Source: Candidatus Poribacteria bacterium
Lineage (GTDB): Bacteria; Poribacteria; WGA-4E; WGA-3G
NCBI GenBank assembly: GCA_965242965.1
Contig: OZ251518.1
Location: 3,232,001-3,296,000, forward strand
DNA: 64,000 nucleotides
Direction: 5' to 3'
Notes under the pieces: generated by a model
The model's database searches: none
The model's input: the letters and a program-made list of their open reading frames with translations, nothing else
What the model was told of the DNA's origin: nothing
Part shown: positions 1 through 64,000 of the stretch, one piece after another
How positions within the stretch are numbered: the stretch's first letter is position 1
How the letters are laid out: the number at the start of each line of letters is the position of its first letter
Translations under genes and position numbers: made by a program

Positions 1-1
1 C

Positions 2-364
2 GACGGTAGGAAAGAGGGGCTGTGGCTCCAGTATCATAAAAACGGAAACAAAGCCAGCGAAGCCACTTTCCGCGATGGGAAAAACGATGGCGATTATATG
101 TGCTATTACGAAAATGGGAACCGCAAATGGGGCGGTCCTTACCATAAACACGATAGCACATCTGCCGATGGTAGAAAAGAGGGAGTCTGGCTCTGCTACG
201 AGGAAGATGGCGAGACGGTGTGGCGTATCATCACCTACAAAAAAGGGGGAAGCCGTGCGAAGCCCGACGAATATCCGCTCGGTGCCTGCGATGTCTGCGG
301 CGAAGGGAGACGTTCAACGTGGGGAGATACTTGTCCGAAATGCGGCGCGATGCTGGATGCCTAG
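2..364 (+). CDS. MORN-variant repeat protein (YwqK-like) with C-terminal CxxC..CxxC zinc ribbon, 5'-truncated by window edge
   Basis: Frame open from nt 2: DGRKEGLWLQYHKNGNKASE..YYENGNRKW..DGRKEGVWLCYEEDGE repeats; C-terminal CDVC..CPKC. Confidence 0.7.
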   Translation, partial: DGRKEGLWLQYHKNGNKASEATFRDGKNDGDYMCYYENGNRKWGGPYHKHDSTSADGRKEGVWLCYEEDGETVWRIITYKKGGSRAKPDEYPLGACDVCGEGRRSTWGDTCPKCGAMLDA

Positions 365-476
365 TCAAAATAGCGTCCAAAAATTCCGAATTTTTTATTA
401 AAAACGGGGTTTCATCCATTAACTCACAAGGGTTCCGTTAGGAAACCCGACATGTTGATACAGGAGGAAAACACCC

Positions 477-3128
477 GTGAAAACTGCATGGGCAATTCAA
501 AATGTCCCCTCGGAACTTAGGGCGAGGGCCTGTCCCTCGCCGTGCACGTATTGTTCCCGTAACCGTAGGGCGAGGGCCTGTCCCTCGCTGGATGCGTATT
601 GTTCCCGTAACCGTAGGGCGAGGGCCTGTCCCTCGCCGCGCGTGTACTGTCCGCGTAACCGTAGCGCGAGGGCCTGTCCCTCGCGAAGTTTCCTTTGGAT
701 GCTAATGCTGCTGCTTCTCGCTGCACAGTTCCCAGGCAACGTGTTTGCTGAAACCGAGACAGTCCCCGGGCACCGCATCGCTACCGCTGTCAGAATTGAA
801 AGCGCGCCCCCAAAACTGAACGGCGTTTTAGACGATGCCATCTGGCAAACTGCGCCGTTGCACGAAGGGTTTCGCCAACGCGACCCGGACGAAGGGAAAC
901 CTACAACGGAACGGACAACGTTCCAAATCGCCTACGATGACGAGGCACTCTATTTCGCTATCATGTGCTACGATAGCGAGCCCGATAAAATCGTCTCGCA
1001 ACTCGTCCGGCGGGACAATTACGTTGAATCGGATAAAGTTCAGATTTATCTCGATGCGCACAATAATAGACAACAGGCCATCTGGTTCATCGCTTATCCC
1101 ACCGGCTCTATGGCTGATGGCACCTACAATGGAAATTGGTATGACAACAGTTGGGACGGCGTGTGGGAGGTAAAAACTAAAATTCACAGCAACGGCTGGG
1201 CGGCGGAATATAAAATTCCGTTCCACGTGTTACGCTTCACCCCGAAGGACGAATACGTCTGGGGCCTGCATGTCACGCGCGAAATCAGCCGCAAAAAAGA
1301 GAACGCGCACTGGCGTTTCGTTAAGAAATCGGAACCTGACTGGCTCTCTCGAATGGGCGAGCTGCGGGGTATCAAGGCTATCCGGCCTTCTCGCCATTTG
1401 GAAGTAGTGCCTTACACAATGGGGAGAACAACACTGAATAGCGAGGCAGCCCTCTGGGGAAACGTCGGCACCGATGTCCAGTATGGCATCACTTCTGGCA
1501 TCACCCTGAACGCCACGGTGAATCCTGACTTTGGACAGGTTGAAGCAGACCCGGCCACGCTCAATCTCTCCGCTTATGAGGAGTATTTTGAGGAACGCCG
1601 TCCCTTCTTTGTCAAAGGCGCGTCCATGTTCGGCGTTAACGATTACACCTTCTTTTACTCCCGGCGCATCGGAAGGCAGCCAGGGCATTTTGACATCCCC
1701 GACGGTGTTGAAGAGTTGAGTCGGCCCGAGGCGACAACTATCCTCGGTGCGGCGAAGATTGTCGGCAGAACACGAGGCAAAACCTCCTTCGGCATCATGG
1801 AGGCAGTCACTGCCCCCGAATACGCACAGATTCGGCACAGCGGTGAGAAAGAGGGGAGCACCCGCGAGCATCTGATTGAACCCCTGACGAACTACTTCGT
1901 CGGCAGAATCACGCAAGATGTGCTGGCGGGCAATTCCCGCATTGGGATTATCACAACCGCTGTCAATCGGCAAGCCTCTCACTCCGCTTATACCGGCGGA
2001 TTGGACTGGGATTTGAAATTCGCCAAGGAACGTTACCAAATGAGCGGCATCCTCGCCGCAAGTCACGCCGGCGAATTCGATGCCCGCCAATCGGGATACC
2101 TCGCACACCTTGAATTTGACAAGCGCGGGGGATGGCTGCAGGTTGATACCGATTTTAGAGCCCTCTCGCCGGACTTAGAGATAAATGACCTGGGTTTCCG
2201 GCGGCGTGCAGATATGCTGGAGTGGAATTACGACATCACCGCGCGGAAAGAGAAACCCTTTAGCATCTTTCGGCGCGTCATCTTCGGACTCTACGGCTGG
2301 CGCACTTGGAATTATGACGGCGTGAACATCAGCAGCTACTCGGAAATCTGGACAGACGGCCGCTTGAAAAACTATTGGGACTATGATATCTGGGTAGGGC
2401 GAAATCTGGAGTCATTCGACGATGATGATGTCCGACGCGGCGGAACGCTCATTAAAAATCCACCCGGCTGGTGGATATTCACCAACCTCTCCACCGATAG
2501 CCGCAAAATGGTGCAACTCCGCTTAAATCCTGTCTTCGGATGGGACGACGACACAGAACGACGACGCACATACGACTATGATTTGCGGCTCCGGCTGCGC
2601 ATCCGCGTCGCATCGAATATTGAGGTGAACCTCGGCCCGTCATACGGTTATGCGATGGACGATGCGCAATGGGTAGATTTGGTGGAAGAAAACGTTGCCG
2701 GACAAACGACGAAACACTACGTCTATGGTGAATTGGAGAGCCGCACGTTGGACTTCACCACGCGAGCGAACATCAGTTTCACGCCGACGCTCAGCCTGCA
2801 GTTCTATGTGCAACCCTTCATCACCATCGGCGACTATAAAAGTTTCAAGGAGTTAGTCCAACCGATGTCTTACGAATTCAAGCCGTATGCATTGAATGAG
2901 AACCGTGATTTCCATCGGCGTTCCTTGCGCGGTAACACCGTGCTGCGGTGGGAATTCCAACCGGGGAGCACACTGTTTCTTGTCTGGACACAGTCGCGCG
3001 AGGCGGCGTTGGAGCAGTTATCCTCGGCAGACCTGGAATTTCGCCCGTTGCACCGGCTCCGTAGCACTTTCACCGATGCAGGAAAGAATATCTTTCTCAT
3101 CAAATGTCGGTATTGGTTTGGCATCTAG
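477..3128 (+). CDS. Secreted CBM9-like/DUF5916 protein (probable outer-membrane sugar-binding/hydrolase-associated)
   Basis: AGGAGG 9 nt before GTG; hydrophobic signal segment; LNGVLDDAIW, NPDFGQVEAD, FEERRPFF, FYSRRIG motifs typical of DUF5916. Confidence 0.8.
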   Translation: MKTAWAIQNVPSELRARACPSPCTYCSRNRRARACPSLDAYCSRNRRARACPSPRVYCPRNRSARACPSRSFLWMLMLLLLAAQFPGNVFAETETVPGHRIATAVRIESAPPKLNGVLDDAIWQTAPLHEGFRQRDPDEGKPTTERTTFQIAYDDEALYFAIMCYDSEPDKIVSQLVRRDNYVESDKVQIYLDAHNNRQQAIWFIAYPTGSMADGTYNGNWYDNSWDGVWEVKTKIHSNGWAAEYKIPFHVLRFTPKDEYVWGLHVTREISRKKENAHWRFVKKSEPDWLSRMGELRGIKAIRPSRHLEVVPYTMGRTTLNSEAALWGNVGTDVQYGITSGITLNATVNPDFGQVEADPATLNLSAYEEYFEERRPFFVKGASMFGVNDYTFFYSRRIGRQPGHFDIPDGVEELSRPEATTILGAAKIVGRTRGKTSFGIMEAVTAPEYAQIRHSGEKEGSTREHLIEPLTNYFVGRITQDVLAGNSRIGIITTAVNRQASHSAYTGGLDWDLKFAKERYQMSGILAASHAGEFDARQSGYLAHLEFDKRGGWLQVDTDFRALSPDLEINDLGFRRRADMLEWNYDITARKEKPFSIFRRVIFGLYGWRTWNYDGVNISSYSEIWTDGRLKNYWDYDIWVGRNLESFDDDDVRRGGTLIKNPPGWWIFTNLSTDSRKMVQLRLNPVFGWDDDTERRRTYDYDLRLRLRIRVASNIEVNLGPSYGYAMDDAQWVDLVEENVAGQTTKHYVYGELESRTLDFTTRANISFTPTLSLQFYVQPFITIGDYKSFKELVQPMSYEFKPYALNENRDFHRRSLRGNTVLRWEFQPGSTLFLVWTQSREAALEQLSSADLEFRPLHRLRSTFTDAGKNIFLIKCRYWFGI
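517..685 (+). repeat. Four tandem 48-bp REP-type units inside the 5' end of the CDS
   Basis: (G/T)TAGGGCGAGGGCCTGTCCCTCGC at 517, 565, 613, 661; exact 48-bp period encoding RARACPSP. Confidence 0.9.
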
Positions 3129-3155
3129 CGCGCTCATCAAACCATCCATCATCAC

Positions 3156-3283
3156 GTAGGGCGAGGGCCCTCGCATGCCACACGCGCATGCGAGCGGGTT
3201 CCCCTCGCCATCCTTGGCTATCGTCATCGTAGGGCGAGGGCCCTCGCATGCCACACGCGCATGCGAGCGGGTTCCCCTCGCCA
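3156..3283 (+). repeat. Tandem pair of extended REP hairpins
   Basis: GTAGGGCGAGGGCCCTCGCATGCCACACGCGCATGCGAGCGGGTTCCCCTCGCC twice; variants recur near 29.2, 31.2, 49.55, 55.2, 56.1, 62.0-62.4, 63.25 kb. Confidence 0.85.
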
Positions 3284-3324
3284 TGCCTGAAACAGCGAAA
3301 CCACCGCTAGGAGCAACAGAAAAT

Positions 3325-4302
3325 ATGAAAGCAATCATTAGAACAAGCGATGGCGGCCCCGAAGTCCTCCAACTCGGAGACGCGCCAACGCCGCAGCCAA
3401 CAGAAACCCAACTCCTCGTTGATGTCCACGTCACCGCGTTGAACCGCGCGGACATGATTCAACGGCGCGGCGGCTATCCGCCACCGCCCGGTGAATCCGA
3501 AATACTCGGTTTAGAAATCGCCGGCACCGTGGCTGCCATCGGCAGTGCTGTGAAAGGCTTTGCCGAAGGCGAACGAGTTTTCGGACTCGTCGGCGGAGGC
3601 GGATATGCCGAGCAAGCCGTCATCGATTATCGCATGGCGATGCCCATACCCGATGACTGGAGTTTTGAAAAAGCCGCCGCTGTCCCCGAAGTCTTTTTCA
3701 CCGCCAACGAGAACATCTTCACCCTCGGCAAGTTATCTGCCGGTGAGACGATTCTGATTCACGCCGGCGGCAGTGGTGTCGGCAGCGCGGGCGTGCAAAT
3801 CGCACATCGTGCAGGTGCCCGGGTCTTCGTGACTGCTGGCACATCGGCGAAGATTGCCGGCTGCGAAAAACTGGGTGCAACGGCAGGCATTAACTACAAA
3901 ACCGCCGATTTCGTCGCCGAAATCCAACGGTTGACAAACGGCGAAGGCGTTGATGTCGTGCTAGACTTCATCGGCGCGCCCTATCTCGCACGCAACCTCT
4001 CCATCCTCAAAACATGGGGGAGACTTCTGCAAGTGGGACTCATCGGCGGTTCAACGACAGAAATCGACTTAGGCACGGTGATGCGCAATCGTCTCAAACT
4101 CATCGGTTCCGTGATGCGTTCGCAATCGTTAGAGGAGAAAATCCGCATCACGCGTCGATTCGTGCAACGGTGGTTACCAGAATTAAAGGCTGGCACGCTT
4201 CAACCTATAATTGACACCGTGTTCCCGTTGGCACAAGCACGTGATGCCCACGCGTATATGGAAGCGAATCGCAATTTCGGCAAAATTTTGTTGAGGGTAT
4301 AA
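3325..4302 (+). CDS. NAD(P)H:quinone oxidoreductase, PIG3/zeta-crystallin family
   Basis: ALNRAD, YPPPPGESEILGLE, LIHAGGSGVG, NFGKILL; start moved to ATG 3325 (RBS AGGAG) because the upstream ORF extension is repeat-derived. Confidence 0.9.
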   Translation: MKAIIRTSDGGPEVLQLGDAPTPQPTETQLLVDVHVTALNRADMIQRRGGYPPPPGESEILGLEIAGTVAAIGSAVKGFAEGERVFGLVGGGGYAEQAVIDYRMAMPIPDDWSFEKAAAVPEVFFTANENIFTLGKLSAGETILIHAGGSGVGSAGVQIAHRAGARVFVTAGTSAKIAGCEKLGATAGINYKTADFVAEIQRLTNGEGVDVVLDFIGAPYLARNLSILKTWGRLLQVGLIGGSTTEIDLGTVMRNRLKLIGSVMRSQSLEEKIRITRRFVQRWLPELKAGTLQPIIDTVFPLAQARDAHAYMEANRNFGKILLRV

Positions 4303-4366
4303 TCCCCGCTTGCCGGGAACATACCTAAAGTTCGCTCACCAAACTTTAGGGTGAAAACTCGCATCA

Positions 4367-4459
4367 GAAAACTAGCAATCGACAACGTCGATTGCGGATT
4401 ACGCCGAGGGCTGTTCATGCACCAGCCCACCTATCCGAACGCTTTGCGCCAGGACGAAA
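4367..4459 (+). repeat. ~92-bp palindromic element, copy upstream of the C25 gene
   Basis: Hairpin GCAATCGACAACGTCGATTGC plus tail; homologous copies at 5127-5218 and 6421-6510. Confidence 0.8.
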
Positions 4460-4497
4460 GATTGAAGAATCTCTGGCGGAAAGTCAACTTATTAAAT

Positions 4498-7400
4498 ATG
4501 AAAAACATTTTTGTCTTCCCTTTTGTCTGTCTTTGCCTCACGCTTTCGTTCATAAGCATGGCAGTGTCCGTGCAAGCGCACATGACGCAAGTGACGACAG
4601 CCCAAGGCATTACCGTGAACTTCACGCTGCCCGAACTCGCGCAAGAAGAAGTTGCGTTTGATGGAAACACCTATCAACACGTGCGGTATGTCGATTGCGG
4701 TTTCACAGCAGAACCCGGCTATCCGCAGGTGCCTGTCACCCGTGTCATGCTCGGTGTGCCGCTTGACATGGACATTATAGTAGATAACATCGCCGCATCC
4801 CCTGTCCGCACCGTTACCGGCGTGCGGCTCCCTCCAGTGCCCATTCACGGCCAGTGGCATGAAAGTGGGCATGAAAGCGGCACAGAAGGTGTCGTTTCAC
4901 GTTCCCTAACGTGGCGCGCTACCGTGAACCAACGTGAACCCTATCCCGCGCCGCCGCTTGCCCGCATTGTGCAAGACGGTATGCTTCGCAGTCAGCGAGT
5001 AGTCGTGCTAGAACTCACGCCAGTGCAATATCTCCCACAAGCACGCCAACTCCGGACGTATGCACAGCTGACAGTGCACCTCCGTTTCCAACCAAAGACT
5101 GGAAACGTCAGCACAAGCATTACTCGGAAAACTAGCAATCGACAACGTCGATTGCGGGTTACGCCGAGGCAGGTTCATGCACCAACCAACCTAACCGAAC
5201 GCCTTGCGAACGACGAAATAACGAACGTATTGCGAACGACAGAAGAATCCGATGTCTATGAAAATGCATTGTCTCGGCAATTGCTGAACGCCGAAGCCGC
5301 ACGTCAGTTCCGTGCACCGCGTATGCAAGCCCCTGCAGCCCCCGCAGGTTTCGCTCCCGCGCCAGAAACTTCCCTTCGCTATAAACTCTCCATTGAGCAG
5401 AACGGCATCTATCAGCTCACCGGTGAAAGTTTATCCCGCGATTTCGGCATTGAGCTCATCGGCGCAGACCCGGGCACTTTTCGGTTGTGGCACAATAATC
5501 GCGAAGTGCCCCTCTTCATCAACGGTGCAAGCGACGGACGTTTTGACGCAGCCGATGCATTCTTCTTCCTCGGCAAAAAGACAGATAACCCATATACCCG
5601 TTGGAATGTCTACTGGCTCACCGTGGATACCCCAGGACACCCCGCGCGCGTGCCGCTCCTCAACGCGAGTCCCGGCGATGCAACAGCAACGCAAGTCCCA
5701 ACCTTCCGTTCCACAGTAACATTTGAAGAAGACAAACTCACAAGTAACCTTGAATTTCTCAAACCGCATGCAGTCACCGATGGCGACAAACACGCATGGT
5801 TTGAGGCGTTAGACTTCTGGTATTGGGATGGCATCAAAAACGGAAGCGATACCGGCGAGATGCGCCTTGAATTTCCACTCTACGACGTGGCGAAGAGTTT
5901 CGATGCGCCGTTCATCAGCGTCGATTTGCAAGGCGGCACACCTGTCAACCACGAGATTCTCGTCGCCATCAACGGCGTGCGGATTGACTTCGCCAAATGG
6001 GCACAACAAGATACCCTCACCGTCCAGCGCACCCTCCGCGCCTGGGATACCTTCAAAGACGCAACAGCAGGCGCATCCAACATCCTCTCTCTCGCCCGCG
6101 TCGACGATACGTTTGAAGAAGACACCCGACGCTACCCTTACCACGTCTACGTCAACCGGTTTACCGTCGAATACACCCGTCTTTTCCGTGCCGTTTACGA
6201 CGAACTCACCTTCTCCGCCAAAGGCGTTACCGATGAAAAGGAACCGCGCACCGGCAGGAAATTGCAGTATAAAATCCACGACTTCCGCAACCCGAACGTC
6301 CATATTTTTGAAACCGATGGCATGCAGCTGGTAGCCAAGCTAGGCGGCCTTGCGATAGAAGCCGCCCCTGTTCGTGGTGAAGCACGCAAACGATGGCACC
6401 ATCTCGCCAATCAAGAAAAAGTAGAAATCGACAACGTCGATTTCGGCACTACGAAGAGAGATGTTCAAGCACCAACCACCTACGCCGAACGCCTTGCGAA
6501 CAACAAAAAAGCTTATGCCGCCACTTTTCAGGTGCCAGATACACGCCAAAGCCAATTCATCGCCGTCTCCGAAGACGCGTTACGTCTCCCAACCCGGATA
6601 GAGACAGTGCAACCCAGTGAATTACTGTCCGCCGCCAACGGTGCCGATTACCTTGTCATTACCCATCCCGTCTTCCTGCAACCTGCCCAACGATTAGCAG
6701 ACTGGCGCGCGCAGCCCGAAGGCGGCAGTTACCGCACAAAAGTCGTCACCACCGACGCAATTTACAACACCTTCGGCGACGGCAGTGTGCATCCGAAAGC
6801 AATAAAAGCCTTCCTCACACATGCCTATCACCACTGGATGCCGCCCGCACCCACCTACGTCGTCCTTTTCGGCGACGGCACCTTTGACTTTCGCGGTATC
6901 GATACCGAAGTACATCCCGAACCGCCCGAGCTCGCCGGCTATATCCCCACACACTACATCCACACCGACGCATTCGGGCGCACCGCGTCAGACCACTGGT
7001 ATGTCACCCTCTCCGGTTATGACGAATTTACCGATGTCTATATCGGCCGGCTCACCGTTGAAACCACCGCAGAGGCAGACGCAGTTGTTGACAAAATCGT
7101 CGCTTATGAACAACGTCTCCCGAACGGTGCCTGGCGCAGACGAATTATCTCCGTCGCCGATGACGAAGTCAGCAACTCCGGCGATTTTATCTTCAAAAAG
7201 AGCCTCAACGAAATCGCCAAAAACCACACGCTCCTCGGCTATGAGACAGTAGAAGTGTTCTTAGAAGATGTCATTGACGAAGTAGAAGCACGCCCCGCGG
7301 ACTACCCCAATCTGTTACCGCAGCGCGTCGCCAAAAACCGCATTATTGACGCACTCAGTGAAGGTGCCATCATCGCGCAATATGCAGGACACGGCGGACG

Positions 7401-10400
7401 CGTCGTCTGGGCACATGAAGCCATTTTCGATAACGCCGCCATTGACAGACTCGACGAAACATCGCAGACACCCTTTATGCTCGTGCTCAGCTGCTATAAC
7501 GGCTATTTTGATGAACCCGGCGAACCCAGCATGGCCGAGAAACTCCTGCGCAAAGAACGCGGCGGCATCATCGGCATGCTCAGCGCAACACGACTCACCT
7601 ACGCAGGCGGAAACGACGCACTCAACCGCATCATCTTTGACATGATTTTCAAACGGAACGTGCGACGACTCGGGCCCCTCAGCTTCGATTCCAAAGTGGA
7701 GCTGCTACTAACAGAAGGCACAGGCCAAATTGATGTGATGATGGAGTATACACTCTTCGGAGACCCGGCCTTACAGATTGCCACACCTACTTATGAGATT
7801 CGTCCACAAATCCAGACGAAAACAGTCGCACCCGGTGACACGCTTCGCATCGCGCCCGGATATGTTGAGAGCGTGCAATACGATGCCACGCACCAGACAA
7901 AGCGTTGGGCACCACACAGCACGTTTGACGGCCCACTCACCGTCAAAGCACTCTTCCCCGGCAAGACGGCGATTGGGCAAGGTGTCGCCGGACCCGTGGA
8001 ATACTATACCGGTGATGTGATTGTCACACAGACATTGCAAGTCACAGGCGGTGCCTTCCCCAGCGTGAACCTCGCTGTCCCCCGGAACATCGCATCGGGC
8101 GACGCGCACGTCGAATACTACGCAGAGAGCACCGATACACTTGCCGTTGGCGGCGATGGGTTCACCGTCAATGTGCCAAAAATTCTAGACATTGTCCCCG
8201 AATTAGTAGGCCAAGAAACGTGGACGCTTGCCGTTCAGGTATCCGATGATAACGAACAACTCGCCGCTGTCACCGTAGAATGGCGGAATCCGCAAACGCG
8301 GCAGTGGGAAGTAGTCTCCCTTGTCCCGCGAGCAGAAGAAATCGGATGGTGGACACTGCCGAATCCATTGCCCGCGCCAACAGACGGCTCAGTTATCCGC
8401 TATGAAATTACCGTGACAGATACCGATGACACCAGCGTCAGGACAGACATTTTACGCTATTATCCTTATGTCTATCCGAATCTCTCTGTCGTTACGGCAG
8501 CGGGTGAAGATGTAGTCCGGTATGGTTACAACGATGGGGATGCAGGGGGACGTGGATGGTTTCTCGCCGCCGATGTGCAGTGCGAAGGCGTTCCGCCTTC
8601 GGTGCCTGTGACGGTAGCGTTCTTCCGTGGCACGCCGGATAAGGACGAAGACGATGTGCTGGATGCGGATGCAACGCCGCTGGGGATGGGGCGCATTGCG
8701 CCAACTGCCTGGGTAAGCCACAATCCTTTAAACGTAATCACCGACAACGCTGATGATGGCACTATGGAGAGAGCGGCTCAAACAGCAAAAGTTTATGAAC
8801 CAGATGTGCTGAATACGCTCCCGATTGCAACCGCTGCACTGGCCCACGAACTCCCGTTTGGCACGCATGACATCTTTGTCGTGGTGGATAGCGCAGCGAT
8901 TGTGCAAGAGAACGACGAGGAAGACAACATCGGGCACCGCCGGATGCAGGTGGATATTGGGCTTATCGGGCCGCAATCCACTCAGATTCGGAGTCTTGAT
9001 GGCCACAGCGCGCTCACCGCGCCGCCAAACGCGCTAGCGACACCAACGGTAATGGCGATGCGGCCGCTGAACGATACATCGGAACTCGGGCTCTTCACGG
9101 GCGAACGGATACCCCTTCCGGGCAAGGAAACCCTCGCCTACGATATGGTGAGGATTCCTACCGAGACAGCGGAACAACTTCACCCATTTGCGATGCCTGT
9201 GACTATTGACTTAAGTCTAGATATGGCAGAACTCCGACGCAACTTAACGCGAGAATTATTCGGCGATGCAGAAGCAACAGAGGTTTCCGATGGAGTAACG
9301 GACACCCTTGTAGTCTCCGAAGCGGTTACCTCCCGGGCGCGGGAAACGGGTGTCTATCTGTGGCACCTGCAACTCGGCAAGTGGACGCGGCTCGTATCGG
9401 TGCCGTTAACGGACGCATCCGGCACGCTGACTGAACGCATGCAGGTGACAAAAGTGTCTGAGGAGAATCGTGGCGAGGGCGGCGTGCGCGATGTCCGCAT
9501 CCAAGAACAGGGTGCACGCCTGGGCAAATGGATACTTTTTTTCACAGGGCCTCGCACTTATCGCCTGCTATTAGCACCGCTGGAAGGCGCGCCATCGGAG
9601 AACGAAAGCACTAGTTCACTGCGCCTGCTGCCGGCAGAGACGGTGGCAACCTCACGTCCGCTCACTTCCTTTAATCCGGCCTATCCGGAATGGACAGATG
9701 GGCTCTTCCTGCACATTGAACCCGACTCGGAAGAACCCTTTGCCTTCGGCGATACGTTGACATTCCGTCTCACGCGCCTTGAAGATACACCGAACGATGC
9801 AAATTCACCCAACTTCCGGTGGTATGCCTCCTCCTTCCGAAATAGCAACGAGGGAAGCGGCACCGTAAGTGCTATTCAGTTGGCACCGAACTCGGCGATG
9901 CCGGCAGACAGGTGGGTGCTCTTTTTTGTCTCGGAGAGTGAGTTTCAGATTGAGGGTGAAAAGCATGGGCTGTTGCGCGGAGAAGATGGCGCGCCGCTTC
10001 GCGGCACAAGTGGGAATCCGTTTCGGTATGCACCCTACGGACTCAGCCTGACATTAACCGAGGGGAAACGTCCCTTTACTGCAGGCGATACGTTCCTTTT
10101 TGAGACTCGCAGCGTAGCGACAATTCGAGCGACAACGCGCATATCGGGGCCTGTGACATTAATGCACAGCGCGGACACAGTGCCGCCGGACATCCAGCTC
10201 ACCATCAACTCGCAGCAGCACTTCGTAACAGGCGATGCGACAGGGACGACACCGCAGATTGGCGCGACGTTGACAGACGAAAGCGGCGTGGATTTCCTGA
10301 CGCGCCCGGTGACGCTTGAACTCGGCGATGCTACGGGTGCCTATGAACCGATTGCCACGGCGGCATATCAACTTGCACACGTGCCGGGCTCCAACCAAGT

Positions 10401-10812
10401 GGTGTTGACGTATGCCTCCCCGGAATTGCAGCCGGGCGCGTATGCGATGCGGCTCACAGCGAGCGATGTGCATGGAAACACGGCGGATGCGCGCATCGAT
10501 TTCCAAGTATACGGCACGGTATCGCTAGTGTCTTTCATGAACTACCCGAATCCGTTCGCGCGCGAGACGACGTTCTGTTGTGAACTGACGGCACCGGCAG
10601 ATGAACTTGAAGTCAAAATTTATACGCTGAGCGGAAGGCTTATCCGAACGTTGGAGACGCTGCCGACAGCGGGATTTTTCATGCTGGACTGGGACGGCAG
10701 GGATGCCGATGGCATGGAAGTGGCGAACGGTGTCTATTTCGCGAAGATTCGCATCCAACGCGAAGGTGAAAAGGACATTACCGAAATTTTGAAGATGATG
10801 AAACTCAAATAG
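4498..10812 (+). CDS. Large C25 (gingipain/PorU-like) cysteine peptidase with propeptide and C-terminal FlgD-Ig/T9SS-type sorting domain
   Basis: Signal peptide MKNIFVF; propeptide EPGYPQVP; ADYLVIT, YVVLFGD, IGRL, YAGHGG (His), LSCYNG (Cys), LFGDPAL; C-terminal NYPNPF..WDGRDADG..NGVYF. Confidence 0.85.
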   Translation: MKNIFVFPFVCLCLTLSFISMAVSVQAHMTQVTTAQGITVNFTLPELAQEEVAFDGNTYQHVRYVDCGFTAEPGYPQVPVTRVMLGVPLDMDIIVDNIAASPVRTVTGVRLPPVPIHGQWHESGHESGTEGVVSRSLTWRATVNQREPYPAPPLARIVQDGMLRSQRVVVLELTPVQYLPQARQLRTYAQLTVHLRFQPKTGNVSTSITRKTSNRQRRLRVTPRQVHAPTNLTERLANDEITNVLRTTEESDVYENALSRQLLNAEAARQFRAPRMQAPAAPAGFAPAPETSLRYKLSIEQNGIYQLTGESLSRDFGIELIGADPGTFRLWHNNREVPLFINGASDGRFDAADAFFFLGKKTDNPYTRWNVYWLTVDTPGHPARVPLLNASPGDATATQVPTFRSTVTFEEDKLTSNLEFLKPHAVTDGDKHAWFEALDFWYWDGIKNGSDTGEMRLEFPLYDVAKSFDAPFISVDLQGGTPVNHEILVAINGVRIDFAKWAQQDTLTVQRTLRAWDTFKDATAGASNILSLARVDDTFEEDTRRYPYHVYVNRFTVEYTRLFRAVYDELTFSAKGVTDEKEPRTGRKLQYKIHDFRNPNVHIFETDGMQLVAKLGGLAIEAAPVRGEARKRWHHLANQEKVEIDNVDFGTTKRDVQAPTTYAERLANNKKAYAATFQVPDTRQSQFIAVSEDALRLPTRIETVQPSELLSAANGADYLVITHPVFLQPAQRLADWRAQPEGGSYRTKVVTTDAIYNTFGDGSVHPKAIKAFLTHAYHHWMPPAPTYVVLFGDGTFDFRGIDTEVHPEPPELAGYIPTHYIHTDAFGRTASDHWYVTLSGYDEFTDVYIGRLTVETTAEADAVVDKIVAYEQRLPNGAWRRRIISVADDEVSNSGDFIFKKSLNEIAKNHTLLGYETVEVFLEDVIDEVEARPADYPNLLPQRVAKNRIIDALSEGAIIAQYAGHGGRVVWAHEAIFDNAAIDRLDETSQTPFMLVLSCYNGYFDEPGEPSMAEKLLRKERGGIIGMLSATRLTYAGGNDALNRIIFDMIFKRNVRRLGPLSFDSKVELLLTEGTGQIDVMMEYTLFGDPALQIATPTYEIRPQIQTKTVAPGDTLRIAPGYVESVQYDATHQTKRWAPHSTFDGPLTVKALFPGKTAIGQGVAGPVEYYTGDVIVTQTLQVTGGAFPSVNLAVPRNIASGDAHVEYYAESTDTLAVGGDGFTVNVPKILDIVPELVGQETWTLAVQVSDDNEQLAAVTVEWRNPQTRQWEVVSLVPRAEEIGWWTLPNPLPAPTDGSVIRYEITVTDTDDTSVRTDILRYYPYVYPNLSVVTAAGEDVVRYGYNDGDAGGRGWFLAADVQCEGVPPSVPVTVAFFRGTPDKDEDDVLDADATPLGMGRIAPTAWVSHNPLNVITDNADDGTMERAAQTAKVYEPDVLNTLPIATAALAHELPFGTHDIFVVVDSAAIVQENDEEDNIGHRRMQVDIGLIGPQSTQIRSLDGHSALTAPPNALATPTVMAMRPLNDTSELGLFTGERIPLPGKETLAYDMVRIPTETAEQLHPFAMPVTIDLSLDMAELRRNLTRELFGDAEATEVSDGVTDTLVVSEAVTSRARETGVYLWHLQLGKWTRLVSVPLTDASGTLTERMQVTKVSEENRGEGGVRDVRIQEQGARLGKWILFFTGPRTYRLLLAPLEGAPSENESTSSLRLLPAETVATSRPLTSFNPAYPEWTDGLFLHIEPDSEEPFAFGDTLTFRLTRLEDTPNDANSPNFRWYASSFRNSNEGSGTVSAIQLAPNSAMPADRWVLFFVSESEFQIEGEKHGLLRGEDGAPLRGTSGNPFRYAPYGLSLTLTEGKRPFTAGDTFLFETRSVATIRATTRISGPVTLMHSADTVPPDIQLTINSQQHFVTGDATGTTPQIGATLTDESGVDFLTRPVTLELGDATGAYEPIATAAYQLAHVPGSNQVVLTYASPELQPGAYAMRLTASDVHGNTADARIDFQVYGTVSLVSFMNYPNPFARETTFCCELTAPADELEVKIYTLSGRLIRTLETLPTAGFFMLDWDGRDADGMEVANGVYFAKIRIQREGEKDITEILKMMKLK
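5127..5218 (+). repeat. ~92-bp palindromic element in-frame within the C25 gene
   Basis: Nearly the same as 4367-4459; translated RKTSNRQRRLRVTPRQVHAPTNLTERLANDE. Confidence 0.8.
6421..6510 (+). repeat. Diverged third copy of the palindromic element in-frame within the C25 gene
   Basis: GAAATCGACAACGTCGATTTC..GCACCAACCACCTACGCCGAACGCCTTGCGAAC. Confidence 0.7.
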
Positions 10813-10968
10813 GAGCAGGATTTTCAGGATTTAGGAGCAGGATTTTCAGGATTTTCAAGATTTGTAAGATGAGGGCTCTGGGGTGTCGGCAGTTGTTTGG
10901 TGCTGCCACATCTGCCTATTAGGAGCAGGATTTTCAAGATTTGCAGGATAAGAGGATTTATACGGACG

Positions 10969-12033
10969 ATGGAAAAGAGATACGACATACCAGTCAGCAG
11001 GTTGGCACTTGTGCTAACCGCCATCCTTTGCTTTGCGTTACCGGTGGATGCCGACTACACCGCCGATTTCTTGAACCTCGGCGCGGGGGCGCGCGCTTTA
11101 GGCATGGGCGGCGCGGGAATAGCGACAACGCACGATGCCACGGCGACGTATTGGAACCCGGCAGGTATGGGGCATCGCTCTGGCACAACTGCCAAGCGGC
11201 CCCGTTATGAGCTAAGCCTGATGCGTTCAACGCTGAGCGGCGTGGCGGCTTATACGTTCGTGGGTTACAGCCATCCAATAAGCGAGGAGAGTGCCATCGG
11301 CATCAGTTGGCTGCGTGTCGGTGTTGACGATATTCCACTCACGGGGCTCTCGGTGGCGAGTAAACCAGTCGGCCCGACGAACCGGCCGAAGGTTATCGGC
11401 ACATTTAGCAACACGGACAACGCCTTCCTCCTCGCGGGGGGATGGAAACTGCCATCGCCGCATCCGTTCACCTTCCGGCTCGGCGGCGCGCTGAAACTGC
11501 TCTATATTGATAGTTATCGGAATACGAACGCTATCGGTGGCGGTGGGGATATCGGCTTCCTAATTACGCTTTCGGATACCAGAAAAAGGGACATCCCTGT
11601 CCCGATGCGTAAACAAATTACCCTCGGTATCCGTGCGTGTGATATTTTTACGACGAAACTCTATTGGAACACGCCGCCGGCGACAGAAGGAGAAACGCCG
11701 CACACCGAGACGATTTTGCCTAACTTCAAATTCGGCATCGCGGGGACGCATCCGCTACCATTCCTCGGTAGCACGCTGACGCTGGCGTGTGATGCAAATA
11801 CGCAGCACGGGTTAGAACTCCATGCCGGTGCGGAACTTACACTCTTTGAACTGCTGGCGTTGCGCGTTGGGACGGATGGCAGAAACGGGACTGAATACAT
11901 TCAGCAGGTAACAGCCGGTGTCGGTTTGCAACTACGCTTCCTTACCGGGGCTGCCGCCGCTGTTGACTATGCATGGACGAATCACCCCGCGTTGGGTGGG
12001 AGTCATCGGATGTCTTTCCAAATGGGATTTTAA
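10969..12033 (+). CDS. PorV/PorQ-like outer-membrane beta-barrel (T9SS shuttle-like)
   Basis: FLNLGAGARALGMGGA, ATYWNPAG, LALRVG, DYAW..LGGSHRMS, C-terminal Phe; directly follows the PorU-like gene. Confidence 0.8.
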   Translation: MEKRYDIPVSRLALVLTAILCFALPVDADYTADFLNLGAGARALGMGGAGIATTHDATATYWNPAGMGHRSGTTAKRPRYELSLMRSTLSGVAAYTFVGYSHPISEESAIGISWLRVGVDDIPLTGLSVASKPVGPTNRPKVIGTFSNTDNAFLLAGGWKLPSPHPFTFRLGGALKLLYIDSYRNTNAIGGGGDIGFLITLSDTRKRDIPVPMRKQITLGIRACDIFTTKLYWNTPPATEGETPHTETILPNFKFGIAGTHPLPFLGSTLTLACDANTQHGLELHAGAELTLFELLALRVGTDGRNGTEYIQQVTAGVGLQLRFLTGAAAAVDYAWTNHPALGGSHRMSFQMGF

Positions 12034-12055
12034 TGAACGATTCTGTTTTCCCCCG

Positions 12056-12360
12056 TAGGAGAGACCTCCTGGTCTCGATGCAAGCGATGTCCCCGTAGGA
12101 GAGACCTCCCGGTCTCGATTTCTTCCTCCCGGTCTCGATGTGTTTCGTATTGGGACAGGGATGTCCCCCCTACCGGGAAAACCTCAAAACACCCGCTGTC
12201 GTTTGCAATCGCCGGATTACAAAGCGTTCAGGCGCAGGCGCGCCGGTCCTATAGGCGGGGCTCATTGCTCTCGTTTGCGAGATTGAAGTCTGGCAGCATC
12301 GAGACCAGGAGGTCTCTCCCACCAGGAAGGCATCGAGACCAGGAGGTCTCTCCTACCGGT
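12056..12360. repeat. Cluster of GTAGGAGAGACCTCC(T/C)GGTCTCGATG REP-type hairpins
   Basis: Several direct and inverted copies; family recurs throughout the window. Confidence 0.85.
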
Positions 12361-12404
12361 GATGTGGGGAACCTGTCAATGTCTCTCTTCTTGGTGCTGT
12401 AAGT

Positions 12405-12827
12405 TTAACCGTTCCCTGCTAATCTCCTCAGCATTTGTGGCGGCGTAAGAACGGGAATGTCGCTCGCCGCGAATCCTGTGGCATCACGGGTAACAATCAC
12501 ATCAAGTTGCATGCGCGTTGCGCAGGCAATCTGCAGATTGTCCTCAAAATCGGGACCCTCAAGCGTTGCTGCCGTCTGGAGTTCCTCAATCCCGACTGGG
12601 ATAATGGGCAGGTGGTTCAAAATGTAGTGAACCGATTGCCACGCTTTTGCAAGCCCCGCATGACGGTGACTGAGGTAAAAAATATCTGTGAGCGTCGTCG
12701 CCGTGACATAAGCAACGAATTGCTTCTCGCGATGCGCTTCCCAAAGAGGCTTGGTATCGGTAATCCAAGGCGGCCGCTCAAGCAACGCGTCCATAACCAC
12801 GTTCGTATCCAATAGGGCGTGTATCAT
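12405..12827 (-). CDS. PIN-domain (VapC-like) toxin
   Basis: LLDTNVVMD, TTLTDIFY, DFEDNLQIACA, IVTRD; ATG overlaps upstream TGA (ATGA). Confidence 0.85.
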   Translation of the reverse strand: MIHALLDTNVVMDALLERPPWITDTKPLWEAHREKQFVAYVTATTLTDIFYLSHRHAGLAKAWQSVHYILNHLPIIPVGIEELQTAATLEGPDFEDNLQIACATRMQLDVIVTRDATGFAASDIPVLTPPQMLRRLAGNG

Positions 12828-13060
12828 TCGTATCGCTTCATGCGCTCCTCTTTGATAATTCGCTTGCATTCCTCGTCGGAGGGCGGCGGGGCATCCGTTT
12901 TAAGGATTCCAAACACCTCTTCTAGTGGGATAGTCATTGGCGGCATTAGCGGCCTCGGCGGGACCACGGTTTCCAGAATGCGCCGAGCAAGATCGATTCG
13001 CATATCCGCATCCCAGGTCTTCACCCGGTCAAGCACTTCAAAAACTTGTTCTGTATCCAT
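12824..13060 (-). CDS. Small putative antitoxin upstream of the PIN toxin
   Basis: 78 aa, RBS GAGGTG, translationally coupled to PIN gene; PPPSDEECKRII..ERMKRY C-terminus. Confidence 0.7.
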   Translation of the reverse strand: MDTEQVFEVLDRVKTWDADMRIDLARRILETVVPPRPLMPPMTIPLEEVFGILKTDAPPPSDEECKRIIKEERMKRYE

Positions 13061-13125
13061 GCGTTGTTACACCTCATTATTAGTGCGAAGATTGCTGGCG
13101 TGCTTCCGCACGCCAGCAACTGAAA

Positions 13126-15570
13126 CTACTCCGCTTTCCGAATCGTCAAGCGGTAGTGCTGTCCGACCTTCTTCGTGTCGACAATCTCATGCCCATCGTT
13201 GGTGAGACTCTTCGGCACGTTCTCGATGGGTTCGCCATCGTCAATCGTAATCTCCAAGAGTTGCCCGAGCTGCATCGTCTCCAAACGAATCTTCGCTTGG
13301 ACATAGTTGAACGGGCAGGCGACTCCCTTCAAATCGAGGCTATCCACGATTTCCTCGACCGGTTTCGTCTCCTTGACAACCCTCGGCTTCCGCGCTTTGC
13401 GCGAGCGACGCGTCTTGCGGCGGCTCTGCTCCTCTTCCTCCTGTTTGATGCGCATGCGTCCGTAGACGTTATGCGATTCTTCTACAAAGAGGGTGGCTTC
13501 TTCCACGCGGCGGTGCGCCAATTCGTGGTTGAAGGTAGCAACATCCTCTTCTGTCGCTTTGAAGAGATGCGCGCCGTATCCGGCGAAGAAGTTGCCGGGC
13601 TCAAAGAACCGAGCACGGAAATCGGCGACGGTGGTGGCATCGTCAATATACTGCAACCCTACCGTCGTCAAGAGGCCGTCTGCCGCCCGAATCATCGCGT
13701 TGAAAGCGAGTTCCGCTGAATCTTGGTAGTTCCCCTTCTCCAAGTTCAAGCCGGATTCGTAGATGAGCCGGTCTGCTTCTTCCAACTTGAAAGAGACGAG
13801 CGCGACTAACTGCCCCGCACACTCGCCGACACCTGTCTTGAGTTGGAACTCCTTCGTGTCACCGGTGTCCACGTAAAACTCCGGTGCCTCTTCGTAAGAG
13901 GGAATCTTATCATACTTGGACAAGATAGACTTGATCTTCGCCTTGCCAAGCCGCCCGACGTAATCGGTGAAGGATTCCTCTTCGTGGCGTTCGGCAGTGT
14001 ATTTCCCGGTGAGTTCTTCGATGAACGCCGGGATATACTTGCCGTGGATTTTCCCCGTGGCGAGCCCGTAGGAACTCGCGTTCTCTATCATGTGCCCGCC
14101 GAGTAACACCTGATAATAGGGAGCGATGTGCCCACCCATCCGTCGCGAAGAACCGAAGAAACCAATGTTCGCGATGTGGTGCTGGCCGCACGAATTCGGG
14201 CATCCGCTGATTTTGATCCGCAGGCCCTTGATTTCATCTGGCACACCGGTTTCAGTGAAATGGTCGCGGAGGTGCGCCGCCAATCCACGTGAAGAGGAAA
14301 CGCCGAGTTTGCAAGAATCGGTGCCAGGGCAGGCGGTGATGTCCACCGTCGATTCTGCACCCGGGTCGCCCAAGCCGACTGCCTTCAGGTCGCGGTAGAG
14401 CGCAGGCAGGTCTGTCATCGTTACCCAGCGGAGGACGATATTCTGCTCCACCGTAGCGCGGATAGTGTCCTTGACATATTTCCGCGAGATGTCTGCTAAA
14501 GCGCGCGTCTGGTCTGCCGTGATGTCACCGAGTGGCAACGTAATCGTGACAAACGCGTAGCCGGGCTGTTTCTGAAACTTGACATTGGACTGATACCACG
14601 CCTCAAACCCATCCGGCTTCGAGGTGCCGTTGAGTTGCGTCGGTGCTTTGAGCGGGCTTTCGTTGTAAGCGTCTAAGTCGTCCAGATACGCTGTCCATGC
14701 CGAGTCGTGCCGTAGTTGCTCGCGTTCCTCCAACACCAGCCGGCGGAATTCCTCAATACCGTATTTGGCGATGACGAACTTGAGGCGCGCCTTGTTCCGA
14801 TTCCGACGTTCGCCTAGGCGGGTGAAAACCTTGGAGATTGCCTGTGAGATCGGGAGGAGTTCTTTCTCGGAGACAAAATCGTCAAAGATTTTCGCCTGAT
14901 GCGGCACTGCGCCGAGTCCACCGCCGACATAGAGTTTAAAACCGCGCTTGACTTCTCCATCTACCTCCTTCACAGCGGCGACTGCACCGATGTCGTGCAT
15001 GTTCGCCAAACCGCAGGCGTGTTCTTCACACCCCGAAAACGCGATTTTGAACTTCCGTCCGAAATCCTGCGCGTCCGGATGCCCCAACAAAAATGCGGAT
15101 AACGCCTTGGAGTAGGGTGTCACGTCAAACGTCTCGTCTTGGCAAACCCCGGTGATGGGGCATGCGGTGACGTTTCGGACGACATTGCCGCACGCTTCCT
15201 TCGTCGTGATGTCAACGCTGGCGAGGCGGCGCATCAACTCCGGCGTGTTGTTGATGTCGACGTAGTGATACTGCACATCTTGGCGGGTTGTGATGTGAAT
15301 GATATTGTCCGAGAACTCTTCCGCCACATCCGCGAGCATTTCAAGTTGCGCCGCGGTAAGCCCGCCAAACGGGATTTTGACGCGAATCATCTGTGAACCG
15401 TCATCGCGCTGGCCGTAAACCCCGTGTCGGAGCCGGAATTCGGTGAAGAGCGTCTCTTCCACTTGGCCGGCTTGCACGCGGTTGAGTTGGATTTCGTAAA
15501 TTTCAATGGCGCGGGCCTCATCGGGCGGAATCGCCGCCGCGTTAAATGGGCCCGCATGTTCGATAGCCAT
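13126..15570 (-). CDS. Ferredoxin-type nitrite/sulfite reductase (siroheme, 4Fe-4S) fused to a helical (HEPN-like) domain and C-terminal TusA/SirA domain
   Basis: HGVYGQR, HITTRQDVQ, RKFKIAFSGC, TACPGTDSC, SGCPNSCGQHH; C-terminal LDLKGVACPFNYV. Confidence 0.9.
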   Translation of the reverse strand: MAIEHAGPFNAAAIPPDEARAIEIYEIQLNRVQAGQVEETLFTEFRLRHGVYGQRDDGSQMIRVKIPFGGLTAAQLEMLADVAEEFSDNIIHITTRQDVQYHYVDINNTPELMRRLASVDITTKEACGNVVRNVTACPITGVCQDETFDVTPYSKALSAFLLGHPDAQDFGRKFKIAFSGCEEHACGLANMHDIGAVAAVKEVDGEVKRGFKLYVGGGLGAVPHQAKIFDDFVSEKELLPISQAISKVFTRLGERRNRNKARLKFVIAKYGIEEFRRLVLEEREQLRHDSAWTAYLDDLDAYNESPLKAPTQLNGTSKPDGFEAWYQSNVKFQKQPGYAFVTITLPLGDITADQTRALADISRKYVKDTIRATVEQNIVLRWVTMTDLPALYRDLKAVGLGDPGAESTVDITACPGTDSCKLGVSSSRGLAAHLRDHFTETGVPDEIKGLRIKISGCPNSCGQHHIANIGFFGSSRRMGGHIAPYYQVLLGGHMIENASSYGLATGKIHGKYIPAFIEELTGKYTAERHEEESFTDYVGRLGKAKIKSILSKYDKIPSYEEAPEFYVDTGDTKEFQLKTGVGECAGQLVALVSFKLEEADRLIYESGLNLEKGNYQDSAELAFNAMIRAADGLLTTVGLQYIDDATTVADFRARFFEPGNFFAGYGAHLFKATEEDVATFNHELAHRRVEEATLFVEESHNVYGRMRIKQEEEEQSRRKTRRSRKARKPRVVKETKPVEEIVDSLDLKGVACPFNYVQAKIRLETMQLGQLLEITIDDGEPIENVPKSLTNDGHEIVDTKKVGQHYRLTIRKAE

Positions 15571-15685
15571 AAATGCTCCTTATTAGGACGTAAGTTGCTC
15601 TTATCCAGTTTGTGCCTATCTTAAGTTATATAGTATACCCACAATTCGTTTTTAAATCAAGGGCGAAATTTTATGAGCCTTCTGA

Positions 15686-15819
15686 GGTGAGTGCCCTCGG
15701 CATTAACTGCACCGAAACTCTAGTAGGAGAGACCTCCTTGTCTTGATGGCTTCCCGGTAGGAGAGCCCTTCCGGTCTCGATGCCCCGCGGTGACTGCCCT
15801 CGGCATTAACTGCACCGAA
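15686..15819. repeat. 31-bp direct repeats bracketing a REP pair
   Basis: GGTGA(G/C)TGCCCTCGGCATTAACTGCACCGAA at 15686-15716 and 15789-15819. Confidence 0.8.
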
Positions 15820-15829
15820 CCCTTGGCAA

Positions 15830-16927
15830 TTAGTGACTGCCGGGTGCATCACCCCAATCAGGAATGGAAAGCAATTCGCCATCGCGAAGTGCTGATTGAT
15901 GCGCGACGATGCCCGGCGCGCAATACCGAACCGCCTCCCATACATTCACTCGCGGCAAACGCTGCCGATTGACTGCATCCACGAATTCATGCACGAGATA
16001 GGCATGCGAACCGCCGTGGCCACCCAAGTCTGCCGCAAGTGCCTCCGGTAAATCGCTGTGCAGTCTCGGCGGTGCCACCGATTGATGCCCGTGCTTATCT
16101 GCCCACACGCGGCCCGCCAAACTTTGCTCAAAACTGGCTTCCGTTCCGTAGATACCGCTGACGCGCTCACTGCCGGGATGCCCAATCCGCCGAAATTCAC
16201 AGATTTGCATCGTCGCGCCGTTGCTCATTGTGAACAACCCGACTTCGTTGGAGAACGGGTTCTTGTGGATGGTATCCTCGCGAAACCAATCGTCATTCGG
16301 ATAGACATATCCCTGCGCGGAGACGTTGGTGGCGTGCGCCTTCATCACAGAAATCGGAAAGCAGGTGGAATGCGTGGGATAATGCATCGGAATCGCGCCG
16401 CTTTTGTCCATCCCCCATTGCGCACCCCACCGATTTTTCGCCACGTTATAGAGTCCGTGACTCATGTCGTGAAAATATTCGGCGCGGCAGTGAACGAACT
16501 CGCCGAACTCGCCTTCCGCCGCTTTCTGCCGACAAAAAACCGCCTCCGGCCGGAAATAACTCGTCTCGCCGTTCATGTAAATCATCCCTGTGCGTTCGAC
16601 GCTGCGGACTAACTGCTCGCATTCGTCTAGGGAAACGGCTGCTGGAACAGCGGTATAGACATGTTTTCCGGCTTCCATCGCTTGGATTGCCTGCGGTGCG
16701 TGCATCCAGTGCTGCGTGATAATCACGAGCGCGTCCAAATCCGAACGGCAAATCTCATCAAGACTCCGATACGTTTCGGCGATTTGGAATTGGTTCGCCC
16801 ATTTCGACAGCCGGTCTTCGCGTAAATCGCACAAGGCGAGGCGATGCACGTCCGGGTGCGCTTGAAATGCGCTGATAAACGCCGGTCCGAACATCCCCAA
16901 CCCTACCATTCCGACGCTGATACTCAT
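15830..16927 (-). CDS. Gfo/Idh/MocA family oxidoreductase
   Basis: VGMVGLGMFG Rossmann, AGKHVY, HYPTHS, GGHGGSH. Confidence 0.85.
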   Translation of the reverse strand: MSISVGMVGLGMFGPAFISAFQAHPDVHRLALCDLREDRLSKWANQFQIAETYRSLDEICRSDLDALVIITQHWMHAPQAIQAMEAGKHVYTAVPAAVSLDECEQLVRSVERTGMIYMNGETSYFRPEAVFCRQKAAEGEFGEFVHCRAEYFHDMSHGLYNVAKNRWGAQWGMDKSGAIPMHYPTHSTCFPISVMKAHATNVSAQGYVYPNDDWFREDTIHKNPFSNEVGLFTMSNGATMQICEFRRIGHPGSERVSGIYGTEASFEQSLAGRVWADKHGHQSVAPPRLHSDLPEALAADLGGHGGSHAYLVHEFVDAVNRQRLPRVNVWEAVRYCAPGIVAHQSALRDGELLSIPDWGDAPGSH

Positions 16928-17709
16928 TGCTTTTCCTCATACGGGTCTTCCTTCGTCAGCTCCCCGTTGGGCAGTTCGTAGTAGATATGCCCATTGAAAG
17001 AATAGACGTTGGGAATCCCCTTCTTGCGGTTTTCTTCCTGAGCCCTTTTGGCGGCCCGATTGCCGATTCGCTGGAACTCGTGTGCCTGTTTATAGGTTTC
17101 CAGGCTTAATTCGTCTTGACGCATTGTTATTCCTCCGTTGCGAATATCTCGCATAAAGAGTTCAAAGGCCTCTGGCTCGGTAACCGTGAACTGATTGCGT
17201 TCCCCAAAGGCGACTTCCTGAGGATATTGCCCAGAGTTGGCGAATAGATTCCACCGCTCCGCCAGAGCTCGGTAGATGTGCCAAAAGTTCTGTTTGCTCC
17301 GATAAAATCGGCGCACGACATCTTCCGTTGGCACATGATGTCCACCTGCCTCCACCCGATTTCGCACGCGAGCGACGCTCATCTCAGGCGATTTGAGGAA
17401 GATGAAAACGATTGTCACGGTATATCCCGCACGCTTCAATTGAGAGATGAGCCGCTCAAACCCTTTTCCGGCGAGGGTGACTTCAACAGCGAAATCCTTT
17501 TCAGCTTCGATGAGGCGGCGCATCTCCACGAAAAATAGCCGCCCTGCCTGAAGTTTGACTTTGTCCATGTCCTCAGGCTTTGATACCAGGGTTGCCGCTA
17601 TTGCGTCAGCACTGATGTATTCCATATCAGCGTCGCGGAGATATTCCGATGCAAATGTCGTTTTACCAGAGCCGTTTGGACCGGCGATGATGATGACGTT
17701 TTTGGGCAC
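16924..17709 (-). CDS. Zeta-toxin-like P-loop ATPase fused in-frame to its usual small downstream partner
   Basis: IAGPNGSGKTT, ISADAIA, RVRNRVEAGGHHVP; C-terminal 66 aa begin at internal GGAGG-N6-ATG (17124). Confidence 0.8.
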   Translation of the reverse strand: MPKNVIIIAGPNGSGKTTFASEYLRDADMEYISADAIAATLVSKPEDMDKVKLQAGRLFFVEMRRLIEAEKDFAVEVTLAGKGFERLISQLKRAGYTVTIVFIFLKSPEMSVARVRNRVEAGGHHVPTEDVVRRFYRSKQNFWHIYRALAERWNLFANSGQYPQEVAFGERNQFTVTEPEAFELFMRDIRNGGITMRQDELSLETYKQAHEFQRIGNRAAKRAQEENRKKGIPNVYSFNGHIYYELPNGELTKEDPYEEKQ

Positions 17710-17744
17710 AGGTCTGCCTTCCGATTTCCTAACTGGTTTGTTAT

Positions 17745-17774
17745 ATTATATCATATTGACTTTATTTTTGTCAA
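17745..17774 (-). promoter_or_regulatory. sigma70 promoter with overlapping TTGAC-N9-GTCAA palindrome
   Basis: TTGACA-18-TATAAT with TG extension; inverted repeat overlaps -35. Confidence 0.65.
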
Positions 17775-17839
17775 ATTAAAGCAGGATTTTCAAGATTCGC
17801 CAGATTTCCATGATTATGAGACTTTAGTAACTGCAAAGC

Positions 17840-17876
17840 AAAAAGCGCGGAGAGAATCGAAATTCACTCCCCGCGC
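17840..17876 (-). terminator. Intrinsic terminator
   Basis: GCGCGGGGAG-loop-CTCTCCGCGC followed by TTTTT on the minus strand. Confidence 0.55.
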
Positions 17877-18062
17877 ATTAAAATCCCAGAACTGCTCCTG
17901 TCCTGTTTGAGAGCAGGCACTCTCAAACGACAGAAGCGGGATAACTGAATCGTCCTGACCTCTCATAGCATTTTTGAAATTAAAATTTCTTGACAAAATT
18001 GCCGACAACCGGCATAATAATCTCCATAACTCTATTTTTCACCAATGGGAAGGAATGAAAAT

Positions 18063-19142
18063 ATGGCATTGAAAGTCGGCGTTGTGGGCATGAGCGGCAT
18101 CGGCAACAATCACGCAAACTGCCACGCCCAAGATGAATTAGCCGAACTCGTCGCAGTATGCGACATTGTGAAGGAACGCGCAGACACCGCAGCCGAACGC
18201 CTCGGCGTGAAGGCATACTATAGCCTCGCCGATATGATCGATGGCGAACCCGATTTGGACATTGTCGATGTCGGCACCGGAGGCAATGAAAACGGCAGCT
18301 GGCACTATGAACCGACGATGGAGGCTCTGGAGAACGGCAAGCACGTGCTGGTGGAAAAACCTATCTCCAACGACATCGGACAAGCGCGCGAGATGGTGGC
18401 GAAAGCTACTGAGCTGGATCTCTACCTCGGCTGCAACCTGAATCACTATTTCACGCCGCCCGCCGACCTGGCGAAGGAATATATTGACAACGGCCAGATC
18501 GGCGAGCAGGTCTACTGTTTGCACAAAATGGGGTTCGCCGGTGGGGAGTTCAACTATCAACCCTCCAAGGCACCGCGCTCGGACGGCTTCCCTTATTTCC
18601 ACGTGAAGGCGTTCCTGTCGCATCCGTTCAGCGTGATGCGCTATTTCTGCGGCGATGTGACGCACGTGCAGGCATTCATGGAACGTCCGCACTTCCGCAG
18701 ACGCGAGAACGATCTGATGGTATCGATTAACAGCATCCATCTCCGATTTGAGAACGGGTGCATCGGCTATCTGTTGAGTCAGCGGGGCGACGCGACGTTC
18801 GGACTCGGCGGCTGGTGGAGTGTTGAATTGGCTGGCACACGCGGCACGTTCTGTATTGAGAACTGCATCGAGAAGATTACGTTCTGGCCATCCCCCGGCG
18901 CACCGGAGAGTTCCGGCGAAGCGGTTGTCACTGAATCCGGCATTAGCGATTTCGGACAGACCTTTCCGTTGCGTATCCACGCGTTTTTAGAGGATATCAC
19001 CAACGGCGTGCCGAAGGAGAAGCTGCGCGCTTCTGGCAGAGATGCCCTCGCCGCGTTGGAATATACGTGGGCGGCAATTGAATCTTATGAACAAGGCGGC
19101 ATTCTGGTGCGGCCGCATCCGCTTCCGACATTGCATGGGTAG
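18063..19142 (+). CDS. Gfo/Idh/MocA family oxidoreductase
   Basis: VGVVGMSGIG, GKHVLVEKP. Confidence 0.85.
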   Translation: MALKVGVVGMSGIGNNHANCHAQDELAELVAVCDIVKERADTAAERLGVKAYYSLADMIDGEPDLDIVDVGTGGNENGSWHYEPTMEALENGKHVLVEKPISNDIGQAREMVAKATELDLYLGCNLNHYFTPPADLAKEYIDNGQIGEQVYCLHKMGFAGGEFNYQPSKAPRSDGFPYFHVKAFLSHPFSVMRYFCGDVTHVQAFMERPHFRRRENDLMVSINSIHLRFENGCIGYLLSQRGDATFGLGGWWSVELAGTRGTFCIENCIEKITFWPSPGAPESSGEAVVTESGISDFGQTFPLRIHAFLEDITNGVPKEKLRASGRDALAALEYTWAAIESYEQGGILVRPHPLPTLHG

Positions 19143-19312
19143 TCGCCAAATCCCAGGCGAACACGGGATGTCTATCTCCGCACAATACCAGATTGCCAGG
19201 GACGAAAGGGGGAACGGCCAGAGTGACAATGAAACATGTCGCTCTCAGAAACCCCCAAAATCCTGAAAATCTTGAAAATCCTGGTTCAGACAATTGAAAG
19301 GAGAAACCACAT

Positions 19313-20110
19313 TTGAAACTCGGAGCAAATTCAGTGCTGTTCGGCGGTTATGACATGGATACCGCGTTCAAGCACATCGCCATGGCTGGCTACGATGGCA
19401 TTGAACTTTCGGCAATCGATGGGATGAGCCAGCATCTCGTCCTCGCAAACTGGCAGGAACTCGCCGACGACATTAAACGCCTCGCCAAGGAATATGAGTT
19501 GGAGTTGTTGGCGATGGAGCAACCCTCTCGCGAGCCGGAGAAGATGGAGCTCGCATTCCAAGCAGCGGTTGAAATCGGGGTTCCGATTATTAACTGCGGA
19601 CCTGGGGGAGCGTCAGATGACGAGAGCAAATGGAACGAGGTTATCGATTCGTTGGGCAGTCTTTCGGCGCGGGCGGAACATTACGGCGTGACGCTGTGCG
19701 TCAAGGCGCATGTCGGTGCAAGCATCTATAACACGCCGACGACGCTGCGTGCAATGGAAGCGATTTCATCGGCAGCGTTTGGGGTTGACATGGATCCGTC
19801 GCATATCCATCGCGCCGGTGAAAATCCGGTAGAGGCAATCGCCGCGGTTATCTCGCGGGTGAAACATGTGCATATCCGTGATTGCAAAGGCACGCAGCGC
19901 GGTCCCGGTGCTCCGGAGCTTCAGGCGAATGGGCGCGGTGACATCGATCTGGTTGGGTATATCCGCGTGTTGCATGAAAACGGCTATACTGGCCCGCTGA
20001 ACCTTGAGGTTATCGGTGCGCGGGAATATAGCCTTGCGCAGTGTTGCACGATTGCCGCCGAATCGCGCGGGCACATGCAGGCGTGTTTGCAGGCGTGCGG
20101 CGCGCGTTAA
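19313..20110 (+). CDS. Sugar phosphate isomerase/epimerase (xylose-isomerase-like TIM barrel)
   Basis: GYDGIEL, DMDPSH, HVHIRD, GYTGPLNLE; RBS AAGGAG before TTG. Confidence 0.85.
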   Translation: MKLGANSVLFGGYDMDTAFKHIAMAGYDGIELSAIDGMSQHLVLANWQELADDIKRLAKEYELELLAMEQPSREPEKMELAFQAAVEIGVPIINCGPGGASDDESKWNEVIDSLGSLSARAEHYGVTLCVKAHVGASIYNTPTTLRAMEAISSAAFGVDMDPSHIHRAGENPVEAIAAVISRVKHVHIRDCKGTQRGPGAPELQANGRGDIDLVGYIRVLHENGYTGPLNLEVIGAREYSLAQCCTIAAESRGHMQACLQACGAR

Positions 20111-20165
20111 TCCGCGTAATGTTGCAAAACGCGAACAGGGTCTGCGCGATGTTTGACAGTTAAGT

Positions 20166-20619
20166 GAGGGTGTTTCATAAATCGTTCAACGTCGCGGTGC
20201 CAGGCTCCCGCGCGCTACGATAAAAAACGCCTGTCCCTCATCGTAGGGCGAGGGCCTGTCCCTCGCCAGCGTCCGCGCACCAGGCCCTGTAGTTCGGGAT
20301 CGCCTGATCCCGACCCGTTTGTGATCAGGCGATCACAAACTACAGAGGTGGAAACACACATCATGACGATGGAGCTCGCGGGGGACAGGCCCCCGCGCTA
20401 CGATAAAAAACGCCTGTCCCTCATCGTAGGGCGAGGGCCTGTCCCTCGCCAGCGTCCGCGCAATCCAACGCTCGCGGGGGAAACCCGCTCGGATGCGCGT
20501 GTGGCATCCGAGGGCCCCCGCACTACGGGAACATCGAGACCAGGAGGTCTCTCCTACGGTGGTGCATCGAGACCAGGAGGTCTCTCCTACGGTATTGCAT
20601 CGAAATATGAAACACCCTC
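20166..20619. mobile_element. MITE-like element with 14-bp TIRs carrying REP hairpins
   Basis: GAGGGTGTTTCATA..TATGAAACACCCTC flanked by 8-bp direct repeat AGTTAAGT. Confidence 0.85.
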
Positions 20620-20660
20620 AGTTAAGTTCTAGCGTGCGTTGAAAAACGCGGAGCCAACAG

Positions 20661-21854
20661 ATGCGTAATCAACACATTCTTCTACAATCAGAAAACCGAG
20701 AGCAGGGCGGCCTCCTCCAGCAGATCACCGACTTCTGCAGGCTGCTGCGGCAGATGGGTGTGAACGTCAGCACCACGAATCAACTCAGTTGGTGCAGGAG
20801 CGTGCAGTTGATTGACATCGGCGAGCGTGAGGCGTTCTATCACACGGCGCGCACGAACCTCATCGCGACAGCGGCGGACCGGGCGGTGTTTGACACGGCT
20901 TTCGACTTGTTCTGGCAACACCCGCGTCCTGAATCCCAAGCCGTTGATACCGAAGGCGACGAAACTGAACCGCTATCCTTGCAAGAGCTCGCCGATGAGG
21001 CAACTAAAGAAAACATCGTTGAGCAGTGGCTGGATTTTGAGGAAGACTCGGACGAAGAGGGGACAGACGAGGATGCCATCGCCTATAGCGCGGAGGAAGT
21101 GCTGACGCGGAAGGATTTCAGCGAATTCACGGAGGCGGATATGGCGACTGCGCAGGAGATTGTCGCCAAATTGGCGGCACTCCTCGCCACAAAACTGAGC
21201 CGTCGAAAGGTAACGGGCGGCAAAGGACGCACCATTGATTTCCGACAAAGTTGGCGGAAAAACCTCGCGCACGGCGGTGAACCGCTGGAGCTCATTCGGA
21301 AACGGCAGAAGATTAAGAAAACCAAGATTCTCCTCCTCTGTGATGTCAGTGGTTCTATGGATTGCTACGCCAAGTTCCTCATCCAGTTTATTTACGGGAT
21401 GCAACAAGAACTGCGAGAGGTTGAGGTGGCAGTCTTCAGCACGCATCTGACGAATATCACCGGGCTCCTCCGCCGCAAAGGGTTAGCGGCGGGGTTGAAT
21501 GAAGTGGCAAACGTCGTGCCGGATTGGGCTGGCGGAACGAAAATAGGCGAAAGTCTGCTGACGTTTTATCGGCAGTTCGCGCCGTCGTTCTCTGCCTATC
21601 GTTCTGTCGTGATTCTCATTAGCGATGGCTGGGATAGGGGCGACGCGGAGGTGCTACGCCGCGCAATGGAGATGCTTCACCGGCACGCTTACCGGTTGAT
21701 ATGGCTCAATCCGTTGCTCGGCAGTGAAGGGTATCAGCCGATTTGTCGCGGGATTCGGACAGCGTTGCCTTACGTAGATTATTTCCTCCCGGCGCACAAT
21801 TTGGAGAGCCTCGCGAAGTTGACGAAAGTGCTACTCCCACTCTGGGCAAAGTGA
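20661..21854 (+). CDS. CoxE-like VWA domain protein
   Basis: LLCDVSGSM MIDAS, WAGGTKIG, ILISDGWD, WLNPL. Confidence 0.85.
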   Translation: MRNQHILLQSENREQGGLLQQITDFCRLLRQMGVNVSTTNQLSWCRSVQLIDIGEREAFYHTARTNLIATAADRAVFDTAFDLFWQHPRPESQAVDTEGDETEPLSLQELADEATKENIVEQWLDFEEDSDEEGTDEDAIAYSAEEVLTRKDFSEFTEADMATAQEIVAKLAALLATKLSRRKVTGGKGRTIDFRQSWRKNLAHGGEPLELIRKRQKIKKTKILLLCDVSGSMDCYAKFLIQFIYGMQQELREVEVAVFSTHLTNITGLLRRKGLAAGLNEVANVVPDWAGGTKIGESLLTFYRQFAPSFSAYRSVVILISDGWDRGDAEVLRRAMEMLHRHAYRLIWLNPLLGSEGYQPICRGIRTALPYVDYFLPAHNLESLAKLTKVLLPLWAK

Positions 21855-21929
21855 TGGATGGTTGATAGCGAATGAACCTCTGTAGTTTGAGGGCACCCGA
21901 GTTCAACCAGGTCAGATGAAGATTAGGTG

Positions 21930-22390
21930 CGGTATCGGGACAAGGATGTCCCGCCTACGAGGGATGCGGTATCGGGACAGGGATGTCCCTCCTACGGGGG
22001 ATGCGGCGAGCCGTAGGAGAGACCTCCTGGTCTCGATGCAATAGGGCGGCGCACCTACCGGGGCCGCGGCGGCAGAAAGCCTCTTTGAAAAAACGTCTCT
22101 TAGGTCCGTAGGACCTTAATGTCTATAGCACGGGTGCCCGCGAAGAACCCTAAGGTCCTTTAGGTCCTTAATAGATTTTGACACGCCGCGCGTGTTTTTA
22201 TTAAGGACCTAAAGGACCTTGAAAACGGGACAACACGTTTTTCTATAGACATTAAGGACCTAAAGGACCTAAAATGCCCCTCTTGCCGATGGAGCTCGCG
22301 GGGGACAGACAACCGTGCTACGGGAAAATCAAGATCGGGAGGTTTCTCCTACCGGGAAGAAATCAAGACCAGGAAGGCCTCCTACCGGGG
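21930..22390. repeat. Mixed repeat cluster (GTATCGGGACAAGGATGTCCCTCCTAC, REP hairpins, AGGACCTAAAGGACCT units)
   Basis: Units recur at several intergenic sites, e.g. 49.2-49.7 and 54.8-56.2 kb. Confidence 0.75.
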
Positions 22391-22406
22391 ATGAGGAAAC
22401 TAAACT

Positions 22407-23537
22407 ATGCAAATCCAAGCGGCGGTAATGCTCCAACCGGGGCAAATAGAAATCCGCGAATTTGAGAAACCGACACCGACAGACGATGCTTTTCTACTGC
22501 ATGTTGATAACGTCGGCATTTGCGGCAGCGATAAGCACATGTATCTCGGCCACACGGCACTGAAATTCCCCGTGATACCGGGGCACGAAGTCGTTGGCAC
22601 CGTGGCGGAGATAGGAAGACATGCCAACCAGACGATGAACGTGATGGGCGGTCCTGTCAAAGATGGCGATAAGGTTACCGTCGTGCCGGGCTCTAAAAAC
22701 TGCGCCAAATGCTACTACTGTCTCCGCGTCCCCGGCCGCCCGACGCTCTGCACCGGACGCACGATTTATGGATTTAGCAACTGCGAAACCGCGCCCTATC
22801 TGACTGGCGAATTCTCGGAGTATACCTACATTCACGGGAACTCCTGGGTCTACAAGATACCGGACAGCGTCCCGATGGAGATTTCGGTGTTGACAGAGCC
22901 GGTTGCGGTTGCCACGCGCGCGGTTGAACGCGCCTTTTCGCCGGGGCTCCCGCATATCGGCGATGGGTTCGGCATCGGGAGCCGCGTCGCGGTGCTCGGT
23001 TGCGGCCCGATCGGGTTGCTCGTCATCGCGGTGTTGCGGGATAGCGGTGCCGGCACTATCATCGCCACAGATGTCGTGGATAGCCGCTTGGAGATGGCGA
23101 AGCAGATGGGAGCCGATGTGGCAATCAGCGTCGCCGAAACTACGCCTGAAGAGCGTGTGGAACAGATTCAGGCACTCACGGACGGGGTCGGTGTGGATAT
23201 TGCGATGGAGTGCGCGGGCATCCCCGCGGTTTTCTCGGAAGCACTTGATGTCATCCGGCGCGGTGGGAAAATCGTGGAAGTCGGGCACTATACCGATTCT
23301 GGTGATACGCGTGTGCGGCCGCACCAAATTTGCAACAAAGACGCGGATATCTGCGGCGTATGGGCATATCCGCAAATTCAGTTCCAAACAGCCTTGGATT
23401 TCCTCCAGCGGACGCGCGCGCCGTTGCAGGAACTCATCACGCATCACTTGCCGTTGCATCAGTTGGAAGCAGGCATTGACATGCTTGGCCAAGAAGGCGT
23501 TTACAAAGTGGTAATTGCCCCGCATGCAAGTGCCTGA
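22407..23537 (+). CDS. Zinc-binding medium-chain alcohol/sugar dehydrogenase
   Basis: GICGSD, PGHE, CAKCYYC..C, VLGCGPIG. Confidence 0.9.
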   Translation: MQIQAAVMLQPGQIEIREFEKPTPTDDAFLLHVDNVGICGSDKHMYLGHTALKFPVIPGHEVVGTVAEIGRHANQTMNVMGGPVKDGDKVTVVPGSKNCAKCYYCLRVPGRPTLCTGRTIYGFSNCETAPYLTGEFSEYTYIHGNSWVYKIPDSVPMEISVLTEPVAVATRAVERAFSPGLPHIGDGFGIGSRVAVLGCGPIGLLVIAVLRDSGAGTIIATDVVDSRLEMAKQMGADVAISVAETTPEERVEQIQALTDGVGVDIAMECAGIPAVFSEALDVIRRGGKIVEVGHYTDSGDTRVRPHQICNKDADICGVWAYPQIQFQTALDFLQRTRAPLQELITHHLPLHQLEAGIDMLGQEGVYKVVIAPHASA

Positions 23538-23567
23538 GTTAACAGACTTCGTATCGCGGGGGACAGG

Positions 23568-23863
23568 CCCCCGCGATCTTAATTGTCTGAAGCAGGATTT
23601 CCAAGATTTCCAAGATTTACAGGATTATCTCCTGCGCAACGAGCATGCTTTTTTTAATGGATGCCTCTTCAGGTCCTTTAGGTCCTGCATGTCTATAGAA
23701 AAACAGGGTTTCCGTAGTTTTCAAGGTCCGTTAGGACCTTAATGGAAATGGGAGCTAAGCAAGTCAAGGCACATTAAGGACCTAAAGGACCTTAGGTTCA
23801 TCGTGTCGCACGGTGCTATAGACATTAAGGTCTTACAGACTTAAAGTCCCGAGCGGAAACGCC
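23568..23863. repeat. ~300-bp composite non-coding module (island A left module)
   Basis: Homologous to 55318-55612 and 55864-56122 (GATCTTAATTGTCTGAAGCAGG..GGATGCCTCTTCAGGTCCTTTAGG..GACATTAAGG). Confidence 0.85.
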
Positions 23864-23872
23864 ACGGTTACC

Positions 23873-24450
23873 GTAGCGCGGGGGCCTCTCCCCCGCGAGT
23901 GTTCGATCCAAACGAAAAACGCCGCTTGGAACGTAGCGCGGGGGCCTGTCCCCCGCGATCTCTCCCAAAACGAAAAACGTCCGCAGCCCAGAGACCACGG
24001 ACGTTTGCTGTTAAGACCGGCGCATGGCGAGGGACAGGCCCTCGCCCTACGCGGGAAGGCGGGGTGTTTTAGGTGACGTAGCGCGGGGGCCTGTCCCCCG
24101 CGAACGTTCATTTGTCTGAATCAGGATTTGCAAGATTAGCAAGATCTACAGGATGAAAATCTCCGCGTTTCCAAGGCCCTGCTGTGCAGCGGCAAAACGC
24201 CACGGTTACCGTAGCGCGGGGGCCTGTCCCCCGCGATCCCTCAAACAAAACGAAAACCGTCCGCAGCCCGGAGGCCACGGACGGTTTCTGTGCCACCCTA
24301 GGCACAGCGAGGGACAGACCCGCGCCCTACGGTTCGAGCGGAGTGGCTTGATGCATCGCGAGGGACAAGCGTAGGATAGACCTCCCGGTCTCAATGCACA
24401 CCCTAGGGGCGGCTCAATGCATCGCGAGGGACAGCCCCGCGCCCTACAGG
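23873..24450. repeat. REPIN-like array
   Basis: GTAGCGCGGGGGCCTGTCCCCCGCG..CGAAAAACGTCCGCAGCCC..GGCGAGGGACAGGCCCTCGCCCTAC inverted pairs. Confidence 0.85.
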
Positions 24451-24503
24451 CATGGAGCGTAGTTAGTCCCGCGAAGTCCTCAAAACAGCGCGCAACTCAG
24501 AAC

Positions 24504-24938
24504 TCATTTAAACTTCACAGTGAAAGCGACCATGCTCTCCTTCTGGACTCCCATCTGGACATCAAGAACCTCTCCTGATATCCCTCTGAAGCCAAGCCCA
24601 ACAAAAGTGGATTTGGGAAGGCTAACCGTGAGCTCCTGAACCCCTAATTCCTTTGCCTGTTCAATAATTTCGAGAATGTTCTCGGTGTCGGTAGGTTTAG
24701 GTTTGGTAAGTTGCCGTAAACCCTTGCCAACCAAAGACTGTCCTTTCCCTGCCAAAAATCTGAAGGGAGAACTGACTAGGGACACACCGACGGGTAATAC
24801 GGATACTGAAGCCATCGCTAATTTCACTAAAGCCCTTCTAGGCTTCTTAGTGGCATCAGGACTTTCTTCATCTGCCTGAACGGTTGACTCATAGTCAACT
24901 TTGGCGATGCCGTCTTTATCAACTTGAATTATAGACAT
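24504..24938 (-). CDS. Hypothetical protein, lower GC
   Basis: Open frame with AAGGAG upstream of ATG 24938; no recognisable domain. Confidence 0.55.
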   Translation of the reverse strand: MSIIQVDKDGIAKVDYESTVQADEESPDATKKPRRALVKLAMASVSVLPVGVSLVSSPFRFLAGKGQSLVGKGLRQLTKPKPTDTENILEIIEQAKELGVQELTVSLPKSTFVGLGFRGISGEVLDVQMGVQKESMVAFTVKFK

Positions 24939-25003
24939 TTCATGCTCCTTTTTCAGAGGATGGAAGATGGACGGATGCAAAAATCCGCCCATATCCAAAT
25001 GGC

Positions 25004-26827
25004 TCACTTTCGTATCACCATCTTCCGCGTCGCTGAAAAATCACCCGCCGTGAGCGTGTAGAAATACACGCCACTTGCAACAGGCTCATTCAACGCATTC
25101 CGGCCATCCCAATACGCCGCACGGCCCTTCGTTTGGTAAATGCCGGCAGGCCGCTGCCCTAACTCCAGCGTGCGAACCAACTTCCCATCCGAGGCATGGA
25201 TGGAGACTTGAATTTCCGCTGCTTCCGCCAATTCATAAGGGATCCACGTCTCCGGATTAAACGGATTTGGATAGTTGGCAAGCAGTACCGTCGCTTCCGG
25301 CTTCAAACTTGCAAGCAGTTGCTCCAGCACGACAAGCCCGCGCTGATACGCTGGTGTGGTGAGTGCCAACGCCTGCGCCTGTGCTACCCAACCCGCAACA
25401 TCTGCCGCCACGAGCACCTCGCGTCCCCCCGCCTGAACAGCAGGTGCACCGGCACCACCGAAGGCCCCTGCAACTAGCACCAAATCCTGAATGTTAACAA
25501 CACCATCGCCGTTCACATCCGCGACGTGCTCACCCGTTTTCCCGAACTGACCGGCAATCAGCACCAAATCCTGAATGTTGACAACACCATCCCCATTCAC
25601 ATCCGCGACGTTGTCAAATTCCACCTCTATCCCCTTCGCCTGCAACGCGGGAATATGCGTGTAGAGAGAGGCATAACTGAGCGGGCAGCCCTTAAGGCGC
25701 AGCCCAATGCTGTCCCAAATTATTCCGGGCAGACTCAACCCTAGCAAAGGCGACACATCCGAGACATCGGTGTCGTTGAGCCACAGCCGCGTCAAGTTTG
25801 TGAGACTTGCCAGCGGCGAGATATCCGAGACAGCGGTGCCGCCGAGACCCAGCCACCCCAAGTTTGTGAGTCCTGCCAGCGCCGAGATATCCGAGACGGC
25901 GGTGCCGTCGAGATACAGCCTCTCCAAGTTTGTGAGGTTTTCCAGCACCCCGATATCCGAAACGGCGGTGCCGCTGAGAGTCAGCCCCTTCAAGTTTGTG
26001 AGGTTTTCCAGCACCCCGATATCCGAAACGGCGGTGTCGCCGAGACCCAGCCCCTCCAAGTTTGTGAGGTTTTCCAGCACCCCGATATCCGAAACGGCGG
26101 TGTTGCCGAGACCCAGCGCCACCAAGTTTGTGAGGTTTTCCAGCACCCCGATATCCGAGACATCGGTTCTGCTGAGCCACAGCCCCTCCAAGTTTGTGAG
26201 GTTTTCCAGTGCCCCGATATCCGAAACGGCGGTGTCGCTGAGATCCAGCGTCTCCAAGTTTGTGAGGTTTTCCAGCACCCCGATATCCGAAACGGCGGTG
26301 TCGTAGAGCCACAGCCCCTCCAAGTTTGTGAGGCTTGCCAGCGGCGACACATCCGAGACGGCGGTGCCGGCGAGACCCAACTCCGTCAAGTTTGTGAGAC
26401 TTGCCAGCGGCGACACATCCGAGACGGTGGCGTAGATGAGAACCAGGTACTCCAAGTTTGTGAGGCTTGCCAGCGGCGACACATCCGAGACGGCGGTGCC
26501 GGCGAGACCCAACTCCGTCAAGTTTGTGAGACTTGCCAGCGGCGACACATCCGAGACGGCGGTGCCGGTGAGATCCAGGTCCGTCAAGTTAACTGCATGC
26601 TCCAGCCCGGTGAGATCTGCTATCTCCGTGTAAGTTGCCTTAAGCTTCGTTAACTTGCGCATCGCATCCACCGTGAGTGCTGCACCTGCCGGCAGTTCAA
26701 GGCGTGCGCGGATGGCCGCTGCTAACTCGGCATCCGGAATAGAAACCTCTGCTTGCACGGGCGGCGCGGTTAACTGCGCCAAGGCAGTTAACACCAGGGT
26801 CAAAGTTAAAAGCGTTAATCTTTTCAT
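25004..26827 (-). CDS. Secreted internalin-like LRR protein with dockerin and FlgD/T9SS-type C-terminal domain
   Basis: Signal peptide; IPDAELAAAIR cap; 22-aa LTNLxxLxLxxTAVSD repeats; DVNGDGVVNIQDLV twice; LLANYPNPFNPETWIPY..WDGRN..SGVYFY. Confidence 0.9.
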   Translation of the reverse strand: MKRLTLLTLTLVLTALAQLTAPPVQAEVSIPDAELAAAIRARLELPAGAALTVDAMRKLTKLKATYTEIADLTGLEHAVNLTDLDLTGTAVSDVSPLASLTNLTELGLAGTAVSDVSPLASLTNLEYLVLIYATVSDVSPLASLTNLTELGLAGTAVSDVSPLASLTNLEGLWLYDTAVSDIGVLENLTNLETLDLSDTAVSDIGALENLTNLEGLWLSRTDVSDIGVLENLTNLVALGLGNTAVSDIGVLENLTNLEGLGLGDTAVSDIGVLENLTNLKGLTLSGTAVSDIGVLENLTNLERLYLDGTAVSDISALAGLTNLGWLGLGGTAVSDISPLASLTNLTRLWLNDTDVSDVSPLLGLSLPGIIWDSIGLRLKGCPLSYASLYTHIPALQAKGIEVEFDNVADVNGDGVVNIQDLVLIAGQFGKTGEHVADVNGDGVVNIQDLVLVAGAFGGAGAPAVQAGGREVLVAADVAGWVAQAQALALTTPAYQRGLVVLEQLLASLKPEATVLLANYPNPFNPETWIPYELAEAAEIQVSIHASDGKLVRTLELGQRPAGIYQTKGRAAYWDGRNALNEPVASGVYFYTLTAGDFSATRKMVIRK

Positions 26828-26954
26828 TTCGATTTCTCCTTTTGTGTATCGGGACCGGGAGGTCCCTCCTACTGAAGAGGGTGGATATCAACATCCGCCC
26901 TCATTTGGATTTCAATGCACGGCGAGGGACAGGCCCTCGCCCTACGGTAACTCA

Positions 26955-27204
26955 CCGGTATGCGCGGTTTGCAACTGCGCCTACGGAGGTTGTGTGCGAG
27001 CTCGTGTGCCCGCACATGTCTTGGCTGTCTGAATCAGGATTTACAGGATTATAGGATTTCCAAGATGAGGGAGTCTCTTGTCATCGTAGACCCTCTGTCG
27101 CGGTAGGAGCGATTTCCTCATCACGATTTCTACGAGACGCGTTTTGGCTAAGCGCGCTCCTAATCCTGTCATGCCTATAATCTTGTGAATCCTGATTCGG
27201 ACAA
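26955..27204. repeat. ~250-bp composite module (island A middle module) with ~30-bp inverted repeats
   Basis: Homologous over its whole length to 57751-58002; GTCTGAATCAGGATTTACAGGATTATAGG..CCTATAATCTTGTGAATCCTGATTCGGAC. Confidence 0.85.
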
Positions 27205-27322
27205 TAAGTCCCTGATTCTAGACTCAGATGATGTTGGCCTGAGGCCGCGCGGCAAACAACATAGGATTGCCTGAGTTGCATAATCCTCGCCTATCCAGAA
27301 CATTTCGGAGACATTCAGTCTG

Positions 27323-28309
27323 TCACAGGATAGATCTAAGGATGCTCCGAACAGTTGACAACACGTCTTTTCCAACTTTCACCGCTTTGAATGCCCGCCG
27401 GAACGTTGAGGTGTCCATGCCGTTTCGTAAATCGTCTACTGCTTCGGCAATTTTCTTCATCCTATACTTTGCCATTGCTCGATTGAAGTAGGCACTGAGC
27501 TCCCTATACCCAGACTCATCAATCACTTTGTTATAAAGGTTGATTGCATCCCAGGTGTACCCCTCTTCAAGTTTCACATTTGCTAGCGAGATTAAGACAC
27601 AAGAATTTATTGGCCTTTCTCCAATCTGGGAAAGTCCAACTGTTTCCCACTCACGCCAGCTATTGAGATGATTTGCACGAGTGACCCAACCCAATGGAAT
27701 TTCCGGAATGAGAGGGACATCAACTACGCCTCGCAAAGAGACACCTATGACTTCACCGTACTCGTTTAGGACGGGGCCACCGCTGCTCCTACGCCGAACT
27801 GGGGCTTTCACAAAGAATTCCTGTGAGTCACAACCTGCCGTTCCGCGGATTTTGCCTTCCACAAGAGAACCTTCTTCACTGTCGCCCTTCCTGTTGACCG
27901 CAGCATAAACCCAAACCCTTTGTTGCGGCTCAATGGAATCGTTGTCGACTGGAGAAAGGAATGTGCCCCCAATATCGGTAACCTTAATATCGGTAACCCT
28001 TAAAACGGCTAAATCACGTTGCGGATTAATAGCAATGGCATTCTCAGCAAGGCTGAGCCCCGTTCCGGTTGCGAAATGCCGCGCCGCAATCCGGTGGGCT
28101 CCGTGGAGAACGTGATAGTTGGTAACAATCACGTTGTCTTCTATAAAGAAGCCGCTACGGAAACCGAGATTCGTTTTTATCAACACCGTAGAGTTTAACG
28201 CGGCGTTGCGTCTACTCTCGGATGGTAATGCATTTTCTACAGCCATTATGCACAACAGAAGAAGTGCCAGAACTGTGAAACGCAGGCATAATTTGTTCGC
28301 ATGTTTCAT
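27323..28309 (-). CDS. Secreted trypsin-like (S1) serine protease with C-terminal TPR
   Basis: Signal peptide; VTNYHV (His), DLAVL (Asp), SSGGPVLN (Ser); AYFNRAMAKY TPR. Confidence 0.8.
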   Translation of the reverse strand: MKHANKLCLRFTVLALLLLCIMAVENALPSESRRNAALNSTVLIKTNLGFRSGFFIEDNVIVTNYHVLHGAHRIAARHFATGTGLSLAENAIAINPQRDLAVLRVTDIKVTDIGGTFLSPVDNDSIEPQQRVWVYAAVNRKGDSEEGSLVEGKIRGTAGCDSQEFFVKAPVRRRSSGGPVLNEYGEVIGVSLRGVVDVPLIPEIPLGWVTRANHLNSWREWETVGLSQIGERPINSCVLISLANVKLEEGYTWDAINLYNKVIDESGYRELSAYFNRAMAKYRMKKIAEAVDDLRNGMDTSTFRRAFKAVKVGKDVLSTVRSILRSIL

Positions 28310-28377
28310 TTTTTGTGAATTCCTCGCTGTAGGTTAGGAGTACAGGCGGATATCGAAAGCCGCCCATACCTTGGATA

Positions 28378-28744
28378 GGAAAAACATGCATTGAGACAGA
28401 AATCCCAATGCAACGAAAATAACCCGCCACGCAAAGAATGCGTGCGGGATTGAAGATAACATGACGACGAAAGTCGCCGCTGTCAAGTGAATAAGATTTG
28501 CTTAACGCCTGTGGGTGTCGGGGGGGGGCGAGCCTCCCCTCTGGGCATTAAGCCGAACGGGAACTCGTGATGGCGCGACAACGGGCATAGACGCACGGCA
28601 AGCGCGCATCTTTCGGTGCCCAAGCAGGTCTACGGCGACCTCGGTAGCAATGGAAAAAACAATTCGCTGGTTCACGGGTATCGTTCCTCTGTTCGGTTTC
28701 AGTCTCGCGGTGGCGCGTTTTTTTCACGCGCATCACCACGTTTG
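28378..28744 (-). ncRNA. Putative ~365-nt structured ncRNA/leader, copy A
   Basis: Conserved with 61359-61728; multiple stems with compensatory/wobble changes; upstream promoters and U-tailed 3' hairpins. Confidence 0.6.
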
Positions 28745-28749
28745 CATTA

Positions 28750-28955
28750 ATGATACACAAAAATGCAATAAATGTCAAACATTTTTTTTGCGAAAAATCG
28801 TGGAAATGTTCACAATTAACCACATTCTACATAAATTTCGGTTTTTTGTCAACGTTTTTCTGCGAAAAATCGTGAAAAAGGTCAAATTATCGCGGAAATT
28901 CGTCAAAAATGTTTAAAACTGAGTTTATTTTAGCAAATGTCGCATTTTTTGTCAA
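28750..28955 (-). promoter_or_regulatory. Three tandem sigma70 promoters
   Basis: TTGACA-17-TATCAT (28778-28750), TTGACA-17-TAGAAT (28852-28824), TTGACA-17-TAAAAT (28955-28927). Confidence 0.8.
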
Positions 28956-28988
28956 GGTGATTTCGCGAAAAAAAACGCTGCTGCCACC

Positions 28989-29860
28989 GTAGCGCGGGGG
29001 CCTGTCCCCCGCGAACGTTCGATCCAAACGAAAAACGTCGCTTGGAACGTAGCGCGGGGGCCTGTCCCCCGCGATCTACCGACCGAAACGAAAAACGTCC
29101 ACAGCCCAGAGACTACGAACGGTTTCTGTGACAATCTAGGCACGGCGAGGGACAGGCCCTCGCCCTACGGTGAAAGGAGAATTTTGGCACGGCGAGGGGA
29201 ACCCGCTCGCATGCGCGTGTGGCATGCGAGGGCCCTCGCCCTACGGTTCGGCGGCGTGGTTCGGATAGCCACGAAATAAAAAGTATATTAAGGTCCTACA
29301 GACCTTGGCCCTCTTCGCGTCGCCGCGCGCTATAGACATTAAGGTCTTACAGACCTAAAGAGACGTTTCGGCGCGATAAAAACCCCTAATCCTGCTAATC
29401 TTGGAAATCTTGCAAATCCGGAGCAGGATTCTCACGGTCACGCCTGTCAAGACAATCAGGTTTCCCTGATCGTCCCTCTTATCACGATTTTCACGATTAG
29501 AGGTTCTGATGCACCAACACCCCGTGGCCTGCCACAACTGCGCCGGCGTACCAGAGTTCTAATCCTGTGAAATCCTGGAAATCTTGGAAATCCTGCTCAA
29601 TCCTGCTAATCTTGAAAATCTTGGAAATCCTGTTCATATCTTGGAAATCCTGCTCCAGACAAATGAGATCGCGAGGGACAGGCCCTCGCGCTACGGTGGA
29701 AGGAACAATCGATGCATGGCGGGGGACAGGCCCTCGCGCTACGGTGAAAGGGGACGATTTTGGCACGGCGAGGGACAGGCCCTCGCGCTACAGGAACCCC
29801 CGAACGCATCGAGACCCGAGGTCTCTCCTACGGGTGTGCATCGAAATATGAAACATCCTC
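28989..29860. repeat. REP/REPIN and AATCCTG/AATCTTG 9-mer cluster
   Basis: Many GTAG-REP hairpins and tandem AATCTTGGA/AATCCTG units; ends in an orphan TIR-like TATGAAACATCCTC. Confidence 0.8.
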
Positions 29861-29913
29861 TATTAATTCACAATTTTTCCTTGACATCAACAACAATCAA
29901 TGGTAAAATTAAC

Positions 29914-29982
29914 GAAGGTGTTTCATATATCAATGCCTTCCAAGGGGGAATAAATACGGAAACGGAGTTATGAAACACCCTA
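29914..29982. mobile_element. Minimal, degenerate copy of the TIR element without REP cargo
   Basis: GAAGGTGTTTCATA..TATGAAACACCCTA; flanks AATTAAC/AGTTAAC; shares subterminal GGAATAAATAC.GAAAC.GAGTTA with 47501-47792. Confidence 0.55.
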
Positions 29983-30011
29983 AGTTAACTAATCATGAGG
30001 AGGTGGAAGCG

Positions 30012-30971
30012 ATGAGAAATTACAAAAGCGTCCTCACGGCGGTGTTGGCTGCCTTCTGTGTGACACAAGCCTTCGCCGAGGCACCGCCGCTCTACAAAAC
30101 AATCCACGACGCGAAGGCGTTCATTGTCCAGCATCAAAACCGCGATGGCGGTTGGCCGCTCGTGCCGGAAGGCGAGAGCGATGTGGAAATTACGGGGCTT
30201 GCAATCTGGGCGTTGATTGACGCAGGGTGGGGCACCGGCTCGCAGGTGATCCGAAGGGGTGTCGCGTATCTGCGGCATGCGCAGTACGACAACGGCAGCT
30301 GGAATGATAACACGGCGCACACCATCTTCGCCGTTATCGCCTTGGCTGCGGCCGAAACGGATGCGGATGCCCGCTTCAAAGCACTCCGCTGGCTGCGAGC
30401 AGCACAAAACCCCGTTGGCAGCTGGGGAACAAAAGAGAGAACCCCCAGTAATATCCTCTATACCGCCGCTGTCATCGCGGGATTTAAAAGGCTCAATTTC
30501 AAATTCGAGCGCGAGTTCGATGCGGATGACCAGGACATACCGTGGCTCTCGAAAGGCTGTCACTGGTTGTCCCAACGTATTAACTTCGATGGCGGCTGGT
30601 CCCTCCAACGGAGCCCCCGTTCAGACGTTTTTGTGACGGCGTGGGTGTTGCAAGGCTTGGCACCAGTCTATGACATTGACGCGCAAATTGCATGGCTGAA
30701 GCAGATGCAGAACGAAGATGGCGGCTTCGGTAGATACAAGGGCCAGCCGAGCGACCCGGGGGTAACCGCCGCGGCGATTATGGCACTCGCCGCGGGGGCA
30801 GACCCGCTCAATACGCGGCGCGTCGCTATCAACTATTTAATATCGGCGCGGCAAGCAGACGGCAGTTACGTCAGCGATACGCCGATAGAGCTCAGCGAAC
30901 CGACAGTGAACTTGCAGTCTACCTGTTTTGTGCTCATCGCCATCCACGCGAAGAAGGACGAAGAGGAGTGA
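30012..30971 (+). CDS. Secreted prenyltransferase/squalene-cyclase repeat (alpha/alpha barrel) protein
   Basis: Signal peptide; QNRDGGW, QYDNGSW, QNPVGSW, QNEDGGF, QADGSY QW-type repeats; RBS GAGGAGG. Confidence 0.8.
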   Translation: MRNYKSVLTAVLAAFCVTQAFAEAPPLYKTIHDAKAFIVQHQNRDGGWPLVPEGESDVEITGLAIWALIDAGWGTGSQVIRRGVAYLRHAQYDNGSWNDNTAHTIFAVIALAAAETDADARFKALRWLRAAQNPVGSWGTKERTPSNILYTAAVIAGFKRLNFKFEREFDADDQDIPWLSKGCHWLSQRINFDGGWSLQRSPRSDVFVTAWVLQGLAPVYDIDAQIAWLKQMQNEDGGFGRYKGQPSDPGVTAAAIMALAAGADPLNTRRVAINYLISARQADGSYVSDTPIELSEPTVNLQSTCFVLIAIHAKKDEEE

Positions 30972-30994
30972 TGGCGAACGCTTCCGTAGAGGAG

Positions 30995-31426
30995 CAGGAT
31001 TTGCAAGATTTACAAGATTGGCAAGAGATAAGCAGGAATTTCAGGATTTACAAGATTAGGAGCAAGAGACTGTAGTTCGGGAGCGCCTGCTCCCGAACGG
31101 CCGCATGGCGAGGAGAACCCCTTCTTGGCCCGTAGCGCGGGGGCCTGTCCCCCGCGAGCGTTCATGTGCGCGATGGCACGGCGAGGGACAGGCCCTCGCC
31201 CTACGGTAAAGGGCGCGGCCTCGCCAACCGTAGCGCGGGGCCCTCGCATGCCACACGCGCATGCGAGCGGGTTTCCCCCGCGATCTCCAATCCGCGCGAA
31301 AACCGCAAGCCAACCAAGACCGAGGCACGGCGAGGGACAGGCCCTCGCCCTACGGTAAGCGGGACGTTTTTCATCGTAGCGCGGGGGCATGTCACCGCGA
31401 CGTTGAGCAAGTTATGAAATACCCTC
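30995..31426. repeat. REP/REPIN cluster ending in an orphan TIR-like sequence
   Basis: CAGGATTT units, REP pairs, TATGAAATACCCTC at about 31413-31426. Confidence 0.7.
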
Positions 31427-31440
31427 ATACAAATTACTAT

Positions 31441-32814
31441 TTACCTGCGCGGATCGGCGATAGTGGCACCCGGCATGATGTAGTGTATACCTTTGGTCAA
31501 CTGCGCGACTTGACGTTGGAAGTTGTCGCCGAGGGTTTTGCTGGACATGGAGCCAACGCCGCCGATGACGTAAACCCGCGCCCGCGCGCCACGGCACACC
31601 GCAATCGCTTTTCCCGCGGTATACCCTTTGTCTGTCCGCCGGCTCGTCGTCTCATCGGTGACGATGACTAGGATTAATTCGCGTTCCGCAGGTGTGCGGA
31701 GTTTCGGGACACCCTCCATGATGGCATCAAGCAGATGCTCATCTCCCGTTTTCGGGAGGCGAAAGAGCGATTTTACCTGCGCCGGTTCCAACCCCGGTCT
31801 GGTGACAACAACGGTGCTCTCACCGCCGCCGATACCGGCCCAAAATCGGATGAGCCCGAACCGGTAGTCAAGGCCAGCGGCGTTAAACACGGATACCATC
31901 CTGTCCACACCGTCGCACGCCGCGTCTACCTTCCGTTCCATGCTGAGGCTGTAATCAAAGACGAAGACAACGTCCACTTTGTCGGGACGATTTTCCACCA
32001 GATGTTCGGCGATGCGCTTGAACAAACCGTCGATGCGGAGCAGTGCCTTGTCGGCAATTGTGTCGCCGCTCCGAATGAGTTGTCCTGTCATCGGCCGCTG
32101 GTTTGCATCGACAGGATACCATTTACCGCCCGTTTCATCGGTGAGTTCCGCTTGCACCTTTTCGCTGATGCCGATGAAATTGAGGTGGACGTTATTTTGC
32201 TGGCACAAGGCGATGAGCTGCGCGGCAACCTTGTTTTTCGCCTTCGCTTCGGGCCACGAGGTGCGCATCCGTGAATTGCTCACCACGATGAACTGCGTGG
32301 CGACATCCTCGCGGAAGTCGAATTCGTTCAAACCTTTCATGAGCGCGTCTAATCCGTGTCCGGAATTAACGTTATTACCGGATTCAACGCGCATTCGCCG
32401 CAGCGCATCCTCAACGCCGAGGTAGTCTAACTGCCACTGATGCAGCGAGACTTGCGGTTCACCCTGCACCATTTGAAATTCGACGAGGGCAAAGCGGTAG
32501 TCCATCGTTTTTGCTTCTATCACGCCGAGCATCGCCACAAGGTGCTTCTCTAGTGCCGCGATGATGCTGTTCATGCGCCAGCCGCCATCAACGACGAACA
32601 CCACGTCCACTTTCGGATTTTCGGCGTATTGCATCGCACGCTTGGCGATATCCTTAAGGTTTTTGCCGATATCTACCGTGAACGTCTTCTCTTGTTTCGC
32701 ATCGGGGTTCACCAGCATACGATGTCGCCGTCGGGGCGGCTGCACTTGTGCTGTCGCCGCCAGCGTTCCACCGATGAACAGGCTCACTGTGAACAGTAAA
32801 ATCCAATGTTTCAT
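31441..32814 (-). CDS. Secreted protein with two VWA domains
   Basis: Signal MKHWILL; VDVVFVVDGGWRM and VDVVFVFDYSLSM; LVIVTDE. Confidence 0.75.
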   Translation of the reverse strand: MKHWILLFTVSLFIGGTLAATAQVQPPRRRHRMLVNPDAKQEKTFTVDIGKNLKDIAKRAMQYAENPKVDVVFVVDGGWRMNSIIAALEKHLVAMLGVIEAKTMDYRFALVEFQMVQGEPQVSLHQWQLDYLGVEDALRRMRVESGNNVNSGHGLDALMKGLNEFDFREDVATQFIVVSNSRMRTSWPEAKAKNKVAAQLIALCQQNNVHLNFIGISEKVQAELTDETGGKWYPVDANQRPMTGQLIRSGDTIADKALLRIDGLFKRIAEHLVENRPDKVDVVFVFDYSLSMERKVDAACDGVDRMVSVFNAAGLDYRFGLIRFWAGIGGGESTVVVTRPGLEPAQVKSLFRLPKTGDEHLLDAIMEGVPKLRTPAERELILVIVTDETTSRRTDKGYTAGKAIAVCRGARARVYVIGGVGSMSSKTLGDNFQRQVAQLTKGIHYIMPGATIADPRR

Positions 32815-32830
32815 GAAGTCTCCCTTATGG

Positions 32831-34387
32831 CTAAAATTCCACCAAAAGCTGTGGAATGATTGCCGCGCTGCGCGTCGATTTTTCGACGTTGTTGATTTGG
32901 TAAACGAGCCGTGCCAGCGCGCCCTCCGCAAAATGCCACGTCAATGCGCCACCGAGGGTTGTCCACACCTCATCTTCAGGTGTTCGGTTCAAAAATGTGC
33001 CATATTTTCCCGTGTTTGGATTCCATAGATCATATTTTAACCGAACATCTAGGGTTTCTGTCAACGGAATTTCGGCGTGCAGATAGTAACCTGTCACCGT
33101 TGCATCGCGTTCACCTATTTCATTCGGATTTGGCGCGTATTTTAAAAGTAGCGTATCGGTGCCGCGCGTCCACTCCGCCGCAATGTCCACTCGCCAGATT
33201 TTGAAATTTGTCGCCACGCCGACGCGGCGTTTATAGACGAGCGTTGATGGATTTACATCGCCGTTAACCGGATTGAAGGGATAGCTGTTGCCATCAAAGT
33301 AAGACGTGCCGAGCCAGATGCGCTTGCCTAAAAGCGACAGGCTTCCATTGAGATGGAGAAACACAGGCGGGCTGTTATTGCGAATCGGTTTCAAAACGCC
33401 ACCGCCACTCCCGTGCGGCCCGATGCGGATGCCGGATACGACAGTTCCATCTGTTACGGTGCGGAGTGAATCGGGGCCGTCCGCGAGGGACAGCACATAC
33501 GCGACAGGACCGACATAGCCGTTGAGTTGCATTCCCCGGTCGGAAATAAAACCGATATTCTTGCGGACGAGGTTATAGAGAGGGTTCGCGGCGGCATCCG
33601 ATTTGGTATCAATGCCGAAGGTGTGCCGAAATCGCCCTATTTTGAGCGACGCGCCCTTCGGTAAAACCGGCAGTCCTGTCAGAATGGCGTAAACGAACCC
33701 GTGGTCATCGGCAACCTGCGTTCCAAGCGGAGAAGTCGTCAGTAACTGCTCACCTAATACGCTGATATGTTCGCCGACACTCGTCGTCATGACGAATTCG
33801 GCGACGTGGATGAGCGTTGTGCCGGTGTGCCAGTTACCGCGGTCTGGCAGTAAATCTTGTCCACGCGTGATGCGGCGGATATCCAACGCGCCGCCGAAGA
33901 CAAGGTTTCCGAAGGCATCGCTGAGGAGACTCGCGCCGCCTGTATCTTCGCTATCCGCGGCCGGTTCGTCAAAACTAAATATATTTTCATCGTCAAATGC
34001 CACTTCATCGTCATCGTCAGATTCTTCGGCATCAGCGGCAGCCGGCTGCACGGTTTCGGGTGTGCTAGCGGCATCGCCTGGCTGGGCGCGAGCGACAATT
34101 TCCACGATATTGCTGAATCCGTCTTTATCAGAGTCCTCCTCTTCAATGCGAGTGAAGGTGGACATATTCATCCCGTTGTGTAGGAACGCCTTGCCGTAGG
34201 GGTTCGGTGCGTCGCCGCCTTTTTTCGAGAAATGGCAGACGTTGCACCCACCGGCCCATCCATATTTGGCGCGGAACATTTTGTAGAACGCCGGCAAAGC
34301 GGAGGTTTCAGAATATTCGGCGATGCCGCCACAGAAGAGGAAAGTTAAGAATAAAATTAAGATTGTTTTTCGCATAATGGTATCCAT
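32831..34387 (-). CDS. Monoheme cytochrome c domain fused via acidic linker to a putative outer-membrane beta-barrel
   Basis: Signal peptide; CNVCH; DSDKDGFSN Ca-binding-like motif; amphipathic strands ending in C-terminal Phe (QLLVEF). Confidence 0.65.
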   Translation of the reverse strand: MDTIMRKTILILFLTFLFCGGIAEYSETSALPAFYKMFRAKYGWAGGCNVCHFSKKGGDAPNPYGKAFLHNGMNMSTFTRIEEEDSDKDGFSNIVEIVARAQPGDAASTPETVQPAAADAEESDDDDEVAFDDENIFSFDEPAADSEDTGGASLLSDAFGNLVFGGALDIRRITRGQDLLPDRGNWHTGTTLIHVAEFVMTTSVGEHISVLGEQLLTTSPLGTQVADDHGFVYAILTGLPVLPKGASLKIGRFRHTFGIDTKSDAAANPLYNLVRKNIGFISDRGMQLNGYVGPVAYVLSLADGPDSLRTVTDGTVVSGIRIGPHGSGGGVLKPIRNNSPPVFLHLNGSLSLLGKRIWLGTSYFDGNSYPFNPVNGDVNPSTLVYKRRVGVATNFKIWRVDIAAEWTRGTDTLLLKYAPNPNEIGERDATVTGYYLHAEIPLTETLDVRLKYDLWNPNTGKYGTFLNRTPEDEVWTTLGGALTWHFAEGALARLVYQINNVEKSTRSAAIIPQLLVEF

Positions 34388-34433
34388 TTATCGTAGGGCA
34401 AGGGACGAGCCCTCACCCTATCAAACGCGAGGT

Positions 34434-35426
34434 TTAATATGCCTCCAGTTCGATCTCCTTCCCACTAAACCGGTGGTGCGCCTGATTGACGAGCTCCTCA
34501 ATAGTTTCCCACTGCGCGCGCGTCTCATCGGAAATGCCCTCTTTTTCTAGGGCATCAGCGAACTGCGTAAGCGTCTCGACAAACTCCCCCTGCAAGGCGG
34601 CGTATGCCTCTGTCTGTTCAGTGTTCGCTGGCGGTTCAAAATCCGCGATACGCTTCGCGTAGGTAACCAACTGCTCGGCGGCAGCGACGGCTTTCGCCTT
34701 GTCCTCGCCTGCGTCAAAGTAGTCGGCAATCTCAAGATAGGCATCCAGCATCAACATCATGAGTTCACCCAGGTCTTCGATTTCCGGTGGTGCGGTATCG
34801 GGAGCAGGAGTCTTTCCCGATGCATCGGGAGCCGAGGACTCTTTTACCGGCTTCGGTTTCCGTTTGAGGAAGAGGGCGTAACTCATCGCCAGCGTCTTTT
34901 TCGGGAGCAAGGCGACTGCTTCCGATGCGGCCTCGTGTCCTTCAACGGCTGTCACATCCTCGCCGATACTGAAAGGGCTATCAATATCCATGCCGATAAA
35001 CTGTTCCAGGAACTTATCTGCTGTGATAGCATCCGATTCATTGTGGTTGTAAACCTTAACCTTCACCACTTTGCCTTTCATGTCCAGTCCGACTGCGCCG
35101 TCAATAACGCCCCGCGGTCCTTGCACATCAACGAACAGCACCAGTCCCATCGGTTTCTTTTTTTCGTTCATTGGGATGTAGAAAATCGGCTTCTGGTCTT
35201 CGGCGCGAAGCTTAGTGCCTAATTCCTTCTCAACGGCGGCACTCTTCGCCGGGGTAAGCACGGCACTCCGTTGAACGAATTTCTTCGCCTTCGGGAAGAT
35301 AGATGCGAGTTTCTGCCCCGGCCATTCTGTTTCATGCGCCGTGGCGCGCGGGGAAAGCGCGATGCCGAGAAGTAGTAGCACGAGAAGCGTGCCCGTGCTA
35401 GCGGCGCGATAAATTCGAGAAAACAT
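34434..35426 (-). CDS. Secreted FMN-binding-like domain plus C-terminal helical bundle
   Basis: VQGPRGVIDGAVGLD..KVKVYNHNES..FLEQFIG resembles RnfG/FMN_bind fold; flavinylation (S/T)GA(S/T) motif absent. Confidence 0.55.
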   Translation of the reverse strand: MFSRIYRAASTGTLLVLLLLGIALSPRATAHETEWPGQKLASIFPKAKKFVQRSAVLTPAKSAAVEKELGTKLRAEDQKPIFYIPMNEKKKPMGLVLFVDVQGPRGVIDGAVGLDMKGKVVKVKVYNHNESDAITADKFLEQFIGMDIDSPFSIGEDVTAVEGHEAASEAVALLPKKTLAMSYALFLKRKPKPVKESSAPDASGKTPAPDTAPPEIEDLGELMMLMLDAYLEIADYFDAGEDKAKAVAAAEQLVTYAKRIADFEPPANTEQTEAYAALQGEFVETLTQFADALEKEGISDETRAQWETIEELVNQAHHRFSGKEIELEAY

Positions 35427-35553
35427 CTGTAATTTCCTTTTGAGTGATTCACCCCGGAGGCGCGCTTGCAAAGCGCGCCTACCGGAGAGATTCTACATAG
35501 CAATGTCCGCTGCGGCGTTTTTGTTCCTTACTACGCCGCGCGAACGACAAAAA

Positions 35554-36561
35554 TTATTCCACTTCAACCATGAAACTCAGCCAGATAATCCTATCTTCAT
35601 GCTTGAGTTGTCCGAAGATTTGGTAAATGCCGGACTGCGGAAACGTTGTCATCAGATTCACGGTGGGCCCGAATGTATCGGGCAGCGTCCCGTGGTGCTC
35701 GTGGCCGCTGGAAGCGGGCTTCTGATGTGCTGCATGTTCGTTATGCTGCATCATTTTATGGCCCGCGTGCGGGTCTGGCACGATGCCGTGTGTATGGATA
35801 ACACCGTCCAAGCGCGAGCTCACAATTGCGAAGTGCATCGGCGCATCCAAAAACGGCACCAGGTCTTTGAGCGGTTTCCCATCGCGCGAAAAATGGTAGG
35901 CGATGTGAACCGTCTCACCCGCTTGAATCCGGTCGGGTGCATCCATTTTAACGTGATACACTGCATCGGAATTACCGTCGGTTAACGATACCGCTTTTGT
36001 GTACCGGTCACCGCCTTCATCGGTATAACCGAAAACCTGCTTTTCTGTCCGAAAATCGCTTGCCATTTCAGCCATTTTCAGTTCGCCAGTGACATTGACG
36101 TAGACATATTTGGCGAATTCTGCGTCCGCTGTCATCACGTCAACGGCGAGGATGTAGCGGCCGGCGGCAGGGAACGTGAAGTAGACGGTATAGCGTCCGT
36201 CCAGTTCGTCCATCAAGTCGCGAGTTTCAAAATCTTCGGGGTGAACGTGCCCGATGATACCTAAATTCTCGCTGACGATGAGGACATGGAGCACCCGCGC
36301 GTGATGCACCATCAGGTCTGTGACAGGTTCGCCGTTTGCATCGGTGAGGTGGAACGTGAGTTTCGTGGACGTTCCAACCTGAGCAATTTCCGGTTCGCTG
36401 TGCAGCATGACATTGATGGCCGCGGCTGTATCAGCCTGATGTGCGCGGTGCGCGTCGTGGCCCGCGTGTTCTTCGGCGAAACTCATCCCGATGAGGGAGA
36501 GAAAGCCGAGGGTGACTATCGCCAACACGGCGATAGCGTTCTTGGTTTTTCTGGGTTGCAT
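35554..36561 (-). CDS. Secreted His/Met-rich heavy-metal (Cu?)-binding protein with two YtkA-like Ig domains
   Basis: Signal peptide; HHARVLHVLIVS..HVHP and PMHFAIVS..HTHG; His-rich linkers; FPAAGRY / FPQSGIYQIFGQ. Confidence 0.7.
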   Translation of the reverse strand: MQPRKTKNAIAVLAIVTLGFLSLIGMSFAEEHAGHDAHRAHQADTAAAINVMLHSEPEIAQVGTSTKLTFHLTDANGEPVTDLMVHHARVLHVLIVSENLGIIGHVHPEDFETRDLMDELDGRYTVYFTFPAAGRYILAVDVMTADAEFAKYVYVNVTGELKMAEMASDFRTEKQVFGYTDEGGDRYTKAVSLTDGNSDAVYHVKMDAPDRIQAGETVHIAYHFSRDGKPLKDLVPFLDAPMHFAIVSSRLDGVIHTHGIVPDPHAGHKMMQHNEHAAHQKPASSGHEHHGTLPDTFGPTVNLMTTFPQSGIYQIFGQLKHEDRIIWLSFMVEVE

Positions 36562-36748
36562 TGTTATTGCCTCCGTTCTGTTTAACCCGTTTAATTCATA
36601 AGGATTTACGCATGACAAACCCGGTAGGTATGCCCCTACGGAATGGGAATTTACGTAAGTCCTATCTATTAAAAGTTGCGCGCGAGTTCCATAGCACGAG
36701 GAACCCGTGCGTAAAAAGAGAAAGAGAAGCGCGCGGAAAAAGCGCGAC

Positions 36749-37162
36749 TTAACAACGGGTAAACGGCGGCCCCCGGCGGGATAGGGAGTAACTCGGGGGG
36801 GCAGGATATAGGATATGAGGCGGCAATGGGAGTGCGCGAGAAATCTGCGGCACAACCGGCGCAATCACGGTATCGCGCTCGCTGAGCATGCCTGTCGGAT
36901 TGAGAGGCAGTTCGTGCCTATTGAAGGTATCATCTGCTGGAAAAACCAGTTTCAGTTCGATGATGCAGCACAACTCGCCATTTTCGGGTGGCGTTTCAGA
37001 TTCCGCTGCTGCTTCAGTCTTTTGGCAGCAAGCGGCTTGCGCCTCTGTCTGCTCGCTGTGGCACAACTTCTGTTCCAAAGTTGCACAGAGAAGCGGGCAG
37101 ACGGTATAGACGTAGACGATGCCCATGATGACGATGAAAAACTGCCGGTGTTTTCGTAACAT
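36749..37162 (-). CDS. DUF2946-like Cys-rich upstream ORF ending in RGPP
   Basis: N-terminal hydrophobic segment, CPLLC, ACC, LCC, Pro-rich linker, C-terminal SRRGPP. Confidence 0.65.
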   Translation of the reverse strand: MLRKHRQFFIVIMGIVYVYTVCPLLCATLEQKLCHSEQTEAQAACCQKTEAAAESETPPENGELCCIIELKLVFPADDTFNRHELPLNPTGMLSERDTVIAPVVPQISRALPLPPHILYPAPPSYSLSRRGPPFTRC

Positions 37163-37332
37163 TGCTCCACAAACCTCAAAGCGAAGGAAAAATTGAACTT
37201 ACAAAGATATTATACACCATAACTCGCAAAAAGTTGCAAAAAAAATATGTCTATAAAAAAGTTTGCTTAATTTGCGGATTTGTGTTAAGATAAAAGACGA
37301 AGTCAGATCAGAAACCTAGCGATACTGAAAGT

Positions 37333-37608
37333 ATGAAGACAGAACCAATCCAACTCCAATTCTACACGAAGCCGGATTGCCCGCTGTGTGATGAGGCGAA
37401 ATCAGTGTTGGAAAGCCTCGTGGCGAAGGCACCGAGGTTTGAGGTTGAAGATATTGACATCACCCGGAATCTTGGGTTGTTTACGAAGTATAAAAATCTG
37501 ATTCCGGTTCTTGAGATGGATGGGAAGCGACTTTTCGTCCATCGGATCGGGCGGCGGCAGTTGCTGCTGCAGTTGCGCTGGCACCGGTTACGGAAATACT
37601 TAACCTGA
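37333..37608 (+). CDS. Glutaredoxin-like protein (DUF836-like)
   Basis: FYTKPDCPLCDEAK, IPVL. Confidence 0.85.
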   Translation: MKTEPIQLQFYTKPDCPLCDEAKSVLESLVAKAPRFEVEDIDITRNLGLFTKYKNLIPVLEMDGKRLFVHRIGRRQLLLQLRWHRLRKYLT

Positions 37609-37768
37609 GGGTGTTTCATATCTCAATGGCTTCCTGGTAGGAGAGCCCTCCCGGTCTCGATGCCCACCGTATCGGGACAAGGATGTCCCTCCTACCGGAA
37701 GGCACCGGGCCACCTCGTAGCGCGGGGGCCTGTCCCCCGCGACGTTGAGCGATTTATGAAACACCCTC
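37607..37768. mobile_element. MITE-like TIR element inserted at the glutaredoxin stop codon
   Basis: 14-bp TIRs; 9-bp direct repeat ACTTAACCT on both sides. Confidence 0.85.
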
Positions 37769-37900
37769 ACTTAACCTAAATCCGTCTGAGGCTCTTTTCC
37801 ACCGAGAGTCCCGATAGGTGACGCATATCGGGACCAGGAAATGTCTCCGAGTCAGGAGATTCAATGTTCCTCGGGGCGGATGAAATGAAAGGAGATTGTA

Positions 37901-38275
37901 ATGCAGGATTATCCTTATCCAGAGTCCAAAGCGGTGCGGGGTATCGGCGGTAGCATTTTTCTGACGTTTATTACTTTCGGTATTTACATGCTCTATTGGC
38001 AGGGCAAGCAGATAGCGATGCTCAATGCGTGGTTGGGAAGAAAGGAGTTTTCCTTAAAGAGGTGGTTCTTCTTCTCGATGTTCACCATCGGCATCTACGC
38101 GCTCTTCCACGCGTATAAGACGGCGAGTGGCATCAACCAGGTTCGCGCGGACAACGGGCTGTGGGTAGATGCGAGTTTGCCGGCAGCCTGTATTTTGATG
38201 ACGATTTTTGGGTTCGGCATCTCTTCAATCGCAATCCAGCAAGGCTGGATTAACCGAATCTATAAGGGACTGTAA
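37901..38275 (+). CDS. DUF4234-like small membrane protein
   Basis: LTFITFGIYMLYW and FTIGIYALF duplicated motif, QQGWINRI end; RBS AAAGGAG. Confidence 0.7.
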   Translation: MQDYPYPESKAVRGIGGSIFLTFITFGIYMLYWQGKQIAMLNAWLGRKEFSLKRWFFFSMFTIGIYALFHAYKTASGINQVRADNGLWVDASLPAACILMTIFGFGISSIAIQQGWINRIYKGL

Positions 38276-38462
38276 TGCTGCGGCTTCACCCGCTCGTATG
38301 AACGCCCGCCGTATGGCTGGACAAGGTATGGAAAGCCTTGTAGTCCCAAATTACGTTAAGGCATCTCGTCTCTGCCGGGCAAAGTTGACTGATTTGCATC
38401 GGCAGCGATGGGTGCTATCTGAAAAATTGTAAGCGCGGCCTCGCGGTCGCGAAAGGAGAAAT

Positions 38463-39518
38463 ATGAAAACTTTTTGTGCTCTGAAGACATATCTTTTTTT
38501 GGCGTTGGCATTCTTGCCCTTCTGTGGGTGCGACTCTATCCAGGAGACTATCCTCTCTGATTTGCCAACCGAAGCGGATACCGCGCCGCTGCGCGTGACT
38601 GTCGTTTATCCGGGCGATTGCCTCGATGACAATTCTTACTGCGCTGGCATCCATAGCGGTGCCAAGCGCGCCGAAGCGGAACTCGGCATTCAACTCACCG
38701 AAGTCCTCGGAATGGACGGCGATGATTCTTTGTTAGATGCGCAATTGCGTGAAGCCGCGCAAAGTTCGGACATGGTGTTAACGGCGGGCTACCAAACCGG
38801 TGCGCCGCTCACGCGCGTGGCACCGGAATTTCCTGAAATGAAGTTCGCGATTGTCGACGTTGTGCTGGAGGAACCGAATGTCGTCTCTATCAACTATAAG
38901 GCAAACGAAGGCTCTTTCCTCGTCGGGGCTATTGCGGCGTTAAAATCGGAGTCAGGAAAAATCGGCTATATAGGCGGCGCGGATGTGCCGTTGTTGCACG
39001 GATTTGAGGCAGGCTACGTCGCAGGTGTCCAAGCAATCAATCCCGAAGCCGCGCTGTCGATAGAATACATCAGCCTGAATTCAGACGGATTTAGGCAGCC
39101 GGAAAAGGCGACAGAGTTAGCGTTAGCTCAATACGCAAACGGTGTTGATGTCATTTACGCTGTCGCCGGCGGTGCCGGGCTCGGCGTGATTGAAGCCGCC
39201 AAAAGTGCGGAAAAATATGTGATTTGGGTTGACTCCAACGGCAACCATCTCATCCCCGGATTCGTCTTGACGAGCATGGTAAAGCAGATTGGCGATTCGG
39301 TGTTTCAGGTGCTCCGTGAAGCCACCGAAGGCAATGTGACGATGGGCGTGCGATACCTCGGGCTTGCCGATGGCGGCGTTGACTATACCGTTGACGAACA
39401 CAACCAACCCGTGCTCTCTGACGAGATTTTAACCACCGTTGAAGGGTTAAAGGCGCAGATTGTTTCGGGGGAAATCGTCGTCCCTGACTCTGTCTCCCTT
39501 CCACGCACCACTGAATAG
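38463..39518 (+). CDS. BMP family ABC transporter substrate-binding lipoprotein (nucleoside-type)
   Basis: Lipobox-like FCGC; NEGSFLVGAIAA, KIGYIGG, GVDVIYAVAG, WVDS, VLTSMVK. Confidence 0.85.
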   Translation: MKTFCALKTYLFLALAFLPFCGCDSIQETILSDLPTEADTAPLRVTVVYPGDCLDDNSYCAGIHSGAKRAEAELGIQLTEVLGMDGDDSLLDAQLREAAQSSDMVLTAGYQTGAPLTRVAPEFPEMKFAIVDVVLEEPNVVSINYKANEGSFLVGAIAALKSESGKIGYIGGADVPLLHGFEAGYVAGVQAINPEAALSIEYISLNSDGFRQPEKATELALAQYANGVDVIYAVAGGAGLGVIEAAKSAEKYVIWVDSNGNHLIPGFVLTSMVKQIGDSVFQVLREATEGNVTMGVRYLGLADGGVDYTVDEHNQPVLSDEILTTVEGLKAQIVSGEIVVPDSVSLPRTTE

Positions 39519-39526
39519 TTCTGTGT

Positions 39527-39622
39527 CCGGGCGGATATAAAAACATCCGTCCGGATTCGAGACCGGGAGGTCTCTCCTACTGGGACATCGCGTCTGGGCG
39601 GATATAAAAACATCCGCCCGGA
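39527..39622. repeat. Two GGGCGGATATAAAAACATCCG(T/C)CCGG hairpins around a REP
   Basis: Direct repeats at about 39527-39554 and 39595-39622. Confidence 0.7.
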
Positions 39623-39681
39623 TGCCATTAATTTTCTTCGATTTTCTTCATCTTCATCAAATCTTGGCTACGGAAAAAACG

Positions 39682-40500
39682 ATGCTACACTACCCTCAGG
39701 AACATTGGTATACCCTCACGATAATGGGCATCCCCGCCGGTTATATCTACGCTGTCGTTGAGCAAGTGGATTATCGCGGAGCGGCAGCCATTCGGAGCCA
39801 AACCGAGTGGGTAGTCCGCTTTCAGGTGCCTGCGAACGTCAGTGCAGCAGGCGTGAACCGCGAAGTCACCCACACTGAATACACCGGTTTAGATTTAACC
39901 TTGCGCCACTCTGTCAAAACGGAGACGCGGAAAAACCTGTTTGAGGAGATAGAAGTGGACGTTGTGGATGGGGTTGCGCATGCCAAGCGCACCACATCGG
40001 ACAGGACATCTCGTGGGAGGGGCGGTTCCGCCAAAACCACTGCCACTGAAGTCGCTGTGCCGCCAACTCTTTTTTCGCTTTGCTTGCCAACCGGGATAAG
40101 CGAGTTGCTCAGCCAATATCCACTCGGTGTCGGTGAGAAACACGACTATCACATTTTTGATGTGAAGTCGTTTGTGCCTATTAGAACCGAGTTGCACTTT
40201 GTAGCGGAAGAAACCCGCGCCGATTTGGCGCAGGCAGGCCAGCTCCGTGTCTTTGATGTCGTGCAATCTGTTGCGAAGCGGAAGAAAAAACAGCACTCCT
40301 CACGCGTGTGGGTTGCCGCCGACGGTATCACGAGTCGGCTTGAGATGAATACGGGTATAAAAGGGGTTGTGATGCGTGGCAATAAGCGAACGGCACTGCG
40401 TTCAGCAGGCGTGAAAAAGCGCGTGCCTCTGCATCGCTTTAGTTCTGATGGTGAAAAGACGCGCGGCAAACGTCCGCATCGTCCTCGGAAACGTCGTTGA
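39682..40500 (+). CDS. Hypothetical protein resembling the N-terminal region of transglutaminase-domain proteins
   Basis: EHWYTLTIMGIPAGY start; no catalytic domain; basic C-terminus. Confidence 0.5.
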   Translation: MLHYPQEHWYTLTIMGIPAGYIYAVVEQVDYRGAAAIRSQTEWVVRFQVPANVSAAGVNREVTHTEYTGLDLTLRHSVKTETRKNLFEEIEVDVVDGVAHAKRTTSDRTSRGRGGSAKTTATEVAVPPTLFSLCLPTGISELLSQYPLGVGEKHDYHIFDVKSFVPIRTELHFVAEETRADLAQAGQLRVFDVVQSVAKRKKKQHSSRVWVAADGITSRLEMNTGIKGVVMRGNKRTALRSAGVKKRVPLHRFSSDGEKTRGKRPHRPRKRR

Positions 40501-40516
40501 GTTTAGGTTAATAACT

Positions 40517-40963
40517 GAGGGTGTTTCATAAATCGCTCAACGTCGCGGTGATAGGCCCCGCGCTACGGTGAAAAAAAACGCCACCCCTTCACGTAGGGCG
40601 AGGGCCTATCCCTCGCCATGCTGCGCTCTACCGGACATTCGCGGGGGAAACCCTCTCGGATGCGCGTATGGCATCCGAGGGGCCCCGCGCTACGGTAACG
40701 TGAGGTGTTCTTGGCAGCAGCACGGCCGCCTTCATCGTAAGGCGAGGGCCTGTCCCTCGCCGTGCACAGGTCTATCAAAAACCTCTTTTAGGTCCGTAGG
40801 ACCTGAATGTCTATAGAAAAACGTGCCGCACCCTATCAAGGTCCGTAGGACCTTAATAAGGTTTATAGTGTTGTTGCATCGAGACCGGGAGGTCTCTCCT
40901 ACGGTGAGCAATCGAGACCAGGAGGTCTCTCCTACCGGACACATCGAAATATGAAACACCCTG
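40517..40963. mobile_element. MITE-like TIR element carrying REP array
   Basis: GAGGGTGTTTCATA..TATGAAACACCCTG; 12-bp direct repeat AGGTTAATAACT. Confidence 0.85.
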
Positions 40964-40966
40964 AGG

Positions 40967-41962
40967 TTAATAACTCCGCAGGATAGTCCCGTTCGCGCCG
41001 ACGAGCCACCCTGCATTTTTGGCGAGATAGATGTCCTGCAAATTGTGTTGCGTCGGCGAAGGGTAACGGTTCCATGTCGTGCCGCCATCGGTAGTGTGCA
41101 AGATAAGTCCCTTCTCACCGACTGCCCACCCCGTCGTCTCATTGTGAAACGCCACATCGCGCAGGTGCTGTTTCAGGGGATTCTTTTGCCGATGCCACGC
41201 CTGGCCACCATCGGTAGTATGAAGAATCAACCCATTCGTTCCGACAATCCATCCGTGCTTTAGGGTTGCGAAATGGACAGCGAATAGCGGCTGCTCAACA
41301 CCACTTTGCTGTGGAATCCACTGCTTGCCGCGGTTTTTCGTCCAAAGCACCTCTCCCTCTTCGCCGACAATCCACCCGTGCTGGTTGTCAACGAAATGAA
41401 CTCCCCACAGGTGTTTTTCGGAGGGGCTCCGCTGATGTTCCCATCGGATGCCGCCGGTTTCCGTATGGAGAATCGTGCCTTTCCCACCGACTGCCCATCC
41501 CTCCGTTGTGCTGACGAAATGCAAATCGAGAAGCCCATGCTTTGTGTTTGCACCTTGTGCATTCCACGAAATGCCACCGCTACCGGTATAAAGCACCGTC
41601 CCAATGCTGGTAAGCCAGCCGTTGTTCGGCGTTGTGAAGTGCACCTGCGTCAGCGCGCTTTTTGCAATGGAGGTGGATGCCCAGTTCGTCCCACCGTCCT
41701 CGGTGGATAAGACAACGCCATCCGTGCCGACTGCCCATCCGCGATTCGCATCGACGAAGTGTACCCCATAGAGATGCGCTTCTGTACCGCTTGATAGTTG
41801 TTTCCACTCAAATTGCACCGCATCTTCGGAGCAACCGAGGAACGCGATGCTGCCGCATAAGATTATGAGTGCAAGTCGGAACGATTGCCTGAGTGCGACT
41901 TTCCTTTGAAAGCCGATTTTTAATGTCGCCATTTCGCTGTGCCTCCACAAATTGGGTTGCAT
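40967..41962 (-). CDS. YCF48/BNR-repeat beta-propeller lipoprotein
   Basis: Repeated LxxVHFV..GWAVG..G.ILHTTDGG.TW; lipobox FLGC. Confidence 0.85.
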   Translation of the reverse strand: MQPNLWRHSEMATLKIGFQRKVALRQSFRLALIILCGSIAFLGCSEDAVQFEWKQLSSGTEAHLYGVHFVDANRGWAVGTDGVVLSTEDGGTNWASTSIAKSALTQVHFTTPNNGWLTSIGTVLYTGSGGISWNAQGANTKHGLLDLHFVSTTEGWAVGGKGTILHTETGGIRWEHQRSPSEKHLWGVHFVDNQHGWIVGEEGEVLWTKNRGKQWIPQQSGVEQPLFAVHFATLKHGWIVGTNGLILHTTDGGQAWHRQKNPLKQHLRDVAFHNETTGWAVGEKGLILHTTDGGTTWNRYPSPTQHNLQDIYLAKNAGWLVGANGTILRSY

Positions 41963-41988
41963 TTGTTTCCGCTGTTATGATAAACTAT

Positions 41989-42017
41989 ATGATAACGGAA
42001 AGCCAATAAATTGTCAA
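41989..42017 (-). promoter_or_regulatory. sigma70 promoter for the YCF48-like gene
   Basis: TTGACA-17-TATCAT. Confidence 0.65.
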
Positions 42018-42026
42018 GCATTGTGT

Positions 42027-42055
42027 TTGACAAAGAACCTGTGAAAGGGTATAAT
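42027..42055 (+). promoter_or_regulatory. Consensus sigma70 promoter for kinase-murQ operon
   Basis: Perfect TTGACA-17-TATAAT. Confidence 0.8.
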
Positions 42056-42134
42056 GTTTTAACTACCGAACACTCGCGCTTGAAGATGAAGGGGATTATC
42101 CTGTTTTTGGATTGGAAAGCCTGACGCATAAATC

Positions 42135-43034
42135 ATGAACATCATCGGAATTGATGGCGGCGGAACGAAAACCGTCGGCATCCTAACCGCGGCAACCGGC
42201 GAACGTATCGCCCGCGCGGAAGCAGGGCCTTCAAATTATCACGTCGTCGGCGAAGAAGAGACGCAAGCGGTTTTGGCGAAGACCATCGCAACCCTTTTTG
42301 AGCAGGCTGATTTGCCGCCGACAAGCGATACTGCCTTTTGTTTGGGCATGGCGGGGTTAGGACGCGCCGAAGACCGGGGTGTCATCGGACGCATTTGTGA
42401 TGCGTTAGGGCTGGGCAAAAATCGCATCCTCACACACGATGCACACATTGCCCTCGTCGGCGGCATCGGAAAACCGGAGGGGATAATTATCATCTCCGGC
42501 ACCGGTTCTATCGTCTACGGCATCAACGCGCAAGGAAAAGAGGCACGCGCTGGCGGATGGGGATACCTCCTCGGTGATGAAGGGAGCGGCTACGACATCG
42601 CCTTGAAAGGACTCCAAGCCGTCACACGCGCCGCAGATGGCAGAACTGAGCCGACAGCATTAACAACTCTGGTTCTTGAAAAACTTGGCTTGGATGCCCC
42701 GAGTGAACTTATCCGTTGGACGCACGCGGCGAGCCGTGACGTTATCGCGCAACTCGCTGAAGTTGTCTTTCGTGCAGCAGAACGAGGAGACAGGCGCGCG
42801 AGACAGATTGTCACCACCGCTGCGGATGAACTTGCCCGCGCCGCATCGGTAGTCCTAGAGCGATTAGCATTCACCGAACCGCCACGCATCGTTCTCAGCG
42901 GCGGAAATCTGGTGCATCAACCGCTGTTTGTCGAAGAACTCCGCGGGCGGTTGACAGTACCCCTGATGCTCCCGAAACACGAACCTGCGGTAGGCGCGGT
43001 GTTATTGGCACAACATGATGACAGAACAGCGTAA
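42135..43034 (+). CDS. BadF/BadG/BcrA/BcrD-type amino-sugar kinase (GlcNAc/MurNAc kinase-like)
   Basis: IGIDGGGTKT, ISGTGS, RAGGWGYLLGDEGSG; adjacent to murQ. Confidence 0.85.
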   Translation: MNIIGIDGGGTKTVGILTAATGERIARAEAGPSNYHVVGEEETQAVLAKTIATLFEQADLPPTSDTAFCLGMAGLGRAEDRGVIGRICDALGLGKNRILTHDAHIALVGGIGKPEGIIIISGTGSIVYGINAQGKEARAGGWGYLLGDEGSGYDIALKGLQAVTRAADGRTEPTALTTLVLEKLGLDAPSELIRWTHAASRDVIAQLAEVVFRAAERGDRRARQIVTTAADELARAASVVLERLAFTEPPRIVLSGGNLVHQPLFVEELRGRLTVPLMLPKHEPAVGAVLLAQHDDRTA

Positions 43035-43905
43035 TCCAAACTCAACAGCCCTTGGCCTGAAGACAACGCGCGAAATCGTGCGAATCTTTAACGAGGAAGA
43101 CAGGAAAGCCGTCGCCGCTGTGGAGGCTGAAGCTGAAGCAATTGCACAAGCCGTTGAAATCGTCGTATCCGCTTTTCAGCAAGGCGGACGACTCTTTTAC
43201 ATCGGTGCAGGCACTAGCGGCCGGCTCGGCGTGCTAGATGCCTCAGAATGCCCACCGACTTTTAGCACAGACCCGGGGATGGTGCAGGGAATTATTGCGG
43301 GCGGCGATGTCGCCTTACGCCGCGCTGTCGAAGGCGAAGAGGATAAACCCGAACGCGGCGCAGCTGCCATCCGGGAACGGCAACTCACGCCGCGCGATGT
43401 CTTGATAGGTATCGCGAGTAGTGGACGGACACCTTATGTCCAGGGGGCTTTAAAGGAAGCGCGCGCCATCGGTGCAACGACGATATGCCTCTGCTGTGTC
43501 ACACCGCCTGACGAATGGAAGCCGTTTGTCAATCACTTCATCACGCCGATAGTGGGACCGGAAATTCTGACCGGCTCGACTCGGTTGAAGGCTGGCACCG
43601 CCACTAAACTTGTTTTGAACATGCTGACGACAATCGCGATGGTGAAAATCGGCAAAACCTACGATAACCTGATGGTAGATGTGCACGCCTCTAACTCCAA
43701 GTTGATAGACAGAAGCATCCGCATAGTTCAGGAGGTAACCGGTGTTAATGCCGCCCATGCCGAAGCCACTTTAGCGAAGGCAGATGGCAAAGCAAAAGTG
43801 GCGATTGTGATGTTGGTGAAAGGACTCAGCGCAACCGATGCCATTGCGTTATTGGAGAAACATGATGGGTTTCTGCGCTCTGTCATATCTGATTCACCGT
43901 TGTAG
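43015..43905 (+). CDS. murQ: N-acetylmuramic acid 6-phosphate etherase
   Basis: TEQRNP, GAGTSGRLGVLDASECPPTF, GSTRLKAGTATK. Confidence 0.95.
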   Translation: MMTEQRNPNSTALGLKTTREIVRIFNEEDRKAVAAVEAEAEAIAQAVEIVVSAFQQGGRLFYIGAGTSGRLGVLDASECPPTFSTDPGMVQGIIAGGDVALRRAVEGEEDKPERGAAAIRERQLTPRDVLIGIASSGRTPYVQGALKEARAIGATTICLCCVTPPDEWKPFVNHFITPIVGPEILTGSTRLKAGTATKLVLNMLTTIAMVKIGKTYDNLMVDVHASNSKLIDRSIRIVQEVTGVNAAHAEATLAKADGKAKVAIVMLVKGLSATDAIALLEKHDGFLRSVISDSPL

Positions 43906-44106
43906 TTTGAGATTGGGTATTTTTTCATGCCGAGAGCCCTTTAGCACGTAGCGCGGGGGCCTGTCCCCCGCGTTCGTGCATGGCGAGGGACAGGCCATCG
44001 CTTGCATCGAGACCGGGCGGTCTCTCCTACCCCCGCGTTCGTGCATGGCGAGGAACAGGCCCCGCCTTACAGACAAGCGGCTTCGGAGATATTAGGAGGA
44101 ACTCTG

Positions 44107-45057
44107 ATGAAAACCACAAAAGTCGGACTTGCCAAAACCGGCAGACGACGTTCTAACGTTTTTGAAGCGATGGACAGCATCCGAGAGGAACTCACGCCGA
44201 AAGTCCGTGAGCAGGTGCTGTTGAAACCGAACTTCCTCTCCAGCACGAATCAACTCGCCTCGTCGCATGTGGATGCGATGCGCGGCGCGTTGGACTTCTT
44301 GCTCAGTACACCGAACCCGCCAACCGAGGTCATCATCGCCGAGGGGGCCAATGAGAAGTTCTCCGGCGAAGCCTTCCAAGTTTTTGGCTACGAGGCACTG
44401 CAGGCGGAATACGATGTGCCTATCCGCCTCGTCGATTTGCATCAGGAGACTGAGTGGGAAGAAGCAGAAGTGTTGCTTGCGGGCCGTGAAACCGATACCG
44501 TCCGAATGCCGAAGTTGGTGCTGGATTGCCCCTGCACAATCTCTATCGCGATTGCCAAAACGCACGATGCTGGCGTAGTGACGCTCGCGATGAAAAACAT
44601 GATTATGGGCACGCTGCACAAGGCAGACCGGATTAAGATGCACGGATATCATAGCCACGCCGACCGGGTGCTACCGCTTGAAGCACAGACGCTCAATATG
44701 AATCTGCTTCGGCTGTCGCATCCCTTGCTGCCGGATATCGCTATCGTCGATGGCACGGTTGGGTTGCAAGGCAATGGCCCCGGCGGCACCGATTCTGTTC
44801 CCCTCGGCATCGCCGTTGCGAGTGCCGATGTATTCGCGGCGGACGCTGTCACGGCGAAAGCGATGGGGTTTGAACCGCTGGAAATCGGGCTGTTCCACTA
44901 CGCCAACGAAATGGGCTACGGCATCGCTGATCTGGACAAAATCGAGATAGTCGGACCGGCGGTGGACACCGTTGCCGAATCGTTTAAGCCGCACGAGACA
45001 GCGGAACTCCAATTCCAGTGGCACGAAGCGAATGCCGCCGAATATCTTAACCTATAA
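44107..45057 (+). CDS. DUF362 family protein
   Basis: VLLKPN, IAEG, KTH..VTLAMKN, IVDG..GNGP, AADAV; RBS AGGAGG. Confidence 0.8.
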   Translation: MKTTKVGLAKTGRRRSNVFEAMDSIREELTPKVREQVLLKPNFLSSTNQLASSHVDAMRGALDFLLSTPNPPTEVIIAEGANEKFSGEAFQVFGYEALQAEYDVPIRLVDLHQETEWEEAEVLLAGRETDTVRMPKLVLDCPCTISIAIAKTHDAGVVTLAMKNMIMGTLHKADRIKMHGYHSHADRVLPLEAQTLNMNLLRLSHPLLPDIAIVDGTVGLQGNGPGGTDSVPLGIAVASADVFAADAVTAKAMGFEPLEIGLFHYANEMGYGIADLDKIEIVGPAVDTVAESFKPHETAELQFQWHEANAAEYLNL

Positions 45058-45072
45058 GGACAAAGGAGACTT

Positions 45073-46008
45073 ATGAAACTTTTCCATCATAACCTAGGAC
45101 GAGAGGTTATCTCTCGCCACTCTCACACCGTAAGGCGAGTGCCTGTCTCTCGCCATATTCTCTGCCTATTCCTACTCACCTTTACTGCGCCAACGTGGGC
45201 ATGGTGGGGAGGTGGACACGAGACGCTCACGCGGGCATCCGTGAGAGCATTGCCGGAAGAGATACCCGAATTTTTCCGCGCAGCTTTCGCTGAGAACGCC
45301 ATCGCGCACGGTGCTTATGACCCGGACCTGGCGAGAAACCGGAGCACGCCGAATGCTCGCGCTGCAGAGTCCCCACAACACTATTTCGACGTGGAGCTAC
45401 TGCAAGGCAGACCTTTTGCTGATAACCTCGGCGCGCATATTCGGCTCTGTGATGAACTTGGAACCTCATACCACAGCGTCGGGACGCTGCCGTATGTGTT
45501 GGCGGAGTGGACAGAACGTCTCGCCATTGCTTTCCAGGAGCATCGAAAATGGCCGGACAATCCTATTATTCAGAGCAAATGCCTTGTCTATGCCGGGTTT
45601 GTTGCGCACTACGCGCAGGATATGTGTCAACCACTGCACCTGACAGTGCATTTCAACGGACGCGCGAAGCCCGACGGTTCATCCCCGGGCACAGGCATCC
45701 ATGAGAATGTGGACGCGCTAGTTGGACGGCTTAAACTAAAGGCTGACGATTTGGCGAAGGACCAGGAGATTCTGCCGGTTGAGGAGTTGCTTCCCGCGAT
45801 TTTTCAGCAGATTAAAGCCGGGCATCGCCTCGTGGATAGCGTCTATGACTTGGAAGAAGATCTGAAAAACTATCAGGAGCCAACGCCTGCGCTCGTCGAT
45901 TTTACGAATGAACGTGCGCGCGAGGCAGTGCGCTGGACCGCGGCACTTTATCTCACGGCGTGGCGAATGTCTAATGACATTTCGTTGCCGGGGTGGTTAA
46001 ATCGGTAA
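45073..46008 (+). CDS. Secreted S1/P1 nuclease / Zn-dependent phospholipase C-like protein
   Basis: Mature WWGGGH start, DPD, HYFD, HYAQDMCQPLH, GIHE. Confidence 0.8.
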   Translation: MKLFHHNLGREVISRHSHTVRRVPVSRHILCLFLLTFTAPTWAWWGGGHETLTRASVRALPEEIPEFFRAAFAENAIAHGAYDPDLARNRSTPNARAAESPQHYFDVELLQGRPFADNLGAHIRLCDELGTSYHSVGTLPYVLAEWTERLAIAFQEHRKWPDNPIIQSKCLVYAGFVAHYAQDMCQPLHLTVHFNGRAKPDGSSPGTGIHENVDALVGRLKLKADDLAKDQEILPVEELLPAIFQQIKAGHRLVDSVYDLEEDLKNYQEPTPALVDFTNERAREAVRWTAALYLTAWRMSNDISLPGWLNR

Positions 46009-46285
46009 CGAACCGTCGGGCCCCCGTAGGGCGAGGGCCTGTCCCTCGCCGTGCCACAGTCGAGACCAGGAGGTCTCTCCTACAAGGGAGATGCTCTGTC
46101 AGGTCTCCGTGCCACAGTCGAGACCGGGCGGTCTCTCCTACCGGGGAGATGCTTTGTCAGGCCGGCGTAGGGCGAGGGCCTGTCCCTCGCCATCGTCCGC
46201 GTAATCCAACGTTCGCGGGGGACAGGCCCCCGCGCTACGGGAACATCGAGACCGGGCGGTCTCTCCTACGGGGGCCACTCCTTTC

Positions 46286-47464
46286 TCACCCTTCTGCACG
46301 CAATATCTCTGCCGCCTCACGGATAACCTGCAGTTTCCGCGCCGCAATTTCTGTCGTGTTCACCGGGCGGTCTGCGAAAGTGCCGAAGCCGCAATCCGGA
46401 TTCAAATAAATCTGCTCCGGTTTCCGATGCTTGCGCAGCGCGCGGACCTTGGCTAACACAAAGTCAACCGATTCTACCTCCGTCGTGCGAGGATCTACCA
46501 CGCCGAGTCCAATCTCCTTATTTGCCGGCAATTCGCCGAGGACATCGATGCTCCCTGCACGTTCTGTCGCGTATTCCAACACGAACTGAGTTACGTTCAT
46601 GCGGCTAAAATAGGGGATGAGTGCATCATAGGAACCGCGCAGCAGCACCTCTTCTTCCTGACTCCAGTTGCCGCGGCAGACATGAAGCGCGGTCTTCACT
46701 TTTTTCTCGCTATTCTGATCCAATACGTCAACGACGCGATTGATTAACTGCACCGCGAAATCGAGTTCCTCTTCCGGACTGCTCTTTTCCGAAAGCGCGG
46801 CACACATAAAACTGTGCGTCTCATGCGGTCCCGTGAACGCAACCTCTGTCAAGACCGGCTCATCAAACTGAATGAATTGGCAGCCTGCCTCTTGCAGTGC
46901 CTTCACCTCTTCCCGCAGCACCGCGACGACATCTCTCCCAAGGGATTCCTTGTCGGGATAAATATGGGCGGAGAGCCGCTTTACCCACATCGAGCGGGTT
47001 AGGAGATAAGGACCGGGTAAGGTAACCTTAATTGGTTTTTTGGTGTGTTTCTTGAGAAACAAGAAATCTTTCAACGCGAACGGCTCGTTGCGCACCACGA
47101 GTCCATCGACTACCGGATTTTTCAGCGCAAACGCGGGGACATCCAGTGCGTTGAGGAGCTGTTCAAAAGCGGCTTTATCCTCAACGTAATCGAGCATTTC
47201 CGCCAGCGTCATCAGCCGGATGCCTTCAATGGAATCGGTGATGAAAGAATAGAAGTTATCGCGGCGTTGCTCACCGTCGCTGACGATGTCCACGCCGTTT
47301 TCCTCTTGGAGTTTCAGGCTTTCCAGCACCGCTGCATCAGCGATGCTATTAAATTCGGTTTCGGCGATGCGGCCTTTTTGCCTATTTCGCAATGCCCTCG
47401 CGACCTGCCGTGAGCGTGGCAAACTCCCGACGACGGTGACGGGGAATGCGGGTAGATTATTCAT
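46286..47464 (-). CDS. Cobalamin-independent methionine synthase II-like (single-barrel MetE family)
   Basis: VVGSLPR, SDGEQRR, IQFDEP, Zn ligands LHVCRGN, VLEYA, NPDCGF. Confidence 0.9.
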   Translation of the reverse strand: MNNLPAFPVTVVGSLPRSRQVARALRNRQKGRIAETEFNSIADAAVLESLKLQEENGVDIVSDGEQRRDNFYSFITDSIEGIRLMTLAEMLDYVEDKAAFEQLLNALDVPAFALKNPVVDGLVVRNEPFALKDFLFLKKHTKKPIKVTLPGPYLLTRSMWVKRLSAHIYPDKESLGRDVVAVLREEVKALQEAGCQFIQFDEPVLTEVAFTGPHETHSFMCAALSEKSSPEEELDFAVQLINRVVDVLDQNSEKKVKTALHVCRGNWSQEEEVLLRGSYDALIPYFSRMNVTQFVLEYATERAGSIDVLGELPANKEIGLGVVDPRTTEVESVDFVLAKVRALRKHRKPEQIYLNPDCGFGTFADRPVNTTEIAARKLQVIREAAEILRAEG

Positions 47465-47500
47465 TGTTTCTCCTCCTTCACTTCCATAGCGAACGTTAAT

Positions 47501-47792
47501 GAGGGTGTTTCATAATTCGATGCCTTCCCGGTAGGCGAGACCTCCTGGTCTCGATGTTCCCGTAGCGCGGGGGCCTGTCCCCCGCGAACGTTGGATTACG
47601 CGATCACTGGCGAGGGCCTGTCCCTCGCCCTACGATGAAGGATCCCCCCTGTAGGTAAGGATCGCCAGATCCTTACCCGTTCGAGATCTGGCGATCTCGA
47701 ACTACAGAGGTGGGCCCAATGCCTTTTTCTATCGGTATTCGCCTGTCCCCCAAGAGGGAATAAATACCGAAACAGAGTTATGAAACACCCTC
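47501..47792. mobile_element. MITE-like TIR element truncating the upstream nucleotidyltransferase
   Basis: 14-bp TIRs; 8-bp direct repeat ACGTTAAT. Confidence 0.85.
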
Positions 47793-48405
47793 ACGTTAAT
47801 GTCACCCTGTCCATCTTCATTAGTGCGCCGCCCTGAATCTGTTCAGGGAGCAGTTCAACCCCGTATCTCTCGTGCAATGCCTGCAGATCCGCGAAGTCTG
47901 TCGCTTTCAACGGGTATCCGGTGTGTGAGCGGACCTGGTAATTAACCGATAGACACCGGACTTTTCTCCCTCCGATAAAACCGACAGCGTTCAACTCCGA
48001 TGCCTCGATAACCCAGTCGATCTCCCCGGGCCCGTATACACCTCCGCCTTCTTCTGTCCGTTTGATGACATGAAAGTCGATTAGGCCATGCGCCCGATGC
48101 CCCATCACGAAGTTTCGGGATTTCCGGTCTTCGGTATAGATGTGAACGAAGCCGCGCGCTAATAGTGCTTCAGTCAGCAGTGCTGAATCTGTCCACGAAA
48201 TCATGATGTCCAGATCTCCGTGGTTACGCGTGCATTTACCGAGCAGGGCATCGATGCCCCATCCTCCGTCAAGCCAGACTTCAATGCCGAGTTCATCGAA
48301 AAGAGCGAGGAACCAGTGAACTCTGTCAACGGACATCAGCCTGGATGCATCCTCAAACACCTGCGATGCGTTGAGGAGGACAGGTTCGTGCAAGTCCTGC
48401 TTCAT
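47791..48405 (-). CDS. Aminoglycoside-2''/lincosamide nucleotidyltransferase-like protein
   Basis: VWLDGGWGIDALLG..RNHGDLDI, IDFH, G.IGGRKVRC. Confidence 0.8.
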   Translation of the reverse strand: MKQDLHEPVLLNASQVFEDASRLMSVDRVHWFLALFDELGIEVWLDGGWGIDALLGKCTRNHGDLDIMISWTDSALLTEALLARGFVHIYTEDRKSRNFVMGHRAHGLIDFHVIKRTEEGGGVYGPGEIDWVIEASELNAVGFIGGRKVRCLSVNYQVRSHTGYPLKATDFADLQALHERYGVELLPEQIQGGALMKMDRVTLT

Positions 48406-48438
48406 TGTCGGTGGCCCTTCGTGGTTAACGCGAGCGGC

Positions 48439-48960
48439 TCATTCCGCTTTCGGTTGATGCTGTTCGATGATTTTCCCGAGTGCCCGCAAAGCCTCGTTAA
48501 CGGCTTTGGCGTTGGGGAACATTCTGGCGACATCGTTGTCAAGTTTCACGAGGATAGTAAAATCGTCGAACCTGTCGGCATATTTGCCGCGGATGCCGTT
48601 GCTGAAGTCATATTCGTCGCGCATGTCCGATTCTTGGTGTTGGGGGGTTGCTTCCTTCATCATAATTTCTCCTGCTTCGTAGTTTTTTCGTTCGTGGGCT
48701 GTTGCTTTTCGGGCAGAAATGATGCGAATAGCATCGTCTCTTTCGGTGTAAACAACGACTAAAAGCCTTTGCTTGTCAGAATAGCCGGCAATTAACCACC
48801 TTTCTTCCTCTTCTGAGTGAAGTAGATCCGAGGTGGTTAAAGACAGTGAATCGGAAAAAACTGTAATTGCTTCCTGAAAGGAAACTTCGTGTCTTCTCAG
48901 ATTTTCCGATGCTTTTCGGTGATCCCATTCAAATATCAGGTTCACATTTTCCCTCTTCAT
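48439..48960 (-). CDS. BrnT toxin fused in-frame to BrnA-like antitoxin (start ATG 48960 or GTG 48945)
   Basis: FEWD..KASENLRRHEVSF.EA..RIISARKAT..ER..YE then MRDEYDFS.G.RGKY..LDNDVA..FP..AVNEALR; internal AGGAG-N5-ATG at 48663. Confidence 0.8.
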   Translation of the reverse strand: MKRENVNLIFEWDHRKASENLRRHEVSFQEAITVFSDSLSLTTSDLLHSEEEERWLIAGYSDKQRLLVVVYTERDDAIRIISARKATAHERKNYEAGEIMMKEATPQHQESDMRDEYDFSNGIRGKYADRFDDFTILVKLDNDVARMFPNAKAVNEALRALGKIIEQHQPKAE

Positions 48961-49029
48961 TCCGCCCAATGTCTGGCGATGGAGTTTGGAATTCTAAAAT
49001 CCACCGTTGAATACGAGGATACATTCTTA

Positions 49030-49059
49030 AGTATACCACAAAAAACGACTCCATGTCAA
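49030..49059 (-). promoter_or_regulatory. sigma70 promoter for brnT fusion operon
   Basis: TTGACA-18-TATACT. Confidence 0.6.
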
Positions 49060-49174
49060 CTAAAAAACGCATATTGATTGTTTTCTCGCTTTTGGGCTTG
49101 ACCTTTTGCTAAATAGATGATACAATCTAGCGTAAGGGGGAGGCATAGAGTCACCAGCGAATAGAAATTAATCT

Positions 49175-49710
49175 GAGGGTGTTTCATAAATCGATGGCTT
49201 CCCGGTAGGCGAGACCTCCCGGTCTTGATGCGTCCCCGTAGGCTCGTCCTCCCGGTCTCAATATTCCCGTAGCGCGGGGGCCTGTCCCCCGCGATCGCCA
49301 TCGGCAAGAGGGCGTTTTAGGTCCTTTAGGTCCTACATGTCTATAGATACACGTGTCAGCCCGTTTTAGGTCCTTTAGGTCCTTCATAAAAAACACGCGG
49401 CCCTGGCAAAACTATTAAGGACCTAAAGGACCTTAGGGCTCTTCGCGTTCGCGCGTGCTATAGACATTAAGGTCCTACGGACCTAAGAGACGTTTTTTAT
49501 CGTAGTGCGGGGGCCTGTCCTCTGCGAGCGTTGGATTGCGCGGACGCTGGCGAGGGAAACCCGCTCGGATGCGCGTGTGGCATCCGAGGGCCCTCGCCCT
49601 ACGATGAAGGGGGGCTTTCTGCCGCCGCTGCCCCGGTAGGCGCGCCGCCCTATTGCATCGAGACCAGGAGGGCTCTCCTACGGGTGTGCATCGATTTAGG
49701 AAACACCCTC
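49175..49710. mobile_element. MITE-like TIR element carrying REP array
   Basis: GAGGGTGTTTCATA..TAGGAAACACCCTC; 9-bp direct repeat AATTAATCT/AACTAATCT (1 mismatch). Confidence 0.8.
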
Positions 49711-49733
49711 AACTAATCTATAAGGAGGCTTGA

Positions 49734-51158
49734 ATGTTAAATCTCAATCTGGATACCAACACTATCAACCGCACCTTGTTTAGGGGAGACAACCTTGAAT
49801 GGATGAGGAGGCTACCCTCCCAGTCGGTGGACATCATCGCTACCGATCCGCCGTTTAATTCCAAGCGCGATTACTTCGTGCCGTTCCGCGACAAACAAGG
49901 CAAAGAACCCGAAACCCTCGTGAAGGCGTTTTCTGACACGTGGAGTTGGGGGATTGCCGCGGAGACTGCTTGTGATGAATTGATTACGGAAGTCGGCGGA
50001 CTTGTAGGAGAAACGATCCTGGGAATGCGGACGTTCCTCAAAGAAACGCCGATGATGGCGTATCTGGTGATGATGGGCATCCGCCTCGTGGAAATGCACC
50101 GCGTCTTGAAGCCCACCGGGAGCATCTATCTGCACTGCGATGCATCTGCTGGCCACTACCTCAAACTGCTTATGGATGCAGTCTTTGGCGTGAAAAACTT
50201 CCGGAATGAGATAGTTTGGTGCTATGATACGCCTGCAAATGTCCGGCGATGGTTTCCAAGAAAAACCGACAACATTCTGTTTTATACGAAAGGTTCGACA
50301 TGGACTTTCAATGTTGACAACGTCAGGACTCCATATAAGCGCGGAAGCAAATTGGATGGTAAGGGCTGGGGAACAAATCCAGCGTATTCAGCAGAAGAGG
50401 TTGCAAAAGGCAAGGTTATGCCCAATTGGTGGGCTGACTGCACTCCCGTGCAGCGTCTGATAACCGAACGCACGGGGTATCCGACGCAGAAGCCGATTAC
50501 ACTCTATGAACGCATACTTAAAGCTTCCAGCAACGAGGGTGACTTGGTTCTTGATCCGTTCTGCGGATGTGGCACCACCGTGATTGCAGCCGAGAACCTC
50601 GGACGGCGATGGATTGGCATTGAGCTCACCTATCTTGCTACTAGTGCTGTCAAATTACAAGTGGAGAAGTTCTATCCGCACATCTGTGATGAGGTGAGGA
50701 TTATTGGTATACCCGAAGACCTTCCGTCTGCAATCCGTCTCGCATCTGAGGATGCGTTTGGCTTTGAGGAGTGGTGCGTGACTCACGTGCTGAATTTCCG
50801 GAGAAATGCGACTCGTGGTGGTGATGGCGGCATCGATGGCGTTCGCAATTTTCCTCTCGGTAAGATTGGTGGGCGGAAATCCTATGGCAAGATGGTTGCC
50901 CAAGTCAAGGGTGGCAATTATACGCTTGGACATGTCCGTGATTTCCGCACGGCGATGGACAACGCGAACGCCGAGTTGGGTGTCTTTGTCGTTGCTAAAC
51001 CGCCGACGCGTGAAATGCAAAAAGAGGCATCCCGTGCGGGGCTATGGAAGCATCCGACGTTGGATTTTGAGTGTCCATGCCTGCAGATATACGAGGTTAA
51101 GGACTACTTCGCGGGGGTTGCGCCAAAAATCCCTCTTAGCGAACGCAGTGTCCTCTAG
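49734..51158 (+). CDS. Beta-class N6-A/N4-C DNA methyltransferase with C-terminal Mrr-like endonuclease domain
   Basis: GDNL, DPPF (motif IV) before YPTQKP and DPFCGCGTT (motif I); C-terminal DGGIDG..AQVK. Confidence 0.85.
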
Positions 51159-51164
51159 CCGTTG

Positions 51165-51210
51165 CAAACCGCCTATTCTCACGATGGGGAGAGGCGGTGC
51201 CTCTTTTTGC
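51165..51210 (+). terminator. Probable terminator between convergent genes
   Basis: ACCGCCT..AGGCGGT hairpin followed by T-rich tract. Confidence 0.5.
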
Positions 51211-51294
51211 GCGCGTCTATACTTTCATAATGGTGTTTTCGCTGTTTGACATAGCCTTTTGCCCCACCTTTTCCATCAATCAGAATGAGGAACC

Positions 51295-53016
51295 TTATTC
51301 CTCTATCGAACGTTCATGGGCAGTGCCAAGGAATGCGTTAAGTTCGTATAGTTTCTCGACTGCGGAGGTGACTGCACCATCCGGATCTGATTTGTTCCAC
51401 TTCAGACCCAGATAAATCAATAGGGTTCTGAGGCATATACTAGTCAACGAACATGCTATTCTCGGGTCCGGCTCTGTAAAACCGAAAATCGGCGTGTAGT
51501 AACGCCCTCTTCGGTTCAGGTGATGTAAATCAATCTCGTACCACTGACCGTGGATGAAATCACTTGGACTTCCGAATCCATACGAGTACATAGGCTCTTG
51601 CCCTAATTCCTTCATAAGGTCCCGAAAGTGTTTTCCATCAACATTCCAAGTTGTGTTATTCATCAACTCAGTTTGGGAAATCCCATCTTTTGTGAGCCGA
51701 GCTACGATCTTCCGCTTCATTCGTTTCTCAATCTGAATCAGTGGCCGTTTTTGGGCCTTAGCCTTCAGGTCTTGAAGAGTCTCTTTGTAAGGTCTATAAG
51801 AGGCTAAAATGAAACTCCGAAAGGTTTGCCGCTTTGCCTTTGAGTTGATGAAGTACTCGATTCGCGTGGCTGTCTCAAATATGGGCCTGGAAAAGAGGGC
51901 AGCCAATTCAAGTTCGTGACGAGAAATGTGATTCTGAGCACCTCCGAGTAATTTCCTGATACGAACCATGTGCCCAACGATTATTGCTCTATGTTTGGTG
52001 TATCCCTTGTTGCCCATTTCCTCGTACGGAGTCGGATCAACACCCACTCTAAGCAAGTACAGGGACCAATTCATAATCTCAACTGCAAAAGTCATAAAAT
52101 CATAATTCGTTTTACAATCAGAGACTCGCGACAAATTGGCATCAATCCAAATTTCAATCTCGGTAAGTTTCTGGTTGATGTTATCCCTATTTTCCTTTGC
52201 CGTTAAGTGAGGAGACGTGCTGATGTGACAAGATTGGAAAAATTCCAACAGGCGATTCTTCGTCTCCGGCAGAGTCAACTCCACAGATCCCATCAGCGCA
52301 TGATGAATTTTGTCAAAATCCTCACGGGTCCAACCGGCAGAGTGCAACGCGGTGAGCCACTGAGTAAAGATACTGTCGCTTCCATAGTTAAGGGGCGTGC
52401 TAACCATCTCTACCGGTAACCGCACCCGCAACGATTCTATAATCCATCTCAACAAGAATTTGATGAACGAGTCGAAGCGATAGCGAGGAAGATAAGGGGC
52501 ATTGGCAGCAGCCTCATCTGCGTCCTCTACGAACATTGAGATCAGTTCCTGATCTTGTTCATCGACCTCGGGTGGTACCAGGGTGAAAAGGGTGTCCAAA
52601 CGGTTTGCTGGCTGACCAGGAGCGTGCCAACGCCCATCTGGCCCCCTGGTAAAAAGGAGATCTGAAACAATTGGGGTTTCCTTGTTGGCACTCCGTTCAA
52701 CAAGGAAACCTGTGCGGGGATCCGCCCAATCTGTCCTCACACAAAAAGCCAAAAATGGGTATTGGCAATCAGCACAAGGAATTAAATCCCGTTCCCCCTC
52801 GCGCTCTTCATCACTTCCAAGGTAAACCAGGTCCAGCAAAAAGTCCATCACATGAGTTGCCCAATCTAACCGATTGAGGAATGGCGTTGCGGGATCACAG
52901 CCAAGATAGTCGGAGTGAATAACAAAGGCCGTTAGAACTCCCTTTTGCCTCTGTTCTTCATCACCTATGTGTTCCGCTTTTTCTCGTGATGGGTGTTGCT
53001 GTTTCGTATCTTTCAT
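51295..53016 (-). CDS. Hypothetical protein with C-terminal DUF5677-like (HEPN-like) region
   Basis: Lower GC; SRPIFE..Y...SDFIHG pattern; own promoter TTGACT-17-TATAAT near 53130-53155. Confidence 0.55.
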   Translation of the reverse strand: MKDTKQQHPSREKAEHIGDEEQRQKGVLTAFVIHSDYLGCDPATPFLNRLDWATHVMDFLLDLVYLGSDEEREGERDLIPCADCQYPFLAFCVRTDWADPRTGFLVERSANKETPIVSDLLFTRGPDGRWHAPGQPANRLDTLFTLVPPEVDEQDQELISMFVEDADEAAANAPYLPRYRFDSFIKFLLRWIIESLRVRLPVEMVSTPLNYGSDSIFTQWLTALHSAGWTREDFDKIHHALMGSVELTLPETKNRLLEFFQSCHISTSPHLTAKENRDNINQKLTEIEIWIDANLSRVSDCKTNYDFMTFAVEIMNWSLYLLRVGVDPTPYEEMGNKGYTKHRAIIVGHMVRIRKLLGGAQNHISRHELELAALFSRPIFETATRIEYFINSKAKRQTFRSFILASYRPYKETLQDLKAKAQKRPLIQIEKRMKRKIVARLTKDGISQTELMNNTTWNVDGKHFRDLMKELGQEPMYSYGFGSPSDFIHGQWYEIDLHHLNRRGRYYTPIFGFTEPDPRIACSLTSICLRTLLIYLGLKWNKSDPDGAVTSAVEKLYELNAFLGTAHERSIEE

Positions 53017-53171
53017 CGTTCGCCTCGCACAAGTCTACCAAGTTCGTCGTTCTTCGCGCACCATAACGACCTGTAATGCGCCGAACATCGCGCCGACACA
53101 TCAACCGATCGAATCGTTAGTGTTAATTATACCCTATTTCCAAGCGAAAGTCAAATTGATTTTCACTCCCC

Positions 53172-53912
53172 CTAAATCACCCGCAACTCCACCTGAACCT
53201 CAACCCCACGCGTCAACGTATTCGTCACAGGCGAAGCGGCTAATGTCTCCTCCCAAAGCGTTGCTAATACTTCATCATCAGCATCGGAAGAGACGTAGAG
53301 GGTGCCACGAATCTCTTTGAAACCACTATGTCCATCACTCTCTGTCCCCAAGAAGACGAAGATATTATCGATCTGGCCGCTGAGCGAGATTTCAAGTTCG
53401 TCGATTTCTATCTGCTGCTGCGAAGCACGGATCTGGAAGCCCATCGCAAGGCAAGAACCGAGCGCGCCGAGGACATATTCCACTGCACTCGGCGCATCGT
53501 CGCGGACATCGAAACTGGCTGGTTGTCCCACCGCCCAAGAGTGATTTCGACAGAAGACTTTCGTCTGCATGCCGCCATCCCAGTGGATGCGCGTCTGCCA
53601 TCGGTAATCGCGCGCTTGTTCATAAGCGAGTTCGGCATCTTGTTCGGCTTCGCCTCTGCGCACAAAGTATTTGTTATGTTCGGTGTCCGGTCTCCACCCC
53701 AGATAAGGGTTTTCTGTCATGCGACACCATGCAGGCAGGTCCTCCTTGACGCTAATCTCGGTGCTGCGAATTTCTAGGACTTCGCCATCTGGCACCATTT
53801 CCATTGATTTTCGGATGAGGAGAAGAAGTCCAGAACCGCAGTCAAGGTTGCCGCCTTCGCAGATGTGGGGTGTTTGGAGGGTATCGGGTGCTTGTAAGTC
53901 TTCTTGGCGCAT
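53172..53912 (-). CDS. TusA-OsmC fusion protein
   Basis: GGNLDCGSGLLL..EDLPAWC TusA-like; PSAVEYVLGALGSCL..ASPVTNTL OsmC-like. Confidence 0.85.
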   Translation of the reverse strand: MRQEDLQAPDTLQTPHICEGGNLDCGSGLLLLIRKSMEMVPDGEVLEIRSTEISVKEDLPAWCRMTENPYLGWRPDTEHNKYFVRRGEAEQDAELAYEQARDYRWQTRIHWDGGMQTKVFCRNHSWAVGQPASFDVRDDAPSAVEYVLGALGSCLAMGFQIRASQQQIEIDELEISLSGQIDNIFVFLGTESDGHSGFKEIRGTLYVSSDADDEVLATLWEETLAASPVTNTLTRGVEVQVELRVI

Positions 53913-54084
53913 TGTTTTTCGTTTGTTTCCTTGGGGGAATTCACCATTGTAGTTCGGCATCGCCTGATTCCGAATCTGACAAAGAATTGAGAATCCCTCC
54001 TATGCGCAGTTTCCGCGCGAATAGCCGGAACGTGTTCTGCCACAGGAGGGATACGTCGCGAGCCCAGCTCGCGCCGAGTCGAGT

Positions 54085-54444
54085 TCAATAGGTGATACAG
54101 GAACCACCCGTAGTCAGGAACTCAACGGCTTTCGCGCCGCCGACGATTGTGGCGGCTTCGACGAGGTTGTCCTCATCTAAATCGCGCTTCTTGAAGCACG
54201 GGGAGCACACCCAGATTATTCCGCCGAATTCGGCGAAATCCGCCATGAGTTGTTTCAACGGCGCGAAGCCGTCTTCGTGGATGTCATCGGCGTAACCGTT
54301 CTGTGAAAGATGCACGCCTTCCGTGCTGAGGAACACCACCGTCTCCACGCCGGATGCGACGGAAGCGTTGGCGACGACAAACCCAACCGTGGCTTTGTCG
54401 GTGTTATCCTTCGCGTGCGTAATGCTGAGCATCAGCTTTGCCAT
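54085..54444 (-). CDS. DsrE/DsrF-like sulfur-relay/peroxiredoxin family protein
   Basis: VFLSTEGV, IWVCSPCFKKR, IVGGA; TAATG overlap with upstream gene. Confidence 0.85.
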   Translation of the reverse strand: MAKLMLSITHAKDNTDKATVGFVVANASVASGVETVVFLSTEGVHLSQNGYADDIHEDGFAPLKQLMADFAEFGGIIWVCSPCFKKRDLDEDNLVEAATIVGGAKAVEFLTTGGSCITY

Positions 54445-54695
54445 TAGGAATTCTCTCCTTTCTTGATGTAAAAATAGGCGTTGTCTTCCCCGCAGCAATC
54501 GGCGAGGAGTTCGTTGCCTTTCATGTTGCACCATGCCGCGATGTCCACGGGCGCGCCCGGGTCCATCGCGCGGATCTGGGCTATCTGTCCCGGTTCAAGC
54601 GGCAGCATCGCCTTCAGCAACGCGATAATCAGGTCACCGCAGCCGAGTTCGCCTAAATCGTGGACAGCATCTGGCAGGATATCAGGTAAATCCAT
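54444..54695 (-). CDS. TusA family sulfur carrier
   Basis: DLGELGCGDL, DPGAPVDIAAWC..GNEL, FYIKK. Confidence 0.85.
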   Translation of the reverse strand: MDLPDILPDAVHDLGELGCGDLIIALLKAMLPLEPGQIAQIRAMDPGAPVDIAAWCNMKGNELLADCCGEDNAYFYIKKGENS

Positions 54696-54740
54696 AGTGA
54701 ATCTCCCATTTTTCTCTGCGAGAATTGTTTTCAAAAATTA

Positions 54741-54769
54741 AGTTTACCATAAGAGTGGTTTAAAGTCAA
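54741..54769 (-). promoter_or_regulatory. sigma70 promoter for tusA-dsrE-osmC
   Basis: TTGACT-17-TAAACT with TG extension. Confidence 0.55.
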
Positions 54770-54788
54770 GCAAAAATCGTGTTAAACT

Positions 54789-56182
54789 GAGGCTGTTTCA
54801 TAAATCTGTGTAGGAGCCCTCCCGCGTTTCGATGCGTTTTGTTGGTGTGCGTATCGGGACAAGGATGTCCCTCCTACCCGGAACGATGCACCCCGGTAGG
54901 AGAGCCCTCCCGGTCTCGATGCAATAGGGCGGCAGAAAGCCCCACGGCCCGTAGCGCGGGGGCCTGTCCCCCGCGATCGGTGCATGGCGAGGGACAGGCC
55001 CTCGCCCTACGGTGAGAAGGGGCCGTTCTTATCCCGTAGCGCGGGGGCCTGTCCCCCGCGATCTCTCCTCCGAAACGAGAAACGTCCGCAGCCCGGAGGC
55101 CATAGACGTTTGCTGTCACGATCGCTGCATGGCGAGGGACAGGCCCTCGCCCTACGTGCCATGCGGCGATTGTCTATTTCTTACCGTAGCGCGGGGGCCT
55201 GTCCCCCGCGATCGATGCATGGCGAGGGGAACCCGCTCGCATGCGCGTGTGGCATCCGAGGGCCCAAGCCCTACGGGGAAAGGGGACGTTCTGAGTCCCG
55301 TAGCGCGGGGGCCTGTCCCCCGCGATCTTAATTGTCTGAAGCAGGATTCACAAGATTTACAAGATTTACAGGATTATCTCCCGCGCAATGAGCATTCTTT
55401 TTGCAATGGATGCCTCTTCAGGTCCTTTAGGTCCTGCATGTCTATAGAAAAACAGACATGCCACTGTTTTCAAGGTCCTTTAGGTCCTTAATGGAAATGG
55501 CAGCCAAGCGAGTCAAGGCACATTAAGGTCCTACAGACCTTAGGGTGCGCTGCGATGCAGGATGCTATAGACATTAAGGTCTGACAGACCTTAAACCCCG
55601 AGCGGAAACGCCCCTGTTTTCGTAGCGCGGGGGCCTGTCCTCCGCGATCTCTCCGCCGAAACGAAAAACGTCGCGGGAAACGTAGCGCGGGGGCCTGTCC
55701 CCCGCGATCTGCCGACCGAAACGAGAAACGTCCGCAGCCCAGAGGCCATAGACGTTTGCTGTCACGATCGATGCATGGCGAGGGACAGGCCCTCGCCCTA
55801 CGGTGCAAGGGGACGTTCTGAGTCCCGTAGCGCGGGGGCCTGTCCCCCGCGAAGCCTCTTGTCGTCTGAAGCAGGATTTACAAGATTTATAGGATTTGCA
55901 GGATTATCTCCCGCGCAACGAGCATGCTTTTTCTAATGGATGCCTCTTCAGGTTCTTTAGGTCCTGCATGACTATAGAAAAACGGACCTACTACATTCCT
56001 AAGGTCCGCTAGGACTTTAATGGAAATGGCAGCCGAGCGAGTCAAGGCACATTAAGGACCTAAAGGACCTTAGGTTCATCGTGTCGCAAGGAGCTATAGA
56101 CATTAAGGACCTAAAGGACCTTAGGCACGGTGAGGGAAACCCGCTCGCATGCGCGTGTGGCATGCGAGGGCCCTCGCCCTAC
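54789..56182. repeat. 1.4-kb repeat field: orphan TIR-like left end, REPINs and two copies of the left module (55318-55612, 55864-56122)
   Basis: GAGGCTGTTTCATA at 54789; REPIN units; modules homologous to 23568-23863. Confidence 0.85.
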
Positions 56183-56457
56183 GGTAATATCGATATGTCG
56201 GGGATGTCGGACGGGGACGCAGGGGTGGTTAAGGTGGGCTTTCTAATCGTTCTCGGATTTTTTTTGCCGCATTCTATGAACTTGTCTGACCTGTAGATTA
56301 ATTCATCAAAGGAAATTTTCCCGGCTTGGTATTCTTCGTTGTCCTTTTTCCAGTGCGCGATGATTTGACCTGCAGGTGGGCACGTTGAGTGGAAGAGGTT
56401 ATACGCGATGAGGGCGAGGATTGCGCCGATGAGGAGGATGCGGGTAAGTCTTTTCAT
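56179..56457 (-). CDS. Small hypothetical membrane-anchored/secreted protein
   Basis: MKRLTRILLIGAILALIAY N-terminus, two Cys; C-terminus runs into a REP. Confidence 0.5.
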   Translation of the reverse strand: MKRLTRILLIGAILALIAYNLFHSTCPPAGQIIAHWKKDNEEYQAGKISFDELIYRSDKFIECGKKNPRTIRKPTLTTPASPSDIPDISILP

Positions 56458-56463
56458 GCGGAT

Positions 56464-56500
56464 AAAAAAAGGACCCGGCCGCGCCGTGCCGCGGCCGGGG
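56464..56500 (-). terminator. Intrinsic terminator after the FGE-sulfatase gene
   Basis: CCCGGCCGCG-loop-CGCGGCCGGG then TCCTTTTTTT on the minus strand. Confidence 0.7.
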
Positions 56501-56518
56501 TAGTTGAACGGTTAAGAG

Positions 56519-57628
56519 TTAAGGTGTAACTGGCCGCACGCAACGAAAACCGATGGTGAAGTACGCGGTCGCCGGCAGCTGCTCGGAGCGATAGGAGACA
56601 CGCAAGGAATCTGCTGGACTCCACCAACTGCTGCTGCGAAACACGCGCCTGGAGTCGGTCGGGATAGTTGTGAAGTTTTCACGTAGCCATTGGATGGTCA
56701 TCCCACCGGCGATGGGGTTCCGACTGTTATCAGACTCAGCGTAGAAATCCTCATCGTATGCGTCAAGACACCATTCATACACGTTCCCCGCCATATCATA
56801 CAACCCATACCCATTCGCAGGATACTGCCCAACGGGGGTGGTACCGATGGTGGCATTTGCCGAGCGGTTCGCATCAGCGGGGGTGGGCTCGTCGTCGCCC
56901 CAGGGATACTTCTTTCCCGCGAGCCCGCCGCGCGCCGCATATTCCCACTCCGCCTCCGTCGGCAAACGCTTGCCAGCCCACTGCGCATACGCCATCGCCG
57001 CATACCAACTCACATTAACCACCGGATGGTCTGCTTTCTCTGTGGGATAGGTATTGCCAGTCCAGCGAGACCAGTGCTCGAGGTAACGGACATCGTGGAA
57101 CCTGTCCTCAATCCTGTCCTTTTGCCAGTCTGGATTCGCATCGACAAACGCCTTAAATTGCGCGTTGGTGACTTCGTATACGTCCATGTAGAACGCATCC
57201 AAGTGGACGGTATGCACGGGTTTTTCGGCATCGTATGCCTCCTCGTCCTCGCTGCCCATCTGAAATGAGCCAGCAGGAATCAGCACCATGCCTTCGGGTA
57301 TTGGCTCTTCAACGGTATAATTCAAAGTGACGGCTTCTCCTTCCCACTGCAACCCCAATGCCAAAGGACCCGGGGCAAACGGCCCAGCAATAGTCACCGT
57401 CTCGCCCCCTGGTGTTGCAGTGCCACCTGTTACTTGGAGTCCTTCCGGTGTGCCATTAAAGGTCACCGTAATCGTTGCATTGTTCTGAATCGTGCTTCCA
57501 TCTGCGGGGTCCGCCGAGAGAAACTGAATCGCTTCCACCAGTGGTTCTTCTCGGTTGCAGCTGCCCATCGCTATTGCGAAGAGACAGACTGCGAGACTTG
57601 CGAACGTTCCTAAATGTTTCAACACCAT
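56519..57628 (-). CDS. Lipoprotein with Ig-like domain and FGE-sulfatase (SUMF1-like) domain, probably non-catalytic
   Basis: Lipobox MGSC; MVLIPAGSFQMG, EVTNAQF, RLPTEAEWEYAARGG, GLYDMAGNVYEW, IGFRC; catalytic Cys pair absent. Confidence 0.85.
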   Translation of the reverse strand: MVLKHLGTFASLAVCLFAIAMGSCNREEPLVEAIQFLSADPADGSTIQNNATITVTFNGTPEGLQVTGGTATPGGETVTIAGPFAPGPLALGLQWEGEAVTLNYTVEEPIPEGMVLIPAGSFQMGSEDEEAYDAEKPVHTVHLDAFYMDVYEVTNAQFKAFVDANPDWQKDRIEDRFHDVRYLEHWSRWTGNTYPTEKADHPVVNVSWYAAMAYAQWAGKRLPTEAEWEYAARGGLAGKKYPWGDDEPTPADANRSANATIGTTPVGQYPANGYGLYDMAGNVYEWCLDAYDEDFYAESDNSRNPIAGGMTIQWLRENFTTIPTDSRRVFRSSSWWSPADSLRVSYRSEQLPATAYFTIGFRCVRPVTP

Positions 57629-57750
57629 AATTCTCCTTGCCCGCCATCAACAGCGGGCAGTAGAAATAAAACAAGTTTGCAGCGGCATCCGCGCCGCCGC
57701 GTTCATTTGTGAAAAAACCGCGTTAAAAAGCGCGGTTTTTTCAATGAGGG

Positions 57751-58002
57751 CCGGTAGGCGCGCTTTGAAACCGCGCCTCCGAAGGTTGTGTGCGGGCTCG
57801 TGTGCCCGCACATGTCTCGTTGTCTGAATCAGGATTTACAGGATTATAGGATTTCCAAGATTAGGAATTCTCTCGTCGCGGGAGACGCTCTTTCCCGGTA
57901 GGCGCGACCTCCTGGTCGCGATTTCTACCAGGCATGCTTTGGATAAGCGATGTGCTCATAATCCTGTAAATCCTATAATCTTGTAAATCCTGATTCAGAC
58001 GA
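57751..58002. repeat. ~250-bp composite module (island B middle module)
   Basis: Homologous to 26955-27204. Confidence 0.85.
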
Positions 58003-58031
58003 TTTCCACGGCGAATTAGCCGCGTGAGTCA

Positions 58032-59591
58032 TCAACGATTGACATACCGAACCAAACTCGCCAATGTCACTCTTTCTCGGTTTGGTGGATTGGCTTCGTT
58101 ATCGGCCACCTCTATGTTCTCGTCAACGAGACAAGGATCTGCATCCCAGCTCTCGTCCATCAAGAACGATGTCTCGCAGTGGAGCAGCATCGCGCCGAAG
58201 ACTTCCATGAGAATAGCGGAGCCGACAGGACCTAGCCGATTGCCACCGCCCCGGATACCTGCCTCACGCATCAGGTAGAGAAAAAGCGGCGTGCGATTTG
58301 CGAGTTTGTTGCGAGTCTCAGCATCGAGGCATGCTCCCGCCAGAATCTCACCGAGCAGGAGGTTCTGATTGTGATTAATCGGGTATCCTCGATCTGCTAG
58401 TGCTGCAGCAACGCGTTGCCCACTTGGCAATCCCAGGACATATCCTCGGAGGAGGTTACGGAAGGCCAAGGAGAGATCTTGCCTTCTTGCTTCCGGGCCC
58501 ACGACACGTTCGGGAAGTTCCACTAACTCATTCGCCAGCAGATGGTCAATCGCTTTGGAGGGCACGTAAACCTGATTCGGATTCACATCTAAGAGGAACC
58601 GCCAATCCACGGTGAGTTCCGGTGGCACTCGTCCGAAGCCGAGGGTGCGGAACCGTTTATCAAAAATCCCGATCTCTGGGTAGGTCGAGTTCGCAGGATA
58701 GTTTGAGCGCACCAAGGTGTGTCCAAACCGATAAGCGGCGGCGGAGAATTCAACCGGCATGCGGAGGCGGCCGGCAGCGTCAATCAGATGCCCGAGGAAG
58801 AAAGGATAGTCTCTTTCTCCTTCAGGTCTGTTCGCGTTTTCCTGGATCTTCTGCAGCGCGAAGTTGTAAACGTCCACGTCACAGACGCGCTGCAGAAAAT
58901 CATAAAGCACGAGAGCCTGATAGTGGTAGCGCACATCCCGTTGCACGTCCTCAAAGCGAGGTGGAGGCTCATTCGCGTTATCATGCTGAATGAGCAGGTC
59001 GATGATTCGGCGATTATGAAAGCGTAGAAACAACAAGTGCATCTGTGAGAGAAAGATGTTCTCGTCGTTACGCGGGTCGCCGATAAGTGCCGTGCCATCT
59101 GCACTGCGCGGCACATCGTTGGGATTCTCAACGTCGTTAACTTGGCTGCCGACGCGCAGTCGCCACGGTTGTTTTCTGTCGTAGAGATGCGGAGAGACAT
59201 CCGGTCCAAAACCGTACATGCTATCCAGATCAAGCGAGGCGGAGCGGAGATTCGGCAGTTCTTCAACTCGCCCTCGGGGCAACGCTTCACTCGTGAGTTC
59301 GCTTTCTGCATCCAGTGTGATGTCGTGATCCACGAACTGCGCGAAGAACGTGTAGGCGGCCGGAACATCACTGTTACCAGAAGTGTCATTGGCATCACGC
59401 ATAATCCCGCATCGTCCGCCGAGTCCGTTCGCTATCTCCTCAGCGGCAGCTCGATCTTCAATGCCGAATTCTTCCGCCCAGGTTGGTATGGGCGGATTTT
59501 GCAGCGGTAACAACATGCCGAAATTGCCAAGGCGGAGATGGTTGCTAGTCGGGACTCTGGCAATTCCGTGGGCGTTTGTTCTGTTATTCAT
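58032..59591 (-). CDS. Animal-type heme peroxidase (peroxidase-cyclooxygenase superfamily)
   Basis: FAQFVDHDIT, LDLDSMYG, GDPRNDEN, FLRFHN, EFSAAAYRFGH, RGYVLGLPSGQ, LGPVGSAI; RBS AAGGAAGG before ATG 59591. Confidence 0.85.
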   Translation of the reverse strand: MNNRTNAHGIARVPTSNHLRLGNFGMLLPLQNPPIPTWAEEFGIEDRAAAEEIANGLGGRCGIMRDANDTSGNSDVPAAYTFFAQFVDHDITLDAESELTSEALPRGRVEELPNLRSASLDLDSMYGFGPDVSPHLYDRKQPWRLRVGSQVNDVENPNDVPRSADGTALIGDPRNDENIFLSQMHLLFLRFHNRRIIDLLIQHDNANEPPPRFEDVQRDVRYHYQALVLYDFLQRVCDVDVYNFALQKIQENANRPEGERDYPFFLGHLIDAAGRLRMPVEFSAAAYRFGHTLVRSNYPANSTYPEIGIFDKRFRTLGFGRVPPELTVDWRFLLDVNPNQVYVPSKAIDHLLANELVELPERVVGPEARRQDLSLAFRNLLRGYVLGLPSGQRVAAALADRGYPINHNQNLLLGEILAGACLDAETRNKLANRTPLFLYLMREAGIRGGGNRLGPVGSAILMEVFGAMLLHCETSFLMDESWDADPCLVDENIEVADNEANPPNRERVTLASLVRYVNR

Positions 59592-59789
59592 TGTTTTCCT
59601 TCCTTTCGTCATTTGTAGGTTAAGATTCGGTAATCTTAACTCGTTCGGGCTCAGGCGAGCCCGAACTACAAGGGTTAATTTCGTATCACATCCCCGAGGG
59701 CGAGCGGGTAATGCAACCCGAGCGCCCCCCAGAAATGCGATGCTCAATGCATAGGGATTTCGTAAACCCAGTGCAACTTTGCATCAAGC

Positions 59790-60131
59790 CTATATGAGAA
59801 GCGTTTCAACACTGTTCGTTTCAGCGAAAACGCGAACGCCTTTGAGTCCCCCGGGAACCTCCTTCATGACATAGGTAGCCTCAATAGGGGTTACCACGGG
59901 ACGGGAAGTTCCTTCCGGGGGCTCGGCGTAGAAGGAAAATTCCCAGATGCCGTCGGGCGGTGGTTGCACGTAAGTGTAAGGAACGAGTTCCGGATTCGTC
60001 CATCCCGCAGATGCCACTTCGCCTTCTGCGCCAATTAAGAGCATGTCAGCACCGCTATCGGTTTTGGAACGCGACAGCGAAACCGTCTTGACAGCATGGA
60101 CTCGGTTGCCTTGCTCATGTTCGTTATTCAT
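59790..60131 (-). CDS. Small conserved-looking beta-sandwich hypothetical protein
   Basis: AEGEVASAGWTNPELVPYTYVQPPPDGIWEFSF..KGVRVFAETN; RBS AAGGAGG. Confidence 0.65.
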   Translation of the reverse strand: MNNEHEQGNRVHAVKTVSLSRSKTDSGADMLLIGAEGEVASAGWTNPELVPYTYVQPPPDGIWEFSFYAEPPEGTSRPVVTPIEATYVMKEVPGGLKGVRVFAETNSVETLLI

Positions 60132-60339
60132 CGTTCTTCCTCCTTTTGCGCGTGAGTGTTCCGCGGTGCCTCTCTGCGGCGGCAGTCGCGGTATCGGATT
60201 AAAAACATCTTCCAGTATGCGGGCACCGTTTGCTGTGCGGCGGCAGCACGCTAGTATTAAGATGTATGTCGTCATCCCTATCGGTAGGCGCGCTTTGAAA
60301 TCGGGCCTACCGGGTTTATGATACGGGTGTGGGTTCACC

Positions 60340-61104
60340 CTAGTCGACATATTCGTAAGCGTCATCGCCAAGGGCTCGGATATTGTCAACTGATTTGACA
60401 GTGAACTCTTCAGGCCAGGGGTCCAACTGTGCGTCCTGGCATGCAAGATGCGCCCTTTGGCCCGGATGTGCTTCCTGCCATTGTGCCCAGAGTCTGTCCA
60501 CCTGCGCGTGATGGAACCAAAACGCGGGGTCTCGCGGCGAAGACATCGTCGTCATGTCACCACCAATCCACACGTGTCCACGGTTGTGCGGGCCGTTTTC
60601 AAGCCTTCGCGCAAATTGATAATAACTCCTCTGAGATAGGATCGCTTCGATCTGCGCCTCGTCAGTGAACCAGCGCATTTCCCCTGGTTCAGGTTGTTCA
60701 TCGTGGCGGGGCCCGGGGTTCCTCTGCCATCTCGATCTCTCCGGGAACAGCCGGTTCTCCGGATCTGGGAATCCTTCCAAGTGGCCGCCATCAGCGTTCC
60801 AATCCCAATAGGGAATCGCCAGCGAATCATCAATCTCGCGAAGTCTTCTCTCAAAAACGATGAGGTAGGCGCGATGCCACGGCAAGAATCTCCGATAGCC
60901 CAATGGCCCCGACATTGAACCATGCATACGATGATGGGAACGTCGAAACCCATCTGGTTCCTGAATCATCGCCGCATGGATTTGGACTAGATTTCCGTAA
61001 GTGCCATTGGTCATTAACGTTGAGATAGCCCTGTTCAAGGCACCCCAATCTTCATCTGTCAATGCCAGCGTGCTTTGACGCTGAATTGGCATTGGCATTA
61101 GCAT
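60340..61104 (-). CDS. Tyrosinase (type-3 copper protein)
   Basis: CuA His: IH..MHG..FLPWHR; PYWDW; CuB: HNRGH..DPAFWFHH. Confidence 0.9.
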   Translation of the reverse strand: MLMPMPIQRQSTLALTDEDWGALNRAISTLMTNGTYGNLVQIHAAMIQEPDGFRRSHHRMHGSMSGPLGYRRFLPWHRAYLIVFERRLREIDDSLAIPYWDWNADGGHLEGFPDPENRLFPERSRWQRNPGPRHDEQPEPGEMRWFTDEAQIEAILSQRSYYQFARRLENGPHNRGHVWIGGDMTTMSSPRDPAFWFHHAQVDRLWAQWQEAHPGQRAHLACQDAQLDPWPEEFTVKSVDNIRALGDDAYEYVD

Positions 61105-61358
61105 TTTTAAACTCCTTGCGTTGTCCCATTACCGTGCCTGCAGCACCGGTAATGGGGTGCAATTTCCGCGTCACCTTTTCTGAGATGCATGACGCGGAAG
61201 TAGGTTAAAAGCATCGTTGTCACTGTAACAGTGAAACTCGTTACGTCTATTGATAGCCCAAGTGTCCGTACTGCCAAAAAGGTGCAGCACCAGCCATCCG
61301 CGACGCAAAAGCGACGCGCAGCAGCAAAATGGAACAAACAGGGGAAATAACAACAGAT

Positions 61359-61728
61359 AGGAAAACATGCACCGGGGATGGAGCCTCGATGCAACGAAAA
61401 TAACCCGCCACGCAAAGAATGCGTGCAGGGTCGAAGACAACAAGACGACGAAAATCGCCGCTGTCAAGTGAATAAAGTTTGCTTAACGCCTGTGGGTGTC
61501 GGGGGGGGTCGAGCCTCCCCTCTGGGCATCAAGCCGAACGGGAACGCGTCGTGACGGCGCGACAACGGGCATAGATACACGGCGCGCGTGCATCTCTCGG
61601 TGCCCAAGCAGGTCTACGGCGACCTCATTAGCAATGGAAGAATTAATTCGCTGGTTCACGGTATCGTTCCTCTGTTCGGTTTCGGTCTCGCGGTGGCGCG
61701 TTTTTTTTCGCGCGCGTCACCACGTTTG
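61359..61728 (-). ncRNA. Putative ~365-nt structured ncRNA/leader, copy B
   Basis: Paralog of 28378-28744 with pairing-preserving substitutions. Confidence 0.6.
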
Positions 61729-61733
61729 CATTA

Positions 61734-61907
61734 ATGATACACAAAAATGCAATAAATGTCAAACATTTTTTGCGAAAAATCGTGGAAATGTTGACAATTC
61801 ATTTTATTTTACCACGATTTTCGGTTTTTTGTCAACGTTTTTCTGGGAAAATCGTGAAAAATGTTTAAAACTGATTTTATTTTAGCAAATGTCGCATTTT
61901 TTGTCAA
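61734..61907 (-). promoter_or_regulatory. Three tandem sigma70 promoters
   Basis: TTGACA-17-TATCAT (61762-61734), TTGACA-18-TAAAAT (61835-61806), TTGACA-17-TAAAAT (61907-61879). Confidence 0.8.
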
Positions 61908-61941
61908 CGTTATTTCGCGAAAAAAAAACGCTGCTGCTACC

Positions 61942-62445
61942 GTAGCGCGGGGGCCTGTCCCCAGCGATCTCTCCGCCGAAACGAGAAACGTCCGCAGCCC
62001 GGAGGCCATGGACGTTTGCTGTCACGATCGGTGCATGGCGAGGGAAACCCGCTCGGATGCGCGGGTGGCATCCGAGGGCCCTCGCCCTACGGTGAAAGGG
62101 GACGTTCTTAGTCCCGTAGCGCGGGGGCCTGTCCCCCGCGATCTCTCCGCCGAAACGAGAAACGTCCGCAGCCCAGAGGCCATGGACGTTTGCTGTCACG
62201 ATCGATGCATGGCGAGGGAAACCCGCTCGGATGCGCGGATGGCATCCGAGGGCCCAAGCCCTACGGTGAAAGGCACCGTTCTTATTCCCGTAGCGCGGGG
62301 GCCTGTCCCCCGCGAACGTTGGCATGGCGAGGGACAGACATCGGGACAAGGATGTCCCTCCTACCCAGACGCGTCCCGTGATCGGTGCATGGCGAGGGAA
62401 CCCCGCTCGCATGCACGTGTGGCATGCGAGGGCCCAAGCCCTACG
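61942..62445. repeat. Tandem REPIN array
   Basis: Two near-identical ~175-bp units plus a partial third. Confidence 0.85.
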
Positions 62446-62726
62446 GGGACCGGAAAATCCTTTGGAATTCGCGCATCTTCCCGAGAATTACAAAAAAATG
62501 TTCTTTTTGGGAACCTTTTCCTCACCTAGGTGTTTAAGTAAGTAATATCACATTGATTTGATGCGTCTCGCATTTGATTTTGACACATCGTTTTTGTGGT
62601 ATCCTATATCAACTTGCTGGATGCGAATACCACCCGCGCCTCCCGTGCGGCTCTCATCCGTCGAAAAAAAAAGAAGAAATGAAACCTGCATGCCTTGAGG
62701 AAGGCAGGCAAAGAGGAGAAATCAAA

Positions 62727-63056
62727 ATGAAAAACAGACAGATGCTGAGACTACTCAGCCTTACCGTGCTGTGCGCAATGGCGTTCACTGCCACTGCCGC
62801 GTTCGCGACGAATGAACAATGCCCTGACGATGCCGTGGTAGCTGCTGTCAGCGCATTCATAGTTGCTGCTGCCGCCGTTGAGGAGGCCCAGGACAACTAC
62901 GATCAAGCACTCGCCTCAACTTCTTTGATGAGGCTGCATTTTGTCATCGGTGCCGCAATCAATTTAGCTTCGGCTAAGGCGATAGCAAGTCAACGCCGCG
63001 CGGAAGCCAAAACCGCCATCCGTGCTCGCTTGGCGTGCTTAAGATCGATCGGCTAA
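62727..63056 (+). CDS. Small secreted Ala-rich helical protein
   Basis: RBS GAGGAG; signal peptide ending AFA; two Cys in mature part. Confidence 0.6.
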   Translation: MKNRQMLRLLSLTVLCAMAFTATAAFATNEQCPDDAVVAAVSAFIVAAAAVEEAQDNYDQALASTSLMRLHFVIGAAINLASAKAIASQRRAEAKTAIRARLACLRSIG

Positions 63057-63148
63057 CACCCGGTGGCATTCGTCGCTGCGAACTCCCGTGGGCGTTGTAA
63101 GTTTTATCCGTAAAACGTCCTACGGTTCGCAGTGCTCTTAAAGTTACC

Positions 63149-63382
63149 GTAGCGCGGGGGCCTGTCCCCCGCGAGCTCTCCGCGCACTCCAACGATCGCG
63201 GGGGACAGGCCCCCGCGCTACGATAAGAATGACGTTTTCCTTTCATCGTAGTGCGAGGGCCCTCGGATGCCACACGCGCATCCGAGCGGGTTTCCCTCGC
63301 CATCGTCGGCGCGTTCCAACGTTCGCAGGGGACAGGCCCCCGCGCTACGGGGAAATCGAGACCGGGAGGTCTCTCCTACCGG
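63149..63382. repeat. REP/REPIN cluster
   Basis: Inverted GTAG-REP pairs and an extended REP. Confidence 0.8.
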
Positions 63383-63552
63383 GGAAACGGAATCGTTTGG
63401 AAAACTCAATGCCTCTACGATTGGTGAGATTTGGTATTCTTGTTGGATAATTTTGGAAATTCTGCTCCAAATTTCCAATTTCTTTCTGTTTATGCTATAA
63501 TCTATTGAAATTGCCAAATTTGATGCATGATTCTGAAAAGGAGAACGCTAAC

Positions 63553-64000
63553 TTGATCAACCTATATGGGGCAACGTATGATAGAATGCAACTGCTGCGT
63601 CATGTCGGGGATATCTCGCAGATTGCGCACGCCAAAGTGAGCCAATTGGCATCCGGCTCCGAAAAAGGCGTAGATGCCATCGATTTCCGCACCGGTTCCG
63701 GCTTGAGTTTCACCGTCCTGCCGAGCCGCGGGTTGGATATCGCTTACGCCGAGTATCAGGGTATCCCGCTCTGCTGGCGTTCCAGCACGGGCGATGTGCA
63801 CCCGGCGCATTACGAACCGCACGGCCTCGGCTGGTTGCGAAGTTTCTCAGGAGGCTTGTTGACTACCTGCGGCATGCGGCAAGTCGGTGTCCCCTCGCAC
63901 GATGACGATGAAGAACTCGGGCTGCATGGGCGCGTCTCGCACATTCCCGCGAAAAACGTCTGGGTTGACAGCCGCTGGGAAGGACATCGCTATTTGCTCT
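63553..64000 (+). CDS. Aldose 1-epimerase-like DUF4432 protein, 3'-truncated by window edge
   Basis: RBS AAAGGAG, TTG start; VGDISQI, FTVLPSRGLDI, GWLRSFSGGLLTTCG, GLHGR. Confidence 0.85.
   Translation, partial: MINLYGATYDRMQLLRHVGDISQIAHAKVSQLASGSEKGVDAIDFRTGSGLSFTVLPSRGLDIAYAEYQGIPLCWRSSTGDVHPAHYEPHGLGWLRSFSGGLLTTCGMRQVGVPSHDDDEELGLHGRVSHIPAKNVWVDSRWEGHRYLL

Follow-up and report, generated by a model that had tools for sequence, protein, structure and literature searches.

Two gene islands in the 64,000-nt stretch of a Candidatus Poribacteria genome analysed here (the window) carry unrelated genes within one and the same non-coding frame, and they are two of 18 islands of this architecture in the genome. 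The pattern that a first-pass annotation of this DNA had described for the two, termed A and B, is confirmed, and is more extensive than was claimed there: a shared promoter and RNA head preceding unrelated, co-oriented genes for secreted proteins is present in 18 copies.

Architecture of the islands

Comparison of islands A and B by BLASTN reveals three common non-coding modules, R, M and L, in identical order and orientation, as the first-pass annotation had held. R lies at 28374-29039 in A and 61356-61992 in B (85% identity over 672 nt), M at 26955-27205 and 57751-58003 (83%), and L at 23550-24154 and 55299-55904 (84% over 609 nt), with a second copy of L in B at 55826-56116. The order, which runs along the minus strand in A and B, is a REP-terminator-REP array, three sigma-70 promoters, an RNA of about 370 nt, the cargo, M, a final repeat-protein gene and L. 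The islands are gene-carrying units of 5-7 kb with a fixed order of different modules and one to five co-oriented cargo genes each, and their chromosomal position differs between species.

Across the genome, the modules co-occur far above the level of random placement, the check on which the earlier claim had been made to depend. A same-strand L is found 1.5-7.5 kb downstream of R in 14 of 18 cases, whereas 2000 random placements gave 2.6 such cases on average and never more than 9, and all 11 copies of M in the whole genome lie at most 6 kb downstream of an R. R itself is present in 18 copies by BLAST, while a covariance model returned 20 matches to the RNA core, and in all 18 islands it points toward co-oriented genes.

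M and L both have inverted-repeat ends and are placed between genes or within operons. In A, the spacer M (minus strand; BLASTN and motif search) resembles a MITE, its inverted ends being of the CTGAAnCAGGATT type, and a REP comes next at 26908-26959; its counterpart in B, also on the minus strand, was located by BLASTN. Since every one of the 11 genomic copies is within an island, M is not a dispersed element. It occurs once per island, or twice in island I16, is absent from 8 of the 18, and always lies just 5' of the last repeat-protein gene; no shared site was found at the other gene junctions of the 18 islands. L is present genome-wide in about 35 full-length copies and in 288 copies of at least 150 nt. 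As the 3' module of A (23580-23850, minus strand), it carries the CTGAAnCAGGATT motif at its outer end and abuts a REP at 23550-23578, and between it and the cargo are two more REP-terminator-REP copies (23870-24333, minus strand), direct repeats of 28976-29180 that fall at I11 coordinates 6143-6266 and 6417-6606 with 85-87% identity. In B, the same module (55329-56122, minus strand) comprises two L copies, 55329-55598 and 55860-56122, with an array at 55606-55813 between them. The outer flank of A at 29267-29662 (repeat family D15), to which no strand is assigned, holds a partial L and an inverted CAGGATT/CAAGATT 9-mer array, giving inverted termini around the island.

The promoter and RNA head

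The head of A is preceded by a REP-terminator-REP array (28976-29180, minus strand) that contains a terminator-like hairpin at 29121-29096 and ends at the junction 28977-28997; 13 of the 18 islands have such an array ahead of R. The junction GCTGCTGC(C/T)ACCGTAGCGCGG, reported previously as common to both islands, is indeed found at 28977 in A and 61930 in B, with 0 matches expected from shuffles. Allowing at most one mismatch, it occurs 15 times in the genome, and 12 of these sites coincide with the upstream edge of R. The "REPIN array" of the first-pass annotation is present, but it proves to be the REP-terminator-REP unit that recurs beside L as well. Direct-orientation copies of this array flank R and its cargo in about 9 of the 18 islands; because about 200 copies of at least 100 nt exist genome-wide, chance may partly explain why it flanks islands at both ends. 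GTAG-headed REP palindromes number about 3960 in the genome.

Three tandem sigma-70 promoters were predicted in each head, and both sets are borne out by 11-of-12 consensus matches. In A (28746-28975, minus strand), the -35 hexamers start at 28955, 28852 and 28778, with 17-nt spacers; in B, the junction and the promoters at 61907, 61835 and 61762 together occupy 61734-61950 (minus strand). All three are conserved in an alignment of the 18 R copies. Every cargo ORF of A and B lies on the minus strand and is therefore co-oriented with the head promoters, again as had been stated. Among the 17 islands with a locatable second terminator-like hairpin (T2), a scan for canonical promoters, which non-canonical ones would escape, found the interval from T2 to the first sizeable gene free of further sigma-70-like promoters in 15, and this interval measures 78-272 nt in 13.

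The R RNA spans 28374-28745 in A and 61356-61733 in B (both minus strand), where it scores 154 bits against model R1 and a CT-rich leader extends from it to the start of the tyrosinase gene. A check of RNA runs turned up none that contains the sequence. Its fold combines a hairpin at the 5' end with a multi-helix core, which GAGGAAC/GTTCC closes, and a helix around a poly-C loop of invariant sequence; it ends in two terminator-like hairpins, termed T1 and T2 (about 28448-28423 and 28412-28387 in A). The helices of T1 and T2 are 97-99.6% paired across copies, and the helix closing the poly-C loop is 92% paired. A terminator scan called only T2 in A and neither hairpin in B. Folding of a single R sequence gave z = -3.8. 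In an alignment of 27 sequences from three genomes and two genera, 68-76 pairs were supported, with 95-97% of cells paired versus 30-50% with slid partners. Double-change pairs numbered 14-16, as compared with 6-7.6 in shuffles, and the observed value was reached by none of 500 shuffles, the copies being closely related (effective sequence number 1.52) and the control ignoring relatedness. One hairpin variant is common to A and B, and a second is found in I09 and others. The CT-rich leader is conserved past T2 in many copies; the 102-aa "small ORF" annotated beside R in B (61107-61415) is a Cys/Phe-rich translation of this leader and is probably no gene. A search of Rfam found no family matching R, and the RNA is present in 2 of 24 genera sampled. 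This confinement, together with the clustering by genome of the 16 copies of the main type, also fits a selfish repeat.

Cargo genes and their exchange

Pfam and NCBIfam searches agree with the earlier statement that the cargoes of A and B, all on the minus strand, are unrelated. In A, the first slot (27323-28309) encodes a secreted trypsin-like serine protease (Trypsin_2, 3e-18) with a possible TPR tail, residues 232-301 giving a weak NCBIfam match (E 0.0018) to a TPR lipoprotein model. The second (25004-26827) encodes an LRR-dockerin-FlgD_ig/T9SS-type-tail protein (Pfam, NCBIfam), whose LRR part consists of 12 tandem 66-nt units (25691-26716, repeat family D1) and whose C-terminal stretch of about 200 aa is common to proteins of nine other islands. 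A 167-aa ORF (24504-25007), without a Pfam family and with a weak homologue in I08, overlaps the stop of the LRR gene. Island B begins with a tyrosinase cassette (59630-61480) that is 98-100% identical to I09 and consists of the tyrosinase gene (60340-61104) and a 218-aa ORF (59790-60446). It continues with an animal-haem-peroxidase-like protein (58032-59747; Pfam), a protein with an FGE-sulfatase domain (56519-57628; Pfam, NCBIfam), and a 92-aa ORF (56179-56457) with a hydrophobic N-terminus, no Pfam family and a 43%-identical homologue in I14. FGE-domain proteins occur in seven other islands by BLASTP from B. Peroxidase homologues are found in I09, I16 and islands of two relatives, and their partners vary: an FGE gene follows in B and I09, an LRR gene in I16, and a WD40 gene in the two relatives.

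Pfam families were assigned to 30 of 49 scanned cargo ORFs. The predominant ones, by island, are WD40 in six, LRR in three and FGE in five (plus I09 by homology), along with TPR, cohesin/dockerin and FlgD_ig; the final WD40, LRR or FGE gene frequently has a dockerin and FlgD_ig tail. Judged by these predicted domains, the cargo genes form one coherent class, encoding secreted proteins of eukaryote-like or host-interaction type.

The cargo at orthologous sites was compared across genomes, a check proposed earlier. The sites of A and B are empty in all three relatives examined, another genus included, with gene spacings of about 60-180 bp at the A flanks and about 100-290 bp at the B flanks. At one orthologous site, a congener holds different cargo: the flanks share 91-94% identity, R only 80% and M only 78%, with unrelated cargo. 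In the repeat-dense flanks, neither a target-site duplication nor an exact insertion junction could be delimited.

A recent exchange tract is visible in one of 153 island pairs. B and I09, which are 680 kb apart, are 97% identical over 2284 nt and 45-90% elsewhere, and the breakpoints of this tract lie inside the R head and 6 nt past the peroxidase start codon. As regards the proposed swapping of cargo by recombination at the modules, one end of this recent exchange falls in R; the other is at a start codon, not at M. The exchange resembles ordinary homologous recombination or gene conversion acting on sequences that the islands share.

Candidate explanations and related systems

We lean towards reading A and B as lineage-specific modular expression islands, whose cargo is shuffled by homologous recombination at shared modules and whose RNA is a cis leader. 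From the sequence features, we infer the following mechanism of transcription and insertion. An insulated head, consisting of the REP-terminator-REP array, the three promoters and the R RNA, would supply transcription to the cargo, and R would act in cis, its terminator hairpins gating read-through by attenuation or antitermination. Turnover of the islands and shuffling of their cargo would proceed by RecA-type ectopic recombination or by gene conversion, with the shared modules and REP arrays as anchors and independently of a site-specific enzyme.

Alternatively, R might be a stand-alone, multi-copy, highly expressed trans-acting sRNA gene, with a conserved poly-C loop that could base-pair with G-rich ribosome-binding sites; the linkage of R to cargo would then reflect shared island ancestry rather than co-transcription. 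The two successive terminator-like hairpins suit such an RNA at least as well as a leader; the invariant, helix-closed poly-C loop and the strong consensus promoters are in keeping with it, and one relative has a solo R upstream of a backbone gene. This role is nevertheless considered unlikely, given the 15 of 17 islands with no other recognisable cargo promoter, the short gaps, the orientation of R toward the cargo in 18 of 18 islands, and the leader conserved beyond T2. No convincing antiterminator pairing was found in R. R is probably a cis leader gating read-through. A different question is whether each island is a non-autonomous composite transposon, moved in trans via its inverted CTGAAnCAGGATT-type termini or by a REP-associated Y1 (RAYT-like) transposase, with cargo diversity arising from gene capture between two MITE ends. 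Inverted copies of the motif, each directly adjoining a REP, bracket island A, and 6 of the 18 islands show the same '>' ... '<' arrangement; the empty sites of one congener hold a mini-MITE with the same ends, island sites differ among species, and the genome contains two Y1_Tnp matches. Yet one of these copies is interrupted by two stop codons, and both are more than 85 kb from the window. Furthermore, no autonomous element with such ends was found, 16 of the 18 motif pairs with a spacing of 0.7-4 kb lie inside islands, the '>' motif upstream of R is missing from 12 of 18 by the strict pattern, and no target-site duplication is definable. Such transposition appears decidedly doubtful.

It is very improbable that the islands are an ordinary family of paralogous operons, duplicated and diverged from one operon, with the modules kept by purifying selection or gene conversion and neither mobility nor exchange. 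The C-terminal dockerin and FlgD_ig module and the gene order are common to many islands, and main-type R clusters by genome, as concerted evolution predicts. However, this explanation is disfavoured because the orthologous sites of A and B are empty in all three relatives, and it is also opposed by the replaced cargo at one orthologous site and the 2.3-kb near-identical tract within otherwise diverged islands. Non-coding R, moreover, has 80-92% nucleotide identity, as compared with 46-66% amino-acid identity of shared protein domains, and many cargo genes are unrelated. The integron-like mechanism of the first-pass annotation fares worst: that a site-specific recombinase captures and excises cassettes, with M or L in the place of attC and the head in that of attI and Pc, is highly improbable and close to refuted. 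Integrons comprise IntI, attI, attC cassettes and the Pc promoter. As in integrons, one promoter head precedes genes that are co-oriented and unrelated and seem to lack promoters of their own, the combinations of gene blocks vary, and an imperfect inverted repeat, M, lies between blocks, on both sides of the peroxidase gene in I16. The Phage_integrase family of tyrosine recombinases (PF00589), however, has no match in the genome (94.7% complete), whereas 14 of 14 control genomes were positive in the same search. PF01548 likewise has none, and the matches to PF01797, PF00239 and PF07282 all lie outside the islands; no recombinase of the five searched families is in or beside any island. The statement that the window holds no integrase or transposase is limited to these five Pfam families. 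Nor is M a per-cassette attC-like site: 8 of 18 islands lack it, the others have one or two copies, placed only ahead of the last repeat-protein gene, and other junctions have no shared site. The ends of the recent exchange, a start codon and a point within R, do not coincide with M. Unlike integrons, the islands are many, separate and short rather than one array, their head holds a long structured RNA with terminator-like hairpins, and the exchange documented here resembles homologous gene conversion. The earlier reading is supported as regards the shared head and the dynamic islands; as a mechanism, the integron analogy is not supported.

Leader-RNA regulons with conditional termination include riboswitches, T-box leaders and processive-antitermination leaders (EAR, put). 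The islands resemble them in having a long conserved 5' RNA with terminator-like hairpins just upstream of many operons of one functional class, but differ in that R matches no Rfam family, is confined to two genera, combines three tandem promoters with two hairpins, and shows no antiterminator alternative. Replacement-type flexible genomic islands likewise vary in surface or host-interaction gene sets at the same site between close relatives, and Bacteroides capsular loci have multiple heterologous operons that start with a conserved regulatory head. In contrast to both, the poribacterial frame is wholly non-coding, and the islands are small, numerous and variable in position between species.

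Upstream regions that are highly similar, though they precede non-homologous genes of one and the same genome, have been described as putative mobile promoters (Nijveen, Matus-Garcia and van Passel 2012, PMC3575422). That account notes that RNA motifs such as riboswitches could travel on them, and names Correia, ERIC and REPIN elements as capable of carrying promoters. The island heads match this description as similar upstream regions with non-homologous genes behind them. Unlike the promoters as described there, the reused unit is about 900 nt of array, three promoters and 370-nt RNA, is accompanied by a matching internal spacer and 3' module, and belongs to an island that is present or absent as a whole, cargo included, between species. 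A further comparison is with REP/REPIN-RAYT elements and with MITEs of the Correia or ERIC kind (PMC3575422, PMC3184786). The genome resembles these systems in its abundant REP palindromes, its Y1_Tnp matches and the inverted-repeat ends of M and L. The islands themselves are neither REPINs nor MITEs: they carry genes in a fixed order of modules, and M is confined to them (11 of 11).

Poribacteria are rich in WD40, LRR (PF12799) and TPR proteins, and a Por-secretion C-terminal sorting domain is found on many of these proteins, WD40 especially (Kamke et al. 2014, PMC3909097). The island cargo belongs to this class; that account, in the part concerned with this class, describes proteins, while the shared non-coding frame is a feature of the present islands, and a literature search found no published account of such a frame in Poribacteria. 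The genome of this sponge symbiont contains about 18 copies of one non-coding frame around different host-interaction gene sets and, if R gates read-through in cis, about 18 host-interaction operons would form one regulon.

A shared non-coding frame and its cargo

Direct comparison of islands A and B, the two gene islands within the window, by BLASTN revealed three non-coding modules that are common to both and identical in order and orientation, as the first-pass annotation had described. Module L, a repeat module at the 3′ end, spans 23550-24154 in island A and 55299-55904 in island B (84% identity over 609 nt), and a second copy of L lies at 55826-56116 in island B. Module M, a spacer inside the island, spans 26955-27205 and 57751-58003, respectively (83% identity), and module R, the conserved part of the island head, spans 28374-29039 and 61356-61992 (85% identity over 672 nt). 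The junction, a conserved motif at the upstream edge of R that the annotation had quoted, was located at 28977 and 61930, where shuffled sequences would be expected to contain none. In both islands every sizeable ORF is encoded on the minus strand, and hence is co-oriented with the promoters, as had been claimed; the order in gene sense is therefore R, cargo, M, cargo, L.

The cargo, that is, the protein genes inside an island, had been called non-homologous between A and B, and searches of Pfam and NCBIfam agree. Island A encodes on its minus strand a trypsin-like protease with a weak match to a TPR model, an LRR-dockerin-FlgD_ig protein and a 167-aa ORF, and island B encodes, also on the minus strand, a tyrosinase, a 218-aa ORF, an animal-haem-peroxidase-like protein, an FGE-sulfatase protein and a 92-aa ORF. 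All 18 islands of this genome (I01-I18) were mapped, and the nine window ORFs were scanned together with 40 of the 56 candidate cargo ORFs of the other 16 islands, the 16 ORFs outside the scan being 12 of under 150 aa and four of I09, a duplicate of B. A Pfam family could be assigned to 30 of the 49 scanned ORFs: WD40 propellers occur in six islands, LRR in three, FGE-sulfatase domains in five (plus I09 by homology) and TPR or FRG-TPR in four, alongside cohesin, dockerin, FlgD_ig/T9SS-type tails, patatin, caspase, C92 peptidase, Big_5 and a coiled-coil protein. The C-terminal region of approximately 200 aa of the LRR protein from island A, comprising dockerin and FlgD_ig, is 46-66% identical to proteins of nine other islands. 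The LRR region of the same gene (25691-26716) consists of 12 tandem 66-nt units that are 61-87% identical, an array which could expand or contract. Between the REP array of island B and its conserved flank lies a further ORF of 160 aa (62574-63056) with a signal-peptide-like N-terminus.

A search of the whole genome (5.70 Mb, two contigs) returned 18 copies of R at 80-92% identity and one at 68%, 288 copies of L of at least 150 nt, approximately 35 of them full length, and 11 copies of M. The modules occur together in fixed order far more often than random placement would produce. A same-strand L lies 1.5-7.5 kb downstream of 14 of the 18 R copies (mean 2.6 and maximum 9 in 2000 random trials), a same-strand M lies 0.5-4.5 kb downstream of nine of them (random mean 0.06, maximum 2), and every one of the 11 M copies is within 6 kb downstream of an R. 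Furthermore, of the 15 genome occurrences of the junction motif with at most one mismatch, 12 are at the edge of an R. The modules are therefore not scattered independently. An assembly artefact was likewise rejected, because the copies differ by 8-32%, relatives carry the element and the sequence is present in independent runs.

Where present, M always directly precedes, on its 5′ side, the final WD40, LRR or FGE gene of the island; it is found once per island, twice in I16, and is missing from 8 of the 18 islands, and no shared site was found at the other gene junctions of the 18 islands. Inverted CTGAAnCAGGATT motifs bracket six of the 18 islands. Direct arrays of up to approximately ten 9-mers (CAGGATTnn / CAAGATTnn), located at 29560-29662 and at the start of every L, resemble subterminal protein-binding repeats. 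The CTGAAnCAGGAT end motif, which is related to these 9-mers, has approximately 170 copies in the genome, about one third of which fall within the 18 island regions, or approximately 3.5% of the genome. Several distinct REP families are present in the window, among them a 19-nt palindrome in two variants, a 65-nt composite that encloses an inner hairpin, and a family of the form CATCGAGACC...GGTCTCTCCTAC.

The promoter head and its structured RNA

The anatomy of the head was read in gene sense from an alignment of the 18 R copies. It begins with a REP, a terminator-like hairpin and a second REP, followed by the junction and a T-run; next come three TTGACA-N17/18-TAnAAT promoters, each an 11-of-12 match, then a GC-rich segment of approximately 370 nt, and finally T1 and T2, two terminator-like hairpins with U-rich tails, from which a CT-rich stretch extends to the first gene in many copies. 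With 252 genome matches to TTGACA-N17-TAnAAT, this promoter consensus is common in the organism, and the idea of a special mobile promoter box was rejected because the same consensus is used so widely. What is unusual about the head is the placement of three tandem promoters before a conserved RNA, not the consensus itself. In 15 of the 17 islands with a locatable T2, the stretch from T2 to the first sizeable gene contains no sigma-70-like site, and this gap measures 78-272 nt in 13 of the 17, so that the head is the only recognisable promoter source. The 14-nt motif GAGGrTGTTTCATA has no relation to the R head and is present in 560 genome copies, including those at window positions 20167, 20618, 29859, 29981, 37608, 37767, 40518, 40962, 47502, 47791, 49176 and 54790; in the 18 cases where a consensus promoter precedes it, it begins 1-19 nt past the -10 box, and it may be a very common 5′-leader or operator motif.

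The RNA was aligned from 17 full-length copies of this genome and 10 from three related genomes, one of them of another genus. The RNAalifold structure consists of a 5′ hairpin, a multi-helix core closed by GAGGAAC/GTTCC, a further hairpin, T1 and T2; on this consensus 96.8% of cells pair, a proportion that falls to 30-50% once the 3′ partners are shifted by 1-3 columns. Changes on both sides occur in 14 pairs, compared with 6.0 ± 1.7 in shuffles, none of 500 of which attains the observed value, in a sample made up of close relatives (effective number 1.52 in the model build) and on a structure derived from the same sequences. The helix around an invariant poly-C loop, suggested by a single-sequence fold (z = -3.8), is 92% paired, and the loop is a candidate site for protein binding. 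A long-range helix from RNAalifold (263-266/440-443) was replaced, and an extension of the closing helix, 74% paired, was dropped. Family F3 and the 102-aa ORF of island B, small ORFs that sit on the 3′ edge of R, begin in conserved RNA or give low-complexity Cys/Phe strings and were set aside as non-coding; the 102-aa ORF beside R in island B is probably not a gene.

Rfam 15 gave no match in the window at gathering thresholds, nor any at the E-value threshold, and the best sub-threshold matches over the head have E-values of 0.33-0.58 and scores of 19-23 bits, versus cut-offs of 44-80 bits. A covariance model built on a 141-position core of the RNA found 20 matches in this genome, seven in a congener and two in a second genus, and none in the other 148 sampled genomes of the class, placing the RNA in 2 of 24 genera. 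A conserved-motif pattern matched five stretches in two records of a species-level genome collection, all titled Candidatus or uncultured Poribacteria, and a single 1.8-kb contig in a metagenome scan. R appears to be a new, lineage-restricted structured RNA and is a candidate for a new RNA family.

Two extra, divergent R-core matches that BLAST had missed lie at G000:C1:29407-29549 and G000:C1:2970107-2970233 (99.8 and 45.8 bits). Island I01 has a truncated R, and the former match lies approximately 2 kb downstream of it, suggesting that islands are nested or arranged in tandem there. Promoter-only remnants or relatives of the head, without the RNA, are present at G000:C1:2676329, where the corresponding site of a congener has a full island, and at G000:C1:1875361, whose counterpart in another congener is a solo R that precedes a conserved gene.

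As far as sequence can indicate, the proposal that one promoter and RNA head serves different cargo stands as a shared expression frame. The cargo would most likely be transcribed from the head promoters, and the structured RNA with its hairpins would gate read-through into it; one regulon of about 18 host-interaction operons would be the outcome. No RNA run was found to contain the head sequence. As the main alternative, R may be an abundant sRNA separate from the cargo, for which the two hairpins and the poly-C loop both speak, whereas the absence of other sigma-70-like sites before the first gene in most islands speaks for R as a leader. In a riboswitch or attenuator-type leader, an aptamer-like structured domain stands before an intrinsic terminator and its gene. 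The fold of R is conserved and hairpins with U-rich tails precede the genes, yet a terminator scan called T2 in island A alone and neither T1 nor T2 in island B, and no alternative antiterminator pairing or ligand was identified for R.

Probable insertion, replacement and exchange of islands

The genes that flank island A, and likewise those that flank island B, are adjacent in all three relatives, two congeners and one genome of another genus. The parsimonious reading, given that the outgroup site is also empty, is that both islands are insertions in this lineage. The 160-aa ORF beside island B is missing from these empty sites too. In one congener, the short spacers at the empty sites contain a mini-MITE with CTGAAnCAGGATT-type ends, the same ends that start L and bound M.

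Cargo also differs at an orthologous locus. A congener carries an island at the site corresponding to I07, with flanks that are 91-94% identical, an R that is 80% identical and closer to that of another island, and an M that is 78% identical. In place of the TPR, WD40 and dockerin-FlgD_ig proteins encoded by I07, the island of the congener carries a 220-aa ORF and an FGE-like protein. At the site of a tyrosinase-peroxidase-WD40 island in another congener, this genome has a promoter-only head remnant. The peroxidase gene itself is followed by FGE in islands B and I09, by LRR in I16, with M on both sides, and by two different WD40 proteins in relatives.

Islands B and I09, which are 680 kb apart, are 45-90% identical over most of their length, yet share a tract that is 97% identical over 2284 nt, which starts in the 3′ part of R and ends 6 nt beyond the start codon of the peroxidase. 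From T1 onward, through the leader, the tyrosinase and the 218-aa ORF, identity rises to 98-100%, while the central R hairpins of the two islands are of different variants. Such a pattern is the mark of ectopic gene conversion or recombination that took place recently and had one of its breakpoints in the shared head. Among the 153 island pairs, no other tract reaches 95% identity over 200 nt or more. In a tree of R, this genome's 16 main-type copies group in a single clade, apart from the copies of the congeners, and a divergent, I04-like type spans both genera, a pattern that fits concerted evolution or lineage-specific spread.

The REP-terminator-REP array, a repeat unit that flanks the head and recurs beside L, is found as direct repeats around R plus cargo in about nine of the 18 islands. 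Such direct repeats could support RecA-dependent excision or insertion, but since approximately 200 array copies of at least 100 nt exist genome-wide, the flanking is only suggestive. In contigs of four DNA runs from two studies, the cargo of island B is covered by near-identical short contigs, and the contig joints on B all lie in REP repeats, with sides of less than 30 nt, except for two single-contig joints from run X2; contigs so short and so rich in repeats cannot reveal alternative alleles.

Recombinases, known mobile systems and the possible role of the frame

None of the five recombinase families searched was found in or beside an island. Phage_integrase (PF00589) had no match in the whole genome, which is 94.7% complete, while the same search was positive in all 14 control genomes. 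This family would include XerC/D-type proteins; at this completeness, chromosome dimers may be resolved by another system, or a tyrosine recombinase gene may be unassembled or too divergent. IS110 DEDD was likewise without a match in the whole genome. Of two Y1_Tnp (PF01797) matches, which lie at distances of over 85 kb from the window, one is broken by two TGA codons; one adjoins a TnpB gene, which suggests an ordinary IS200/605 element. The genome has one resolvase match and seven TnpB-type matches, none of the latter in islands and the nearest approximately 8 kb beyond I18.

Like an integron, the islands present a common promoter before co-oriented cassettes that apparently lack promoters of their own, a feature read from sequence (three promoters per head; 15 of 17 islands). 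However, in an integron an IntI tyrosine recombinase heads the array and an attC-type imperfect inverted repeat ends each cassette at its 3′ side, whereas this genome lacks a PF00589 match and M is not a per-cassette element. The integron-like platform of the first-pass annotation is thus retained as a shared expression frame with exchangeable cargo, but not as an integron mechanism, and the exchange looks homologous instead. M has the terminal inverted repeats of a short non-coding MITE, with inverted CTGAAnCAGGATT-type ends approximately 160 nt apart in nine islands; unlike a MITE, which has dispersed copies and a related autonomous element, all 11 of its copies are inside islands, and no autonomous or transposase-bearing element with CTGAAnCAGGATT ends was found among motif pairs 0.7-4 kb apart. 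The flanking arrays share with REP/REPIN-RAYT systems short, GC-rich, GTAG-headed palindromes in many copies, the pattern having an extreme load of approximately 3960 matches on both strands, about one per 1.4 kb, with at least 33 copies in the window. A RAYT is a Y1 (HUH) gene flanked by the REPs that it mobilises; the candidates in this genome are the two PF01797 matches, one of them interrupted. A guide-RNA transposon of the IS110 or TnpB kind was rejected, as the bridge RNA of IS110 and the omega RNA of TnpB/IscB are encoded next to their own recombinase or nuclease, and R has no such enzyme beside it.

It is a tentative proposal, and in our estimation a rather unlikely one, that the islands are a recombinase-free functional analogue of the integron. 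On this view, the portable non-coding frame of head, M, L and REP arrays would do two things: it would offer homologous stretches through which host-interaction cassettes are shuffled, inside one poribacterial genome as well as from one to another, and it would act as a common expression switch. R would belong to a new class of leader, responsive to a ligand or a protein, by which secreted eukaryote-like proteins would be turned on or off as a single regulon. The cargo protein class has been described for Poribacteria (Kamke et al. 2014, PMC3909097), and the reuse of promoters is on record as a general idea (PMC3575422); our literature search found nothing on such a non-coding frame in Poribacteria.

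Taken together, the empty sites, the island with replaced cargo and the recent 2.3-kb exchange show the repertoire being shuffled, and they suggest that plain homologous recombination on a shared frame can replace the dedicated enzyme of the integron. The head is also a compact natural part, comprising a putative insulator, triple promoter and structured leader. Eukaryote-like repeat proteins are the leading candidates for the dealings of sponge symbionts with their hosts. One conserved promoter-RNA head on about 18 operons of such genes offers a concrete handle on a possible common switch.

Follow-up and report, generated by a model that had tools for sequence, protein, structure and literature searches.

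A candidate portable expression cassette of stacked promoters and a long structured leader RNA precedes accessory operons in a small lineage of Candidatus Poribacteria

The window analysed here is a 64,000-nt stretch of a Candidatus Poribacteria contig, in which the initial annotation had described a conserved non-coding block with three stacked strong promoters per copy, followed by a structured RNA. Alignment recovered the block: minus-strand sequence from ~29010 to 28380 (copy A) aligned with 61960-61361 (copy B) at 87% mean column identity over 831 columns, a figure that includes unrelated flanks. The parts follow one another in a fixed order, from a REP-type palindrome through two to four near-consensus sigma-70 promoters and an RNA of ~360 nt to a co-oriented gene, and copies in related genomes keep this order. 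The RNA itself is made up of a 5' hairpin, a 146-nt multi-helix junction, a poly-C hairpin and three hairpins, two of which are U-tailed. A further conserved leader of up to ~250 nt often sits between RNA and gene; promoters and RNA together measure ~0.65 kb, and the units of the family 0.65-0.9 kb. Genes were called as longest open reading frames by a script and do not represent an annotation. The features of the two loci are as follows.

28971..29097, minus strand: REP-type palindromes at the upstream edge of copy A, two 60-nt units (tandem repeat, period 60, 2.1 copies)
28955-28927, 28852-28824 and 28778-28750, minus strand: three stacked sigma-70-type promoters of copy A, each with 11 of 12 consensus letters and a 17-nt spacer
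28707..28739, minus strand: hairpin P1 with an A-rich loop, ~6 nt past the inferred start (helix 1)
28552..28695, minus strand: central 146-nt domain, a long-range closing helix round a multi-helix junction (models R1/R2, 156 and 150 bits)
28500..28553, minus strand: H6, a 10-bp hairpin whose large loop holds a G-run and the conserved poly-C (28520-28528) (helix 11, 92% paired)
28455..28484, minus strand: H7, a two-part hairpin with a U-rich tail (helices 13 and 14)
28413..28448, minus strand: T1, a bulged 10-bp G+C-rich hairpin (28448-28423), then a U-rich tail (helix 15, 99.7% paired)
28380..28412, minus strand: T2, a 10-11-bp hairpin (28412-28387) with a U-rich tail (DNA TGTTTTT) (helix 16, terminator-like)
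27323..28309, minus strand: first gene after copy A, a trypsin-like peptidase with a hydrophobic N-terminus (Pfam Trypsin_2, E 3.1e-18)
61907-61879, 61835-61806 and 61762-61734, minus strand: three stacked promoters of copy B, each with 11 of 12 consensus letters
61361..61728, minus strand: copy B RNA with P1, central domain, H6 with poly-C, H7, T1, T2 and U-rich tail
61533-61678, 61430-61404 and 61393-61368, minus strand: central domain, T1 and T2 of copy B
61105..61360, minus strand: 'domain II', the continued leader of copy B, with a pyrimidine-rich beginning, up to the tyrosinase start codon
60340-61104, minus strand: tyrosinase gene after copy B (Pfam Tyrosinase, E 1.5e-36)
23538..29990, minus strand: segment A, consisting of cassette, operon and REP clusters; syntenic site empty in two congeners
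54687..63478, minus strand: segment B, consisting of cassette, operon and REP arrays; syntenic site empty in two congeners

The three stacked promoters per copy described earlier were borne out by the 11-of-12-letter sites, all on the minus strand. Promoter sites in total numbered seven in copy A and five in copy B, against 1.3 and 1.0, respectively, expected from shuffles, and the three stacked promoters of copy B are built from 72-nt tandem modules (period 72, 2.2 copies, 77% matches). At least two strict promoter matches (two to four) were found in 16 of the 17 near-full copies in this genome, and conservation of the promoters equals that of the RNA. The genome has a single rRNA operon, with one consensus promoter. 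Transcription of copy A would start near 28744, as placed from the -10 box. Inverted pairs I1, I2 and I4 fall at the REP-type palindromes upstream of copy A, and the REP palindrome has 836 + 844 exact occurrences in contig C1. The palindromes at copy A are terminator-like and probably shield the cassette from upstream transcription.

The helices quoted in the initial annotation are present in the sequence and are kept between the two copies through G-U and A-U changes, and unconstrained folding returned the closing long-range helix as well as both terminal hairpins. The folds reached -137.7 kcal/mol for copy A (z -5.14) and -140.8 kcal/mol for copy B (z -3.86), with 0 of 100 shuffles as good in either case. 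Alignment A2 comprised 29 of the 32 copies found by BLAST (a truncated copy and two partial ones were omitted), alignment A3 comprised 28 of these 29 (omitting one that has an insertion of 15 nt), alignment A5, of the 3' domain, comprised 28 of the 29 (omitting one that has a deletion), and alignment A4, with its tree, comprised all 38 model matches from 37 loci, each copy once. Under a 16-helix model of 29 sequences, 90.8% of cells were paired compared with 29.9-38.0% in slid controls, 19 pairs were changed on both sides, and 0-1 of 500 shuffles reached the observed values; for the central domain in 38 sequences the corresponding figures were 88.4% against 32.7-39.5%, with 12 pairs changed on both sides. 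These pair statistics lean towards the model, which was itself derived from this set of close relatives. Pairing is also maintained between clades that are 68-70% identical. The RNA fold is conserved, backed by covariation.

Individual elements varied in how freely their letters change. In P1, which appeared in the unconstrained fold too, 4 of the 11 pairs are changed on both sides and 85% of cells are paired. H7 carries one A-U pair that became G-C in 7 sequences and scored as terminator-like in a scan of both copies, and T2 has 2 pairs changed on both sides and is 93% paired. The sequence of T1 is near-invariant in clade II, and the variant stems of divergent copies are still paired. A C-run of at least 8 was present in 16 of 18 copies from related genomes, and in clade II the run pairs with the adjacent G-run. 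Within the central domain the unpaired stretches are highly conserved or invariant; conserved junction nucleotides thus stand together with covarying stems within 146 nt, as they would in a riboswitch, and the domain is a candidate sensor. G+C-rich, U-tailed hairpins (T2 and H7, both called by the scan, and T1) lie between promoter and start codon in the manner of an attenuator leader. A coding role was rejected: copies A and B contain an antisense frame (133/129 codons) that is not conserved and whose translations shift frame, and no conserved open frame ran through the 17 copies, whose longest frames vary in strand, frame and length (62-149 codons).

The statement that the block is present twice holds for the 64-kb window and fails genome-wide, as the central-domain covariance model matched 20 times: the 5.7-Mb genome contains 17 near-full cassette copies and 3 that are divergent or decayed. 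The near-full copies (n = 17) are 70-100% identical to copy A, cassette copies are 83-92% identical over 360-700 nt with the promoter included, and the ~20 copies of this genome sit on short branches in the tree. Short-read contigs from four DNA runs break at the repeat, and a unique contig spans 27079-28432. By model search the RNA occurs in 4 of 61 family genomes, in two genera of Candidatus Poribacteria, and in 0 of 40 other genomes at the order level. A degenerate central-domain pattern picked out 37 stretches in metagenome contigs, and a T1 pattern picked out 19 in genome contigs, of which 8 belonged to Poribacteria records; model R1 matched none of the 37 metagenome stretches and none of the 11 non-Poribacteria T1-pattern stretches.

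The suggestion of a lineage-specific structured RNA outside known families was supported by Rfam 15, which gave 0 matches at the gathering score in the 64-kb window. With the threshold relaxed to E up to 10, positions 28200-29200 yielded chance-level matches only, and seven divergent loci yielded nothing relevant at E up to 1. By these searches, the cassette RNA matches no described RNA family. The 583-nt unit had no blastn match in phage and plasmid collections, and literature searches on Poribacteria non-coding RNA, metatranscriptomes and intergenic regions (main texts) found no account of the cassette RNA.

The initial annotation had left a choice between a free-standing ncRNA and an attenuator or riboswitch leader. 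The first real downstream gene was co-oriented with the cassette in 17 of 17 copies of this genome and in 16 of the 17 copies with data among the 18 examined in relatives (33 of 34 overall), while upstream neighbours of the 17 own copies were on the same strand in 8 cases, on the opposite strand in 8 and uncalled in 1. In most copies a conserved leader runs past the second hairpin; its similarity persists for ~250 nt past T2 at most, and the post-T2 part occurs only beside the RNA. The stretches from T2 to the start codon, 3,962 nt in sum, contained only 1 weak promoter-like site. Co-orientation, a leader extending past T2 and the near-absence of other promoters therefore favour the leader or attenuator part of the earlier proposal over the free-standing ncRNA. 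The peptidase gene behind copy A begins 69 nt past the end of the repeat. At the further leader of copy B, a 290-nt stretch has 100% identity with another copy (C1:2612207-2612496), and parts of domain II are common to two other copies and found nowhere else in the genome.

The cargo is heterogeneous, comprising peptidase, tyrosinase, peroxidase, LRR, WD40, TPR, dockerin/cohesin, FGE-sulfatase, patatin and ABC-2 permease genes. The downstream proteins of the copies belong to unrelated Pfam families, and many have hydrophobic N-termini or T9SS tails. No common pathway is apparent among the cargo genes, which would speak against a metabolite sensor. An RNA-gene pair is retained across species at the ABC-2 permease locus (G000 and G001, 100/97 support), and a tyrosinase operon lies behind the cassette in both G000 and G002. 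One promoterless copy lies within an operon, and its T1 is decayed.

The cassette stands at the head of gene segments, 6-9 kb long, that vary from one genome of the genus to another. Segment A carries the peptidase, an LRR/dockerin/T9SS-tail protein and two small ORFs, and the interval between its flanking orthologues is 61 nt in congener G002 and 102 nt in congener G001; segment B carries the tyrosinase, a 218-aa ORF, a haem peroxidase and an FGE-sulfatase, and the interval between flanking matches is ~188 nt in G002 and ~96 nt in G001. All six copies tested lay with their operons in segments of 6.4-8.8 kb that were missing at the syntenic site of G002, and segments were missing from G001 in the four of four cases that its contigs allow. 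Exchange between copies is suggested by a pair with 100% identical downstream sequence whose central domains belong to different subclades. REP clusters mark the segment edges. Terminal inverted repeats around the unit were not found, the inverted pairs within 28300-29250 being REP-REP or A/T-rich promoter pieces; no target-site duplication was visible at the edges of segment A, and Pfam searches of segments A and B returned no transposase or integrase.

Correia, ERIC and REPIN elements are dispersed intergenic repeats that supply promoters and are transcribed together with neighbouring genes; they are ~100-160 bp long, have terminal inverted repeats and occur in hundreds of copies. The cassette resembles them as a dispersed intergenic repeat that brings promoters, but it is at least 650 nt long, has ~20 copies, is strictly gene-oriented and lacks bracketing terminal inverted repeats. 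The lack of bracketing inverted repeats and of visible duplication at the segment A edges speaks against a MITE- or Correia-type repeat. The same three families are named in the study on putative mobile promoters, which are sequences with at least 80% identity over at least 50 nt before non-homologous genes of one genome (Nijveen, Matus-Garcia and van Passel 2012; PMC3575422). Its authors note that these promoters, for which no mobilisation route is established, may carry riboswitches and other RNA motifs with them (PMC3575422). The cassette falls within that definition (at least 80%, at least 50 nt, non-homologous genes), yet putative mobile promoters are mostly pairs of ~100 nt (PMC3575422), whereas the cassette family has ~20 units of 0.65-0.9 kb. 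It adds a triple promoter, a large Rfam-unmatched fold and tandem terminator hairpins, and it travels or varies along with a cargo operon.

We favour, at about even weight for and against, the interpretation that this is a portable expression cassette, in which stacked strong promoters and a long structured, attenuating 5' leader head accessory operons in one small Poribacteria lineage. The three promoters would fire strongly, and the 5' hairpin would protect the transcript. By default most polymerases would halt at T1 or T2, perhaps also at H7, freeing an RNA of ~330-365 nt, and transcription of the cargo genes would depend on read-through. A signal setting the read-through rate would most likely act at the 146-nt junction, whose unpaired stretches are invariant; candidates for it are a ligand, a protein and the polymerase itself. 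With one leader shared by ~twenty unrelated operons, these would make up a single regulon, defined by an RNA and composed of extracytoplasmic and eukaryote-like proteins. It is conceivable but unlikely that the cassette is a plug-in module whose junction is a new aptamer or polymerase-binding domain sensing one global cue (a second messenger or a host-derived signal), and that ~twenty sets of secreted and eukaryote-like proteins of this sponge-symbiont lineage joined one RNA-gated regulon as it was copied before newly acquired or duplicated operons.

Second-messenger riboswitches precede many surface-protein genes and have a promoter-proximal fold followed by U-tailed hairpins. The cassette is like such regulons and attenuation leaders in its promoter-proximal fold, conserved junction, covarying stems and many copies before secreted or surface proteins, and unlike riboswitch leaders in having no Rfam riboswitch match and copies 83-92% identical with the promoter included. 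Its terminators also lie far behind the junction domain (~110 nt) compared with those of compact riboswitches, and inspection by eye for an antiterminator pairing against T1 gave nothing convincing; the best candidate, 6 bp between the 3' arm of H5 and the 5' arm of T1, did not covary, again by inspection, in a copy with a changed T1.

Processive antitermination systems, among them phage late-promoter/terminator units and put-type RNAs, combine a strong promoter, an RNA or DNA element, terminator(s) and a long operon. The same arrangement before a long secreted or surface operon links the cassette to RfaH/LoaP leaders (PMC12691694). Antitermination of the RfaH/LoaP type was rejected, as the 25 genomes searched had exactly one NusG-domain match apiece and no specialised NusG paralogue. 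A phage context was not found. An ANTAR-controlled leader was also rejected: ANTAR domains occur in G000 and G001 and are absent from G002 and G004, and they occur in 9 of 12 g2 and 12 of 12 g5 genomes, all without the RNA. BglG/SacY-type antitermination was rejected with 0 CAT_RBD matches in the own genome (94.7% complete), and an rRNA-type leader was rejected as the T1 loop has only a 7-letter core in common with a boxA-like word of the single rRNA operon. Rho-dependent leader attenuation (PMC5314796) offers a further parallel, in that the leader is long, includes a stretch rich in C and poor in G, and holds a conserved C-run. The first 80 nt past T2 contain 21-26 C against 14-21 G in 13 long-type copies, but the conspicuous stops here are intrinsic-type hairpins, and a role for Rho would be pure inference.

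The cassette might instead be a passive portable promoter that gives newly placed genes a high constitutive level of transcription and a 5' UTR that stabilises the message, its hairpins serving as leaky insulators or RNA-stability elements and nothing being sensed. Such a promoter would match what is described for putative mobile promoters, where unrelated genes have highly similar upstream regions (PMC3575422), and it agrees with promoters conserved as well as the RNA, with copies at the head of variable segments and with searches that found neither a switch structure nor a partner protein (NusG, ANTAR, CAT_RBD; pairing by eye). It would, however, make superfluous a 360-nt fold whose invariant junction nucleotides are kept across two clades and two genera; two to three consecutive U-tailed hairpins before a gene would be costly unless read-through were controlled; and the covariation of T2 shows selection on the hairpin as such. 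We consider it unlikely. Somewhat less likely again is a multicopy gene for a trans-acting sRNA, with the ~360-nt RNA as product, copies and promoters raising the dose, the C-run acting as a seed for G-rich targets, as C-rich seeds do in other sRNAs, and downstream genes reached by leakage. Stacked consensus promoters, a 5' hairpin, defined U-tailed 3' hairpins and the C-run kept in most relatives' copies suit that reading, but it leaves unaccounted the co-orientation of the next gene, the conserved leader beyond T2, the downstream genes without a recognisable promoter of their own and the paired C-run of clade II.

A selfish or neutral dispersed repeat without function, spread through recombination between the abundant REP elements, would account for ~20 short-branched copies in one genome, mosaic copies, REP clusters at segment edges and the narrow range of 4 in 61 family genomes. 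We find it improbable, given a unit without bracketing terminal inverted repeats, segments A and B without transposase or integrase, a non-random orientation to genes and pairing maintained at 68-70% identity between clades. Hardly credible, finally, is the proposal that the conserved parts act as DNA, for example with the T1 palindrome as an operator, roadblock or recombination site. T1 is indeed near-invariant in clade II where T2 covaries freely, but divergent copies alter both loop and stem letters of T1 with the hairpin retained, and the remaining element shows G-U-tolerant covariation on one strand, which is of RNA type.

Poribacteria are uncultivated, and to our knowledge the control of their secreted and eukaryote-like proteins, which are thought important for life in the host, is almost unstudied. 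If the interpretation as a portable expression cassette is true, one strongly promoted, terminator-gated leader before ~twenty operons would be the first handle on such control, and since the promoters are of consensus sigma-70 type, termination and read-through could be assayed in vitro or in a laboratory host without cultivation. The cassette RNA would then also be a large new structured RNA in which to look for a ligand or partner. The cassette is, furthermore, an unusually clear and large case of promoter-plus-leader reuse, with the same 0.65-kb unit heading segments that differ between sister species, and this reuse bears on how newly placed genes become expressed.

The cassette is a real, structured, multicopy promoter-leader unit. 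Its two copies in the window, which align with each other, are listed here, followed by the RNA elements from 5' to 3':

28955-28380, minus strand: copy A of the unit
61907-61361, minus strand: copy B of the unit
P1: 5' hairpin, the first element of the RNA
Central domain: 146 nt, closed by a long-range helix, with several hairpins inside
H6: hairpin whose loop has a G-run and, in the window copies, a run of 8-9 C
H7: two-part hairpin between H6 and T1
T1 and T2: two G+C-rich hairpins with U-rich tails at the 3' end of the RNA

Each window copy carries three sigma-70-type promoters agreeing with 11 of the 12 consensus letters, and promoter sites totalled seven in copy A and five in copy B versus 1.3 and 1.0 expected, respectively; the copy B promoters are made of 72-nt tandem modules. 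As judged from sequence, the RNA of ~365 nt would begin ~7 nt past the last -10 box. Unconstrained folding of copies A and B returned the model helices (z = -5.14 and -3.86, respectively, against shuffles), and the pairings quoted in the initial annotation were all found in the sequence. An Rfam search gave no family, and the RNA family is new to Rfam 15 and the searchable literature.

The unit had been described as present twice, which proved too low a count: when the 383-nt core was compared by BLAST with the window's own genome (5.70 Mb, two contigs), 17 near-full copies of 70-100% identity were found together with fragments, and a central-domain covariance model gave 20 matches. Strict promoter matches numbered four in one of the 17 copies, three in twelve, two in three and one in one, and no conserved open frame was found among them. 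The three additional model matches are divergent or decayed. The divergent one (G000:C1:2970111-2970238, in the own genome) has two promoters and precedes a pair of ABC-2 permease genes; because the same locus is retained in a congener (G001:C29:5259-5387; tree support of 100/97), this may be where the leader has resided longest. The two damaged matches (C1:29411-29555 and C1:31583-31792) lie 2 kb apart outside the window; one has no promoters and a decayed T1 and follows an FGE-sulfatase gene fragment, and the other, truncated and chimeric, has full promoters, with the RNA after hairpin H5 replaced by ~400 nt of unrelated sequence.

To assess the fold, 29 of the 32 BLAST-found copies were aligned, three truncated or partial copies being excluded. 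A model of 16 helices based on copy A paired 90.8% of 2,618 cells in these 29 sequences, compared with 29.9-38.0% when partners were slid by 1-3 columns; changes on both sides occurred in 19 pairs, and the observed values were reached by 0-1 of 500 shuffles. For the central domain in all 38 matches, 88.4% of cells were paired versus 32.7-39.5% in the control and 12 pairs had changed on both sides, although all of these pairing statistics describe closely related sequences and a structure derived from the same sequences, to which the 38-match alignment was itself fitted. Covariation is clear in three hairpins. H5 exists in two length variants, both of which pair, and its base switches from A-U to C-G in 13-16 sequences; H7 shows an A-U to G-C switch in seven sequences, and T2 alternates among C-G, U-G and U-A. 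T1 is near-invariant in the main clade, and divergent copies keep the stem with different letters. The proposed local hairpin H3 showed no covariation in the aligned copies and competes with a 4-bp alternative from the unconstrained fold, and the junction topology is therefore provisional.

In rival readings the unit would be a portable but passive promoter, a trans-acting RNA in many copies, a neutral repeat or a DNA-level site. Its genomic surroundings favour action in cis. With genes called by a longest-ORF script independent of annotation, the first real downstream gene was on the same strand in 17/17 copies of the own genome, starting 69-739 nt past the core, while the nearest upstream genes were on the same strand in eight, on the opposite strand in eight and undetermined in one. 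Among 18 copies in relatives, one of them at a contig end, the downstream gene was co-oriented in 16 of the 17 with data, and the sole exception also lacks promoters. Similarity extends beyond T2 in 13/17 copies, first as a pyrimidine-rich stretch and then, with weaker conservation, for up to ~250 nt that form hairpins of their own, and this leader sequence was found only adjoining the RNA. Since the 3,962 nt between T2 and the start codons contain a single weak promoter-like site, we infer that transcription of the cargo genes starts at the cassette promoters and runs through H7, T1 and T2. The cis-regulatory reading is well supported. The C-run (28520-28528 in copy A, 61501-61508 in copy B) recurs at lengths of 7-11 in almost all copies and species; for it and for the C-rich spacer past T2, Rho loading, seeding of a G-rich partner and slippage are candidate roles.

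Pfam scans of the downstream proteins identified a trypsin-like peptidase; an LRR protein bearing dockerin and a T9SS sorting tail; tyrosinase accompanied by haem peroxidase; FGE-sulfatase domains combined with dockerin, cohesin or caspase domains; WD40, TPR and FRG+TPR proteins; and patatin, a long coiled-coil protein and ABC-2 permease, with several proteins falling into no family. A signal-peptide-like or membrane-like N-terminus, judged by eye, was present in ~10 of the 17 first proteins. The theme of the cargo is accessory, extracytoplasmic or eukaryote-like proteins, not a single pathway.

Synteny over 7-20 kb around six copies was compared with two congeners, G002 and G001.

Cassette-plus-operon segments and the corresponding stretch in each congener
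Copy A, 23538-29990 in the window: 6.4 kb; G002, 61 nt; G001, 102 nt
Copy B, 54687-63478 in the window: 8.8 kb; G002, ~188 nt; G001, ~96 nt
Copy C1:82234: 6.4 kb; G002, 1.9 kb; G001, contig ends there
Copy C1:4746496: 8.2 kb; G002, 1.8 kb; G001, contig ends there
Copy C1:5266901: 6.7 kb; G002, 4.0 kb; G001, 1.3 kb
Copy C1:2769735: 6.8 kb; G002, 2.7 kb; G001, 195 nt

The segment had no syntenic counterpart in 6/6 cases in G002 and in 4/4 testable cases in G001, and G002 has a cassette-headed tyrosinase/peroxidase unit at a non-syntenic site. These differences may have arisen by gain in the window's own lineage or by loss in the congeners. Pfam scans of segments A and B found no transposase or integrase, and no inverted repeats bracketing the cassette were found. 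The central-domain tree has two clades (support of 100/99): an older one of 16 rows from all four genomes with the RNA, including cross-species pairs at conserved loci, and a second of 22 rows, of which 17 belong to the own genome and sit on short branches. Because two copies are 100% identical over 290 nt downstream and have central domains in different subclades, copies exchange parts. The operon that follows copy B (tyrosinase, 218-aa ORF and haem peroxidase; 58032-61415) has a twin at G000:C1:2607497-2612852, apparently through a segmental duplication of recent date; 290 nt of leader are 100% identical, yet the RNA domains differ.

The segment edges also bear clusters of a 21-nt REP-type palindrome, a short repeat with 836+844 exact occurrences and 1302+1321 with ≤2 mismatches on contig C1. 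Its 30 occurrences in the window (28993-29073, 29670-29738, 55040-55850, 61946-62314 and ~20 further places) are often arrayed, with a terminator-like neighbouring hairpin. Directly upstream of copy B, a 174-nt tandem repeat (61940-62315; 2.2 copies, 95% matches) is composed of the REP palindrome and a second hairpin module. A second intergenic family of reiterated CAGGATT/CAAGATT-like words occurs at 23600-23640, upstream of several C1 copies, at >60 further places and, in G001, at the site where segment A is missing. The single 16S gene (G000:C1:3555006-3556556) has one consensus promoter and several AGGACCT-type palindromic repeats in the 900 nt upstream, and the latter repeat is also present at the edge of segment A.

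The cassette is lineage-restricted. Model R1 of the central domain found the RNA in 4/61 genomes of the family (20 matches in the own genome, 9 and 7 in two congeners and 2 in the sole genome of another genus) and not in the 27, 27, 2 and 1 genomes searched from the other four genera. The broader model R2 returned the same four genomes of 39 searched and, at order level, none of 40 others; these searches are samples, and absence refers to the genomes searched. Public contigs matching the RNA are recorded as Candidatus Poribacteria, the phage and plasmid collections searched gave no match to the unit, and none of 37 pattern-picked metagenome stretches was confirmed as the RNA.

Among described elements, the putative mobile promoter comes closest to the cassette; in it, near-identical upstream regions, some with RNA motifs, precede unrelated genes (PMC3575422). 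The cassette falls within that definition but, compared with a typical pair, is much larger, has far more copies and contains an undescribed fold and tandem terminators. It also resembles an attenuating leader or riboswitch regulon, although the tests run did not assign it to a defined class. Three candidate partners were rejected: a specialised NusG (one NusG per genome in 25/25), an ANTAR protein (no co-occurrence with the RNA among genomes) and a BglG/SacY-type CAT_RBD protein (no match to the domain in the own genome). Inspection of the leader by eye gave no convincing antiterminator pairing. In the mechanism that we propose, the stacked promoters would give high initiation and termination at T1/T2 would by default yield a short RNA, so that cargo expression would depend on polymerase read-through, probably controlled at the conserved junction domain.
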